64,000 nucleotides of DNA from Lingula anatina (Eukaryota > Animalia > Brachiopoda). Below, piece by piece: positions 1 to 64,000 of this stretch. How positions within the stretch are numbered: position 1 is the stretch's first letter; every line of letters begins with the position of its first letter. Under the pieces are notes generated by a model, which was given only the letters and a program-made list of their open reading frames with translations, was not told the DNA's origin and ran no database searches. The stretch is from assembly GCA_051362555.1 (NCBI GenBank), contig CM120641.1:1488001-1552000 (forward strand), written 5' to 3'. The position numbers and the translations under genes were made by a program.

Positions 1-1022
1 GATCATTTCTACATCTTTCCTTAAAATTAACTTTATGAAGATTATATTGGAAATATTTGAAAGTTTGATGGTGAACTATTGGGTGAAAAAACTAAAAAAA
101 AAACATGAAAAATTAGAAAATTAAAAATGTTTATTTTATCACCCAATAACTCCCCTATGAAAAAGCTATCTATTTAATATTTGATGATCATTTCAACACC
201 TTTCCTTAACTTTTACTTTATGAAGATAATATTGGAAATATTTGAAAGTTTGACGATAAAATATTGGGTGAAAAAAACAAACAAACAAAAAAAAACATGA
301 AAAATAAGAAAATTAAAAATGTGCATTTTATCACCCAAAACTCCCCTTTGAAAAAGCTATCTATTTAATATTTGATGATCATTTCAACACCTTTCCTTTT
401 AGGGTACTTTATGTGAAATATATTGGAAATATTTAAAAGTTTGATGATAAAATAGTGAGTGAAAGAATGAAAAAGAAATCATGAAAATCTTCATTTTTAT
501 ACCCATGAAATTTGGACTCCCATGAAGAAAAGGACCTATTTTATATTCAGTCACCATACCATTGTTTTCCACATAGTTTGCACAAAGATGTACATTTTTT
601 TATTATTTGAAAGTTTGGTGATGAAAATTTTGGTGAATATTTTTAAAACAATTATTTATCTTACTACCTGTAGGTTTTGCACTTCCATGTCAAAACGCTA
701 CATTTTTAACTGAAGAAATTGGCCCCATCGCCTTTTTACTGAATTCTTCTTATATAGCATACCCAGTAATTTACCATTCAAACTTTCAAATATTTCCAAT
801 ATATTCTTCATAAAGGATCCTTAAAGGAAAGATGTCAGAATGATCATCAAATATCAAATAGATAGCTTTTTCATAGGGGAGTCATTGGGTGTTAGAATAA
901 TAAATCCTTAATTTTTTCTTATTTTTTAATGTGTTTTTTTCCACCCAATTTTTTACCATCAAACTTTCAAGTACTTCCAATATAATCTTCATAAAGTAAC
1001 CTAAAAGGAAAGATGTTGAAAT
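1..1022. repeat. AT-rich ~180 bp tandem repeats with an inverted copy (foldback-like element, truncated by the window edge)
   Basis: The unit containing aaaagctatctatttaatatttgatgatcatttcaacacctttcc recurs near 160 and 350. Its reverse complement appears at ~780-1022 (tgatcatcaaatatcaaatagatagcttttt). Confidence 0.6.
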
Positions 1023-1199
1023 GCCCACCTGCAAACTAACAAAAAGTGCCAATGTGTCCTCCATTATGCATACTGCAAGATCATAGTCATTTACTCAAAT
1101 TAAGTGAGATTTATGAACGTTTTTTTTTTTTTTTTGGGGGGGGGGGGGGGGGAGTCAAAATTTCATTGGGGGAGTCAGATTTTCATGGTACACCGGTCC

Positions 1200-1824
1200 C
1201 TTGATAATTTTACACATGGGAGCATGTGTATATAAGATATGTGATGCATTGTTGGGTTTTACATTTGTGTGGAGCTTAGATCAAACAATGTCTAGAAATG
1301 TATTTGAGGCAATTGGCAACATGCTGCCAGATAGGGGGAACAACAGTGACCTGTCAGATAATTCCTCTGGGAGTGATTATGTGCCATCAGATAGCTCATC
1401 AGAGTGTGATCCCGAATCATTCAGTGAAGTTAATTATCTTATGTTATGAAGTTATATTACATCAAATATCTTTGCTATCAAATGCTTTACACAAGCAATA
1501 TCATGTGTGCTATGACTATCAGTATGGTCAATGAAATCTGCCTGTGAAAGATTCAAGACCTGGAGAAATTATTATTTATGAGTAATCGGTCACCTTGGTC
1601 ACCTGTTATGGAGATATCAGTTTAAATCTATCATTATAACATACTTGATAGACTGTGCTAGCTTTGCGAAACTTTCCATTTTGAGAAATAAAATGATTTT
1701 TCTGCATGTTCCATACACTGTGTATACTCACCCAGGTGGAGGTAAAGCGAGCAAGGGACCGGGCCTCCGAGGCCCGGTTTCAGGGTTTACGTAGGGTTCC
1801 ATTTCCTTGTGGATGAGGGTTAAA
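1200..1824 (+). mobile_element. Possible decayed piggyBac-like fragment
   Basis: Acidic Ser/Asp-rich ORF (SDLSDNSSGSDYVPSDSSSE) resembling transposase N-termini, a hairpin accgggcctc-c-gaggcccggt near 1760, and an end reading ...AGGG|TTAA near 1820. No matching left end was found. Confidence 0.3.
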
Positions 1825-2206
1825 AGGATAACGAGATCTATATTTCATAATCTATAATAAAATCAATGAATATACTGCTCATGGATAAGCCCCATATAAG
1901 TAAGACAAATATAGGAAAAATAGAAAATGGTTTTATTGATATCTGATATCATTTCACATTATTGTTCACATTCTCTCTCATGCACACTACATTTATTCTT
2001 TTTTGGCTCTAACGAGCTCATTTGAAACTGTATTTACTCAAGTTTCTTCACTTGCACATTGATTTAAAAACCGAGATTGCAATGCGAAGCCTTTGCGATT
2101 TGAGTTTGTAAGCTTTGCTTGTAACAAACATATATGCTTCAAAAGCTCGGTAGTCTATGACAAGTTTTAATGAAACAAGATGGCAGCAAAGTGTCCACTG
2201 TGCGTC

Positions 2207-5000
2207 TCAACCAAAACTTTTGAGCCTCGTGTCCTCCTCTGGAGGAACGACACACTTCCCACAATCCCCATGGGCATTAAGATCCCGACAGATGAGGAGA
2301 GCTGTGGTGGCCATGTCATCCTGGTTCCGACTGGTGGCGCCACCGTAGCTGGAAGGTTGAGACGGTCCCTGTTCTGTGGTGCCGAGCGGGATCCCGGCAT
2401 CGAAGCTTTTATCTACAATACACAGCGGGTCCATGGCTGGCTCTATAGCAGGTTCAGGCACGAACACGGCTAGTTCACAGGCTTCAGTCTCTCGTTGCAT
2501 ACCTATAAAATAGCAGTGCCTTTTATTATTTCATCATGAAAAAACAGTTGTTTTCCAAGAATCCCCTCGATTCAAGTTTTTTATTATTTATTAAAGTGTC
2601 GCATATTCTTGAAACGTAAAATGCATAAAAACCAGTATAAAATATTTTATTTTTAAAAATAAATTTAATAAATTTTACTTACAAAGAAATTATTTAACCT
2701 ATACATTGTCACTAAGGGATAGAGAAAGAAAAAGACGGAGAGACAATAAAGATAAAACACTCACTCCTCTTTCGATATCTCTTGCGCAGTCTACAAATCA
2801 GAACCGCGATGGCTACGCTGACGAGAGCAAAAACCACAGCCAAGGCGACCACGCCAACCACTGTGAATGTAACTCCACGGATGACCGGTAGAGGGCGATC
2901 TGTCTCTCGAGGAAGGATGGGTGTGGTCGAGGCAGGAAGGTCGAGGTCGGAAGGTCCAGGTGAATATTTGCTAGGCCCGGTCTCTGGCGCTCGTGTACTT
3001 AGTCGCAGGGCATTGTACGCTGAAAATGCATAAATGAATAGACATTCAATTAATATCCTAAAGAAGACAAGGCCCTTGTTTCACAGAAAAATAGTCAGTT
3101 CCCTGGCTTAGTTGACTAGGATATCGATGAGAATGGTGTAACGCTGTTCCTGATAGGGTAAGATGTGATTAAGTTCTACAGTCACAAAATTTGTCATTTA
3201 TTTGGGATAATCTGCGACATGTGACATCTAATTTTTGAAATAATTATTCCCGTACTATTAAACAGCATAATTTAATAAAACTATCTGCAATACGGTTGCC
3301 TGTCAGGAGTTTAAGTACCGAGATTTGACCTTCACATGTACGCTAACGATACTCGGCTGTACTGCCTGTAACATCAATAAATTCCCTGAAATTTCCTTAA
3401 CGAAAAAGAAAGTCGAATTTTCAATCTTACGGCATGTTTAGTAAAGAACAAATTAATGATAAAACAGACTATTAAGGCTTTCTGTCTGTGGTCAATAAAA
3501 TTCCCCAAAATTTTAAGTTATACATATCATTCATATCAGAAATTTGACTATCCAAGTGGTTTCTCTACAGCTACCATTCTAAATGCCCCATATTACACCT
3601 CGACTAGATAACTGCTGCCCTTTAACAGGACCACGGAAAATATGTGTAGACCTACTCTTCTCCATCGCGAGTAGAAAACAAAACGACCTTCTATTTATCT
3701 AAAGACATGTAGGCCTATGTGAATATCTAGTGAAAAAGCAATGTCGCCCTGGTAGAGGGTAGATAACTGCAATTTTCTTGTTCATGGATGTTCACGAGAA
3801 TTATTAAAACGTCTGCAACATATTCAAAATTTCTCTGCTCAAGTTCTTACTCGCACACCTGGCGACAGTCACGTTTTCCCTATCCTCAAACAACTTCACG
3901 GGCTACCTTTGAAAGCACGGCTTCTTTTTAACTTTTAGTAAGATAAAACGCTCACGCCGCTTTTTACAACTTGGCCCTACCATATTTATATGAGCTGCAT
4001 GAAGCATAAACTCACGACCCCCCCCCCTACCTCCGTCTCATCATTTACTGTAAACACCGTGTAAAGCTAGACTTGCTATATAGTGACAATTCTTTTAAAG
4101 TCGCTGCTCATAGGAAATGAAATTTACTTCCACTGTTAATTTGTAGGACAGACTATCCGGCTACTTGAAAAGAGAGTCCAGACCTACCTTTAAAAATATT
4201 TCATGAGTAGAAATTCTATAAACGACCTTTAAAGCGAGTGATGAGGTGCATTTTAAATTTCTGAATTATTTGTATCAATCAATTTTCCTGCTTTAATTAT
4301 TTTTCTTTTCTTTTACTAGCCTTTTTTATTATCTATTCATATTCCACTGTTTTTAAAGTCTTCTCAAAATAAATATTATTATTATTATCCTATTGTTATT
4401 AATTTAAACGATTTAATAAAACCGAGAATTTTCACTTCTTTCAAATAAATAACGATACACATCCTCATAAGCAAATAAACTACTTTGAGGTTAATTTTAC
4501 TGTTCTGGGGACCGTTTCGAGAAGCTTTCTTTAGTTAATTAGCATCGCAGATTTCTGTTGAGAAATATCACTGGATAATGTAATCTTTTCCTTTGATTTC
4601 AATTTTTTATCGAAGGAAATAAAAATGGACGACTAGAAAGTGGGGCATATACAATACACGATCATATAAAATCCTACACTGAGAGGGGGTTTTTTTCTGG
4701 TGTCATCTACGGCATAATACAGTAGACAGAAAGGCTAGATAACTCTTCTACGGGGCAATCGTGATTTGTCACCTCCCTATCACTGCTCATGCTCGCACTG
4801 CGTCCATAGGCGCGTGAGCAGTTAGACCCAGCGGAAGCTATCAGAGCGGTACATCGTCACCTACCTCTACAGTGTTGCATACAATCAAACTGCATCAGCT
4901 GGTTGTCCGTGGCACCACAAGGTAAACTACAGTCCACACATCGTAAAACACCCGGTTCACAATACTGGAAAACTGGAAGACAGCCACTACAGGGTGACAT
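2207..5000 (-). CDS. Single-CRD TNF receptor-like protein A (Grindelwald-like), 3 coding exons
   Basis: Exons ~5000-4865 (MSPCSGCLPVFQYCEPGVLRCVDCSLPCGATDNQLMQFDCMQHCR), 3019-2765 (Pro/Ser/Thr stalk, TM VTFTVVGVVALAVVFALVSVAIAVLIC, basic RLRKRYRKR) and 2502-2207 (tail with IPLGTTEQG and PPEED). GT-AG phase-1 introns join in frame. The 5' end is uncertain because no signal peptide was found. Confidence 0.8.
3800..4200 (+). mobile_element. L2/CR1-group LINE 3' fragment in an intron of receptor A
   Basis: Translates as KRLQHIQNFSAQVLTRTPGDSHVFPILKQLHGLPLKAR, matching the L2 ORF2 C-terminal LQxxQNxAARxxT...HITPxLxxLHWLP pattern. Degenerate. Confidence 0.7.
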
Positions 5001-6902
5001 GGTCGTTATTCTGACGCTGGCGTGGTAAGCGCGGCACACGTGAAAGGACGGCGTGTCCGGGCACGTTAAGAAGTCGACGCCTTTTTCACTCCCGTTGAAA
5101 TATCGGTGGAATGTTGTCGTGAATAGTATAAGGCAGTTAATATCTAGACATTCTTCATCCTTTTTTTTAATTTATGTTAGTCAACTTCTCGCAGCGTTAC
5201 TTCTGATATTTTTAATGAATCCCCCCCCTCCCCCGCGCGGGATAACGTAAATGTTTCGTCTCCATTGCTTTACAATCAGTTACAGTGGACTTATCTTGCA
5301 CAAGTGGATACTTATTAGATATAAACTTTTAAAATGAATTTTAATCGCTTTAAATGTCCAATTTTAACGTCGCTTATACCATGTAGGATATTCATAAAAA
5401 AATTGATTAAATTTGAATATCGTTCGATCTGACGTAGGCCCTACATATGAGCCCTTATGAAAATCTCTCGCTGCTATGACCTTCCTTGTGTGTTATCCAC
5501 TTTGGTGCTTAGAAAAGCAACAGAAGTTATTTGAACAGGAGATTCGCAAATTTTAATCAATAAACCTTGGCATCCATCTCTGCTATTTTAACCTAGCAAT
5601 TAAAGCATCAACTTATGACTAACTTCCCGCGACAAATAAATTGATATAGACCTACAACTTTTGTTCAATTTTATTTGAAGATAAGAAGGATTATAATATC
5701 AACTAATTTGTAAGCGCATTTAAAACGGAAATGGCTTAAATTATATTCGATATGCTCATTCTTCGAGTCGATCCCGTAGTGTACATGATAAGGAACTATA
5801 ACCTGCTATGGGACGATATGGTGGATGTTTATGAATGAGGACTAATTAAGACTCGAATCAAATCTATGAACAGTAAGTACAAAACCATTTGCAAAATATT
5901 TTAAATGGTTATTTAAACAGTTATTTTTTAAGTAATTAGTTATTATTGTTGCGTGACAGCCTAAAGGCTCTTTTCGGAATACAGCTGCCAATAAAAAAAA
6001 CAATTAAGACACTTGCTTTCTTGGTATTCATCAATAAATTATCATTATCAGATAATATTTGTTATTACATTATTACCATTCATTGCCATTCATACAAAGT
6101 AAAAGCATATAACACTGGCTGGCGAATCACAGTTGGCCCGAAACACGCTTTCATTTTACCATTGTACCAGTAAGTCCACGCTGATTCTATGGGTTTACCT
6201 TTGGAGGGGTATATCTAACTGACAAATTCTTAGCACACATAGAGACAAACATAGGCCCCTACCCTGCATAAATATTTGATATGTTTGAGTTACATGCATC
6301 TAGCAATTTAGATAATTTATAGATAGGGGTATTTTACATGTACATGAGATTTTATATGTTATGCCTAAAGGGTCATCCATTTTTTGTCATTTTCACAGGT
6401 CTACAAACCGTACGCTGGGGGAGGGGGGGGGGGTTAATATCCACATTTGAAATAATAAAATTGATGATCCAAATTGCTGTGAAAGCTCATCATTTTTAGC
6501 TTTTTACCTTCATTGTACCTTCTGTGTGTGTGTGTGGGGGGGGGGGGGGGGGGACTGGATATAAGTCTACATAGACTTGTGAAAATGAACCAAATGAATG
6601 GCCCATAATAGGACAGCTTGACAAAAAACATGCGAATAAAAATATACACTGCCATTAAATACCACCGCAACACAGACAACATGAAATAAAAACATTTCAC
6701 AAAGTTTTTGTTCGTGAATAGCTTTGCTTGAAAAAATGAAGACACAACAAAAGCTTATATTCAGCTTTCTATGGATCAAAGTATGATTTTCAAGCTGACG
6801 AAGCTATGACAAGACAAAATGGTTATGGAATGTTGCTTAGCATTCTGAAGCCGCCCCTATCACAGCCGGGCCCTCCCCTTTTGTAACCTGGATTCATCAT
6901 TG

Positions 6903-8358
6903 TCACTCATTCTGTTCTGTGACTGGCATCATGGGCGTGGTCTGCTCTGTGTCTGACACCAGGGGCGTGGTCTGCTCTTTGACTGGCATCATGGGCGTGG
7001 TCTGCTCTGTGACTGGAATCATTGGTGTGGTCATCTCGTGAGATTGAGGGACTTGATGGTCAGTTGGGACTGCTACGATATGAGGACGACACTGCTGATG
7101 GCCGCGTCTGTGACACCTGGGACCACACACTAAGAAAGACAGGGTAGAAGTGAAGTCCTTGTTGAAGGGTGGTATTAAAATATAAAAAAAAGGGAATCGA
7201 AGAATATTTGCAGAGAGAGAGTTAGGGGAGTAAAAAAAGCTAAACATTTTTAAAAACGAAGTTCAACACATTGTAATTTATATTGTAGTATAGAGAATAC
7301 CTCTTTACTCACCGTTTGCTTTTTTTCTCCGCAAATAGATGATCACGGCTACAGCTGTAAGTGCAAGCGCAAGTCCCCCGAAAAACCCTGCCGAGAAAAT
7401 CAGCCCGTGAGTCAACACTTCGTCCCAACTACATGCTTTGAACTGTGGAATTGTGATATTTTGGCCAGAGGCGGCTGGCGCCTCAGACACCGCCTCCGCC
7501 TGGGTCGAGGGAACATCGGTGGGCCTTGATGGAGTTGAAATCTCTGGGTCACAGAGGGAAGGGCAGTGATGGGTGATGCAGGCGGTGACAAAAACTGTAA
7601 GATAACATAATAGTGCGACGTAATGGTGTTATAAAACACCATTCAATAAATAGAAACGCACGCTACGTACACAAAAAGAAAAAATATATATATCACCTGT
7701 ATGACATTTACATTAAATAAACAGTGGTGAATAGGCATGGTATTGAGCCCGGTGCTTATGGTAAAAAAATGAGCTATTACAGGGGCGGATCCAGGATCAT
7801 TTGAAAGGGGGGGGCGGGTCCGTGGATGCGAAGCCAATCCTCTCTCTCCCCCCCCCCCTCTTTGACGTGGGTTTCGGGGCCCGCTTAACGGTCCCAATTT
7901 TTTTTTTTTTTTTTTTTGGTATTAAGAGAGCGAACGAAGCCATTTGGTACAGATTAAAACTATGATTCGGCTAATCAAAATTCTAACGTTAAGCGGGGAC
8001 CATGGCTGTGATTTTTTTCAGAAATCGAAGGGGGGGGGGGGGGTCGGGACCCCCCTGAACCCCCTCCCCTAAATCCGCCGCTGTACATAAATGATGATAG
8101 GCGTTAAGTGTTAATGCTTCCTTGGGATTTACCTTTACAGGCCTTGATTATGCTGACGTTTGCGTTACTGGCGTAGTCGTACTCGGTCTTACAACTGGCA
8201 CATCGGCCAATTCCCTTGTCATAATACTCCAGGATTGGCTGACAATTTTCTTTTGATACCGGCTGACGAGGAATAGCGTTGAGACCGCTAACTTCAGTAA
8301 ACATTAAACAAACTAAAAATGACCAAAATATAGAATAAATCGGCTTCATGTCCGACAT
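6903..8358 (-). CDS. Single-CRD TNF receptor-like protein B (signal peptide, CRD, TM, repeat tail), 3 coding exons
   Basis: Exons 8358-8133 (signal peptide MSDMKPIYSIFWSFLVCLMFTEVSG; CQPILEYYDKGIGRCASC), 7594-7313 (CITHHCPSLC, stalk, TM GLIFSAGFFGGLALALTAVAVIIYL, RRKK) and 7129-6903 (tail ending in 4x TTPxxxxxEQ). Phase-1 GT-AG introns join in frame. An acceptor at ~8406 implies a 5' UTR exon. Confidence 0.85.
6912..7031 (-). repeat. Coding minisatellite, 4 x 30 bp (10 aa)
   Basis: TTPMIPVTEQ TTPMMPVKEQ TTPLVSDTEQ TTPMMPVTEQ. Confidence 0.9.
7780..8083. mobile_element. MITE-like element in an intron of receptor B
   Basis: Ends caggggcggat ... atccgccgctg form imperfect TIRs around G/C-run-rich internal sequence. 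Similar ends occur at 50919-51084. Confidence 0.55.
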
Positions 8359-9042
8359 TATGTCTAAAGTGCTTCTTCTTTCAATTTCCTTTCTTGTAAT
8401 GAGTTGCTGTAGCGCACAATAAGAAGAGCTCGTTTTGCGGACAAATAAAAATTCCCTTATTTTTATTTATTAAATAAAGTCCCCTTTGCTCTATTAACAG
8501 CACATTGACATGCACGCGCCCTACAACAGGTGTGTCCTTATGATAATCAGAGCTTAACAATACCAAATCCACCAATATAGCTCATGATGTCTCTGGGGAA
8601 TATTTTGAGTATTGCATTATAATAACCACTATGGCATACCTATTTAAAGCACTTATTGACACGTCGATTTAAAGAGCTTTTTGGATGTACGTAGGTTTTT
8701 CCTTGTTACGCTCTTACGGTGCGGTTTTTAAATAACACTTTAAAAAATGAAGTAAGCGTGTGTAATGTCACCTTTACAGTAGGTTAACACTAACTAAAAG
8801 ATCACAGGGTTTCAGTAAATGATATTAACTGATATGTATCGATTGACGGGATCAATATTGTATTAACCCCGATAACATTATCTGTGAGAGTTGCACTTCT
8901 GCGACATGTATGTTGTATTCAGCTTGGTAGAAAGAATTGGCCCTGTTACTGTTTCCGCACACCTGGAGGTTATGCATTGTATTGAGATTGTTCAGCGACT
9001 TGCAAATGTGTTATCAGTTTTTCATCCCAAAATGCATCCCGG

Positions 9043-12000
9043 TGTTATGTACCTTTACATATACATATGAGATGAATGTCCTAAACTTATATAATTTAGA
9101 ACGCTTAATTCAAGCGTGGGCTCGAAATAGGACATTACGTTTTAAACTTACTCGGTGGATAACGCAATTCAAAATTCCACGGTTCGTGTCATATTTACGT
9201 GAGGTCGCGCAAAGAAAACCCAAGTCCACATAATGACCAGTTTAATGGTTTATTGGTTGACGATCGCTAACTACATGTTCTATACGTGAAGCCTCCAACT
9301 TCTAAGCCGTCTCCCATAGCTCCGTCGAGCGGTTGCCTTCGAGTCTTCTTCAGTCTGCCCCCAATATTATTTCTAGACGTCTTTTATACGTATTTCTTAT
9401 CTATAGGTGGATTCTGTGCTGCAGTATTTGGCGGTACATACTAATTTTAATTATTCAAATTGCACACGTCCACTTAAGTTACACAACTACAGGTAAGGCC
9501 ATAAAACGAGTCGAGTGCACAAGCAATCGACTCTAATCAAATTAATTTACATGTCTGGCAATTATATTTGTGAACACTACACGCCTTCCCTTTTTACCAG
9601 AAAAAAAAAATACATTTTTTTTCATTTATCACGTTGGAGACATTCACTCTACATTATATTTACAACATATATACAAAGCGAAGCACGTTAATAGAAGAAC
9701 ACGTTACAGACAGGCCCGGAGGAAAACCAGAGATAAAACCCTTTAATTTATATCTTTCTTTATCAATTTAAGGAAAAATAGCTCTGGAAACCGGGCAAAT
9801 GAGCGCCTTATATTTTAAAGTCTTTAAAATTCATTTGAGTCTTTTAGTGTTTAGCCTTTCAATGGAATCATCGGCAAAACGGCGGGGTCCACCACTCTCG
9901 GCTGTAGAGTTACTTGGGTTCCAAGGCGCAGGACGGATCGGTCTAATGGATCAGCCTTGGATGCGCGGCGGGTCGGAGGCGATGACTCAGGCACGGCGAT
10001 GCAGGGACCATTCACTGTCACCTGAAACGAGACACAAGGGAAAATAAACTTTCTTCGTAAACAAAGTCAATCAGGGCTAATATGAAGAGGAAAAACACCA
10101 CCTATCATCCCAGACAACAGGAAAACCCACAGTTAGACCTAATCAAGCTACCAGCACCATCACGACCGTATCAAGCTTCCAGCGCCGTCTCGGCCTGTCT
10201 CATCAGCAACACCTGGCCATATGCTGCAGATAAAACTGTGTGAGCTACCAGTGCCGTCATGGTCTGTCTGCCAGCAATATCCGGCACATATTGCCAGCAA
10301 AACTCTGTATGTTTCCGAAGTCACAGAACACCCGTCGTATCGATCATCATGGCTGGTTACTCAAACAACAACAAGATATTAGCAAGACAAAATCTCTACC
10401 CAGTTCCCACAGAACACGGTTCTGCTACCTATCCCTTCGTGGGCAGGCATCAACATAAAAAATACCTGGTCTAAAATACCAGTCCCGACACTCCAACGTG
10501 GAGCATGGTACCCTTAAAGAAATTATCTGGTCTAACTTGCATTTATCCATCGGTGGACCTAAATTAACAAGCAGCCCTACGTCGCTAGGAACATACCAGA
10601 ATTTTTCGCTCCCATACGGAAGCAGGGAACCATTTTAAATAAATAATAAAACATCTGGTCTTACTTGCATTTATCCATCGGTGGACCTAAATTAACAAGC
10701 AGCCCTACGTCGCTAGGAATGTACCAGATCTTCTGCTCCTATTACTTAACAGCAGGATAACCTTAAAAAATAAATACTGGGTCTCTAACCTCACTTCGAG
10801 ATAAACTAACCTGTTTTCACCACGCCATATGAGCCTCCTTCCTTCATCACCCGTCACGACGTTTAATTGTCCTCTCGCATAATATAAAAGTCCAAAAGTA
10901 CACGTGTTTGTCTGTCTGTGTGTCCGTTTTTAATTACTGTCTGCCTACGCACGTGCCTTGCCTAAACCAGTTCGGTCCGGTTTATTTCGACACCCGTTTT
11001 TAATATTCCCATTATAGACCAAAGCTTTGATATTGCCTCTATATTCAAATTTGCCTAAGAACACGTTCCTTATCACCACGAATGCCGCTTCTTATCTATG
11101 TTACCAAATTCTGATGTAATCTCCAACTATTACATGTAATTCGATCGACGCAATTAGCAAACACTTGAAGTTCCTTATCTTACCGCTTGTCTCTGTCGGC
11201 CCTTGCACGACAGTTATAATTAGTAGCACAATAGCCTGTATACCTCTGAACGTTACAAATTTTAAAATCCGATCAAGACCATATCAACGTAAAACCCTTA
11301 TTTTACTATGAAGAAATTTCGTCAATCACCGAATCAATGCAACAATAACCCGAAAACATGTTAAAATACAACAACGACACCAAAAGACGATCTATACTAC
11401 CAACAACGCAAAACTTATCTTAATTTTTTTTTTTTTCGCGACGCAATCCTGAATATAACCTTTCTACGACTGCCACGTAACGAACAGCGCGTAGCTTTTC
11501 CCGAAAATTGCATTTTTCATGCACTAACGATCTCTTGCGTCTTAAAAAAAAAGTAAGCAATCTGCCTAAACCTTCCATGTACCGTAATTACGTGAAATTT
11601 TGCGACTTACATACAAAATCGACTTAAAAACTGGAGGAGCCGTTTATTCCTCTCTTACTATCATAACATTTTACTTAAAATCGGCAAGTCACCCCTACTT
11701 TGCACTGAATTTGGAAAGTTTTTAATTAATCCTAACATGAACATGCCCTGCCACGGCACGAAAAACCGTTAAAAACTAACAAAATTTTACACAAAATCCG
11801 AAATTAAAATACTTGTTACTGCAAGATATAAACAATAGTTCATACTTACCGGCCGGTAGGTGATACTGCCTGGCCGACCGATCTTCGCTGCGCGAAGACA
11901 TACCCTTTCTATACTTACCTCCCCGTCTGGCCATTTTGTGTCTAGTCAGGTCTTCCTTGTGCGCATTGGAACGTAAACTGGCGAAGCTCAGCCAAATATG

Positions 12001-12537
12001 TTATGTACCTTTACATATACATATGAGATGAATGTCCTAAACTTATATAATTTAGAACGCTTAATTCAAGCGTGGGCTCGAAATAGGACATTACGTTTTA
12101 AACTTACTCGGTGGATAACGCAATTCAAAATTCCACGGTTCGTGTCATATTTACGTGAGGTCGCGCAAAGAAAACCCAAGTCCACATAATGACCAGTTTA
12201 ATGGTTTATTGGTTGACGATCGCTAACTACATGTTCTATACGTGAAGCCTCCAACTTCTAAGCCGTCTCCCATAGCTCCGTCGAGCGGTTGCCTTCGAGT
12301 CTTCTTCAGTCTGCCCCCAATATTATTTCTAGACGTCTTTTATACGTATTTCTTATCTATAGGTGGATTCTGTGCTGCAGTATTTGGCGGTACATACTAA
12401 TTTTAATTATTCAAATTGCACACGTCCACTTAAGTTACACAACTACAGGTAAGGCCATAAAACGAGTCGAGTGCACAAGCAATCGACTCTAATCAAATTA
12501 ATTTACATGTCTGGCAATTATATTTGTGAACACTACA
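9043..12537 (-). mobile_element. Young non-autonomous LTR retrotransposon (Gypsy-like 4-bp TSD)
   Basis: 539-bp direct repeats at 9043-9581 and 11999-12537 look identical by eye and are bounded TG...CA. TSD CCGG on both sides. On the minus strand there is a polypurine tract beside the left LTR and a TGG-starting PBS-like site beside the right LTR. No gag/pol ORF in the 2.4 kb interior. Confidence 0.92.
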
Positions 12538-12544
12538 CCGGGCG

Positions 12545-13840
12545 GGGGAAATCTCACGAAACCTCCGGGATTTTCGTTGTTTTAAAATAACTTGCGATAA
12601 TGCAGGTATCTATATGGAGAAACCGGTTGTTCTAATATTCAGGCTCCGATAAGAACTGAAAACACAAAGAGAATGCTGAATATCGCCAGGTGTAGGTCAA
12701 AGATCACTATATATCCGGTCACACGTGGCAGCTCCTTGCCGGCGTCTGTATGCATTTACGTGAATTTACCAATAAAAATTAAAAACTGCGCATGAACCGT
12801 TTATCACGGTGTTGTGGAAAGTACTACCTCTGTTACTTGATGTTTACTTATATAGCAGACTTCCTGACATCGGTTAGTTAGTTAGGGCACTTCTTTAAAC
12901 GTTGACTAAAGGAATTTCCCGCCAGAGAGAATTGTTAGAGGCTCTCTCCACGGGGGCGTCTTGATAGTCCGAAGGTTCATTGGTCCGAAAAGTGGTAACA
13001 CTTTCATCGATTTTTTAATCAAGGGTTCATTGGTCCGAAGGTTCTATAGTGAACATTCGGACCAATGAACCTTCGGACTATTGAACCTTCGGACTATCGC
13101 TACGGCCCCCTCTCCACACGCCTCTCCCCACAGTCATACGTGCGTTCTGTAAAGCATTTTTATTATTTCCCAAAATTCAGACAGCAAAGACAAAAAACTT
13201 TATATAAGTTTATCTAAAGCGTACTTTGTGTCTTTATCTTATCAGCCTCCTCGGGTAGCCACTGCCGGTTTTCAACGTCTGTATTACACGCGGAATAGGT
13301 CCGCGATACCAAACGACCCGCCATTTTTTTTTTTTTTTTGCGAGAGATGAGGCAATATGCAAGCCGTTAATAATGAGTGGCCAGTCATTTAAACTAAAAT
13401 ATCCAATTAAAAATGGAACAAACATCAAATCCAAGTGCAAAGACAGGTCAAGCAATTATACTCAAGTAGGACGAAATTTATTTTGGCGGGAAAATCCCAT
13501 GAAGTGTCCCTTTTATCTTGTCAATTTTCTGGACAACCCACCCAAGCCTACCCCACCAGAAAGATGACATAGAACCGTTTGAAGATAAAATCTTGACTCA
13601 AAGCTGGTGTAACGAAACTGAGGGTCGATATAAAAGAAAGTCCGCCCTCCATATAGTTATAATGGTAAGGGTTAGTCTGACATAAGTGGGTCAAAATCTA
13701 AGGCGAGATTTACCTGTACAAATGAATGGGAAGCGGACTCTCTATCATGGGGGACTCCGTCACGTTACACTGGCACTTGCAATTACTCAGCGAGACTTAA
13801 AGGTACATACGAACCGAGCATCGGTGGAGCGGGGATTCCC
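12545..13840 (-). promoter_or_regulatory. kB-site cluster and candidate core promoter upstream of receptor B
   Basis: GGGAAATTCC (minus strand, 12911-12920), GGGAAAATCCC (13488), GGGGATTCCC (13831), and weaker GGGGAAATCT (12545) and GGGATTTTCG (12567). Minus-strand CAGGAAGT (ETS-like) followed by TATATAAG near 12850. Confidence 0.55.
12952..13109. mobile_element. MITE with TIRs built from ~17-bp subrepeats, 8-bp TSD
   Basis: gatagtccgaaggttcattggtccgaa at the left end pairs with ttcggaccaatgaaccttcggacta at the right end. Flanked by ctctccac on both sides. Confidence 0.75.
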
Positions 13841-14413
13841 AGTAACACGTGTAAACCTCTACTAGTTTCAAATAAATTCAACATACCAAGGGGTAAAATG
13901 AATAGATCACTCGGTCAGCCATAAGAGCTTAGACTGCTTTCTTTAAATTTTTAGGCGGAAATTTAACCTACTTTCGGGACCCACTTTTCTGCCCCATTGA
14001 CTTACAGCATAGAATGCGAGCAGAAAAATCTGTTCAAACATTAAACAATGCCTTTTGGTATTTCTCTTAGTTATACTACTTGAAACTATATGATGGTATT
14101 TGGTCGGGGCTTTTTTTTTGGCAAAAAATGACTTTGTATGCATCTTTAAACATACTTATGACTTCTTTGCAATTATGGAAATATTTTTATCTCTTCAAAT
14201 TTATTACTATTAGATGTTACTTTTTTATTACAGACTTTGTATGCCCATACTAACTGGAACATAATTTACTGACATTATTTTTTGACATCGACAAATATCA
14301 GTCGTAATATCTGATATTGTACATTTCTTCCTCTTGGAAATGAAAATTAAATAACTTTTTTTTTGTTTTTTTAAATCCCCAAGAATCCATTTTGCTATGT
14401 GGTAGCACTGATA

Positions 14414-17400
14414 TCAAGGCTTCAAGGTCTTCATTACCTGGAAAATATTAAAAAGAAAATTTCATTCTTGAAGCTGTTTGACTCATTGGATCTATTCTTA
14501 CAAAACATACAACAAACAATTTTGCAAACAGAAAAGTCTACCTTTTTATTGATCTGTTTTATTTCTAATGCAATTTTTGAAATTCATTTGATAACAGAAA
14601 TAAATATGGATAATTTTTTTGCAAATGCAGATAGCCATCTAACAAAAAGAAATTTCTAAATCAACATTCACATACACCTACCTCCTCAAACTTATGGATC
14701 TGCCTGATAAAGAAATCTCCATAGCGACGCGCCACCTTGGTGTCTGCTATGTGAATCATATCCTGTGAGGGGGATTAAAAGAAAAACTTGATAAACATAA
14801 ATTACACAAAAAATATCTTTCCTGAATTCAAAGCTAGCAACCTTAAAGACTTGCATTTGACTATTATGGGGTAGTCTTTCCTATAAGACTGAATACATTT
14901 ATTCATTTGCTCATAAATGTGAGCTATTCATTTTCATATCTTGAAAAGTAAGGCATTTACTGAAGAAAATAAATTGTTCTGAATTTTGTTTTGGTCCAAA
15001 ACTGTTTCCCCAAGACCTGACATTGAGGCAAGTTGAAAAAAGGCGCCGAGAGGCTAACCTGTTTTTCCTAAATCATGTACTGTCCTTCAAAATTTGGAGA
15101 AAAGATGATAAAATTATTTTCAAAGCAACACAACCCACTCGCTTACAAATTTCATCTTAAGATGTAACTTTCCAAGCCTTCTTACCTGATCAATATAGAA
15201 ATCCACTTCAGAAGCAGACTGGAACTCTCCCTCCAGACCACTGCAGCTCCCTGTCCAGACCACGTTCTTCATCTTGTGCTGAAATAACAGAAACAATGTG
15301 TTAGCTGTGACTGTCTCAACCAACTACTCATTGAGTTAGGAATAGAGTTAACTGCGATTGTTTTAACCAACCACTAAAATCATGACCTTGAGAATTTTCC
15401 CTAGGTTGATTAAATGATAAAATTCAATGTTTTATCTGTTTAGCAAAGGTCACAAATGAAAAATTAATCCTAAATATAAAAACATTTTCTTTAGTACCCA
15501 AAAGATGACTACAAGACATTATGTAAACAAATACCTACCTTAAAACACATTAAATGATTTCTCAGATCCTCTTCTGACTAAAAATGAAAAAAAAAAAAAA
15601 AGAAAATACAAACCAGTGAGCTGTTAAACAGTGAAGTTTTGTTGCAATTTTATTTTCCAGTACAAAATTATTTAAAATTTTTCACAGGGAAGTAGTTACT
15701 GTATCACAGAGTGCAAAAAAAAAGTGCAAAGAGCAGTGACACAAGGGGGGTTCTGGTTCTCTTTCCCTCTTCCTAATCCTGTATCTAACATAATAAATAT
15801 AATCTTAACCATTTACCGTTTCCATGAAGGCCGCCAGCTTTGATAATGTCAGTGTGGTGTACAGCTTCAGATAGCTGAAAAAAAAAAAATGGGTAAAAAG
15901 CGGTAAAATTAAAACCACAACTTAACTCCATTCAAAATTCCACAACTTTTTTCTCTGTAAAATCCAAGTCAGGATTTTAAAATGTAAATTTTAAGCTATA
16001 AAATGTTGCATAATTTTAAACTGTAAAATGCAGCATAAAGACTGCTGATTATTACTACATAACCTATTAAACCCAGTCATGGTTAGGAATGCTACAGCAA
16101 ACAACATTAGTAGTGCACTGACAAATTGATTTATGTGTGCATTAACTGATTACACATCTTATTTACAAATCAAAATTTATAATTTATACTGACTGGATAT
16201 ATGATAGTGTAAGAAAAAAATCTCCTACAATACAGACATTCCTAAAATAATAAGGTGAAAATGTAATTGAGCTTGAGTAAAATTCCCTAAGATCAGGAAA
16301 TCTCCTCAAGCATCCCCTCCTTGGTTGTGTTAGATGTGACAGTACACAATGTGTCTGTGCTCACCTTCTTATAGTTGGTAGCAATGCCTGCTGGGTAACC
16401 TCGTCCATAAACACCTTCAACTGCTGCATAAACGGTTCCTGGAGAACAATATGGAATTATATAGCTATACTATTCACATAATTTTCATATTAAGGGCTAC
16501 TGATAATCTATCAGATAATCTTCTATAGATATTTACACATTCAGTATTGTTACAAAATCTATTACACAATCCTTTACAGAAAATACCTTTTTTTATATTT
16601 ATTTAATTGAAATCTCCCTTTGCTTAAAGCTAGCAACATGGAAATGGCACTCATTATGGTTAAACTATCCAAATTAGTGAAGAAAAACTGATATTCATTA
16701 AAAAAAAACCTATGTGTGATTCGTTTTTTACCTTGTGGAAGTTGGCAGGTGTGGCGTCGTAGTTTGGCGGACAGGGAGACAGGAACTTAGGACAGGCAAA
16801 AGAAAAGCTGTTCTGAAACTCCAGGACGTCCCTAAATGTGAAAGCAACTCGTGTTAAAAGACAAGCAAACATGCTAACTTGCAACAAAATACTACATTAG
16901 GATATACCAAAAGTGATATTGCATGTGAATCAAGGAAGACATATTATCAATATAAGCATCAGAAAAATTTTATATTGAACCCTATAACGAAACAAAAGAC
17001 ACTTCAACATTTACCCACATTTACACTAAAATCCTTACTACTTAAAGACAAGGTCAGTTCACAAAATTTCAATGTTTTTTGAAATCTGTCCTCCCCATAT
17101 ACATCACACAGCAAACACTTGCCCTTTCTGCATCTTGAGCATTCTGTCTCCAAACTTCTCCCTGAGCTGTGTGTGCACACTCTCATCTATCCTCATAGGG
17201 TGCAGCACCAGACATATAGCAAGGAGGGTGTACATCTGTTCATTCTGCTTGTTGATCTACAGGGAAGTGAACACAGACCATTACATATGTACAATCATAA
17301 TATTTTTTTTAAAATTATGCAGAAAATGAAACAGAACAAGCAGTGGACATGACCCTGAATAAAAACATTTTAATTGCTTGTTTATTCATTAGACACAAAA

Positions 17401-20400
17401 GCAAAAGCAGAAAAGGTTACACAAAATTATATGAACTTCAGATGCTCAAGATGAGTCTATATGGGTACAGCCCTCCATCTTCTAACAACAAAAAAATGAC
17501 AAAAAGTGAGCATGTCTACACCCGACACTTGGAACACTTTGCTATAGGTGATAATTACACTCTGCCTTACTTTTTAAACAGACTGCAAAACACACCCTTT
17601 AAGCTACCGGACAGGTGTGAATACAAGCTTTGCTTGGTACCAGTGCTATCTTTGTGATCATCTCATCCAACTAATTATTGTGTTAGTTGCGACTGTCTCA
17701 ACCAGCTACTCATTGTGTTAGCAGAAGTGTGTTAGGTGTGACTGTCTCAACCAACTACTTACTGTGTTAGCACAATGTGTTTATGTGTGAATATCATCTT
17801 TACCTGGTCATAGAGCTGTGCCTTATTCTGGAACATCTGCTTGGTTCTCTGGATGTACAACAAGATGTTGGAGAAGGTGCGTATGGAGTCCTGGTAACGA
17901 CGCATCATCATGTATGCGAAACCCACATAGTAATACGTGGTGATCTGACAGGCGGGCACGCGGGAGTACATGTTCTGGAAATATGACCAGCATTTTGTGA
18001 TAACTTTATGGATATGTGGAGTGTACATATGTGTCAGTGAGGGATTTCACTATGAGGGGATCACAATGAAATTACACCAGACAGACAAAAACTGAATTAT
18101 CCTGAATTCAAATTGATCTTGTTCTACGAAAAAAAAAAGGCAAACCCATGTGCAATTATTATAAACTATGTTGTTAAGATGGCAAAGATATATTTCAACA
18201 CCACACAGCTATATCTTCTAAGACCATCTGAGATGAGTCTAGGTTAAAAAAAAACCTTTGAACATTTATTAAATCTCTAACAAGACTTATCTCAGGAACC
18301 ACGAAAATTGAATTTGAAAATGCAAAATTCCGTGTTTCCACGGAAAAAGCTCATGTCTGCACTGTAGAACATATTATACCAGTACACACTAGCAGCAAAC
18401 ACTTCATGGAAGAATAACAATGATAGTGAGCAGTACAAACAACCCCTTCACCTGTGACGATACACAGCATTCAATGGCCTACAAACCTTCTTATTGAAGT
18501 CAATATTCTCCAGTACTTTAAGGGCCTGGTAGTAGTCACCCAGGAGAGAGTGGAGCCTCAGCAACCCAATGAGGCTGAAGTAACCCAGCATCTTGTACAG
18601 AGAGTGGCGACCAAACTCCCCCGCTACGCTGTCTGGGTCTCCTATTAGTGGGATAAATATACTGAACATGTCAGAGTATGTGATAAACAGGTCCCTATTT
18701 ATTTTTAATCTTATTAATCTTATATTCAATTTATTTATCTATAATCTAATCAAAGAATAAAGTATAGCCAACAAAATATAACAAAGAGAACACGAAATGT
18801 TCAAGATTAAGGTCTCCCTTTGTCTCACATATTTCATAATAATGACAACAACCATTAGATATTTAAAATTCGAAAACCTGTATTTTTATTTTAAGATTTT
18901 ATATAATATGACTTAGTCTGAGATACAAGTATCAACCTCAAATGTGTGTAAATGCACTGCCGTGTGTGTAATACAGCAGACATTTTATTGTAACTAAATT
19001 GAGAGAAACAGTGATGGAGACAGATCTAAAACAAGAATCAAATCTGAGCAAAAATGTTCATTAGCTTGGTAGTTGGATCATAAATGAAAATGATCAAACA
19101 CAAGCCGAAATATTTTTGTACCGTTAGCTTACATTACCTGACATTTATAACATCTACTCACAATAGTCTGATGAAGGCCTACATCCAGGTTGGCCATAAG
19201 CTAATGATATGAAAATATTACAGCTTGTGTTTGATAGTTTTCATTTACGAAGTATCCAATCTCCTCACCTCCACTGGTATAGACTTCCAGCTGTCTGTTT
19301 ATGTTGGACTTGTCCACGAGAGAGTGGAGGACATTGAGAACAGAGTGCACATTCCAGATCTGAAATAAAAACAATAAGATTATCAACACTCTAGAAATAT
19401 ACACAGAGGTAATGCCATTTAGTTGCAAATTATGAGATAATTTTGGTTATGAAATATTTTCTTTTTAAAAGCCTGCATTTATTGTCTCAAAGATTTATAA
19501 AAGCTTTTTCAAGCAATGAATTAACTTTTTCTTGCTAAAAATTGGCATTTTTAGGAAATGCTATTCTTCACCAAGACAAAAACCAAATGAGATAATAAGA
19601 GATCTTCAAAATGAACTATACTGTTTGGAAATTGGAAGAGGGATGCTTGAAATGCCAAGGTTGTAAATACCAAGTTATATATTTTTCCCTACATCAATTC
19701 TGATAAAAATAAAACACATAATCTAAATCATTCACTGTTTATTTTCAAACATAAGAAAATGAAGTACCTGCGTTCTGATAAAGTGATAACAATTTTGTAA
19801 TAACATGCATTGAAAACTTAAAAAGGGCACAAGAAGCAGACTTTATACACAAATAGATAATATACAATACCTTGGGATTCCTCCTCAAATGTTCCACCTC
19901 ATCCTCAGACTTACCTTGGGATTCCTCCTCAAATGTTCCACCTCATCCTCAGACTTACCTTAGGGTTCCTCCTCAAATGCTCCACCTCATCCTCAGACTT
20001 ACCTTAGGGTTCCTCCTCAAATGTTCCACCTCATCCTCAGACTTACCTTAGGATTCCTCCTCAAATGTTCCACCTCATCCTCAGACTTCTTTCCAAGTTT
20101 GCACCTGTACTGACTAAATGACTGGAACTGGAAGATAACATTGGGCATCAAGTAAAATTCTAGTACATACATGTTAACTATAAAATATCAAATATCTACT
20201 TATATTATGACATTGTCTTTCAATTAATAATAATTACTGAAACTGTTCAAAGCATCTATACATATTTTAAAACCCTTATTAGCAATTCCTAATGGGTTTA
20301 TAACTACCCCATTAGCCTATTGAATATAAACATAATCTTTGTCAGAAGCTTTGTGATTCACACCGTTTTATCACATCAATGTAAATGCCTTCATGGTTCC

Positions 20401-20800
20401 AGTTGACCCACCTGGTAGATAAACTCATCAATGATGTCCCACAGCCACTGGTTAGGTAGCTCTAGGGGCACTGGGCTCTCTGCACCTAGACACATAACAG
20501 AGGGGGGCAATACAATTTATCTTTTATATACAGGTTATGAGTAGTTCTGTTAAAGGAGAATGAACATATGTGTTTAGATTTTCAGATAAAATCTACTGAA
20601 CTATAAATTATAATTTCACTTTTACTCCATAGTCAAGCCTTACACAACTGAATGACACTCACTAAGAATGTAATTGAAAAGGTTGCAGTAGTTGTAGTAG
20701 GATTCAAATCTCTGCTCCTGTGTTGGCCCAGTCTGGAATGGATTTAAGAAAAAAAGTTAATACCACAGGGACAATATTTACTTTGAAATATACAAAGTTT

Positions 20801-20862
<62 letters not shown>

Positions 20863-23800
20863 GTTGAACTTTTCTAAGTACCCTCTCTCTGATCTCATCA
20901 AATACGGACAATTTTTTTCTGAAGTACACTCAATGCCATAGTTATTTCTTCCTGAAAGTTTTAAACTTAACTGAGTTTTATTTCTGTTGATCGTTTCTCA
21001 AAAGAAAGAAAAATACACTTTTGACATTTTCAATAACCTAAACATCTACTGAAATAAAACATAAAAGATATAACACACAGAAACTTACTGCAACTCTGGC
21101 ATAGATGTGCCTGTAGTATAACTCTCTGTATAAGATCAGGAAGACAGGGTCGTCTCCAACCACAGGGGCTATAATCTCTGCCTCTGGCCAGGCCGAGTTC
21201 TTGAAGAACCTGTCAGTTAGCTTGTTGAAACTGGATTGAAAAACATTATAAAGTAAGAAGAAATCGTAAAAGAAAAAAAGTTAACTTTATGGGTTTCACC
21301 TAAAAAAAGAGCAAGAGTGTACTGTTGAGATAAGATTCACCTTCTTCCAAGTACTTGAAAAATTTGGCCCTGACCTTCAAAAATGAAAATAAACACCTCT
21401 TGTCAAACCCTTTCTTAAAATATTTTAAACTACTTTTTCTTCACTTTAAATGCATACTTTGCTTAAAACAACTCTCTTTAGTTCATTATCTAAACCAGCT
21501 ATTAAATTCTAAGACTTAATAAAAATAGCACATTCTGTGTACCCATTCTCATAAGCATTCTGTATTTCAAAGAGGTTCTGCTCATGCACACATTTCTGGA
21601 AGTAGACCAAGAAGTTCTTGATCACTTCAGGCACAATGTAGGTGGACTGCTGGTACTGCCTCTCGTATTCCAAATCCTGACGAGGATCCCCTGGGGACAA
21701 CAAAATAATAATCCATGTCAGAAGTCTAATTAACAGAACCTTAAAATTTTTCCTAATCTCTCCCAGTTTAACTTTCAACAATGCTGACATATATTAAATC
21801 TAACCGTTTATTAAACTCATAAAGAGGACAATATATTATAAGAAAAACATTAAGAAGACAACTACAGAAGATAAATATTATTATAATATTATAAATACTT
21901 GTCAAGGAAGAAGAAAAAACTTACCCGTATGCAGTTCGTACTCTGATTGTGATGGATAATAGGCATAGGGGTCAAACTGAAAACATACAGAACAGAACGT
22001 TTTTATGTCTGTCATCCCAAAAGATGTGAAGAGTTAATGCAAGTGTCAAGACCAGCAAAGCAACAGCAACAAAGGCTTAAAATTAAAAATCTAACAAAGA
22101 AGGGAAAGATTAAATTATATGCCATAAAGTGTGTTATGATGTTTATAAAATCATAATGGTGTTCTGAACATATAATAAAAACAGTCATGAGACTATAATA
22201 TGATTTGATAATTCATCTTGCCAGCCCCCCCCCCCCCCTTTTTTTTTTTTAGTAAAAATCGTTCACACATGCAGGCGGTGGAAGCGCGCTACTTATATGA
22301 TTAAGACGAGCCTAGCCGTCAGTACCGGATATGGTTTTGTGACCTTGAGGAGCAATTAGGTTTGGTCTTTGCGGCACGCATGAACAGTAGTCGAACTACC
22401 ACACCTGGGTCTTTTGTTTTTGACAACTGTTCACTCGTCATCGAGGCGCTTGTTCAAGACTACAGGCTGATATCTACTAGCACTACCAGTGGCTTCATTA
22501 GTAACGTTCCCACAATACTTAGTTTTCTGTCTGTGCGTACATACCCTGAAAAAAAGCCAGCCTCGGTGACGAGAACAATGGACGTTTCTCACCCCTCTCT
22601 ACAGTAGGACACATACTGTCGATGCGGAGTGATATAACGTCGTTTTCTCGCGCCAGGACGTAACGTCGGGCTCAAATTTTGTAAAAATTTTAACTTGGTC
22701 GAAGAATAGCTATATACTCTAAATAAATGCACACTTAGCAAGTCTAATACGATATTATGATTGTTGGGTATATAGACTTCATATTCATGTACACTTCTAT
22801 TGAAATTATGTAGTTTAGAGCGAGCTTGCGTTCGTCAAAGTCGCACTGAGCGGTAAAATTTGACCTTGGCAACATCATAACTTTGGCCACTATTCCTCAA
22901 CTAGAGAGTGTGCGGGAAATTCCGGATAAGAGATAACGTATCTTTCAATCAATGTTGTATGTATAAAAAATTATTAAAATTCATCTTTGGAAACAAATGT
23001 TGCAGAATTTTTTGTACCAAAAATCGTGCAAAATCCAGGTTTTTGCGTCATCCATGACCCAAGACGGGCCCAACTCGGCGTTTGTTTACATTTGCAGATG
23101 TACTTTATTTTGTCGATTATCACCGGTTATTTTGGATATTATTACAGTTTTCAATTGATAGTCAAACAATGCGTGTCAGTTTCATATCTAACTTGTAAAT
23201 TTAATATTGTTGCACCTTCTTTTTCTATGCCCCACTACCTGTACATGTACATTGCATAGATCTATGTTTCAATGTTACTTATGAAATTATGTTGGTAATT
23301 GAACATTTCTGAATCAAAAACTTGTTTTTCTTTATTTTGCTCAGACAAATTCATCGTTTCTTAAATGAATATTTTAAAGGATTAACAACTGTTTGTATGA
23401 GATTCACATTTAAGAATACATAGTGTAAAGAACCCATAGGAATACAATATATATTCCATTTTACCACCAAAATGGTAGTTTTCACAATTATTTTTATTTT
23501 TATATTCTTGCCATCCAATCACATTGTGGCTGTACTCTGTAATAATCTTTTGAAATATTAAAATAAATTAAAAAATAACAGTACAGACTAATTTTGAATG
23601 TCAAAACTGATTGGTAACTATTAGTAAGAAGGGGGAAATTGTCATTTACTCCAGGAGAATCCATTTTGGGCTGATATGAACAGTTACCTCTTTTATAGTC
23701 AATAAAAAACAGAGGGTAAAAAAACAACAGGATATAATTTTATTTTCAAAACAGTGGTACAAGTATACATGCACAGGAAGTCCATATGCATGGGCGCTAG

Positions 23801-26800
23801 TAAGAATACAGAAAGTATTTAGTTATACAAAGTGTGTAAAAATGTAAAAAATACATAAATAAAAACAAAAAATATTTCCAAAATTAATATAAAATTTTCA
23901 CTTTCATTGCACTAGGTTGAACTTAATGACTTTCCTATTTTTTTTTTTTTTTTTTTTGCTATCCTTTTAAGACTTAAAATAAGAGAAAAATATGATGATC
24001 ACCAAGGACAATTTATGTCTTTATTCAAAACAGTTTCATATGCTTGCAGTGTTTGCCTCTTAGGAAAATAAGTTGCTGGACCGAAAGTCCAGCCATCTTG
24101 AAAAGTAGCTGGACTGAATGTCTGCCGGGTGGGAAAACTTCTCAGCCCGTTCTGAAAGTTGTCAGCCCCGGGCAGACGGTCCAGCCTTAATTTCTAACAC
24201 TGTATGCTTGTATTTGATATCCGATATTAAAATATGGGAATATGTAACTTGCTTCCTAAAAGGGCTCTACCTGTATTTGTGAACACCAGGCATTATATAC
24301 TATAAATGGATGTGGACTGTAAATATATTCAAAATACCTCTTTTACTATTCTGACATTTTTTTTCTTATTAAATTCTTGTTTGAATGTGAAAAGCAGTCT
24401 GGCTCCTGGGAGTCCAATTAGAAAAAAATGTGTCCATAATAATACTTGTTTGCAACACTGTCATCCAATTATCTTAAAGAAATACCACCGAAGTCATATT
24501 GCTTTTTAAAAATTCAATTTTTATGTTTCAAAAAATGTAAGTGCTGCCAAAGAATACTTTGATAACCAATTTTCACTAGGGCTTGGTGACAGTTTTTTTA
24601 ATATGACTAATAGGAATGCATGATAATGATGCAGCATATCATTGTGATCACTTTTCAGGGCACTTCAAAGCCTGGCAGAGATTCTGTAATATCTGAAAAA
24701 ACTGTTCTTCTTTTATCTGGAAAAGAAAATCAGAATAAATTCAGAATTTACAATATCCATGCAACTAAAAGTAAAAACAATCTGTTTACACCCATTTTCA
24801 ATATATAGGTCCATTTAACATAAAAAAATTGACTAACAATGAGCGAGGGACGGAAGATATGTCAAAGTGGTACTTAACGAACTCACATAATAAAGTAATA
24901 ATTACTGGCTTTATCTTTTTTCATACAGAAAACATAAATGGATTAAATTTTAAACCTTTATTACTGTTGATCTTAAAACCATATAACATTCTCCAATAGA
25001 TCTACTTCATTTTAACTTTAGTAAAAATCTACAACTTCAACAGTAAGCGAGTATGGTGTATAAATGTCTCAACTTTCATACCTGCACTAGCAAGTCATGG
25101 ATTTTAAAATTTTCAATGATTTATAAAATAAACCCTACACTTTCAAATGGACCTTTATACTGAAAATGAGTGTTAACTGATCATGAAAAAAGCTCATATT
25201 ACATAAATACTTCTACCCATTCTACATGTATATCCAAACATCTTTTTCCTTACACCAATGTTAGAAAGTTTTTAAAATATTTTATCAGCCTGAAAAAAAG
25301 ACAAGGGAAATGTTAAATCTTGCCAAATACTCCTCTGACCTATTGCTAATTATTACAAATAAAAGGCGATGTATTCATAATACAATCAATATATACAACT
25401 GTCAAGCACATTATCTATACTTCACATGACAGGTGCTCGCAATGCTACGTAATACAGCTACAGTACACGTACGTACTAAGGCACATGTCGTTATGTAATA
25501 TTAGTATTCTAAATAACACTAGATCAAAAGTTAATCTTAAAACTGAACTGTAGTCGGAGTTAGATTACTCTGAAGAGCCTGCGTCGGTCACACGGTGCAC
25601 ATTTTAACAACAAATCTACAAGATACAATGTATAACAAATGTGTTTGATTATGTACAGTATGTAGTGGAGCGAAACTAGCACATTTCTCGTAATAAAAAG
25701 CATTTATATAAATTTTACAATCTAAATAATTTGCATACGTACCTGATAATGAGTCTCTGACATGCTATAAATAAGTGGGTTCCATATTTCAGCAAGGATA
25801 AAAATCATAACTTGCCGCACAACCTACTTCACCTCTCCCTGCCTCGTGGTAAATAGCGGGGTTTCGTTGGAAAGCACCTCAGTTCACCTCTCGTTTAGTG
25901 GGCGGGATTTCGGTAAATTTACTAAATTTGTATTAAGTTTTTGGTCTTTGATAAAAGGAATGTTTATTCTGTCTCTTAAATTTATATTTGACTTAATATG
26001 GGTCTATAAAGGTGCATTTTAGCACCCAAATCTGCGCGTCACATGATTTGTATCACATGACTTTTTTGAACTTCCACAGTTCAAGGTAAAAAAAATGCTG
26101 TCGTAGCAACTTATGGAACATCATTGCTTTGCGTGAAAATTGAGGTTAGTCACTAACTTTTTTGGATGAATAAACGTAATTTTAAGTTCGGGAAATGAAT
26201 GAGATGTCCACTCTTATCGGAGTTACCTCAGGGGAGAAATTTTGCACTGTTTTTTCACAACTTTTCTGATTTTCTGTCGAGACTTCTTAACCAGAGAGTG
26301 TGCGGGAAATTCCCTTCAAAATCGAAAACCTGGATATATATTCGACCATTTTATCAATTTTAAGCCAATTTCGTATTTGGAAACAATTTCCACGCAATAT
26401 AGTCCCTCGCTATACAAAAGCATTTTTGGACACGTAAAATTTTCTGTTTTCTGGATTCGGAGAGAAATAACTGTAACTCTGTACAGTGCATTGACGAAAG
26501 CTTACAGTTTTTCAATAGACGGATAACTCCTCGTTTAGTTTCTAAAATATGAAAAGTCAATTCACTGTAGTTTTTTCGCACAGTTTATTTATTTCAGACG
26601 TACGCATTTTTCATCGCGCCGCTTTTTTGGCGCTATTTCGTGACGCGGACGTACCAAAAAATCCATGACGTTTCAAATCACACCTAAATCCTGACAGTCA
26701 GTCATATGGCAACTGGCTGCGGGTAGGTAAATATTCAGAACGGAGCGCGAGCGCTAAGATGACGTCGCGGTTGAAATTTTGTAAATTTCGCAACCAGCGC

Positions 26801-29800
26801 GGAAATTAAAGAATTGTACTTTATTACCTCTGAATGTGCTTATGAAAAATTAAGGCATGGTAGCAGAGTTTATCACGCGTCTGTAAGTGTGAGATTTACC
26901 CAGAATCAAAGTGAAATGAAGGAAATATAACTCGACAATTTCGGCCAACATGCCGATTATTATCCATAGCAACACCGTAACATTTTGAGATATCTCCTAT
27001 CACAGAGAGTGTGCACCTTATTCCAGTCGATAGAAGATGACTTTTAATACGCAAAATAAACCTACCAAGTTTCATCAGAATTTATTCTGGCAACTTTTTT
27101 TGCCAGCTGTTGAAGTGCGTTTTTGTCCCTATTCCGCTAGATGTCAGCCATATTCTGACGTCATTTTTTTCAATACAGAAGCAAGTGAAGGTCTGCTGAC
27201 TTTTTCAAATATCGAAAATCAAAGTACTTATCTTTTATTTCAGTAACAAAACTATATTCCCAATAATTATAATAAAAAATCTCGGATGTCTTAATTCAAA
27301 ATGACGATTTTTATCATTATCGCACCTGCAGTTCTGCGCTGTCGATGAGAGTTCTTCACGAAATTTGTCGTCATACAGCAGTCTGCACAATTTTGAATGA
27401 AAAATCGACTTAGCATCAGAGTATCCAGTTTGTTCACCATTACGCACTAGGTCTCAAACTCTGTTGTTTATTTCCATTATCAAATTTCAACAAACAAAAC
27501 GACTTCAGAATTTAGCACTGCACGCGTCTTTGACACATTTCCACTTGGTGTAGGGGAGTTCAGTTTGTAGCAGACACTTGGCATGGCTTTTAATGGGAAA
27601 GGATCACTTAAGTAAACGATGTAAATCTTGATATTTTTTGCAAATACTCAATAGATTTAAAATCGTATTTGAAATTATTTATACAAAAATCTCAGTACAT
27701 GTTACTGAGCTGTCCCCCTCAATTCTTTCTTTTGCAAAAATGGACTGAGCCGCACACATTTGGAATGTGGCACTGGTATCTTTGATACAATTTGGATACT
27801 TTTTGGAGATTTGCACATGGGTCAACCAAGTACGCTTTCCATGGGGAACTTTGTTTACAAATTTTTCACTGCATGGAATGAACAGTACACGTTCTGGCAA
27901 TGACACTTTATTTGTATCAGGACACATATATAGCTCAAACATATTTCCATTAGTAAAAGTGTGTCGTGAGACTCGTGATCGTAGAATCCACTTATATTAT
28001 TTTTCTAACAATTCCATATTTTTAAGCTTGTATATTTTATAATTTACTACATGAATTTGGTGCTGGTCAAAGGAGAAACTATAAAGGGCAAAGATACACT
28101 TACAATCTTAAATTGGCGAGTTACACTCATGATAAAAACTATGAAACATTGAATGTAAAGTTCAATTTCAGTTAAACAAAACTCAAAAATGCAAAAATCT
28201 ATAAAGTCCTTTTTAATATAGTCTATCGCTTTCAGGCTTCTATTTGTATGTGTAACAAAAAAGTATCACTAATTTAATTGTTGTTTGATCATTTTTGAGA
28301 AGCTTGCGGTACAGATAAAATAAGAAAACTGTTTTAATTCTCTCATCCAATCTGCCATGAACAGCTAGGTTAAGTATGCCAGAAAACATATTGGCACATG
28401 CAGGCAGAAAAGCTCTTCATCTGTGAATTCTGAAATAATGAGAAATAAAGAAGCTGACAATAATTGTAATGAAAAAAATGACAATAAATAAAGAGCTAAC
28501 AGAGCAATTTTAGAATACGCTAAGGTACGTAGAGTGGTACGTATTACATATCATACAGGTACATGGTAAACCCATGGCATTCAATGAAAGTTAAACTAAA
28601 CAACATGAATTGTGTTTTACTTTAGAAGGCCTGCTTTACAAACGTAATCACTAACCAGAATTACCTTTGTTAAATGTTTGTCATCCTTTTCAGTTCTAGA
28701 GTTCAGCTACAACCCGCAACAGATCCACATTTATCCGCCTCTCTCACTTCTTTACACGTGTTCACTCCAATTTGTTTACGCAAACTCTTAATACATATGT
28801 AGGTCAACATTTAATCTCCTGCATAAATGATATAAAATTACGTAAATTCAAACCCTTTTCCTAAGGTAAGGCCCTTCAAAAATGATAAATTCTCATTAAT
28901 AAAATCATACAAAAGTGGCCCAATATTCCAAATGCATATCCACAAGCACATGTTTGCCTTTTGCGTATCACGCATCAAGAATAGGTGAAGGTCGTTCATA
29001 AAAATACTCACTGAAACTAGTTCAAACTGGATGTGTGCGATTCAGCATCGATTTCAGGTTAGTTTCAATTAAATGCGAATAAAATATGTAACCTTTAACG
29101 GTTTTTAGATAGAAAAATTTTATAGTTTGGCAGAAGTATCGAGAAGCGCCATTTTTTTCAAGATTTTTAGTTGAATGTTGGATTAGGGAACCGTGTGACC
29201 ATACTAGATAGTGTGCAAACTATTCCCTTCAAAATCTTAAACTTTGGATGATATTTTAACTCATATCTAAAAATGAAAAAAATTCAGGCTGGCAACTTTT
29301 TTTCTCGCAATATAGTCCCACCCCCTACGAGAGTCATTTTGAAACCGATTTTTTTTCATAAATTCAAAATCGTGAACATATTTCATTTTAATTTGTGGAT
29401 GTTTCAGTAATCCTTTGAAATCTTGAGTAAGAGCATGAACTTTTCTTATTATCTTTACAAAATCACAACTCAAAACGCCCTGGTTTGTTATTAAAAGGAT
29501 TTTATTTGCAAGGTACGGTTTTTCACGTCAGCCATCGCAGATGTCCAGAAACGGCGCTACTTCGTGACGCGGACTCACTGAAAAGTTTCAAATAACCGCC
29601 ATGACGTTACGTTTTTCAGCCAGTTGCCATATGACTGAGTATGTGTCCTACTGTCTAGGATTACCCCTGACACATGCCGCCGGCCTACATGAGACAACCG
29701 ACATATGGAGACGAAATTCACCGGCAGGAACCAAATAAAATGTGACTATATTTAAGGGGTTGATTAATAAGCCACTTAGAAGTTTAATCACTTACTTCTG

Positions 29801-29834
29801 CTGCCCCTTGCTCAACAAATTCCTCACTGTACAT
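14414..29834 (-). CDS. EIF3L: Eukaryotic translation initiation factor 3 subunit L (complete, 18 coding exons)
   Basis: Exons 29834-29796 ([13 protein letters not shown]), 21976-21925, 21690-21543, 21230-21089, 20732-20663, 20485-20412 ([18 protein letters not shown]), 20127-20047, 19359-19269, 18641-18487 ([24 protein letters not shown]), 17974-17804, 17256-17123, 16831-16732, 16438-16365, 15874-15817, 15577-15539, 15278-15186, 14762-14682 ([27 protein letters not shown]), 14437-14414. Motifs match metazoan eIF3L. Confidence 0.97.
19869..20088 (-). repeat. 5 x 44-bp tandem repeat covering an eIF3L exon end and its splice donor
   Basis: Plus-strand unit acctt(a/g)gg(a/g)ttcctcctcaaatgttccacctcatcctcagactt starts at 19869, 19913, 19957, 20001 and 20045. 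Confidence 0.95.
20803..20858. repeat. (TA)n microsatellite
   Basis: Pure TA run. Confidence 0.95.
24047..24202. mobile_element. hAT-type MITE
   Basis: cagtgtt...gctggaccg at the left pairs with cggtccagc...aacactg at the right. 8-bp TSD tatgcttg on both sides. Confidence 0.85.
26699..29637. mobile_element. Inner TIR DNA transposon nested in the right TIR of the outer element
   Basis: Perfect 21-bp TIR cagtcatatggcaactggctg / cagccagttgccatatgactg and 3-bp TSD AGT. Subterminal regions resemble those of the outer element. Only short, broken ORF fragments inside. Confidence 0.8.
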
Positions 29835-30800
29835 TTTCAATAGATTCTTGCAGTGCACGCAGGACCCTGCACACACGAGGGAAAATGGCGGCGTATTTTT
29901 TTTCTGATTTGGTCGTTGAAAAACGACCAAAGAATTTTTAAATAACACGTAAAAGTACTTCAAACACTTAGTGGCCATATATATTTCTCTATTATAATTA
30001 AAAATTACAGTAAGACAGACAACGGTACCTCTGTTGAATATTAAACAATTTATATTAATTTATTTTCTTTCAGAAAATTTGCGGAACTAGTCAACGTGTG
30101 TGTAAGGCGCATGGGGGTACATGGGGACTTTACGACATTCGGTTTGAATGCTTTAACCACTTTTGATAGGGCTTTTATGTATTGTATTAGATTTATGTGG
30201 CAGTCTAAGGTTGTTCTAGGTGGTTTTTAAATGTATGCAACTCGGTTTAAAATCATATAGCGATTTTACGACAATTGTTTAGTAAAAGTCAAGGTGAGAC
30301 TGACAGCCGAGCGTGAATTTTCTTACGGAAAGGTGTTTATCGTCCTTTCTAAATGTATTTTCACTATTGCATTATTGAACTTGGATGGTTAGAATGTGAA
30401 AAATGGCTATTGAGGCAGTATAACTGGAAGTGATTGAGTTGCACGCGATGATGTCACCACGATAATGATGATGGGGAAATTCATGACATGAGTCCGTAGG
30501 GTATTTCCAAAGACGGTCGAAAGAAACCCCGAAACTACTGGTATTTCCGACGCCAGTTTCCATCGCTTAGCTGTAAATTATTCTGATTTTGGAAGCATAG
30601 GCCTGGAACAATTGTCCGTACAGTAGCAAGTTATACCAGGACTGTATCTAAATCTACAGATTGATATTTAATTAACAGCGAAAGACTGGGGCTGTGCAAT
30701 CCAACAGAGGGACGCAGGCTTTGTGCATAATCTATAAAGGATTTGGTTTTGTACAACAATGTGACAATACGCTTTCAAAACGACTGACTAGTTACGGAAC
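29835..30800. promoter_or_regulatory. Divergent promoter region between eIF3L and receptor C, with kB-like sites
   Basis: Start codons lie ~1.1 kb apart, head to head. GGGACTTTAC (~30124), GGGGAAATTC (~30473), GGGTATTTCC (~30499), and TATAAAG at ~30734 on the plus strand. Confidence 0.55.
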
Positions 30801-30922
30801 CGTATTTATGCAACTGGTTTTAGATTTTGATATAGAAACACATTCTTGAAAAACCTCAAGAACATTCTTATTGTTATTGCATATATGAATAGGAAATGCA
30901 CATCTGCACAAGACTTATTCAG

Positions 30923-33900
30923 ATGGGGAATTCTGTTTTTAAGCAGATGATTCCTGTATTCATTTGGACACTGATAGCAGTGATTGCACTCTGTATTCCT
31001 GCCAGCAATGCAGCACACATTGACTGCACATGGGACACTTACAGAGACAAAGGAACCAATAGATGCGAGCCTTGCAGTAATCTCTGTCTTCCAGCTAGAG
31101 GAATGATGGAGGAATGCAGGAGACGCTGTGAAGGTAATTGAGATGTCGTTTTCTTACAACACGTATGAATAATTTTGTCTGAGCACATAAGCACTGAGCA
31201 TTTCATTTTATTTTGTTTTCTGTTCTGATGTAAGAATTTAATCCCCTTTGGTACTTCTTAAATTTTAGTAGCATTTTACTCATAAAAAATTATACACAGG
31301 TTTATGGTTTGCATTTATCTGTGGGGGGGGGGGGGGGGGGGGGCGACAGTATGACTAGTTTAGAGATATATTGTAATATGTTAACTGACATTGACAAAAT
31401 CAATATAAATGGCCTTTGTGTAGCCTGTGCTGAAAAATTTCCCTGATAGCCCATTTGGGACATATGGGTCTGACAACATGAGTACAGACACATGCCACTG
31501 TAGCAGAATTATTGGTGAGCAACTGAACAAAGTCACAAAATTTTTCTTGTCTTGATTCAGTATTGCTAACGTACCAGTCTGTGGTGTGGGAACAGTGCAT
31601 AGTGACATTCCAAGATGCATGCGATAATGGATGGGTTTTTTTTTTCTTCTTCTTTATTTATTTATTTTTTTTTTTTGAATCTTTCAATTTTATTTTTTTC
31701 TGTAGACTTCTTACAGAGGAAGGCTGCGGATGCAGAACCTGTCGTTGACAATAAAGAACCTGTCGAGGACAAGGATGAACCTGAAGGAAATCTGCCGGGC
31801 TGGGCGACTGCATTGGTGGTGGTACTGGTTGTCTTGATCTCTGGCTTGATCTCTGCTGCCATACTTTACAAAATTAACAAATGCAAGAGGAGAAATACTC
31901 AACATGCAGGTACTCACACTTTACAAAGTAGATAGAAACTGTCTTTTAAAAAAGTAAGAAAAAGACTGATAGATTACTTAATGGCAAGTTTATCTTTGTT
32001 GTATATCTATTTTGTAATTTATTGTTATAATTAGTACCACCAGCGTGTACGCTGGCGGTACTCATGGTTTTAGTCCCGACCCGTCACGTACAGTTCCGCT
32101 GGCTCCTGCGGCTCCGCAGGATGGCGTGGGATACAAGTCACCACTTCTCCTCCTAGACTGCAAGGACCTGTGTCCCCATCTATTGGATTTAGGTCACATA
32201 TAATCTCAGCTTGAACCCCCTGGTTTTTTTTGTCTCAGTCGGTGCATTGGCCTGGGCGTGAGGCTTGTTGAAACGCACCCTTGTCAAAATTTTTGAAAAT
32301 TCAAGCCAAATATCTCCCAACCCGAAGGAATTATGGGAAAAATTTCTACAGATGGCTGACCGAAAGTCATATGTGGAGATTTCAAATATGCCCTTGGATT
32401 TGACCTTTGACCTTTATTTCAAAGTCAAACGGGCCAAAATTTTCTAAAAATGGGAATTTTTTTGCGAAAATTGTTTTATTTCTGCCAATTTTCAGAAACT
32501 ACACAGATTTAACCAATAATATTGTGGGCAGGTGTTACCCTTAGGGTTATCTTTCATCTTCTTGCGTTTGGGGTTAATCGGTGCATTTTCACAGGAGTAG
32601 CAGCCGTTAGATGCTGAAATTGAAAACTCTCTAATTCTGGAACCGTTAATGCTAGAGACCTCTTGTTTTATGTACAGACACAGATGTGTCTGTACATATT
32701 GCCATCACCTGCGTCTGTCGTCGCCGATCATGTCGCTGTCGCCGTGCACTTTCAGCGTTAACACCATAAGTGGAAGACAGTTTTACTTTTTGGCTTTATA
32801 TTTACAGAGCTGACTAATATTCATAAAACGCAGGTCAAGTTCGAAAATCAGCATGATCGGGCCATTATTGTAGAATTTATGCTGTTTTTCCACTTTTTAG
32901 CATATATGCAACACTGTTAACACATTTCAAGGAAAACCGATAGGCCTGTTGTCATGAAACTCACAGGAGTAATCAGTCTTACTAAAACGCAGATCAAGTT
33001 CGAAAATCGGCATGATCGGGCCACTATTTTAGTAGTTATGCTGTTTTTTCACTTTTCAGCATATATGCAACACTGTTAGCACATTTCAAGGAAAACCGAT
33101 AGACCTGTTGTCATGAAACTCACAGGAGTAATCAATCTTACTAAAACGCAGGTCAAGTTCAAAAATCGGCATGATTGGGCCACTATTTTACTAGTTATGC
33201 TGTTTTTTACACTTTTCAGCATATATATGCAACACTGTAAACACAATATAAGAAAAACAGATGGGCCAATTGTTATGAAAGTCACAGGAGTGGTCAGTTT
33301 TACTAAAATGCAGGTTGAGTTCGTAAATCAGCATAATCGTGCCATTATTTTAGAAGGTATGCTGTTTTTTCACATTTCCTCAGATTCAATTTTTAGGCAT
33401 GTTAACAGTCTCATTATTAAACTAATAAGATACGTGAAAGTGTTTGTTTGACATTTCCTGCATCTTTACAACATTGTTAGTTGATTTTGTAAAAATGATG
33501 GTAAACATGTTATCGTGTATTGTGTAATAAAGTTTCAAAAATGGAAATAAACTCATATCATTGCAGTTTGTCAGATTCAATCATTCACTATGTTCAGAAT
33601 CTCAGAATGGAAGAAATTGGACATTTAACACTGCTTTATTGATATTTTTCTCATCTCATCAATTTTTTTAGTTGATCATATAAAAATGGCAGTAAACTGT
33701 TAATTTTGTTTTATGTTAAAAATTGTTATAAATGGGGAAAAAAACATTTCAGAACAGTACTGTCTTGTTTACATTTTGGCATTTTCAAGTTGTGACTTTG
33801 AAGTTCCATGGGCCTGAAGACCTTTGCTAGTAACATTTTCTGAATATCCATGATACTAATATTTTATTATTAAAAATTGATGGTCATTATGCTGTTAAAC

Positions 33901-36900
33901 ATTATGTAATATTGCATCAAAATTTGAAAAAAACCTATTTTGGGCACTGCTCCCATGATTACCTTTTAAGAAAAACCATGTCACTTACTGTTCTCAAACT
34001 TACAGGAAAGAAACATGGGACTAAAATACAGCTTCAGTAGAACGCAATCTGCCAGTTAAACAGTTTTTTTGTGAAAATTTAATTTTTCACATATTGGCAT
34101 TTTCAAGGTGTGACTTTGAAGTTCCACAGGCTTGAAGACCCAGGCTAGTCACATTTTCTGAAAATCCATGATACATATATTTTGTTATTAAAAATTGATT
34201 GTCATTATGCAGTTAACCATTATGTAATATTGCATCAGAATAGAAGAAAACATAATTTTGGGTGCTGCTGCCATGATGACCATTATGGGAAAACCATGTT
34301 ACTTATGATTGCCAAACTTTCAAAAAAGAAATACAGGACTAAAATGCAGCCTGAGTTGAAAAAGCAGTTTAATTGACTTCTTTTTCTGGAAGTTTTACAT
34401 TTTCAAAGTGTGAACTTGAACTCCCATGGGCCTGAAGCCTTATGCTTGTTTCACATTTTACTTACATTGGTATTACCTGTTGAGCATAATTAAAATTTGA
34501 TGTTGAATTTGCAGTTTAACATAATGTACTTTTGCATCAGAATTGACAGTAGCCTATTTTGTTATTTCCTGCTTTTTGTCTGTACATTTGACAGCTTTGC
34601 TGCCTTGTTTCCATTTTGTAGAGCTTGTCAAGTGCAACACTGAAGGTGGTTTCCGTTTTTTGTTTTCGATACGGCGTATTTGTTGTACTATATCAAAAAG
34701 TTCAACATCCAATATTCAGTGGTGAAAATAAAATGTGAAATACTCCAAAATTAGCAGAGACATGCCCATAGCTACTGTTGAACTTGAATAGGAAGTCATA
34801 TACTGGTAATCTATCTGTGACCTTGAAATTGACCTTTGACCTATTTTTCATGGTGAACTGCCCTTTGGAAGTTTTCTGATCTTTATATCTCCAAAACTGG
34901 CAAAGATATGCCCATAGTTACTATTGAACTTGAATAGGAGTCATATACTGGCAATCTTACTGTGATCCTGAAATTGACCTTTGGCCTTATTTTCACCATG
35001 AACTGAACTTTGGAAATTTTCTTTCCCTTATATCTCGAAAACTGGCAGAGATAGGCCCATAGTTACTATTGAACTTCAATAGGAAGACCTTTCACCTACT
35101 TGTTATGATGAACTGTACTGTGCATGTTTTCTGGCCTTTATATCTCCAAAATTGGCAAAGAAATATCCATAGTTAGTATTGAACCTGAATAGGAAGTCAT
35201 AAACTGACCTTGAAATTGACCTTTGATCTACTTTTTTTATCATGAACTGAACTTGCATATTTTCTTGCCCCTCTAATCTTCAAAACTAAGAGAGATGCCC
35301 AGTGTTGCCTGTAGGTTTTTTTTTCTTTTGTCAGCATATATGCAACACTTAACACATTTCAAGGAAAACTAACAGGCCTATTGTCTAGAAAATCACTGGA
35401 GTGATCAGTGTTAGGAAAATACAGGTCAATATTGGAAAAACCACTTGATTGGACCATTTTTACAGTTATGTTCTTTGTGTATTTTTGCATATTTTGAGAA
35501 CTCTTGTTTATTGCATTTTATAGAGCTTGTCAAGCACAAGACTGATAGTGGTGTCCCTTTTTTTTTTGGTTTTCCATCCGAATGCGCTTACTCCAGCTGG
35601 TGGTACAATATCCGGAGGCGGTATTGCCTCTCTGATCCTATAGTTATCATTGTTATTGAAGGGTGAGATCAAAATCACTTGATTCATCCCTCCTCTCTGA
35701 AATAGATTCATTTGCCCTTTAATAAATCACACATTGAGCACATATATCTTTTTAGATCAAGATACATCTGTGATGCAACCAATGGACCCAGCTGGAGATC
35801 AGCCTGAAGAAGAGGACAGACCATGCCGTAAGAAAAGGACTGATAGATTTCTTTATGACAAAGTTATCTTTCATGCACATCTATTCTATAATTTATTATA
35901 GTTATTGTACCACCAGCGTTGGCGCTGGTGGTACACATGGTTTTAGTCCCGCCCGGATCATTCCGCCGGCTCCGCCGGACGGCTACCGTCACCGCTTCTC
36001 CTCCTAGACGGTAAGGGCCCCCGTACCCATCTCTTGGATTTAGGTCACCTATAATCTCAACTCGTTCCACGTAAAATTTGGCTTTGTCGGTATTGGGGTC
36101 TAGGTGTGGCACTCATTGCAATGCACCCTTGTCTAAAAATGGCAAAATTAAATGCTAATTATCTACCCTACGGAAGGAATTATGGGAAAAATTTCTACAG
36201 ACGGCTTTCCAAAAGTCATATGTGTAGATTTCAAATATGCCATTGGATTTGACCTTTGACCTTTATTTCAAGGTCAAACGGGCCAAAAGTTTCAAAAAAA
36301 TGAATTTTTTTACGAAAAAAAAATTATTTGCCCTGTTATTCAGACACCACACAGATTTAACCAATAATATTATTGGAAAGTGTTACCCTTCAGGTCATCT
36401 TTCATCTCCGTGAATTTTGGGTCAATCGGTGCATTTTCACGAGAGTAGCGGCCATAAGATACCGAAACTGAAAACTGTCTGTAATTCGGGAACCGTTAAT
36501 GCTAGAGACCCATTCTTTTTTGCATTTTGTAGAGCATGTAAAGCCCAACACTGGAGGTGGTCTCTGTTTTTTTGTATTCCATATGGTTTTCGAGCTACGC
36601 TGTATCAAAAAGTACTTATTGGTGGTGAAAGCAAAATGTGCAGTACGGTAATGATTAATAAATTTTGAACTCCAGAAAAATAAAACATAAGGCTTGGCAA
36701 AGCAGACAACTTGTGGTCAAAAATGACATTATTTCATCAAATATGAACTTCTGGAACTTCAGAGCACCTCCCATTTCAAGAATTTTGACCAAAATGACCT
36801 TTTCTTTATTTTAATTAAAGTGATAATAACTCTTCGTTTCGGCCAAAAAATGAATTTTCCTGGAGTAAACAACAATTTTCCCATACTTACCAATGGTTAA

Positions 36901-39900
36901 TGAATCCATTTTTACATTCAAAGTTAGTCCCTGGTTTTTTTCTAAAAAGTTTGGTTTTTTGTTAAAATCTCTTAAGAGATTTTAACAGAGTATAGCCATC
37001 AATGGAGGTCACGTGGTCTAAAGACAAGCTCAGATATCAGAATAATAGCTATAACAGCCGTTTTTGTGAGAAAACAGAATATATTATATTTTTATGAGTC
37101 ACTCACAATGTTTTTATTGTGAAATACAGATTTCATACGAAGAGTTATTATCCCTTTAATTTTTTCTGTAGGAAATTTATGGCACATTATGGTAACCCCA
37201 AAATTATAACATTTAGTCCCTTATATCTCCAAAACTGGCAGAGATAGGTCCATAGTTACTATTGAAGTTGAATAGGAAGTCATATACTGGCAATCTTACT
37301 GTGACCTTGAAATTGACCTTTGACCTACTTTTCACCATGAACTGAACTTTGCAAATTTTGCTTCCCTTTTATCTCCAAAACTGGCAGAGATAGGTCTATA
37401 GTTACTATTGAACTTGAATGGGAAGTCATATACTGGCAATCTTAATGTGACCTTGAAATTGACCTTTGACCTACTTTTCACCATGAACTGAACTTTGCAA
37501 ATTTTGGTTCCCTTTTATCTCCAAAACTGGCAGAGATAGGTCCATAGTTTCTATTGAAGTTGAATAGGGAGTCATACTGGCAATCTAAGTGTGACCTTGA
37601 AATTGACCCTTGACCTACTTTTCACCATGAACTGAACTTTGCAAATTTTGCTTCCCTTTTATCTCCAAAACTGGCAGAGATAGGTCCATAGTTACTATTG
37701 AAGTTGAATAGGAAGTCATATACTGGCAATCTTACTGTGACCTTGAAATTGACCTTTGACCTACTTTTCACCATGAACTGAACTTTGCAAATTTTGCTTC
37801 CCTTTTATCTCCAAAACTGGCAGAGATAGGTCCATAGTTACTATTGAACTTGAATAGTAAGTCATATACTGGCAATCTAAATGTGACCTTAAAATTGACC
37901 TTTGACCTACTTTTCACCATGAACTGAACCTTGCAAATTTTGGTTCCCTTTTATCTCCAAAACTGGCCGAGATAGGTCCATAGTTACTATTGAAGTTGAA
38001 TAGGAAGTCATATACTGGCAATCTTACTGTGACCTTGAAATTGACCCTTGACCTACTTTTCACCATGAACTGAACTTTGCAAATTTTGCTTCCCTTTTAT
38101 CTCCAAAACTGGCAGAGATAGGTCCATAGTTACTATTGAACTTGAATAGTAAGTCATATACTGGCAATCTAAATGTGACCTTAAAATTGACCTTTGACCT
38201 ACTTTTCACCATGAACTGAACCTTGCAAATTTTGGTTCCCTTTTATCTCCAAAACTGGCCGAGATAGGTCCATAGTTACTATTGAACTTGAATAGCAAGT
38301 CATATACTGGCAATCTTACTGTGACCTTGAAATTGACCCTTGACCTACTTTTCACCATGAACTGAACTTTGCAAATTTTGCTTCCCTTTTATCTCCAAAA
38401 CTGGCAGAGATAGGTCCATAGTTACTATTGAAGTCGAATAGGAAGTCATATACTGGCAATCTTACTGTGACCTTGAAATTGACCTTTGACCTACTTTTCA
38501 CCATGAACTGAACTTTGCAAATTTTGCTTCCCTTTTATCTCCAAAACTGGCAGAGATAGGTCCATAGTTACTATTGAACTTGAATAGGAAGTCATATACT
38601 GGCAATCTAAATCTGACCTTGAAATTGACCTTTGACCTACTTTTCACCATGAATTGAACTTTGCAAATTTTGCTTCCCTTTTATCTCCAAAACTGGCAGA
38701 GATAGGTCCATAGTTACTATTAATCTTGAATAGGAAGTCATATACTGGCAATCTTACTGTGACCTTGAAATTGACCTTTGATCTACTTTTTTTATCATGA
38801 ACTGAACTTGCATATTTTCTTGCCCCTCTAATCTTCAAAACTAAGAGAGATGCCCAGTGTTGCCTGTAGGGTCTTTTTTTCTTTTGTCAGCATATATGCA
38901 ACACTTAACACATTTCAAGGAAAACTAACAGGCCTATTGTCTAGAAAATCACAGGAGTGATCAATGTTAGGAAAATACAGGTCAATTGGAAAAACCACTT
39001 GATTGGACCATTTTTACAGTTATGTTCTTTGTGTATTTTTGCATATTTTGAGAACTCTTGTTTATTGCATTTAATAGAGCTTGTCAAGCACAAGACTGAT
39101 AGTGGTGTCCCTTTTTTTTTGGTTTTCCATCCGAATGCGCTTACTCCAGCTGGTGGTACAATATCCGGAGGCGGTATTGCCTCTCTGATCCTATAGTTAT
39201 CATTGTTATTGAAGGGTGAGATCAAAATCACTTGATTCATCCCTCCTCTCTGAAATAGATTCATTTGCCCTTTAATAAATCACACATTGAGCACATATAT
39301 CTTTTTAGATCAAGATACATCTGTGATGCAACCAATGGACCCAGCTGGAGATCAGCCTGAAGAAGAGGACAGACCATGCCGTAAGAAAAGGACTGATAGA
39401 TTACTTTATGACAAAGTTATCTTTCTTGCACATCTATTCTATAATTTATTATAGTTATTGTACCACCAGCGTTAGCGCTGGCGGTACACATGGTTTTAGT
39501 CCCGTCCGAATCGTTCTGCCGGCTCCGCCGGACAGCTACCGTCACCGCTTCTCCTCCTAGACGGTAAGGGCCCCCGTACCCATCTCTTGGATTTAGGTCA
39601 CCTATAATCTCAACTCGTTCCACGTAAATTTGGCTTTGTCGGTATTGGGGTCTAGGTGTGGCACTCATTGCAATGCACCCTTGTCTAAAAATGGCAAAAT
39701 TAAATGCTAATTATCTACCCTACGGAAGGAATTATGGGAAAAATTTCTACAGACGGCTTTCCAAAAGTCATATGTGTAGATTTCAAATATGCCATTGGAT
39801 TTGACCTTTGACCTTTATTTCAAGGTCAAACGGGCCAAAAGTTTCAAAAAAATGAATTTTTTTACGAAAAAAAAATTATTTGCCCTGTTATTCAGACACC

Positions 39901-41685
39901 ACACAGATTTAACCAATAATATTATTGGAAAGTGTTACCCTTCAGGTCATCTTTCATCTCCGTGAATTTTGGGTCAATCGGTGCATTTTCACGAGAGTAG
40001 CGGCCATAAGATACCGAAACTGAAAACTGTCTGTAATTCGGGAACCGTTAATGCTAGAGACCCATTCTTTTTTGCATTTTGTAGAGCATGTAAAGCCCAA
40101 CACTGGAAGTGGTCTCTGTTTTTTTGTATTCCATACGGTTTTCGAGTTACGCTGTATCAAAAAGTACTTATTGGTGGTGAAAGCAAAATGTGCAATACGG
40201 TAATGATTAATAAATTTTGAACTCCAGAAAAATAAAACATAAGGCTTGGCAAAGCAGACAACTTGTGGTCAAAAATGACATTATTTCATCAAATATGAAC
40301 TTCTGGAACTTCAGAGCACCTCCCATTTCAAGAATTTTGACCAAAATGACCTTTTCTTTATTTTAATTAATTTTTTCTGTAGGAAATTTATGGCACATTA
40401 TGGTAACCCCAAAATTATAACATTTAGTCCCTTATATCTCCAAAACTGGCCGAGATAGGTCCATAGTTACTATTGAAGTTGAATAGGAAGTCATATACTG
40501 GCAATCTTACTGTGACCTTGAAATTGACTGTTGACCTACTTTTCACCATGAACTGAACTTTGCAAATTTTGCTTCCCTTTTATCTCCAAAACTGGCAGAG
40601 ATAGGTCTATAGTTACTATTGAACTTGAATGGGAAGTCATATACTGGCAATCTAAATGTGACCTTGAAATTGACCTTTGACCTACTTTTCACCATGAATT
40701 GAACTTTGCAAATTTTGCTTCCCTTTTATCTCCAAAACTGGCAGAGATAGGTCCATAGTTACTATTGAACTTAAATAGGGAGTCATATACTGGCAATCTA
40801 AATGTGACCTTGAAATTGACCTTTGACCTACTTTTCACCAGGAGTTGAACTTTGCAAATTTTGCTTCTCTTTTATCTCCAAAACTGACAGAGATAGGTCC
40901 ATAGTTACTATTGAACTTGAATAGGAAGTCATATACTGGCAATCTAAATGTGACCTTGAAATTGACCTTTGACCTACTTTTTATCATGAATTGAACTTTG
41001 CAAATTTTGGTTCCCTTTTATTTCCAAAACTAGCGAGATAGGTCCATAGTTACTATTGAACTTAAATAGGGAGTCATATACTGGCAATCTAAGTGTGACC
41101 TTGAAATTGACCTTTGACCTACTTATTATCATGAACTGAACTCTGCTAATTTCTTTCTCTTTTAACTCCAAACCTGGCAGAGATAGGTCCATAATTACCA
41201 TTGAACTTGAATAGGAAGTCATATACTGGCAATTTTCTGTGACCTTGAAATTGACCTTTGACCTACCTTACGATGAACTTAAATTTGATTGTACCATTTT
41301 TAGTTATATATATTTTTTGCATATTTTGAAAATTCTTGTTGATTGCATTTTTACATCTTGTCAAGCACAAGACTGGTGGCTATGTCCCTTATTTTGTGTA
41401 TGTGGGGGTCTATAGGAATGCGCTTGCTCCAGCTGGTGGTACAATATTCGGAGGCGGTATCGCCTCTCTGATCCTCTAGTTGTTATTGAAGGGTGAGTTC
41501 AAAATCACTTGATTTATCCCTCCTCTCTGAAATGGATTCATTTGCCCATAAGTCACATATTGAGCACATTTATCTTTTTAGATCAAGATACATCTGTGAT
41601 GCAACCAATGGACCCAAGACGTGGAGTTCAGCCTGTAGAGGAGGATGGACCTTGCTGTACGGTCACCAACAAGACCACTGTCTAA
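30923..41685 (+). CDS. Single-CRD TNF receptor-like protein C (BCMA/TACI-type CRD, TRAF-motif tail, C-terminal PDZ-binding-like motif)
   Basis: Exons 30923-31133 (signal peptide; CTWDTYRDKGTNRCEPCSNLCLPARGMMEECRRRC), 31706-31909 (acidic stalk, TM WATALVVVLVVLISGLISAAILY), 35756-35827 and 39309-39380 (72-nt phase-1 duplicates DQDTSVMQPMDPAGDQPEEEDRPC) and 41582-41685 (DQDTSVMQPMDPRRGVQPVEEDGPCCTVTNKTTV*). The start could alternatively be at 30896 or 30947. Confidence 0.8.
32030..35645 (+). mobile_element. Helentron-associated (HINE/DINE-1-like) element 1 with several internal tandem arrays
   Basis: 5' subTIR gtaccaccagc with an adjacent inverted repeat, 3' subTIR gctggtggtac (35596), 3' stem-loop gaggcggtattgcctc (35615-35630), and a tagtt end. 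Internal arrays of ~159 bp, ~317 bp and 146 bp. Confidence 0.75.
35903..39198 (+). mobile_element. HINE-like element 2 (chimera of the element 3 5' part and the element 1 3' part)
   Basis: Same subTIR and stem-loop layout. 35205-36817 is nearly identical to 38760-40370 (offset ~3553 bp). Confidence 0.75.
37215..38800 (+). repeat. 146-bp satellite array, ~11 copies
   Basis: The aaaactgg anchor recurs at 37231, 37377, 37523, 37667, 37813, 37959, 38105, 38251, 38397, 38543 and 38689. The unit contains tgaccttgaaattgacctttgacct. Confidence 0.95.
39456..41481 (+). mobile_element. HINE-like element 3 with ~6 copies of the 146-bp satellite (40425-41270)
   Basis: subTIRs gtaccaccagc / gctggtggtac, stem-loop gaggcg-gtat-cgcctc, and a ctagtt end. 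Confidence 0.75.
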
Positions 41686-41751
41686 GAGAACAGCTGTAAA
41701 ACAAAACTGGTTGAAAGAACAAACTCTTCAACATTTAAATAATACTAACTC

Positions 41752-41920
41752 CAGGGGCAGAGCCAGAGATATTTGCCGACCGTCTCTCAAAACCTCTTTG
41801 TTGATCCATTCTCCATTTTTGGCCATCTTCCGACAGAAAAAATTAGATATCTATCAATGTAAACTTGAAACTTGAAACTCTGACCCCCCCCCCCCCCCCT
41901 ATTTTTTTAGACACCCTCTT
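41752..41920. mobile_element. MITE-like repeat in the receptor C 3' UTR, same family as 50919-51084
   Basis: Shares tttgttgatccat...tcttccgacagaaaaa...taaacttgaaa with 50963-51035. Confidence 0.55.
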
Positions 41921-44900
41921 CTTGTATAAAAATTTAAAGCTACCATTTAAACAAGACGTTTAGAAAGTGCTGTAAGTGTTGATACTAACTTAACTGCCAT
42001 TTTACTGGGTGGTTTCTTAGTGCCAGAATTTCATTGCATCTGAACATATAATGTAGAAACAGCAAGATTTTAATACGTTAACTAATTGGCAGCTACTTAT
42101 CTATGCACAAATGTATTTATTGTAATCTAGTCGCAAGTTTGTTTGTCATTCCCTCGAATGGTAAAAAGAAATTTTCTTTTAATAGCTAGTCTACCATCAG
42201 TTTATTAAATAATTTTTACCTGTGGATAATGTGTGGCTCATAATATTATGTTGTTAATAGATAACACTGCATTGTCCAAGATTTTGTGTGGGTGTGGATG
42301 CAAATACTCAAAATTTGCCAATTGAGTCAGATATGAAATGGTAGACGAGGACAGTTTCTAAAACTATAATAAGGGATGGATTGCTTGTTTTTGTCTGATT
42401 TTGCTTATATTTTTTATAGGGAAGGGGGAGTGAAGTAAGCTGTGTGGGCCACAGTCCCTCCAACTCCCCCCCCCCTCCTCCTCCCTGGATCTACATTTGG
42501 TGCTGGAAATGATAAACTGTTGAACAAAAACCAGTGTGATCCTTTTATAGTTTCAGTTAGGTATATAAGTGCTTTTTTTGAGAATGAATCTTTGGTAGGC
42601 ATTTTTAATGAGTCTAGTCTGTGATCATGTACATATTCCCCAGCTTTGGTTTGCTTTATGGGACCAAGTTACATATCTACAGTAGAGTACACCATGGTTG
42701 TGAGCACAAGGTCTTGATCTTGACTAATTACATTCTATTGTGGATCTTATATGTTACTTGTTGACCACATTTTTGTGCTGTGATAAAGTGTAGGTATTTT
42801 TGATACTTGAGAAAAGGTGACTGTACATATATTTATTTGCTTAAAATACTTATTTTAATGTAGAAAATTTACAAAATATATATTTGCCACCTTTTGCATT
42901 TTTAAATTGTATATAAATATAAAAATGTTTATAAATATTTAGATGAAATAAAGACTTTAAAAATGTCCAGTCTTCATTTCTGATATACGTTGTAATTATT
43001 TTTTATAATACACTAGATTAAGTGACACACATTGCCATTTCAGTAATTTTGTGGCCGTTTTATCAGTGCATGGATTTAGAATGTAATACATTTATTGTGT
43101 CATGTAAGCCAAAAAAAAAAAGAGCAAAGAGGTGGGAACCATTTAATGCCAAAGCTGGAATTTTTTTTCTTTTAAACAGCTACACAAGGTCTTAAGACAT
43201 AATGTGCACTTTGTAGAGCAGTGCAAACCCCCTTTTTTCAGAGCAATTGCAGTAATTTTGAAAAAAAGTGTGATGGTGTATTGGTGTTCAATTTTTTAAA
43301 ACAAAGAATGTGTAATTTGTCACCTTTGGACCTGCTGAAATATGAATGCTGACCTCCTACAGACCATGGTTAAAAAATAATTTTGAGCAATCATTCAAGT
43401 CTTTTCTATGTGATGACCACCCATATTATAGTACCTGCAGTTAATCATGTCCAGACACTTGTTAATTCATGTCATCGGAGCTGACTGTGGATCAGCACAG
43501 TAATTAAAACTTAACAACTGTGAACAAAAAAGAAGCAAAGAATTTTCCAGCAAATTGAAAACATAACACTGAGAATGGACAATTTTTATTATGTAACATG
43601 CCCATTGTACTGGCTTACTGGCATCAAATGACCCATGGAACAATAAAAACACTGAATTCTACTGAACAGTTATTGGGATAAAAATGACATAGCTACAAAA
43701 GCATTAGCACACCAATAATTATGTTAAGTAATACCACTGTAAATATACACAGAAATCTTTATAAAATCACTACTATGCACACGTTTGTGTCCACAAATGG
43801 ACAATCCAATGTCTAATAATGTACAAGAAATTTATTTAAATAATTGTCAATAAAAGATACTGCCATAACACAACTACCAGTAGCTTTAGAGGGAAATGTT
43901 TCACCAAGAAAGTAGATGGATCTTCTTCCTAGGTATAACATACTCAAAGGGCAATTTACAAAGAGGTGCACAAGCAGAAATTCCTCAATTTTAATTTTAA
44001 CTATTCAAGTACAATGGTACACGAAGAGGTGATGTGTAATAGTAGAAATTCCACAATTTGAATACTTCTTTATAATAAACCCAACACAAAGTCCCCTGAT
44101 CAGAATATACTTGGCATAATTGAGGGCAGTACATATTATATCTATGATATTAGCAGTTACATGTACAGAGCAAACCAAAAGTAAAGTGGTATGATTTATA
44201 ACACTGTTCATCACACGAAGCATCTAAAGATCCCATTAAATTAAGATTCTTTTCTCCAGAGTTCTTCAATTTTTTTCTCCTTTTTCATCTTATGAGGTGA
44301 TCTTGAACTTATTTAAATTCTGTTTCATGAAATTTTCTAAAATTTCTAACCAAATTATTTTCTTTATGCTGAAACTTAAATGTCTTTGGACAGCCTAAGA
44401 AAAGGGATATCAATGACGTCTTAAGGTAAATAAAACAATGCACTGTATTAAAATTTTAAATGTCTCAGAAAAAAATCTTTAATTCCACAAAACTTCACCT
44501 AACACTATAACATGACTTTATAAAACCCTTAACATGTAAAAAATGTTGAATTGTTAGATGTGGCAAAAAAAAAAAAAAAAAAAAAAATTGATGGATTGGT
44601 GTGTTGGACAATTCCCTTTTTCCCCCTCCATGTTTACCCGCAACAAATTTCATTAATTTGATACAAAAAGTCATATTTGGAGAACTGGTAAGGCTCTTTC
44701 AATTGGATTGTGTAACAGAGGATTTCTGAACAGTGTGTTTCTGAATGTTGGGAAGATACAGCCCTGGCAGATAAATTTGAATGATGGTGCATAATATTTA
44801 AGACAAAATATTATGTTTGGTGAAAATAATGCCACGATCTACTATGAAACAAAGGTAAGAAATACTCTGTTAGTGGGACCAGAGTTTTATTTAATTTTCC

Positions 44901-45224
44901 TCCCACGTTCCTCTCCTAAAGTCCTTCAATCCAAGTCTCTAGAGATAAAAATCTAATAAAACATAATGGGTCACATTGCACAAGCAAAGCAAGAAAAGAA
45001 TGTATATTGTATGTACAACAATTTTGTTAAATTTAGCATTCTTGATTTTAGTTTTTATCGAACATGCATTTAATGTTCCAAATAATTTACAAAATCTTGG
45101 CGATGGTTCCCACACCCCAGGTCCTGAGGCTTAGCTTCAGGGGAGAGAAGATAATTTTCCTACTAGGGAACTGGACAGTTTTGTTGTAACCACAGTATTT
45201 ATGTCACACCCAGCTGAAGTTTTC

Positions 45225-47703
45225 TCAGTGTGTCACAATCTCCTGCCTTGTATCATCAGGTGTGAAGAAACTTTCGACTCCAGAATCACATTTTTCTGGT
45301 TCTTGTCCTCTTCTTGGTGGTATAAGCTGCTTCACACTGCCTGAAAAACATTTGAATCCAATTAGTTTATAACTGATTACAAATATTGTAATGGTTTGCA
45401 AATGATGAATCAATACTTCTTAGAAAAATAATTTTCAAAATTATGGAACTGATTAATGCTTTTAAATTAAATATCAAATTCGTACAAGCATATTTATCTG
45501 TTAAAACAGCAAATGCATATAATTATTAATGGCAATGCAAGCTTTTTTTTTCTAAACTTTAAAATGACTTAAGCGTGCAAACTGCGTGATTTGTTAATTT
45601 CTCTTGCCTACCCTTAAAATAAATCTGCCAAGTGATGAAAGCAATTGTACTGGTATTAATCAAGTAATTTTCATGCATTTTTCTAAAAAAGCAATTTCAG
45701 CCAATTGTTTTGAAGCTGTTTCTATATTGACAGAAAAATTCATGGAATGAAAAAAAAATCCTTTATGAAAATGGTCTGGATGTTATGAAACCAGCAGCAG
45801 ACTGTTCTGGCCTCAGTTAGCAAAATGTTAGAAGATTAAGAATATAAATTCTACAGCCACAGGTAATTAAAACATACACAGAAACATGCAAGGGCAAAAA
45901 TGTATCGTAAATCCATTCCTTAACACATTTCATGAAACTCTGAATACAAAAATTTATCAAGCATACCATATTTAGAAACAAATAGATCAGGTCACGAACA
46001 GGACACACCTAAAACAATACCAAGTACTGCATTACATCAATGTAACTTTAAGAACTGATTCGGGAGTTTTCCAAAGTTTGTTCCAGATGGTGATAAATTA
46101 CCTCGATCAGGATGGTAACAGAGGACAATAAAAGTAAACTGTAAGCCATGTAAACTACATTACTGCAGTTCTTGATATGTGCTCGTACAGTGGATTTTAT
46201 TTTGGTACAACTAACACTAGCTCTGTTCCTTTCCACATGCATGAGCAGAATTGTGGTTTAGTATTGATCACCCTCACAAACATACAATTTCCTCATATGA
46301 GTGCATGCTATTTGTGGCAGTAGAATGTTAATTTTGTGAACAGAACAACATCACTATTCACACACAGTGCAAAGGTATAAACATAGAGCAATAAAATACA
46401 ACAGTGATATTATTTTCTAACACGAAAACTCACTGTGGATCCCAGTTTTCTTCACTTCTGATGCCAGTTCTTGCAGTTCTTCAATGATGGCAATAGCATC
46501 TGTTCTCCCTAGCTCTTTCAGGCATTGAGTAAGCTGGGAAATGGTTCCATCCAATACCTGAATAAATATATATAGTTGAAAGAGTTCTGTTTTGAGAAGA
46601 CCCACTCTTCACTAGTCGCATTAAATATATAGATTGAAATATTGAAAAGTGGTCTATAACCAAATTTTGTATAAAATTATGTGGAGTTTGTGGGAAATAA
46701 AAATATTTCAGACTAGTATACATGAAGTGACAGCATGAAATATCAAGACACAAATATGTCTCATTTACATACTAATGTGAAGATATATATACACAGGCTT
46801 ACAGCTTGAATGTATTGAATACAAACCTCATAGTTATCGAGAAGGGACAGAGTAGGACTTTTCTGTGGCCTGAATGTGCTGACCAGATGGCCCAGGTCCA
46901 GATATTTGGCCACTGCCTCCCAGTCTTGGTCAGTTTTACAGGGATCCAGCAGCTTGGCCAGGGAGACTCTGGACATGTAGTCTAGTTTATCAAGGTCACC
47001 TGGGAATAAAAATTAACTTTAAGCAACATATACACTTATTCATGCTACTGTGATAAAATTTTAATTTAACGAAACAAATAGGGGCAAAAATACAATATCA
47101 TGTTTTGAAAGAAATCATGGAAGCCACATAATGTGCTTTTTAAAATGCTGAAGTATGCTAAGTATAGGAAAGATAACTGAATATTTTCCTTCCCCCAATC
47201 CTAACATCATATACAAAACAAACCAAACCTGTTACAGATGAACTTCCCAGCCCTGAGTCCTGGGAAAGGGTGTATACTTTGCCCCCAGACTTGATGAGAT
47301 GTGCACTATGGTCCTCCACATCACGGAAGGTAGAATATGGTTCCCCATTCAGTATTTTTTGAATCTGTATTGAAGTGAGAAAGAGACAGTTGATAATTCA
47401 TTTTATGCATTTTAAAAATAGAAGTTTTAATCAGACTTTGCAGACATATAAGTAGAGAACAGAATAAGACCAAGAAAAAACAGAGGATCAGCAACTGACC
47501 AAATGGACAAAAATATTTTGTTATTTCTTTTTGAAAAGTCTTTTAAAAACAATATCCTTCCAAAATAAATAAATACCGGTAATAGTAACCTCATCAAAGG
47601 TATTATAAAATCAAATGAACAAAAATGTTTTGTAAAATATCTATAAACATGAAGTTATATATATCATCAGTATCTTAAAAAAAAAGAGAATATCCTTCCA
47701 AAA

Positions 47704-47734
<31 letters not shown>

Positions 47735-48171
47735 ACACCAGTTACCTTATCAAATGTAGTATAAAATCAATATACCTTGGCATTCCTCCAAGCTAAATCA
47801 AAGGCAGTGTGTCCTATGAGGTCCTCCTCTAGGTCATTATTCTTTTTCTCCTCCTCATCAACTCCATCTCCCTCATCATCTTTCTCTTCTTCCAACAACT
47901 CTGAGTTTTCAATATTCGGGTCAGCCCCGGCGGCCATGAGTAGAGCCACCATGCCTGTGCACTCACGACCGCAGGCAAGATGGAGGGCAGTGTTGCCGTC
48001 ATATGTGGTGGCATTGACATCTGCCCCAGCCTGGAAATTAAAACAAAATATAAATACTTTAGACTATTTACCTAATAAGTTTTTAAAAATATCTATGTGT
48101 ATATATGCGCAATTTACAATCCTCATACCTTCTTTTTGGTAAATTCTTATAAAAAATACACTAGGCTTATC

Positions 48172-48203
<32 letters not shown>

Positions 48204-51200
48204 TTAATAATAATAATAATAATGGGAAGTTAATGGTGCAACTGGGCGTGGCATACCTCCAGCAGCAAGCATCCCACCAGAGCCAAGTCTTCCTTCTCCA
48301 CGGCATGGTGGAGGGCCGTACGTCCACTCTTACCATCCTGGATATTGACGTCTGTCTGGACACGCAGAATAACTTTTAATGCCTGGAGAGAGCCACACAG
48401 GGCAGCCAGGTGCACAGGGGCAAACCCTGAAGGAAAAAAGGCCAGAATAGTGGACTATAAGTTGGAAATTTTCCGATTTTTAAATATACGGAGATGGAAG
48501 TACAGCATCAGATATTGGTTGACTTTCATCATAATGTGGAAATGCAATAAATCTATAAAGATTTCTCTTTAATTCCTTGCCGAACCCTTGCCTTCTAAGA
48601 ATCAAAATAAACAGGTTATACAAATATTAACTGTCAAAATTTCAAATTTATCAGAAGAAAATCACCTATATGTGGAAAGCATTTCACCCACACTACTGTT
48701 ATACTTTATTGCCTACCTTCATAGTTGTACATGGCAAGCTCTGGGAATGGATTACTAGGACTGGTGTTCAGTCTCATGTACTTCAGCAACACCTCCAGGC
48801 AGCCCTTGGACCCCAGCTCTGCAGCAAGATGAGTGGCAGTGTTACCATGGAGATCAACCATGTATGGGTCTGCCCCACTCTTCAGCAGGAGGTCCACTAC
48901 CAATGGCTGCTGTGTCAGAACTGCCAGGTGAAGGGGGGTCTAAACAAGAAATGAAGATGGGAAATTATCTGCCTAGGATCAGGATGGACTTCTTGTTTCT
49001 TTTCCCTTTTTTTTGTTCAGTTAAATAATGCATTATAAACACATATTTGATATTTCTCTTTAGCCTCAATCCATTTTCTTAAAATTTGAGTAAATTTTGT
49101 ATGTTTATGTGTGCCTTTAAGAAGTTAAATGCTGGCAAGCCTGGTAGTAACCTGGTCTATAAAACAACTCAGAGCTGTATGCCTTCAAACTTTACTGAAT
49201 AACACCTAACTAAATTCAAACTCACTCACCTGTCTTCTCTTGTTGAGTTGGTTGACAATGTTGGAGTTTGGAATAGTGACAGCCACACTAAGAAGATTCT
49301 TACAAGCTTCTACTCGTTTATGGATGACAGCAATGTGGACACAACTGGAGGATAAAGTATCATGGTTGATACCACAGACATCATTTATAAACAATTGTAA
49401 TTAATGTGCAAAATACTAACTAAAGAAAAAATTTAAGCACAAGTATCAAAGTGATCAAAACACCAAATCAAGTTATAAGTCATAATTTGTCTACAATTTA
49501 AAAGGGATGTAATATACTGCCATGTCTTAAAGTGTATACACTGATTAAAATTAAATCAAATCTTATTTCAATATTTTCAAAAGGCAACACCCTAAATGAA
49601 TTTTTTTCCTTAGTGATCATTGTACATCACTTACTTGTCCCCTGCTTCATCCTGAACTCCCACCAGGTGTCTCTGCACTGCAAGAAGAGCTTTTGTATCT
49701 CCAGTTGCAGCATAATCCTGCAGAGCCTCTGCAGTTCTTGCTGCCAGCCTCATCACCAAGTCATTGTTTTGTTGTGACAGAGAATCAGGCTGAGGCTCTG
49801 GGGCGGAGGTTCCTGGAAAGATTCAATAGTATATGTAAAATAAAATAATAACATCGGTAATATTTCAGTGTTGTATCTAATAAAATTATCTCAATAACTA
49901 CAAGTCATACACTGTCCAACTATTGGTTGTTCCTTACCTTAACAATATCTGTTTGTACTTAATTGTATAAGCAAAGGGTAAATGTAATTCTATAAATAGT
50001 TGTACACATCCATCAAGTCAATATTAAAATACATTTACTGAGGCAGCACACAAACATTTTAAGTGATTTCATATAATAATGAGTATCTGCTACCTTTTGT
50101 TGGAATGGGGACTTCATCCAGTCCCATCTGCTTGGTCTTTGAAGTAATATTTTCCATGTCAGATTTCCAGTTGTTTTCCTTCCCAACTGAGATGGTGCCT
50201 CGTGCAAGGAGTCCTTTCTGAGGGTATCCATAGTATGGCTGGTTTGAGGAGGAGTCATAAGGGGGACTGAACATGTTCATGTCATCAAAGTCTGGTGCTG
50301 AGTCTGTCACCAAGTCTTCACTGTCAGTGGGACCATAATGTGGAAAGGAGGGTGCTGCCATAGATCCCCCAATATTCTGCATTTTGATTGGGTGTTGATT
50401 TGCCCTTGACATGTTTCCATTGAGGTTGCTGATTGGCTGTGTGCTGAGTGATGGCTGCTGTACATATCCAGAGCCTTTCATCATTGGAGGATTCACAGGC
50501 CGGTTCACTCCTTGTGATGTGCCTAAGAATGTCATGGTTAAATCTGGTGTAAAAATTGCACTTTTAAGGGACAGTACAAAAGATTTTTGGTGCCTGAAAT
50601 TTGTCCTGTGCTTGAGTGATATGCTATTTTACATCCGATTACATCTCCCTGCTAAATCCTTTTTAAATTTTTAATCAAAGCGCAAGGAATACATTTAGGC
50701 AATCATTAAACCAAATATGGGCATTTTTAATTTACTGTTCCCACCTGCAAAATTGTAGGTGGCGCTCCCTCCTGCCCCAGTACCCCCAGCAGGGCCCACA
50801 AGTCCAGATCCTCCTCCACCACTGCCTCCGCTGCTGTAGCCACCTGAGCTGCCTCCAGAGCCACCTATTGAGTAAACAAGGTTATTTCTCATATCAATAC
50901 CTACTCTTTAGATAATGCAGGGACGGATCCAGATACATTTTCTGACAGTCTTCCAAATTATCTTTGTTGATCCATCCCCTATTTTGACCGTCTTCCGACA
51001 GAAAAAATAAGATACGCGTCAATATAAACTTGAAAATCTGACCGTCTTCCGGAAGACCCAGAAGACTGCCTTAATCCGCCCCAGCAATGGGTAAAACAGG
51101 AAGGATGTATTTCTTAAATATGATACAAAATGGCAACTTATGTTTACCAGAACTTTCTCGTACATTGGTATTTCTAATTATAGGTACTGGGGAAAATGAT

Positions 51201-54200
51201 AATATCAGTAAATATGACATCTTACCATAACGACTAAATGGGAATCCAACAGTTTTCTTTCTCTTCTTAGAGATCTCATCCATATCTAAAAGAAAAGACA
51301 CAAAGTCAGTAACATTTATATATTTGAAGAAGAAACATCCACATTCATTTTCATAAATGTCAGAGGTGAATCATAATGCACAGTAGTACTTAATTCTGCA
51401 TTGACAACAGGTACAGAACATGATTTACAGCGCAACTTCATTTAACAGTACACTTTCCAGTCATGTCTGATAACCCCATTTAAAGATAAATTTGTTGGAT
51501 GGAGCTAAATTTTGTAAAATCATCCATGTGATTTACTGAAACTTGCAAGCCCTGTACACCCCTCCTCAAATATCATAAAATTACAAACTTTAAGATTCTA
51601 TCATCTTAAAATACATATTAAAAAAACTAAAGGTACTCTAAATAAGTATATCAAACAAAGTCAACAGTTATTACATTCTATGTACTAAACATATTTCAAG
51701 CTTTTTTATTTGCAAGTTCCTTCTCTTAACATCAATATTACCAACATAAAATTCATGTCTGATAACTCCCTGTAATATTTTTCTTTGATTGAACGCATGC
51801 AGACACCAGTGACGGAACAATACACAAGACAGACCCACCCTCCAACTCTGGGTAATATGTCCAAGGTTTGGGGTCACTGGACTGCTTGTCTGAACGCCTC
51901 ACGAGCTCCATATAGACAACCTTTGGCCTCGTTATCTTCAAGTCATAATATGGCGGTGTTTTGAACACTATGGCATACTGAGAAAAAGATTGCACACAGT
52001 TTTCTTATGAATTTCCTCTACTTTTACTACATCTTGTTCATGACAAACTATCCAGAATGTTTATCTGAGTGATGGTTTGATGGCCTTTGTAGGAGTTAAA
52101 ATTCATTGAAAAATATCTCTTTTAGACCAAGCAGTTTTATATAATGACTACATGGACCAATAAAAAATGGTTTATAATTTAGCTACTTTTGTTACATTCA
52201 ACGACACCCATAATCTGTAACCATAGGAAAAAAAAAAATCCACCCTTCTCAGAACATCCTGGATAATTTGACATGTCTGATAAACAACAAATCATAACTA
52301 TTTCATACCAGCGACTTCTGGAAAGTACGTGAAAGGTTTGGGATCGCTAATAGCTCTGTCAGATCTTCGCATCAACTGCATGCGAACCACAACAGCCTTA
52401 GCAATGTTAACGTTCCAGTAAGGAGGTGTGCGGAACACAATGGCGTACTAGGGAAAATAAACACAGCCACTGCTATACAATCGCATTAGCATGCATGAAA
52501 TGTACCCATCACCAATAATAATTTTACATGTTTTCAAAGCTGGAATTTTACAGCTAAAAAGAATTTTGAACTCTTCAGTGATGAGTTAAATTCAAATGAA
52601 GTAAAAAAAAAATAATAATAATAATAAAATAACACACACCTCACAATTACCAAGCTAAGAAAATCATTTCAGTTATTGACAATAAAAAGTAAATAGCCAT
52701 GACATAAAAATACTGTGTAAATCAAAAGTTCCAAAATAAAAGATAAACACCTTCACTCAGACCCCAGGGTACCCAACTAAAAATCTTCCAGCTGTCTCAT
52801 TATTCTTAAGTTTATGCAAATATTCTATTCCATCATCATGTCAAGTGGATACAAAAATACTTAAATATTAATTGTAATATCTTTCATGCTAATATTTCAA
52901 AGAAAACAAATTTGAAGTCTGATGATATCTCATGCATACAGATATAGCAAGCTGACAGATTATCTCTGCTTATTACCTGGCGGTGTACATCTGGCGGTCC
53001 GAAGTTCCCATAAGCCTCCCATTTCAGTCTCCCATCTTCATCTTCCTCAAAGAAACGCACTGCTATATCATCTGAAATAATCATCACCTAATTTTCTTTG
53101 CTGGCATCTAAATTTATCATTCTTTTACTAAAATGCTATGTACAGTTTGTCTGTGAAAGATAAACTTAAGGCACAGCTCATGTTACTTGTAGGCATACAG
53201 ACGAGTCTATGAAAAAAAATTTACAAAAATAATCACTTTCTCATTCCACTATTATTTCCTGTGTAAGCACAGTAACGTTAATCTTATGAACTTAAAATAA
53301 AAAAGGGATTTGATAAAAAAATCAATACTTTCTTTTCCTTATGCTTGCGGCTGAAATAATGACATGTCTGTAATTTAATAGTTTAGTTCCTCTAAGCTGC
53401 TGACTTGTATTTTACATGAATTATATATTCTTTGGCATTTTCTATGACAGCGTGGTCCATGCAAAACTTATCCTTCTATAAAGACATTTAATAGATTCAG
53501 TGCTCCGTACCTCTGCACAAAACTCAACTACCATGAAGAGAATAAACATTCTAAATAAATATCTAACTTAGGTGTAGAGGTAGAAACACCTGGTCTATAA
53601 TTGTTAATTGCACACCTTTTTGTACTTTATCACAAAGTAAAAACACTTCATCGTTTCCTCTGACACTGCCTGCCTGGCGATCTAGACGGCAAATTTTCAG
53701 AGCTGCCGCCCCTGGGGCCTCTGAAAAAAATAAAATTATGTAAAGCTTCAGCATCAGGGAGTAGAAACGCTTTCAGCCACTCAATTCTAAGATTAACAAA
53801 GAAAAACACACTTGCCTTTATATCCTCTGGTGTGCTGACATTTCATGAACGGCAATCTCTACTTAACTACTTAGGTAGAAGTGAGAAACCAGAGATGACC
53901 TACTTTACTACCTGTCAAAGATCTTTACCAGAAAATACTATCTCAAGTTTCCGGAATATTGCAAGCAAAATATCATTTACAAATGACAGTATTGCAATGG
54001 ACACTAAGCAACAGCATATATCTATATTTATTTAATATCCAATTCAATGTCACACTTGTGACAGGCTCGCAATTTTTTACGATACACTTACTGCAGTCAT
54101 AAATTTGTTTTGAGATCACGGACGGCAGCATGCGACTGTATGTGCCATTTTCGTCCATGAGGTAAGCCTGGAAACACAGGCGCACAGTGCTGAGGTGCAT

Positions 54201-56328
54201 ACCCTTGGCTTGTTCCTCTGCCTGTTCCTTGGCCTGATTTTTCTCTTCCTCTGGTAATATCAAAGAAAACATGTAAGTGATAATAAGTATTTCACGTAGT
54301 GTAAAGATGCAACAAAAATGATTCAGATACCTCAAGGAAAGTCTACAACTGAAACAGCATTATAAATCATCATAAATTATAATATACTGAGTGGCAAAAG
54401 AGCCTTAAATGTTTTGTACATGTACAACATTTACCTGATAGGCCAGCATTTGGATTCCCTGTAACAAGAACATGATTCAGTCTGATGGACTCCTGAATTC
54501 TTTCAGACAAGACGTTCACCAGGTTCCTACGGGTGATATGCTGGACTCCCATATTTGGAAAGCTACAAATGGAAATACATAATTTTTGTCCTATGAAGAT
54601 TGTAATATTCGCCTGTTGCCATGGTCAATTAGACCCTCAGCGACTTATGATGCCAGTTTCAGCGTCCAATTTCTTGCTGCATCCCATTTTTCTTTGTGTG
54701 TTCATTCCTGTTTTTCTTTAATTGGTTTAGAAACATTGAATTGTTTGAAACTTGAAAATAACATTAATATATTTCATGTAATTATTACATCTTCTGTGAT
54801 TGACTTTTTAGGTTTTTAGAAATGTCCTGTAACATTTTGATATAAGGCTTACTATAAACTTGACATACAAGCACATAAATAAAAAAATCACTAAAATTAG
54901 ATCATGAAAAATTCAAAACCTTTTTCTTTCACAACACCATTGCTAATGATGGGAAATTTACATCCATTCCACATACTTGTGTCTGTTAACTTTATTTTGA
55001 AGTGCTATTATCTTCAACAACAAGCAATACAACATGGGAAAAGCAACAACTACAATGTTAACTTCAGTGTCATATAACCGTGCCCTACTAAACAAAGCTT
55101 AAGAACTTACGTTGCAGTGTTATTGGAACCACCTTTCAATTCCACCAAGCAAATACCGTTTTGGCAGTTCTTCCCAACCAACTCGTGGGCGTGAGTTTTT
55201 GGCACCTCTTCATCTGTTACCAGGGAAACGACAATCCTTGCCGCGCCAGTCCAGTTATTGATCTGCAAAGAAAGAATCAAACTGAACATTCTATGTAAGG
55301 ATTATCTTTGTGAAGGTGATTACAAGACAAAAGTGATATGTTGCTTCCAAAACTGATAAAAACCGTGATATGTGGGCTTCTTACAAGACTCCATCATGTT
55401 TTCTCTTCGAGTGTAATTGCAAATCTACTTCATCCCTAATACTTCTGAGCCATCTGGTTCATCTCAACAAAAGTATATGTGTAAAATGTATTTTTTCTAA
55501 AAAAAGAACTAAAAAGAAGTAAATCAGTGAATAAAAAGTGTGACATACTCTGACAGTGGGGTATGTTTTCTTTCCTTTCTCGCTATTCTCTCCTTGTAGT
55601 CCTCCATGTGATCCGCCCTCGCACTTGTAACGGAAACGAAATCCTCTAGACTGAGGCTCCTCTACGATTTCCAAATATGGCTCACCTCCAACTAAAGAAT
55701 GAAAAGATTACATAATTTAACACATTTGTTTTCATGACAGACAAAATCAAAATTTTATAAAGTAATTATCATCAATGTAATGTTTTTTAAATTCTCCCAA
55801 ACAATTGTTTGGTTGCACTGTTTTCTCTGTTTAAGGTGTGGAAAAAAAAAAGGAAAATAGAAAACTGGGGACCTGTGAGGGAGAAGAATAACACACAAAA
55901 AGTAATAGAAAAGATAAATCTATCTTTTTTTTTTGCATAATGGATAAGAGTAAGGGTCAAAGGAAGTCTTTTTTCAGACAAGGCAAGTAAAACCAATAAT
56001 CCCATAGGTAGAAGGTTTCAAAAGCTTTTCCAATTTTTAATAACCCAATAAGAAAATATATTTCTTTAATGAGTGGTTGAGACACAGTATGCCGCGAATT
56101 TTGTAATAGTACTAAACAACTGAAAAACTCACCCGTATTTGAACCAAATCCATTGATTACTGGTGTGACTTCCGCAGCCACTCCATTCATTGTGGTAGGA
56201 TACAGGTTATTATTACCATTCTGCTTGGGAACTGCCTCGCCTACCGCCATGGCAATGCGAACATCGTGGTCCTCTTCAGCGGAATAGTGCCCAGTAAGAT
56301 CCAAGGAGTCCTCGCTTTCGTCCACCAT
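45225..56328 (-). CDS. NFKB1: NF-kappaB p105/p100-like precursor (RHD, NLS, glycine-rich region, ankyrin repeats, death domain, DSGxxS degrons)
   Basis: Exons 56328-56133, 55691-55549 ([17 protein letters not shown]), 55262-55111, 54562-54435, 54250-54092, 53720-53616, 53071-52977, [52447-52309 or 51977-51839], 51285-51226 (KKRKK), 50864-50745 (GRR), 50522-50094, 49812-49635, 49344-49230, 48939-48717, 48426-48257, 48030-47776 (ankyrins), 47364-47229, 46999-46827, 46557-46434 (death domain) and 45340-45225 (DSGVES). Likely co-ortholog of vertebrate NFKB1/NFKB2. Confidence 0.95.
48174..48223. repeat. (TAA)n microsatellite
   Basis: Trinucleotide run inside an NF-kB intron. Confidence 0.9.
51839..51977 (-). 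CDS. NFKB1: NF-kB alternative IPT/dimerization exon, variant b (139 nt)
   Basis: cag|[46 protein letters not shown] g|gtgggt. Confidence 0.88.
52309..52447 (-). CDS. NFKB1: NF-kB alternative IPT/dimerization exon, variant a (139 nt)
   Basis: tag|[46 protein letters not shown] g|gtatga. Confidence 0.88.
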
Positions 56329-57651
56329 GGTCTGAAACAAAAAGTACGAGCTTATCAATCTTAAAGGCATGTTCAAATATTAATGAATAACTTTGGAACT
56401 GAGATCCTCATTGCACTGATGTGTCAACTGTATCTATATAATCTGATTGCCAAAAGAAATAATTAGGCTGATTTCTAGACCTACACTGTTCTACGTAAAG
56501 GCAGCTTTGCCACTAAATAAAACTCAGTTAAACTTAGTCTTGTAATTGTTAACAAGGAATTGTTGCAGCATCAGTAACCAAGTTTACCAACAAGACAGAG
56601 GTTTATCAAAACAAAAAGAGTTCGCCAGCAAGACTTTGCAAATAAGGATCCAGTTATTTTCAGCAATCTTTTACCAAAAATACTCCTACAAAAAATTCAA
56701 GTTTCATGAATGTTAAAAAAAAGGCATTTGGATATCCTGTACAGGGTTAAGACAGGAAGAGACTATCAGAAAATGAAAGACTGAATAAGATTATTTGTAA
56801 AATACAACACCAATGTACCAATCTAATTCCAATGTCAATAGATCATACTGCTCCACCAAGTAAAAAAAAAATCAGATTTAAATCCTAGGTTAACAAATGT
56901 AAAAAGTAAGAAAAAAACTTGTTCCGTGTCTAAAAGCAAGGAGTTATAACATGTTATAACTCCTTGCTAAAAGTAAGCTTGTGGCTTATGGCATTCAGTA
57001 TTCAACAAAATGAAAGTAACCTAGGCTCAATGATTAGAAGGTATCAATTTACTCTACATTTATCCTCAAAACTAACATTTGCACCCACTAACTTCCTTCT
57101 AAATAAAGCTGCTTGTATAACTGGCTTCAACTGACAGATAGTTTCGTCCCTAAATGTTTATGTCTGAAATGGAACAAAAACCTCTGACACAGTTCTGGTG
57201 ACAGAGACACCTGAGAGAATTGATGTATCTCCACCTGACTGGGAACAACACAGCCACATACTAAATATGTAACATTAATTCCATGTTCAGCTGCATTTTT
57301 AATTTGAAAGTTAATAACTGCCATTAATGAAATTAGAAAGACAAAGCCAGAGAATATAGAGCCACTGAAGAAAAAAATTAATGAAAAAATATTTATGTGA
57401 TAACACTGAAGGTCAGGGTACATATTAAGCTCAATTTAGGAAGTTGGCCGATTCTTATATTTTGGCTTAGATAAACATGGTTAGAAACCAGTTAAAATTA
57501 AAAAAAAAAAAGGTTGACTTGCTTTCACAAAAAAATTTCCAGTTTTTGGGTCCATTGTATGATAACATAACATTGCTATATTAAGTAGTGAAGGTCTCCT
57601 TTGTGTCATTTCTCTCACTTACTGACATTAATCAAGAGCTGAAGATAGAAG

Positions 57652-57653
<2 letters not shown>

Positions 57654-57704
<51 letters not shown>
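57654..57704. repeat. (GA)n microsatellite
   Basis: Pure GA run. Confidence 0.95.
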
Positions 57705-57706
<2 letters not shown>

Positions 57707-58699
57707 CTAACACATAGAGGATTCACTGCAGCATTTTCATATATTTGATTTTTCCTAGTTTTGTTTAATTGTATGCAATGTGTTGTCAGTAAAATCAGTA
57801 AAATGGAAGATAGTAAAATTTTGCAAATTTGTTCAGTTAACTGGACTATGTAGTTCATTTATATACAGGTGCCTTACAGTAAGCCAAACGATTTTGGCAC
57901 AGACTATTCCAAAGGATTATAGTGATGTACTGTAGGCGCTATACTGAATCAGTGATTGCATTTATAGCTCAAGGCAAATGTTGTAGGTTGGAACAGAAAT
58001 TGTTGTTGTATATTATCTACATAGCTGATACAGACCTTTACAAAAACAAGGGCCGGTATGTCATATTATGTCAGATGTGGAGGATTTCTATAACTGGGAA
58101 ATGGGTAGATTACAACACATTGCATAAAGGTCTATAATAAAGGTTGCTGGAACCAGGAAATGCAGATATCCAGCTTTCAAATGCTAATCAAATATGAATT
58201 TTTCATCAAATATTTTAAACCAATTTACACTCAACCGTGAGATAAGTCCTTGAAGTCAAAGACGAAAATGGAAGTTTAGATCGGATTGGAACTAGCTTTT
58301 GCAGCATTCTTGATGTAGTACACGTACGTGTGTCAAGCCGAAACAGGTACGCTTCGTCCTATTTCCTACATGTATCAATAATCACTGGACATATTTCTTC
58401 GTGGTACATGCACAATGTACGTCCCCCCAAGAACTGTGCATCCTATTTGTTTTAAAAGACCTTTCCCTCTTGCTTCCGTTCAGACATGCTGGCACACATC
58501 TCGCCTATCAATCTTACGGTGAGATATAATGTTTACAGCGTCTGTTTCACCAAGGTCGTAAACAAGAAAACACACCAGTTGTGTTAGTAATTAAAACTAA
58601 ACTAAAATATAACCAACATAGCACACGCACGAAACCAACACGAGAGGCAAAAGAAAGGACAATATAATTTGTTGATTCATATACCAACGTGCCCCATCG

Positions 58700-58915
58700 A
58701 ACTTACCTATTTTGCAACCTAGAAGTTTCTGTCAGATACTGACAATGTTTAATGGCGTAACACCCCGATGCCGCTGTACTGAGGACAGTATAAGTTTGGA
58801 TTTTCCATTAACAGTCCGTCAACATTGGGATTTCCAGATACTCGGGGATTTCCCGGCATATCATGATTGGCTGAGGGCTGTCACGTGATCACAATACGTA
58901 GTTTTGATTGGACGG
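58700..58915 (-). promoter_or_regulatory. NF-kB promoter and non-coding first exon, with clustered kB sites
   Basis: Minus-strand donor AG|GTAAGT at ~58706. kB-like sites TGGATTTTCC (~58798), TGGGATTTCC (~58826) and GGGGATTTCCC (~58843). Two CCAAT boxes (gattgg at 58865 and 58906) flank TCACGTGA. The ATG exon begins with an acceptor at 56331. Confidence 0.7.
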
Positions 58916-60195
58916 ACAAAGGATAAAAATAGCACAGATGACGACCTTATTTAATATATCTATTCACAATTTTTTGTCAGTTTGCCAAACCTATAACGTA
59001 AATAGACCAAACGTTAGATCAGAAAAAGTCCCTTGCGATAACTATTTATCTCCAAATGGGTTCATTCCCCCCATCTTGGTTAAGTAAGTGAAAGCCCATG
59101 CAGCTTCATCTTCCACAGGTGACTACTTTTCAAGGTGACATGGGTTAGATCCAGAATCATGTGCACCTAAGGGATTCCCTGCCCCTCCTCCTCTTACCTG
59201 ATAACAGATATCCTTTACATTAGTCATTGTATTAACACAACAGAGTGGAAGATTGAGTAATGCGACAAAAAGTGGTAAATCATCGCCCAATAAACAGTGC
59301 TAAAGGCCTTTCCTATTGTGATAATTTATTATTTTGCAAAATCAATAAAATAGACCTACTATATATAATACATCAAATGCGATATCATATATTTACAAAC
59401 AATCCTTTTGTTATTAAACATTTCTGTAATATGTGTATCATTTATTCAAATTTGTTTACAAAGGCATTCACGAAAATTCAAATTTTTATGATATAAAAAA
59501 AGAGCTGGATATGCAATATCCCAATTCCGTAATTGTTTTCATCCTACAGACAGAATTAACAAACAATTTTATTTCACATACAGCCAAATTTTACAGTTAA
59601 AGCTCATGGCCCAGAAATTATAGAATGCTGGTGACTTAACTGTCATATCTGTCATTCAAATAAAATTAATTAATTCAAAGAAAAGCAACCAGTGAGCAGC
59701 CAAGCTCTTTGTCCTGCTATTAGCAGGGTAGTCTGTGAGTTTACCTTCTATATATAAGCAAGGAATGCCTGACCCTGCATAAAATATACTAGCTACAACA
59801 TGTTATAAACTTATACAGTGTTGGATTTAGAGAGGAGGGGGGGGGGGGTCAGGTTGGTCCTGACAACCCCCACCCTCCTCCTTCGGTTACTGAAAATTAT
59901 ATATCACACCAATATTCTCTTCTGGGACTTTGAATTTTGACTAGCTGAAGCATAGTTCTAAACCATACCAAAATGTACCATTTGCCCTCCAAAACACCAA
60001 AAAATTTTTCATGGTCTGCCCCATTACATTTCTTCTAGGGTAAGTAACACTGAAGCTGCCATTAAACACATGCCTATGAAAAAGAATAAATTACATGAAG
60101 TTTCTACAATTATTTTGGACTCGCATAATTTGAGCTAAATGTTGCCTGGGGAAAAATTTAAATTTTCAAGTTGTTCAGACTATCCACGTGAATTT

Positions 60196-60231
<36 letters not shown>

Positions 60232-60338
60232 TACAACTCAAATTGTATGGTCCATTTATACTAATAAAAATCATAATCTAAATTGAGATCCACATTTTTG
60301 GGGGCAGGACAATTAATCAGTGACACTCTCTAAAAATA

Positions 60339-60380
<42 letters not shown>

Positions 60381-60632
60381 CACACGATTCTGACAAGTCT
60401 CATAACTCATTAAAAAATTCTAAATATTTTCCCATCAAAACTCTGCTCCATTGTGTATTCCTCAATCTCACTGTCACCGACTGTGTTGAATGCTTCAATG
60501 TACAAATAATCCTTTTCCTGAATGGGAAATTAAGGGGGTACACAAGAAATTGTGCACCTCTCACATTCATGGCATAATCTGTATCTGTTTCTGACATTTC
60601 AATATCAATACAACTGAAGTCTGCATTCACAA

Positions 60633-63772
<3,140 letters not shown>

Positions 63773-64000
63773 CTGAAGCAGAAAAATGAAGTATTTGGAA
63801 ATAGGCTTTATTTTGCCTTGTTAATGATAAAATCTGATATAAAGCTTTTAAGAAAAATCTCTAGCAAGGTTTTGAGGTACTCAGTGCTGTCATTAAATTG
63901 CATTAAAACAGTGTTTGTGGGTGCTCAGGTACAGGAGAAGTTTGAGAATAAGATTTTGCATTTTTTTACCACAAAATCACAATTATGACATCATCGGTAA

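Follow-up and report, generated by a model that had tools for sequence, protein, structure and literature searches.

Three Lingula anatina genes in the vicinity of an NF-kB gene likely encode death-domain-free TNF receptors with a single cysteine-rich domain

We analysed a 64,000-nucleotide stretch of the genome of the brachiopod Lingula anatina (assembly GCA_051362555.1, contig CM120641.1, positions 1,488,001 to 1,552,000; referred to as the window) which contains three small genes, designated A, B and C. Genes A and B are arranged in tandem on the minus strand, and eIF3L (Paf67 family; about 14.4-22 kb, 14400..21800 with approximate ends, minus strand) lies between B and C. An NF-kB p105/p100-type gene with an RHD, ankyrin repeats and a death domain (46484..56379, ends approximate, minus strand) lies beyond C. 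The initial annotation had listed eIF3L, NF-kB and PARG as neighbours, and Pfam domains of all three are present in the window. It had also described the three genes as a cluster next to NF-kB. This description suits gene C, which stops 4.8 kb short of the NF-kB gene, but eIF3L splits the set and A is located about 41 kb away (38-41 kb for A and B). No Pfam match was obtained in eleven other long frames (the interior of an LTR element, a region with kB sites and the intron of C), and no tRNA genes were found in the window.

Each of the three genes consists of three coding exons separated by phase-1 introns with GT donors and AG acceptors, and the joined exons give open frames of 228 (A), 244 (B) and 164 (C) amino acids. 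RefSeq proteins of L. anatina are collinear with the joined models and show no gaps at all six junctions (224/228 identical residues for A and LOC112041282, 192/244 for B and LOC106170144, and 117/164 for C and LOC106170145). The relatives of B and C, with 71-79% identity, may be paralogs or highly diverged alleles. The genes are not hidden, as had been thought, since RefSeq already annotates all three as 'uncharacterized' proteins. The proposed core of the cysteine-rich domain (CRD) was located at 4982-4929 (-) in A, 8244-8191 (-) in B and 31025-31075 (+) in C. A search with this motif in six frames returned these three matches and none in 200 block shuffles, which bears out the shared core; the control is post hoc because the motif was derived from genes A, B and C themselves. 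Hydropathy peaks indicate a single transmembrane helix in each protein (aa 102-120 in A, 145-163 in B and 98-116 in C), followed on the C-terminal side by basic residues, and a tail of 46-106 aa. The absence of a death domain was confirmed: neither this domain nor any other Pfam family passed its cut-off in a scan of 8 receptor exons (all except the 33-aa tail exon of C) or in 4 full-length RefSeq relatives. The single architecture claimed for the three genes holds for the three exons and phase-1 introns, but A lacks an N-terminal hydrophobic segment and B has altered cysteines.

Exon 1 of gene A (4865..5000, minus strand) contains the start codon and an eight-cysteine domain with no signal peptide seen, and is based on the gene model, RNA reads and the fold of the RefSeq relative P0002. 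Exon 2 (2765..3019, minus strand) encodes a stalk rich in Pro, Ser and Thr, the transmembrane helix (about aa 102-120) and a basic juxtamembrane stretch, and exon 3 (2207..2502, minus strand; the stop ends at 2207) encodes a tail of about 106 aa with PPEED, a TRAF1/2/3/5 major motif. The cysteines of the domain are C4, C7, C14, C21, C24, C28, C40 and C44, and the last four (C24-x3-C28-x11-C40-x3-C44) follow the Grindelwald C2 consensus C-x3-C-x11-C-x3-C (PMC8024323). Judged from its sequence, A is the only one of the three genes with an eight-cysteine X2-C2 domain including the core aromatic residue. A signal peptide appears to be absent from A, as in BCMA and TACI; the N-terminal hydropathy maximum is 0.81 and the same start Met is present in 3/3 RefSeq relatives, with an RNA depth too low to rule out an upstream exon. 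The RNA data covered exon 1 of A and its upstream region. Three reads, all from one of four runs, were confined to exon 1 (90-95% alike, no splice joint listed), six of their eight differences were synonymous, and of the other runs one gave a single off-target read and two gave none.

Gene C is a six-cysteine version that is predicted to be Fn14/BCMA-like. Its exon 1 (30947..31133, plus strand; alternative in-frame ATG at 30923) encodes a signal peptide and the six-cysteine domain with a CXXCXXXC signature, exon 2 (31706..31909, plus strand) a short acidic stalk and the transmembrane helix, and the tail exon that matches the RefSeq relative (41582..41685, plus strand) PVEED and a terminal T-x-V, which may link C to a PDZ scaffold. 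This tail exon is present in three copies, which the initial annotation did not mention. The first of two duplicated, truncated copies (35756..35901, plus strand) has an intact acceptor, is in frame and keeps the PxEE motif with a different C-terminus, and the second (39309..39454, plus strand) is identical to it over the first 74 nt. The CXXCXXXC signature together with the full C2 module is located at 4940 (-) in A and at 31064 (+) in C, and the C2 pattern occurred in 0 of 200 shuffles.

Together, the data suggest that A, B and C likely encode death-domain-free TNF receptors with a single cysteine-rich domain of the Grindelwald/BCMA/TACI/Fn14 type. Structure comparison, as proposed initially with BCMA, TACI, Fn14 and Grindelwald as references, placed Grindelwald first for the A-type domain. 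An AlphaFold2 model of this domain (RefSeq relative P0002, with 89% identity in the domain) reached a pLDDT of 76 and predicts a Grindelwald-like beta-hairpin followed by two helices. Its top Foldseek match was Eiger-bound Grindelwald (probability 0.99, TM 0.72, rmsd 3.0, 31% identity, E 0.11). In VIA-align, Grindelwald ranked first of 48,161 chains with a Z score of 5.0, which falls below the bar for significance of about 8 (rmsd 2.6, 44 aligned residues), and BCMA, TACI, BCMA and Fn14 followed at ranks 2-5 (Z 3.1-2.3). The A-type fold superposes on 6ZT0 with these same Foldseek TM and VIA-align Z values. A profile of the three domains aligned with Grindelwald 6ZSY without gaps over 41 residues (E 0.49), a register which puts Tyr13 of A at the place of the Grindelwald core Phe46, and a second profile gave 6ZSY at rank 1 (E 0.064). 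In the ESM Atlas, the relative of A was nearest to TACI clusters (0.95) and the relative of C to a mollusc cluster (0.95), followed by 'protein grindelwald' (0.93). The Atlas whole-protein model of the C type gave a TM of 0.30-0.39. The family assignment made initially is upheld for A and C. Grindelwald, TACI, BCMA and Fn14 came first in both a language-model and a structure search. B is probably a degenerate member.

No single sequence or Foldseek match was significant on its own (all E > 0.05). Single-sequence PDB searches with exon 1 of A and C returned 4 and 7 matches, respectively (E 0.18-2, none significant), p75NTR being among them with E 0.54-0.69. TNFR Pfam families did not score in the receptor exons or the RefSeq relatives; PF00020 also misses known grnd proteins, and profiles PF09257, PF09305 and PF09256 gave no match at E values up to 5-10. 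Word-based homolog searches recovered one Lingula protein each and no more. A profile search of 1.84 billion representatives yielded four matches, two of which were Lingula proteins; P0007 was an unnamed eight-cysteine look-alike (E 7e-4), and P0006 was rejected as a repetitive 550-aa artefact. Pairwise BLAST among the three relatives was weak (E 0.002-0.07). The three genes would have arisen by an old duplication, with only the hairpin core alignable today.

In gene B, exon 1 (8133..8358, minus strand) starts with a hydrophobic segment that is a likely signal peptide and continues with a partial domain of four cysteines (C39, C53, C56 and C74) in which CXXCXXXC was not found. Exon 2 (7313..7594, minus strand) adds three more cysteines (C81, C86 and C90), a stalk, C130 and the transmembrane helix, and exon 3 (6903..7129, minus strand; the stop ends at 6903) a tail with short Thr/Pro/Met repeats and no TRAF consensus. 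Two core cysteines, the inner pair, are missing, and exon 2 carries three extra ones. These alterations, the tail lacking a TRAF motif and a sole Pfam match to a sialomucin that is weak and below cut-off would suit a mucin-like, cysteine-rich membrane protein, either unrelated to TNF receptors or fully derived, whose only resemblance to them is a short hairpin motif. We consider this unlikely, as B equals A and C in exon layout and phases, as exon 1 of all three genes stops one residue past the last cysteine, and as B is in tandem with A, with which it also has the best pairwise score, in the hairpin region (E 0.002). The B-type model, of low confidence (pLDDT 54), gives no verdict either way because its alignment contained A and C sequences; all chains listed by VIA-align were helical and unrelated (best Z 3.8), and the top three in Foldseek were BCMA, Grindelwald and BCMA (probability 0.12-0.21). 

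All tails had been said to carry TRAF-type motifs, and six consensus motifs taken from PMC6125299 were used to evaluate this. The motif in the A tail, Px(Q/E)E with an acidic residue, is kept in 3/3 relatives (4/4 sequences); when A tails are shuffled, Px(Q/E)E turns up by chance in about 7% of them. The PVEED of C is present in 1/2 sequences, being absent from its RefSeq relative, and none of the six motifs occurs in B or its relative (0/2). TRAF signalling by a receptor with a single domain and no death domain is documented for Fn14 (PMC3920183). In the proposed mechanism, three receptor copies would be engaged via the hairpin tip by one trimeric TNF/Eiger-type ligand, and receptor clustering would expose the PPEED of A, and in this haplotype the PVEED of C, to TRAF adaptors, which might then drive JNK and possibly NF-kB. 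A route through TRAFs to NF-kB or JNK had been put forward. TRAF motifs occur in only part of the set, and according to PMC7674686 fly Grindelwald signals via JNK, not NF-kB, and no NF-kB role in invertebrate TNF signalling had been found as of 2020. With its incomplete domain and a tail devoid of TRAF motifs, B would more likely serve as a modulator or decoy.

A and C could also combine the single-domain TNFR fold with a non-TNF ligand, or act without a ligand, like fly Wengen, for which an unconventional role in the FGF pathway is given in the title of PMC10514202. The hairpin tips of A, B and C read [DE]-x-G, as had been noted, in place of the Asp-x-Leu described for BCMA, TACI and BAFF-R (PMC8024323), and conservation is seen neither for this BCMA-type tip nor for the residues by which Grindelwald contacts Eiger. 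Grindelwald, however, also lacks Asp-x-Leu and yet binds Eiger tightly, and modelling in a preprint, a prediction only, favours ligand binding by annelid grnd paralogs (bioRxiv 2024.07.27.603686). We regard a non-TNF ligand or ligand-free action as very unlikely.

Upstream of B a cluster of kB-consensus sites was found (12546..13840), with perfect sites at 12911, 13489, 13749 and 13831, sites with one mismatch at 12546 and 12567, and a TATA-like box at 12854 (-). Four perfect sites within 1 kb were reached in 0/300 shuffles. An LTR element with identical 539-bp TG...CA repeats and a 4-bp target duplication (9043..12537) is inserted between B and this cluster, through which NF-kB would probably switch on B. 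The NF-kB gene itself has a perfect kB-type site upstream at 58844 and near-perfect ones at 58797, 58826 and 59170. Together with the 4.8 kb between C and the NF-kB gene, and the relatives of A and C sharing one 824,092-bp contig in another assembly, these sites could point to a functional NF-kB module in which shared regulation keeps the receptors beside the NF-kB gene and eIF3L in a feedback loop. In human, EIF3L and TNFRSF13C may both lie at 22q13. Regulation through kB sites is, however, possible without linkage to the NF-kB gene. Such a module is very unlikely, given that eIF3L interrupts the set with A and B 38-41 kb off, that Grindelwald acts via JNK and no NF-kB role had been found in invertebrate TNF signalling (PMC7674686), and that extensive fusion and mixing of Lingula chromosomes (PMC13121700) makes it likely for genes to become neighbours by chance. 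The physical linkage to a likely downstream NF-kB suggested initially gains no functional support from our results, and the receptor genes probably lie close to the NF-kB gene by chance.

The class to which these genes are assigned has already been described: the preprint reports 'grnd-like' receptors with a single CRD across invertebrates, comprising 115 'grnd' homologs, and its tree legend includes Brachiopoda (bioRxiv 2024.07.27.603686). The idea of a bridge between Grindelwald and the vertebrate receptors is therefore not new as a class, and the gain is incremental. Neither 'Lingula' nor a matching accession occurs in the main text of this preprint (bioRxiv 10.1101/2024.07.27.603686), and no publication on these Lingula genes was found by title or abstract opening; the supplements or table of the preprint may include them under the accessions A0A1S3J4Y2, A0A1S3JPM8, A0A1S3J4H7 and A0A2R2MIC9. 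Three brachiopod proteins that are annotated as uncharacterized and missed by Pfam now have a likely identity. They form a compact test set for whether fly and vertebrate B-cell single-domain TNF receptors are one ancient subfamily, and for whether TNF receptors of invertebrates can act on NF-kB, which according to PMC7674686 had not been shown as of 2020. Gene A is the most informative of the three, as it has the cysteine spacing of Grindelwald and apparently no signal peptide. On a speculative and rather improbable reading, A would be a living intermediate with the full eight-cysteine Grindelwald domain and the signal-peptide-less type III topology of BCMA, TACI and BAFF-R; one bilaterian subfamily would then unite Grindelwald with the B-cell survival receptors of vertebrates and, in Lingula, have split into a TRAF-signalling A, a PDZ-anchored C with switchable tail exons and an NF-kB-induced decoy B. 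If A is this intermediate and B this decoy, TNF signalling in a protostome would be subject to NF-kB feedback.

The preprint defines grnd-like proteins by a single CRD with CXXCXXXC and, no more than about 120 aa away, one transmembrane helix. A and C share such a CRD followed by one transmembrane helix; B would fail the CXXCXXXC signature, and by hydropathy the helix lies within this distance in A, B and C. Lineage-specific paralog sets occur in both the Lingula locus and the invertebrate class, with up to 12 in an annelid according to the preprint, in the main text of which the words 'signal peptide' do not occur. Compared to Fn14 (TNFRSF12A), C is likewise a type I protein with six cysteines, a short stalk and a tail of <50 aa with Px(Q/E)E, but PF12191 gave no match and the RefSeq relative of C keeps the terminal T-x-V, not the TRAF motif. 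With BCMA (TNFRSF17), TACI (TNFRSF13B) and BAFF-R (TNFRSF13C) the similarities are a single functional domain, a similar topology and the absence of a death domain; their type III topology (PMC6001812) is also predicted for A, and TACI clusters are the nearest ESM clusters to the relative of A. Unlike in these receptors, the Asp-x-Leu tip is absent, their three Pfam profiles do not match, and C has a signal peptide and B a likely one; the structural scores are lower than for Grindelwald. In comparison with Grindelwald (6ZSY, 6ZT0; PMC8024323), whose ectodomain starts at about residue 30, A lacks an N-terminal hydrophobic segment, its first loop is C-x2-C, and in the ungapped register the Eiger-contact residues Thr51, His66 and Asn67 are replaced. 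Grindelwald is nevertheless the best structural match of A, and A shares with it eight cysteines, the second to eighth of which are identically spaced, the core aromatic residue, the absence of a death domain and a TRAF-type motif.

A six-frame scan of the window located three cysteine cores, at 4982-4929 and 8244-8191 on the minus strand and at 31025-31075 on the plus strand. The motif proposed in the initial annotation has exactly these three matches in the window and none in 200 block shuffles, a control applied post hoc. Splice-site scanning yielded three-exon models joined by GT-AG, phase-1 introns, in agreement with the proposed layout: gene A (228 aa; 5000-4865, 3019-2765 and 2502-2207) and gene B (244 aa; 8358-8133, 7594-7313 and 7129-6903) on the minus strand, and gene C (164 aa; 30947-31133, 31706-31909 and 41582-41685) on the plus strand. 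No family scored over the cut-off in a Pfam scan of eight receptor exons.

Each protein has a single transmembrane helix, followed directly by 5-7 basic residues and preceded by 0-2. The N-terminal hydropathy maximum is 0.81 in A, 1.51 in B and 2.44 in C, and A has no N-terminal hydrophobic segment, a predicted topology similar to that of BCMA, TACI and BAFF-R, which are type III proteins (PMC6001812). The three relatives of A share its start methionine (3/3). AG sites at 5019 and 5013, immediately upstream of the A start, may serve an upstream exon. Using published TRAF motif definitions (PMC6125299), PPEED was found in the A tail in 4/4 sequences (about 2% of shuffled tails contain it by chance, and 7% contain the four-residue form). 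PVEED is present in the C tail, but C's relative has no TRAF motif and the B tail has none in 2/2 sequences (B and its relative), so the proposal that all tails carry such motifs holds only for A and C itself. Both C and its relative end in T-x-V, a class I PDZ-binding pattern. The B tail (6903-7040) contains four short Thr-Thr-Pro-Met-type repeats; the RefSeq relative has two, and the lengths differ by 20 aa.

In a homolog search, the first exon of each gene identified one Lingula anatina RefSeq 'uncharacterized protein' apiece, and the A cluster has three RefSeq members. The joined models align with these relatives ungapped at 6/6 junctions. Identity is 224/228, 217/228 and 209/228 for A, 192/244 (79%) for B and 117/164 (71%) for C; A is thus 98% identical to its closest RefSeq protein, whereas the relatives of B and C are far more distant and could represent either paralogs or highly diverged alleles. 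The three A-like RefSeq loci and the 79%/71% relatives suggest more paralogs or hyperdiverged haplotypes. RNA comparison covered A exon 1 and its upstream region in four runs, sampling 6-25% of each run. Within this sample, runs X1 and X4 gave no reads and X3 one off-target read. Run X7 gave three reads, all within exon 1 and 90-95% alike, with eight common differences, of which six are synonymous and two lead to residues present in P0002, a RefSeq relative of A. The depth is compatible with all three reads stopping about 3 bases before the predicted donor, and no joint was listed.

The A domain has eight cysteines, the final four spaced C-x3-C-x11-C-x3-C, the Grindelwald C2 consensus (PMC8024323). 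A profile of the three domains aligned ungapped with 6ZSY (Grindelwald) along 41 residues (rank 2/6, E 0.49, with DR6 ahead at 0.053); in a second profile, which excluded B, Grindelwald was rank 1 (E 0.064). The tyrosine common to A, B and C aligns with Grindelwald core Phe46, and in this register the residues that contact Eiger (Thr51, His66 and Asn67) are not conserved. The AlphaFold2 model of the A-type domain, made on P0002 (pLDDT 76, pTM 0.44), is a hairpin with helices. Its top Foldseek match was Eiger-bound Grindelwald (prob 0.99, TM 0.72, 31% identity, E 0.11), then came mainly BCMA chains, and further down TACI and Fn14. VIA-align against 48,161 chains ranked Grindelwald, BCMA, TACI, BCMA and Fn14 first to fifth (Grindelwald Z 5.0, rmsd 2.6, 44 aligned), and just 8 chains reached Z >= 2. 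The nearest ESM Atlas neighbours of the A relative were TACI clusters (0.95, a value that one of 100 shuffles reached) and a mollusc cluster (0.93). Nearest to the C relative were a cluster from molluscs (0.95), 'protein grindelwald' (0.93) and Fn14 (0.92). These profile and fold scores are not strong individually; the concordant ranks are the evidence. The proposed structural comparison favoured Grindelwald, then BCMA, for A; the B-type model was too low in confidence for a verdict. B retains the outer cysteine pair and those of the hairpin; its inner pair is missing, and three extra cysteines open exon 2. Pairwise BLAST similarity among the relatives is confined to the hairpin (E 0.002-0.07), indicating old duplications and unrelated tails. 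The sole plausible non-Lingula match in the profile search was P0007, an ENA protein encoded on a 2-Mb contig, with an eight-cysteine Grindelwald-type domain (E 7e-4).

The feature is real and its family was correctly guessed, but its novelty was overstated. A preprint (10.1101/2024.07.27.603686) describes 115 grnd (Grindelwald-like, single-domain TNF receptor) homologs in 148 proteomes, defined by a single domain with CXXCXXXC and missed by Pfam PF00020; its tree legend includes Brachiopoda, and Lingula is not named in its main text. Since the class is already in print, A and C (the latter with six cysteines including CXXCXXXC, and a signal peptide) are new, or possibly already listed, members. 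B, in which the CXXCXXXC signature is absent, is a probable degenerate member. The PITA preprint describes a p75NTR-like Lingula receptor distinct from A, B and C, and the available text of PMC11463336 has nothing on them.

Two truncated copies of the C tail exon, both in frame, occur at 35756 and 39309, from one older (~80% identity) and one recent (98.5%) duplication; both retain the acceptor and a PxEE motif and have an altered protein end. C intron 2 (31954-41659) is composed of nested duplications plus arrays of a ~146-bp repeat (34.7-35.3, 37.2-38.85 and 40.4-41.3 kb), and has hairpin/CTAG-like ends reminiscent of Helitron-derived elements. A 119-bp repeat, 79% identical, occurs at the C 3' end (41752-41870) and in an NF-kB gene intron (50918-51035).

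The neighbours eIF3L (Paf67), NF-kB (RHD, ankyrin and death domains) and PARG were confirmed by Pfam, in the order A, B, eIF3L, C, NF-kB, PARG. A cluster next to NF-kB describes C, which ends 4.8 kb from that gene, but not A, which is ~41 kb away. This linkage alone is weak evidence, because eIF3L splits the set, the chromosomes of Lingula are fusion products with mixing (PMC13121700), and Grindelwald acts via JNK, an NF-kB role in invertebrate TNF signalling not having been shown at the time (PMC7674686). The kB (NF-kB-type site) consensus matched 13 times, at 8 separate sites, across the window (5.8 matches expected; 13 reached in 5/100 shuffles). Four sites lie within 930 bp (12911-13840), a density of four per 1 kb seen in 0/300 local shuffles (P 0.001 under uniform placement), in a cluster spotted before it was tested. 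It is upstream of B, on the far side of an LTR element (9043-12537), whose removal would place the sites 0.7-2.0 kb from the B start; on the B strand, a TATA-like box follows the 12911 site, as does a donor-like site. These consensus matches point to regulation rather than to linkage, a function we infer. The LTR element is young, with two identical 539-bp TG...CA repeats and a 4-bp CCGG target duplication. It has primer-binding-like and polypurine-like ends, donor-like sites near 11850 and 11917 (-), and a 2.4 kb interior in which the longest frame that opens with ATG has 82 aa, and is likely non-autonomous. kB sites at 58797-59180 upstream of the NF-kB gene (one perfect, 58844-58854; three with one mismatch) suggest autoregulation. 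Isolated perfect sites occur at 22914, near the eIF3L start, and at 26304, 4.6 kb upstream of C.

On the model of Grindelwald (PMC8024323) and of Fn14 (PMC3920183), A and C would most likely bind a trimeric TNF-type ligand, and A would most likely recruit TRAFs and C TRAFs together with a PDZ scaffold; B would most likely be an inducible modulator. Although A and C fall outside the BCMA, TACI and Fn14 families in tip-motif and profile tests, they would probably work in the same way.

What the first reader, a model, noticed from the sequence alone, without database searches (positions are those of the whole stretch)
51839..52447. NF-kB with two apparently mutually exclusive exons in its dimerization domain
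Seen: two tandem paralogous exons, both exactly 139 nt, both phase 0 to phase 1, both open and with canonical splice sites. They share 27 of 46 amino acids, and many differences are conservative. Including both or neither shifts the frame. Established: this segment is the C-terminal half of the IPT/dimerization domain, just before the NLS, and corresponds to p50 FAIVFKTPKY...RRKSD...FLYYP, part of the region used for dimerization and IkB binding. Inference: an old exon duplication kept under selection lets one gene make two p50/p52-like subunits with different partner, inhibitor or phosphorylation properties, much as vertebrates did by duplicating the gene. I am not aware of this being described for NF-kB, but I could not search.
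Basis: partly seen in the sequence, partly recalled or inferred. Interest (0 to 1): 0.88.

Follow-up and report, generated by a model that had tools for sequence, protein, structure and literature searches.

The report
NF-kB with two swappable exons
The NF-kB immune gene of the lamp shell Lingula makes two protein versions by splicing in one or the other of two duplicated exons, which likely changes the protein's outer surface rather than how it pairs, and both versions already sit unremarked in automated gene annotations.

Summary
Real. The gene is the p105/p100-type NF-kB of the brachiopod Lingula anatina. Exons A (52447-52309) and B (51977-51839) are both 139 nt, 27/46 aa identical, with saturated silent sites. 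RNA reads from 4 runs show all four one-or-other joints (169 reads) and list no A+B or skip-both joint. Exon A makes up 6-10% of joint reads in two runs and 56-60% in two others, but those two come from a diverged Lingula, so regulation is not shown. RefSeq already predicts both isoforms (XP_013405334.1, XP_013405335.1), which lowers novelty. Seven literature searches found no description; the main Lingula immunity paper was not readable. The 139-nt exon is ancestral, but no second copy was found in 80 loci of other animals or 20 protein clusters. New here: a 23-bp predicted RNA stem inside the A-B intron (0 of 2000 shuffles), and a 12-mer repeated after both exons. The dimer-contact residues are identical in A and B, so partner choice is an unlikely purpose. 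The differences lie elsewhere, some at IkB-contact positions, without significant enrichment.

The parts
45228..56328 (-). Coding span of the p105/p100-type NF-kB gene (RHD, glycine-rich region, ankyrin repeats, death domain)
   Evidence: tblastn of RefSeq XP_013405334/5 covers residues 1-1071 across this span; Pfam domains
52977..53071 (-). Constitutive exon U upstream of the pair (95 nt)
   Evidence: RNA joints; splice sites
52309..52447 (-). Mutually exclusive exon A, 139 nt (RefSeq isoforms X1, X3)
   Evidence: 55 joint reads over 4 runs; P0006 and P0045 carry it
51839..51977 (-). Mutually exclusive exon B, 139 nt (RefSeq isoform X2); Trp at position 39 where 196 of 196 other segments have Phe
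   Evidence: 114 joint reads over 4 runs; P0046; column counts
51226..51285 (-). Constitutive exon D with the basic NLS-like KKRKK stretch (60 nt)
   Evidence: RNA joints; translation
52253..52275 (-). 5' arm of a predicted RNA stem in the A-B intron (+34 to +56 after A's donor)
   Evidence: 22 of 23 pairs including 2 G-U
52039..52061 (-). 3' arm of the predicted stem (ends 61 nt before B's acceptor)
52272..52283 (-). 12-mer TTATCAGACATG, copy 1 (26 nt after exon A; overlaps the stem's 5' arm by 4 nt)
51754..51765 (-). 12-mer copy 2 (74 nt after exon B)
51462..51473 (-). 12-mer copy 3 (B-D intron); the three are the only exact copies in the 64 kb
   Evidence: 0 of 2000 simulated intron sets hold a 12-mer three times
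52490..52495 (-). TGCATG 48 nt before exon A; further copies 40 nt after U (52936) and 37 nt after B (51801). Rbfox-type motif (label recalled)
   Evidence: 3 of the 8 intronic copies of the gene lie in the three introns around the pair; not significant alone

Best explanation
The Lingula NF-kB p105/p100 gene carries two copies of an ancestral 139-nt exon and splices in one or the other, giving two full-length proteins that share their dimer contacts and likely differ in the outer surface that meets IkB/ankyrin partners. Shown: both exons are open, both are spliced to the same neighbours, neither A+B nor skip-both is listed among the RNA joints, and the dimer-contact positions in the exon are identical. 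Inferred: the duplication probably arose on the brachiopod line, and both copies are kept by purifying selection. Inferred: A-to-B joining is hindered by a long stem that folds most of the A-B intron, bringing A's donor close to B's branch region, with nonsense-mediated decay clearing any frameshifted A+B or skip-both RNA. Untested: the choice is probably regulated, with the TGCATG motifs and the repeated 12-mer as candidate elements, and B's Trp39, Pro18, Tyr22, Glu24 and Glu46 may alter inhibitor or co-factor binding.
For: Four joints, 169 reads from 129 start sites, none for A+B or skip. RefSeq X1/X2 differ only in this segment. pS 0.81 against pN 0.30. Both exons keep the 7 columns invariant in the first 97 homologous segments that they share (A2, I3, V4, T7, P8, L25, R27) plus Y41 and P43. 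Both are spliced in the diverged study-P3 animals, where 3 of 5 listed changes in A and 2 of 2 in B are silent. Exon peptides are identical between the window and RefSeq although about 7 residues differ elsewhere (my reading of the alignments). Ancestral exon: 67 of 68 genomic loci from other animals have AG, 139 nt, GT, and 0 of 80 loci hold a second copy. No alternative version in 20 clusters with 84 segment-bearing members from molluscs, amphioxus, echinoderms and two unnamed clusters. A and B share V20, found in 2 of 196 others. Stem: best of 19 introns of the gene; 0 of 2000 shuffles; -33.0 kcal/mol, best of 8515 window pairs, next -23.6; 21 of 23 pairs at probability 0.8-1.0.
Against: The A share differs between runs (0.06, 0.10, 0.60, 0.56; Fisher p about 3e-10 on start sites), but tissue is unknown and the A-rich runs are from a diverged Lingula, so genotype could explain it. 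Differences are not enriched at IkB-contact positions: 10 of 22 against 9 of 24 elsewhere, p 0.77, and most contact lists come from docking models. With the core stem alone about 63 nt remain between A's donor and the one branch-like site (TTCAT at -34). That is above the <50 nt steric limit of PMC5740500, unless the weaker outer helix (+12 to -47) also forms. No competing docking partner was found for either arm or for the 12-mer, so what would open the stem is unknown. Absence of A+B reads in steady-state RNA is expected from decay alone. Five of 193 tiles of the window reach the stem score. The tree does not resolve A+B as a clade (18% of bootstrap trees; one clade not rejected, p-AU 0.40). 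Position 42 of A is F in the window but Y, as in B, in the P3 animals. No other brachiopod or phoronid genome was examined.
Confidence: 0.55

Rival explanations
1. The two exons are functionally near-equivalent. Both are kept intact because both are used, exclusivity comes mainly from decay of frameshifted RNA, and the ratio reflects genotype rather than regulation. The stem may be a leftover inverted repeat such as a small transposon.
For: No enrichment of differences at any mapped interface; similar Pfam scores for the two isoforms, 126.9 and 124.1 bits; ratio differences track study and sequence divergence. 60% of human MXE clusters have lengths not divisible by three (PMC5740500, section 7). 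The stem arms are bounded by CATG on both sides, as a target-site duplication could be.
Against: Nineteen amino-acid differences include W39 at a column that is F in 196 of 196 others. No second copy of the stem arms elsewhere in the 64 kb, and both transition mismatches in the stem are G-U compatible. The 12-mer persists after both exons although silent sites are saturated.
Confidence: 0.3
2. One reading: the exons give p50-like and p52-like subunits with different dimer partners.
For: The exon supplies part of the dimerization domain, including F307 and V310 (PMC3098379 passage). Buried changes such as F39W might alter the interface indirectly.
Against: 0 of 3 interface positions in the exon differ. 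The other interface residues named in PMC4477481 (R252, D254, E265, C270, D271, D302, H304, R305) lie in upstream constitutive exons. Neither exon groups with vertebrate p100 or p105.
Confidence: 0.1
3. One exon is a decaying spare that is only leakily spliced.
For: A is only 6-10% of joints in X1 and X4, where no U->A joint is listed. A has 2 amino-acid changes in the P3 animals against none listed in B (the variant table was cut short by 64 rows).
Against: A is the majority form in X7 and X8, is intact in the window, RefSeq and P3, and scores slightly higher than B against Pfam.
Confidence: 0.05

Closest known systems
Class I NF-kB precursors (vertebrate p105/NFKB1 and p100/NFKB2; mollusc NF-kB/Relish)
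   Same: RHD DNA-binding and dimerization domains, glycine-rich region, ankyrin repeats, death domain; the same 139-nt exon with the same boundaries; best solved-structure matches are p50.
   Different: Two alternative copies of this exon in one gene. None was found in 80 loci or 20 clusters from other animals.
Tandem-duplicated mutually exclusive exons in transcription factors (Drosophila serpent exon 4.1/4.2, PMC4691838; human TCF3 and CUX1 clusters, PMC5740500; MEF2 and FOXP1 recalled)
   Same: Paralogous exons for the same part of a folded domain, length not divisible by three, one included at a time.
   Different: serpent uses competing upstream and downstream pairings. Here only one strong pairing, inside the intervening intron, was found, with no competing partner. 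No Rel-family case turned up in the searches.
RefSeq XP_013405334.1 (X1) and XP_013405335.1 (X2), Lingula anatina
   Same: These are this gene's A and B isoforms, identical over both exon peptides.
   Different: Machine predictions without comment; they say nothing on exclusivity, ratio, age or the intronic elements.

Membership tests
Class I NF-kB (p105/p100/Relish type) | Rel homology DNA-binding plus dimerization domain | tested here: met
   PF00554 E 4e-57; PF16179 E 4e-37 (A) and 3e-36 (B)
Class I NF-kB (p105/p100/Relish type) | C-terminal ankyrin repeats and death domain after an NLS and glycine-rich region | tested here: met
   Ank and Death hits; KKRKK and glycine-rich stretch in the sequence
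Class I NF-kB (p105/p100/Relish type) | Processing to a p50/p52-like subunit that binds kB DNA | not testable with these tools
   needs protein work
Tandem-duplicated mutually exclusive exons | Neighbouring paralogous exons of like length and phase coding the same part of a domain | tested here: met
   139 nt each, 27/46 aa, Pfam positions 59-102 for both
Tandem-duplicated mutually exclusive exons | Each exon joined to the same upstream and downstream exons in RNA | tested here: met
   four joints, 169 reads; U->A seen in 2 of 4 runs, the other three joints in 4 of 4
Tandem-duplicated mutually exclusive exons | No joint inclusion and no skipping in mature RNA | tested here: met
   neither joint listed at a threshold of 3 reads in 4 of 4 runs; short reads and steady-state RNA only
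Exclusivity by short intron or U2/U12 incompatibility | Donor-to-branch distance under 50 nt in linear sequence, or mixed intron types | tested here: not met
   A-B intron is 331 nt; all three introns GT-AG with donors GTAATA, GTATGA, GTGGGT; a distant branch point was not mapped
Exclusivity by competing docking-selector pairings (Dscam, serpent) | One docking site that pairs alternatively with selectors of each exon | tested here: inconclusive
   a shared 12-mer follows both exons, but no partner beat shuffled queries (5 of 40 and 26 of 40 as good); one strong stem, no competitor; no conservation data
Regulated (tissue- or stimulus-specific) splice switch | Ratio changes between tissues or conditions in one genotype | tested here: inconclusive
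   ratio 0.06-0.60 across 4 runs, confounded with study and sequence divergence

The most novel reading that the evidence does not exclude
A regulated splice switch inside the NF-kB dimerization domain, the first for the Rel family: an intronic RNA stem and repeated intronic motifs pick between two exons that keep the dimer core but present different surfaces to IkB/ankyrin proteins, so one brachiopod gene yields two differently inhibited NF-kB subunits by tissue or immune state.
Probability: 0.3. Interest if true: 0.7.

Novelty: new variant of a known kind. Interest (0 to 1): 0.42.

Why it matters
NF-kB families are usually diversified by gene duplication or by truncating splice forms (recalled). 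Here one gene swaps half of a folded domain instead. The pair is a natural experiment: the dimer core is held constant while 19 other positions vary, including a Phe-to-Trp change at a column invariant in 196 other sequences. That makes it a direct test of which surface residues set IkB/ankyrin specificity. The compact 1.85-kb cassette with one dominant predicted stem suits a minigene test of how exclusivity is enforced. The importance is limited: it appears lineage-restricted, the animal is not an experimental model, and the isoforms are already machine-annotated.

Tried and rejected
No whole genome is held for this window, so genome-wide copy numbers of the stem arms and the 12-mer are unknown. 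No RNA holder was listed by the word index; the runs came by species label. Only 4 of the 9 listed runs have read counts, so variation within studies P1 and P2 is open. A homolog search with exon B alone gave 3 distant hits among 4 candidates. A profile of A+B against 1.84 billion representatives showed two matched stretches in 1 of the best 150 hits, P0063, which is a whole-domain tandem repeat in a snail protein and not an exon pair. The older gene model P0047 joins A to a cryptic acceptor inside B and fuses the upstream gene; no such joint is listed in the reads, so it was rejected as a prediction artefact. A single-sequence fold of the B isoform was uninformative (mean pLDDT 35). No complex prediction was run, since both isoforms would pass by likeness to solved p50 structures. 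The search for a docking partner of the 12-mer was negative. Rfam over 50800-53700 gave one chance-level hit (E 0.71). Enrichment of differences at IkB contacts was negative. The 46-column tree had no starred branch. Three look-ups of earlier findings were empty. One member of the Mytilus cluster (P0183) differs in its last 8 residues, which looks like a mis-spliced model rather than a paralogous exon.

Full report
Observation. The two exons are as described. On the minus strand, exon A (52447-52309) and exon B (51977-51839) are each 139 nt, preceded by AG and followed by GT. They translate without a stop to 46 residues, 27 identical. Nucleotide identity is 81 of 139, with pS 0.81 and pN 0.30 by a Nei-Gojobori count, so silent sites are saturated while the protein is conserved. 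Either exon alone keeps the frame between exon U (53071-52977) and exon D (51285-51226). Both together meet a stop at 51945; neither meets a stop at 50507. Both stops lie far upstream of many later junctions, the usual trigger for nonsense-mediated decay (recalled).

Identity. The first RHD exon matched Lingula anatina NF-kB p105 at 98%. That cluster has 4 members: RefSeq X1 (1071 aa, exon A), X2 (1071 aa, exon B), X3 (exon A, shorter C-terminus) and an older fused model. X1 and X2 differ only in this segment. The RefSeq proteins align over the whole gene, 56328 to 45228, with about 7 substitutions by my reading and none in A or B, so the window appears to be another haplotype or assembly. Pfam finds RHD DNA-binding, RHD dimerization, ankyrin and death domains in both isoforms.

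RNA evidence. Nine runs with the same species label were listed. Four were laid, reading about 6% of X1 and X4 and 25-26% of X7 and X8. Reads per joint in X1/X4/X7/X8 were U->A 0/0/13/10, A->D 4/2/16/10, U->B 35/13/8/10 and B->D 26/5/11/6: 169 reads from 129 start sites. No A->B or U->D joint was listed at the threshold of 3 reads. Exon A's share was 0.06, 0.10, 0.60 and 0.56 (Fisher p about 3e-10 on starts, X1+X4 against X7+X8). X7 and X8 (study P3) carry many fixed differences from the window, mostly silent. In A, 3 of 5 listed changes are silent and two are not (I15V, F42Y); in B, 2 of 2 are silent (the table omitted 64 rows). Both exons are therefore used in two diverged Lingula lineages. 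The ratio difference cannot be assigned to tissue or treatment, because these are not given and genotype is confounded. The other five runs have no counts.

Age and spread. The exon itself is ancestral. Among 80 loci from host DNA in metagenome assemblies (best 80 of 115), 68 had an intron or no visible exon directly upstream, and 67 of these 68 showed AG, 139 nt, GT. None of the 80 held a second copy. Forty-four of the 68 had at least 600 nt on both sides, against 470 nt start-to-start in Lingula. These loci are 52 distinct segments, many closely related, and include Rel-type paralogues. In 20 protein clusters from molluscs, amphioxus, echinoderms and two unnamed sources (84 members bearing the segment; at most 15 listed per cluster) no paralogous alternative version appeared. 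A and B share V20, seen in 2 of 196 other segments, and no other segment carries more than 2 of their 4 shared rare residues. The 46-column tree puts A and B together with a long-branch insect Relish, weakly; one clade is neither shown nor rejected (p-AU 0.40). A duplication on the brachiopod line is the simplest reading. No other named brachiopod or phoronid was in hand.

How exclusivity may be enforced. The A-B intron is 331 nt and all three introns are GT-AG, so the short-intron and U2/U12 routes listed in PMC5740500 (section 7 read) do not apply directly. The A-B intron holds an inverted repeat, 52275-52253 with 52061-52039, with 22 of 23 pairs including two G-U. It is the best stem among 19 introns of this gene (some intron ends approximate, and the B-D intron also beat its 25 shuffles at a lower score). 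None of 2000 dinucleotide shuffles reached it, though 5 of 193 tiles of the window did. It is the strongest of 8515 window-to-window duplexes in the three introns (-33.0 against -23.6 kcal/mol), with 21 of 23 pairs at probability 0.8-1.0 in a 1.3-kb context. The whole intron folds at z -2.2. The stem starts 33 nt after A's donor and ends 61 nt before B's acceptor; the one branch-like site is at -34. The core stem leaves about 63 nt, above the 50-nt steric limit. A weaker outer helix present in both the MFE and centroid structures (+12 to -47) would cut this to about 27 nt. I take hindered A-to-B joining with decay as back-up as the likeliest mechanism, but decay alone would also give the observed absence. 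Unlike serpent (PMC4691838, abstract and passages), no competing pairing was found.

Candidate choice elements. TTATCAGACATG occurs three times in the 64 kb, all in sense orientation: 26 nt after A, 74 nt after B, and deeper in the B-D intron. None of 2000 simulated sequences held a 12-mer three times. No pairing partner beat shuffled queries, so a protein-binding site, on RNA or on DNA, is more likely than a selector; its reverse strand contains TGATAA, a GATA-like site (recalled). TGCATG lies 40 nt after U, 48 nt before A and 37 nt after B. By the recalled Rbfox position rule this would favour B where that factor is present. With 8 copies in 10,151 intronic nt this is only a lead.

What changes in the protein. 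The segment aligns without gaps to p50, and the primer in PMC3098379 (passage) fixes mouse F307 as position 1. F307 and V310, whose mutation contributes to a non-dimerizing p50 in that paper, and A308 (recalled) are the same in A and B. The other interface residues in PMC4477481 (passages) fall in upstream constitutive exons. Partner choice is therefore an unlikely purpose. Several p50 positions listed as IkB contacts differ (K323, P324, Y348, I351, K352, K312, F345; PMC4477481 and PMC3009747, passages; mostly simulation or docking), but 10 of 22 against 9 of 24 elsewhere is no enrichment. B's W39 stands where 196 of 196 other segments have F. Both exons keep the serine of the RRS motif. Any functional difference is untested.

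Literature. Searches for a description (combinations of mutually exclusive exons, NF-kB, Relish, mollusc, brachiopod, Lingula, isoform) listed no paper whose title or abstract start concerns this; I saw these as listings only. PMC9835746 (passages) cites Gerdol et al. 2018 on Lingula immunity, which is not held; it or its supplements may mention the isoforms. PMC11802352 (passages) added nothing specific. Earlier findings of this scan were empty.

Verdict. A real, expressed, mutually exclusive exon pair in a brachiopod NF-kB. It is an ordinary splicing mechanism in a family where I found no other case, already present in automated annotation, with a testable RNA stem and no shown function. Interest 0.42.

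Noticed in passing
window 58845-58854: Palindromic kB-type site GGGAAATCCC, with a similar GGAAATCCC about 20 nt on, just upstream of what looks like the gene's non-coding first exon; suggests NF-kB autoregulation (motif recalled). Five such matches per strand in the window.
   Followed up: no
window about 60630-64000, minus strand: 3' part of an upstream gene resembling poly(ADP-ribose) glycohydrolase (label recalled from its [11 protein letters not shown] motif); the older model P0047 fuses it to NF-kB.
   Followed up: partly
window 50918-51082: Small repeat element in the D-G intron with very high RNA coverage from reads that run on elsewhere; a 79% copy lies at 41752-41870.
   Followed up: partly
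runs X7, X8 (study P3) on window 50600-53800: Many fixed, mostly silent differences from the window in coding exons; a diverged population or cryptic species under the same species label.
   Followed up: partly
window about 46430: RefSeq isoform X3 ends in VSCS after the death domain instead of using the last exon at 45338-45228.
   Followed up: no
P0063 (Batillaria attramentaria): Predicted protein with two tandem NF-kB-type dimerization domains and a PF00791 domain but no Rel DNA-binding domain listed.
   Followed up: no
window 40400-41270 and 62100-63000: Two intronic or intergenic tandem arrays, one with a unit of roughly 100-120 nt and one built of self-complementary CCTATAGG units.
   Followed up: no
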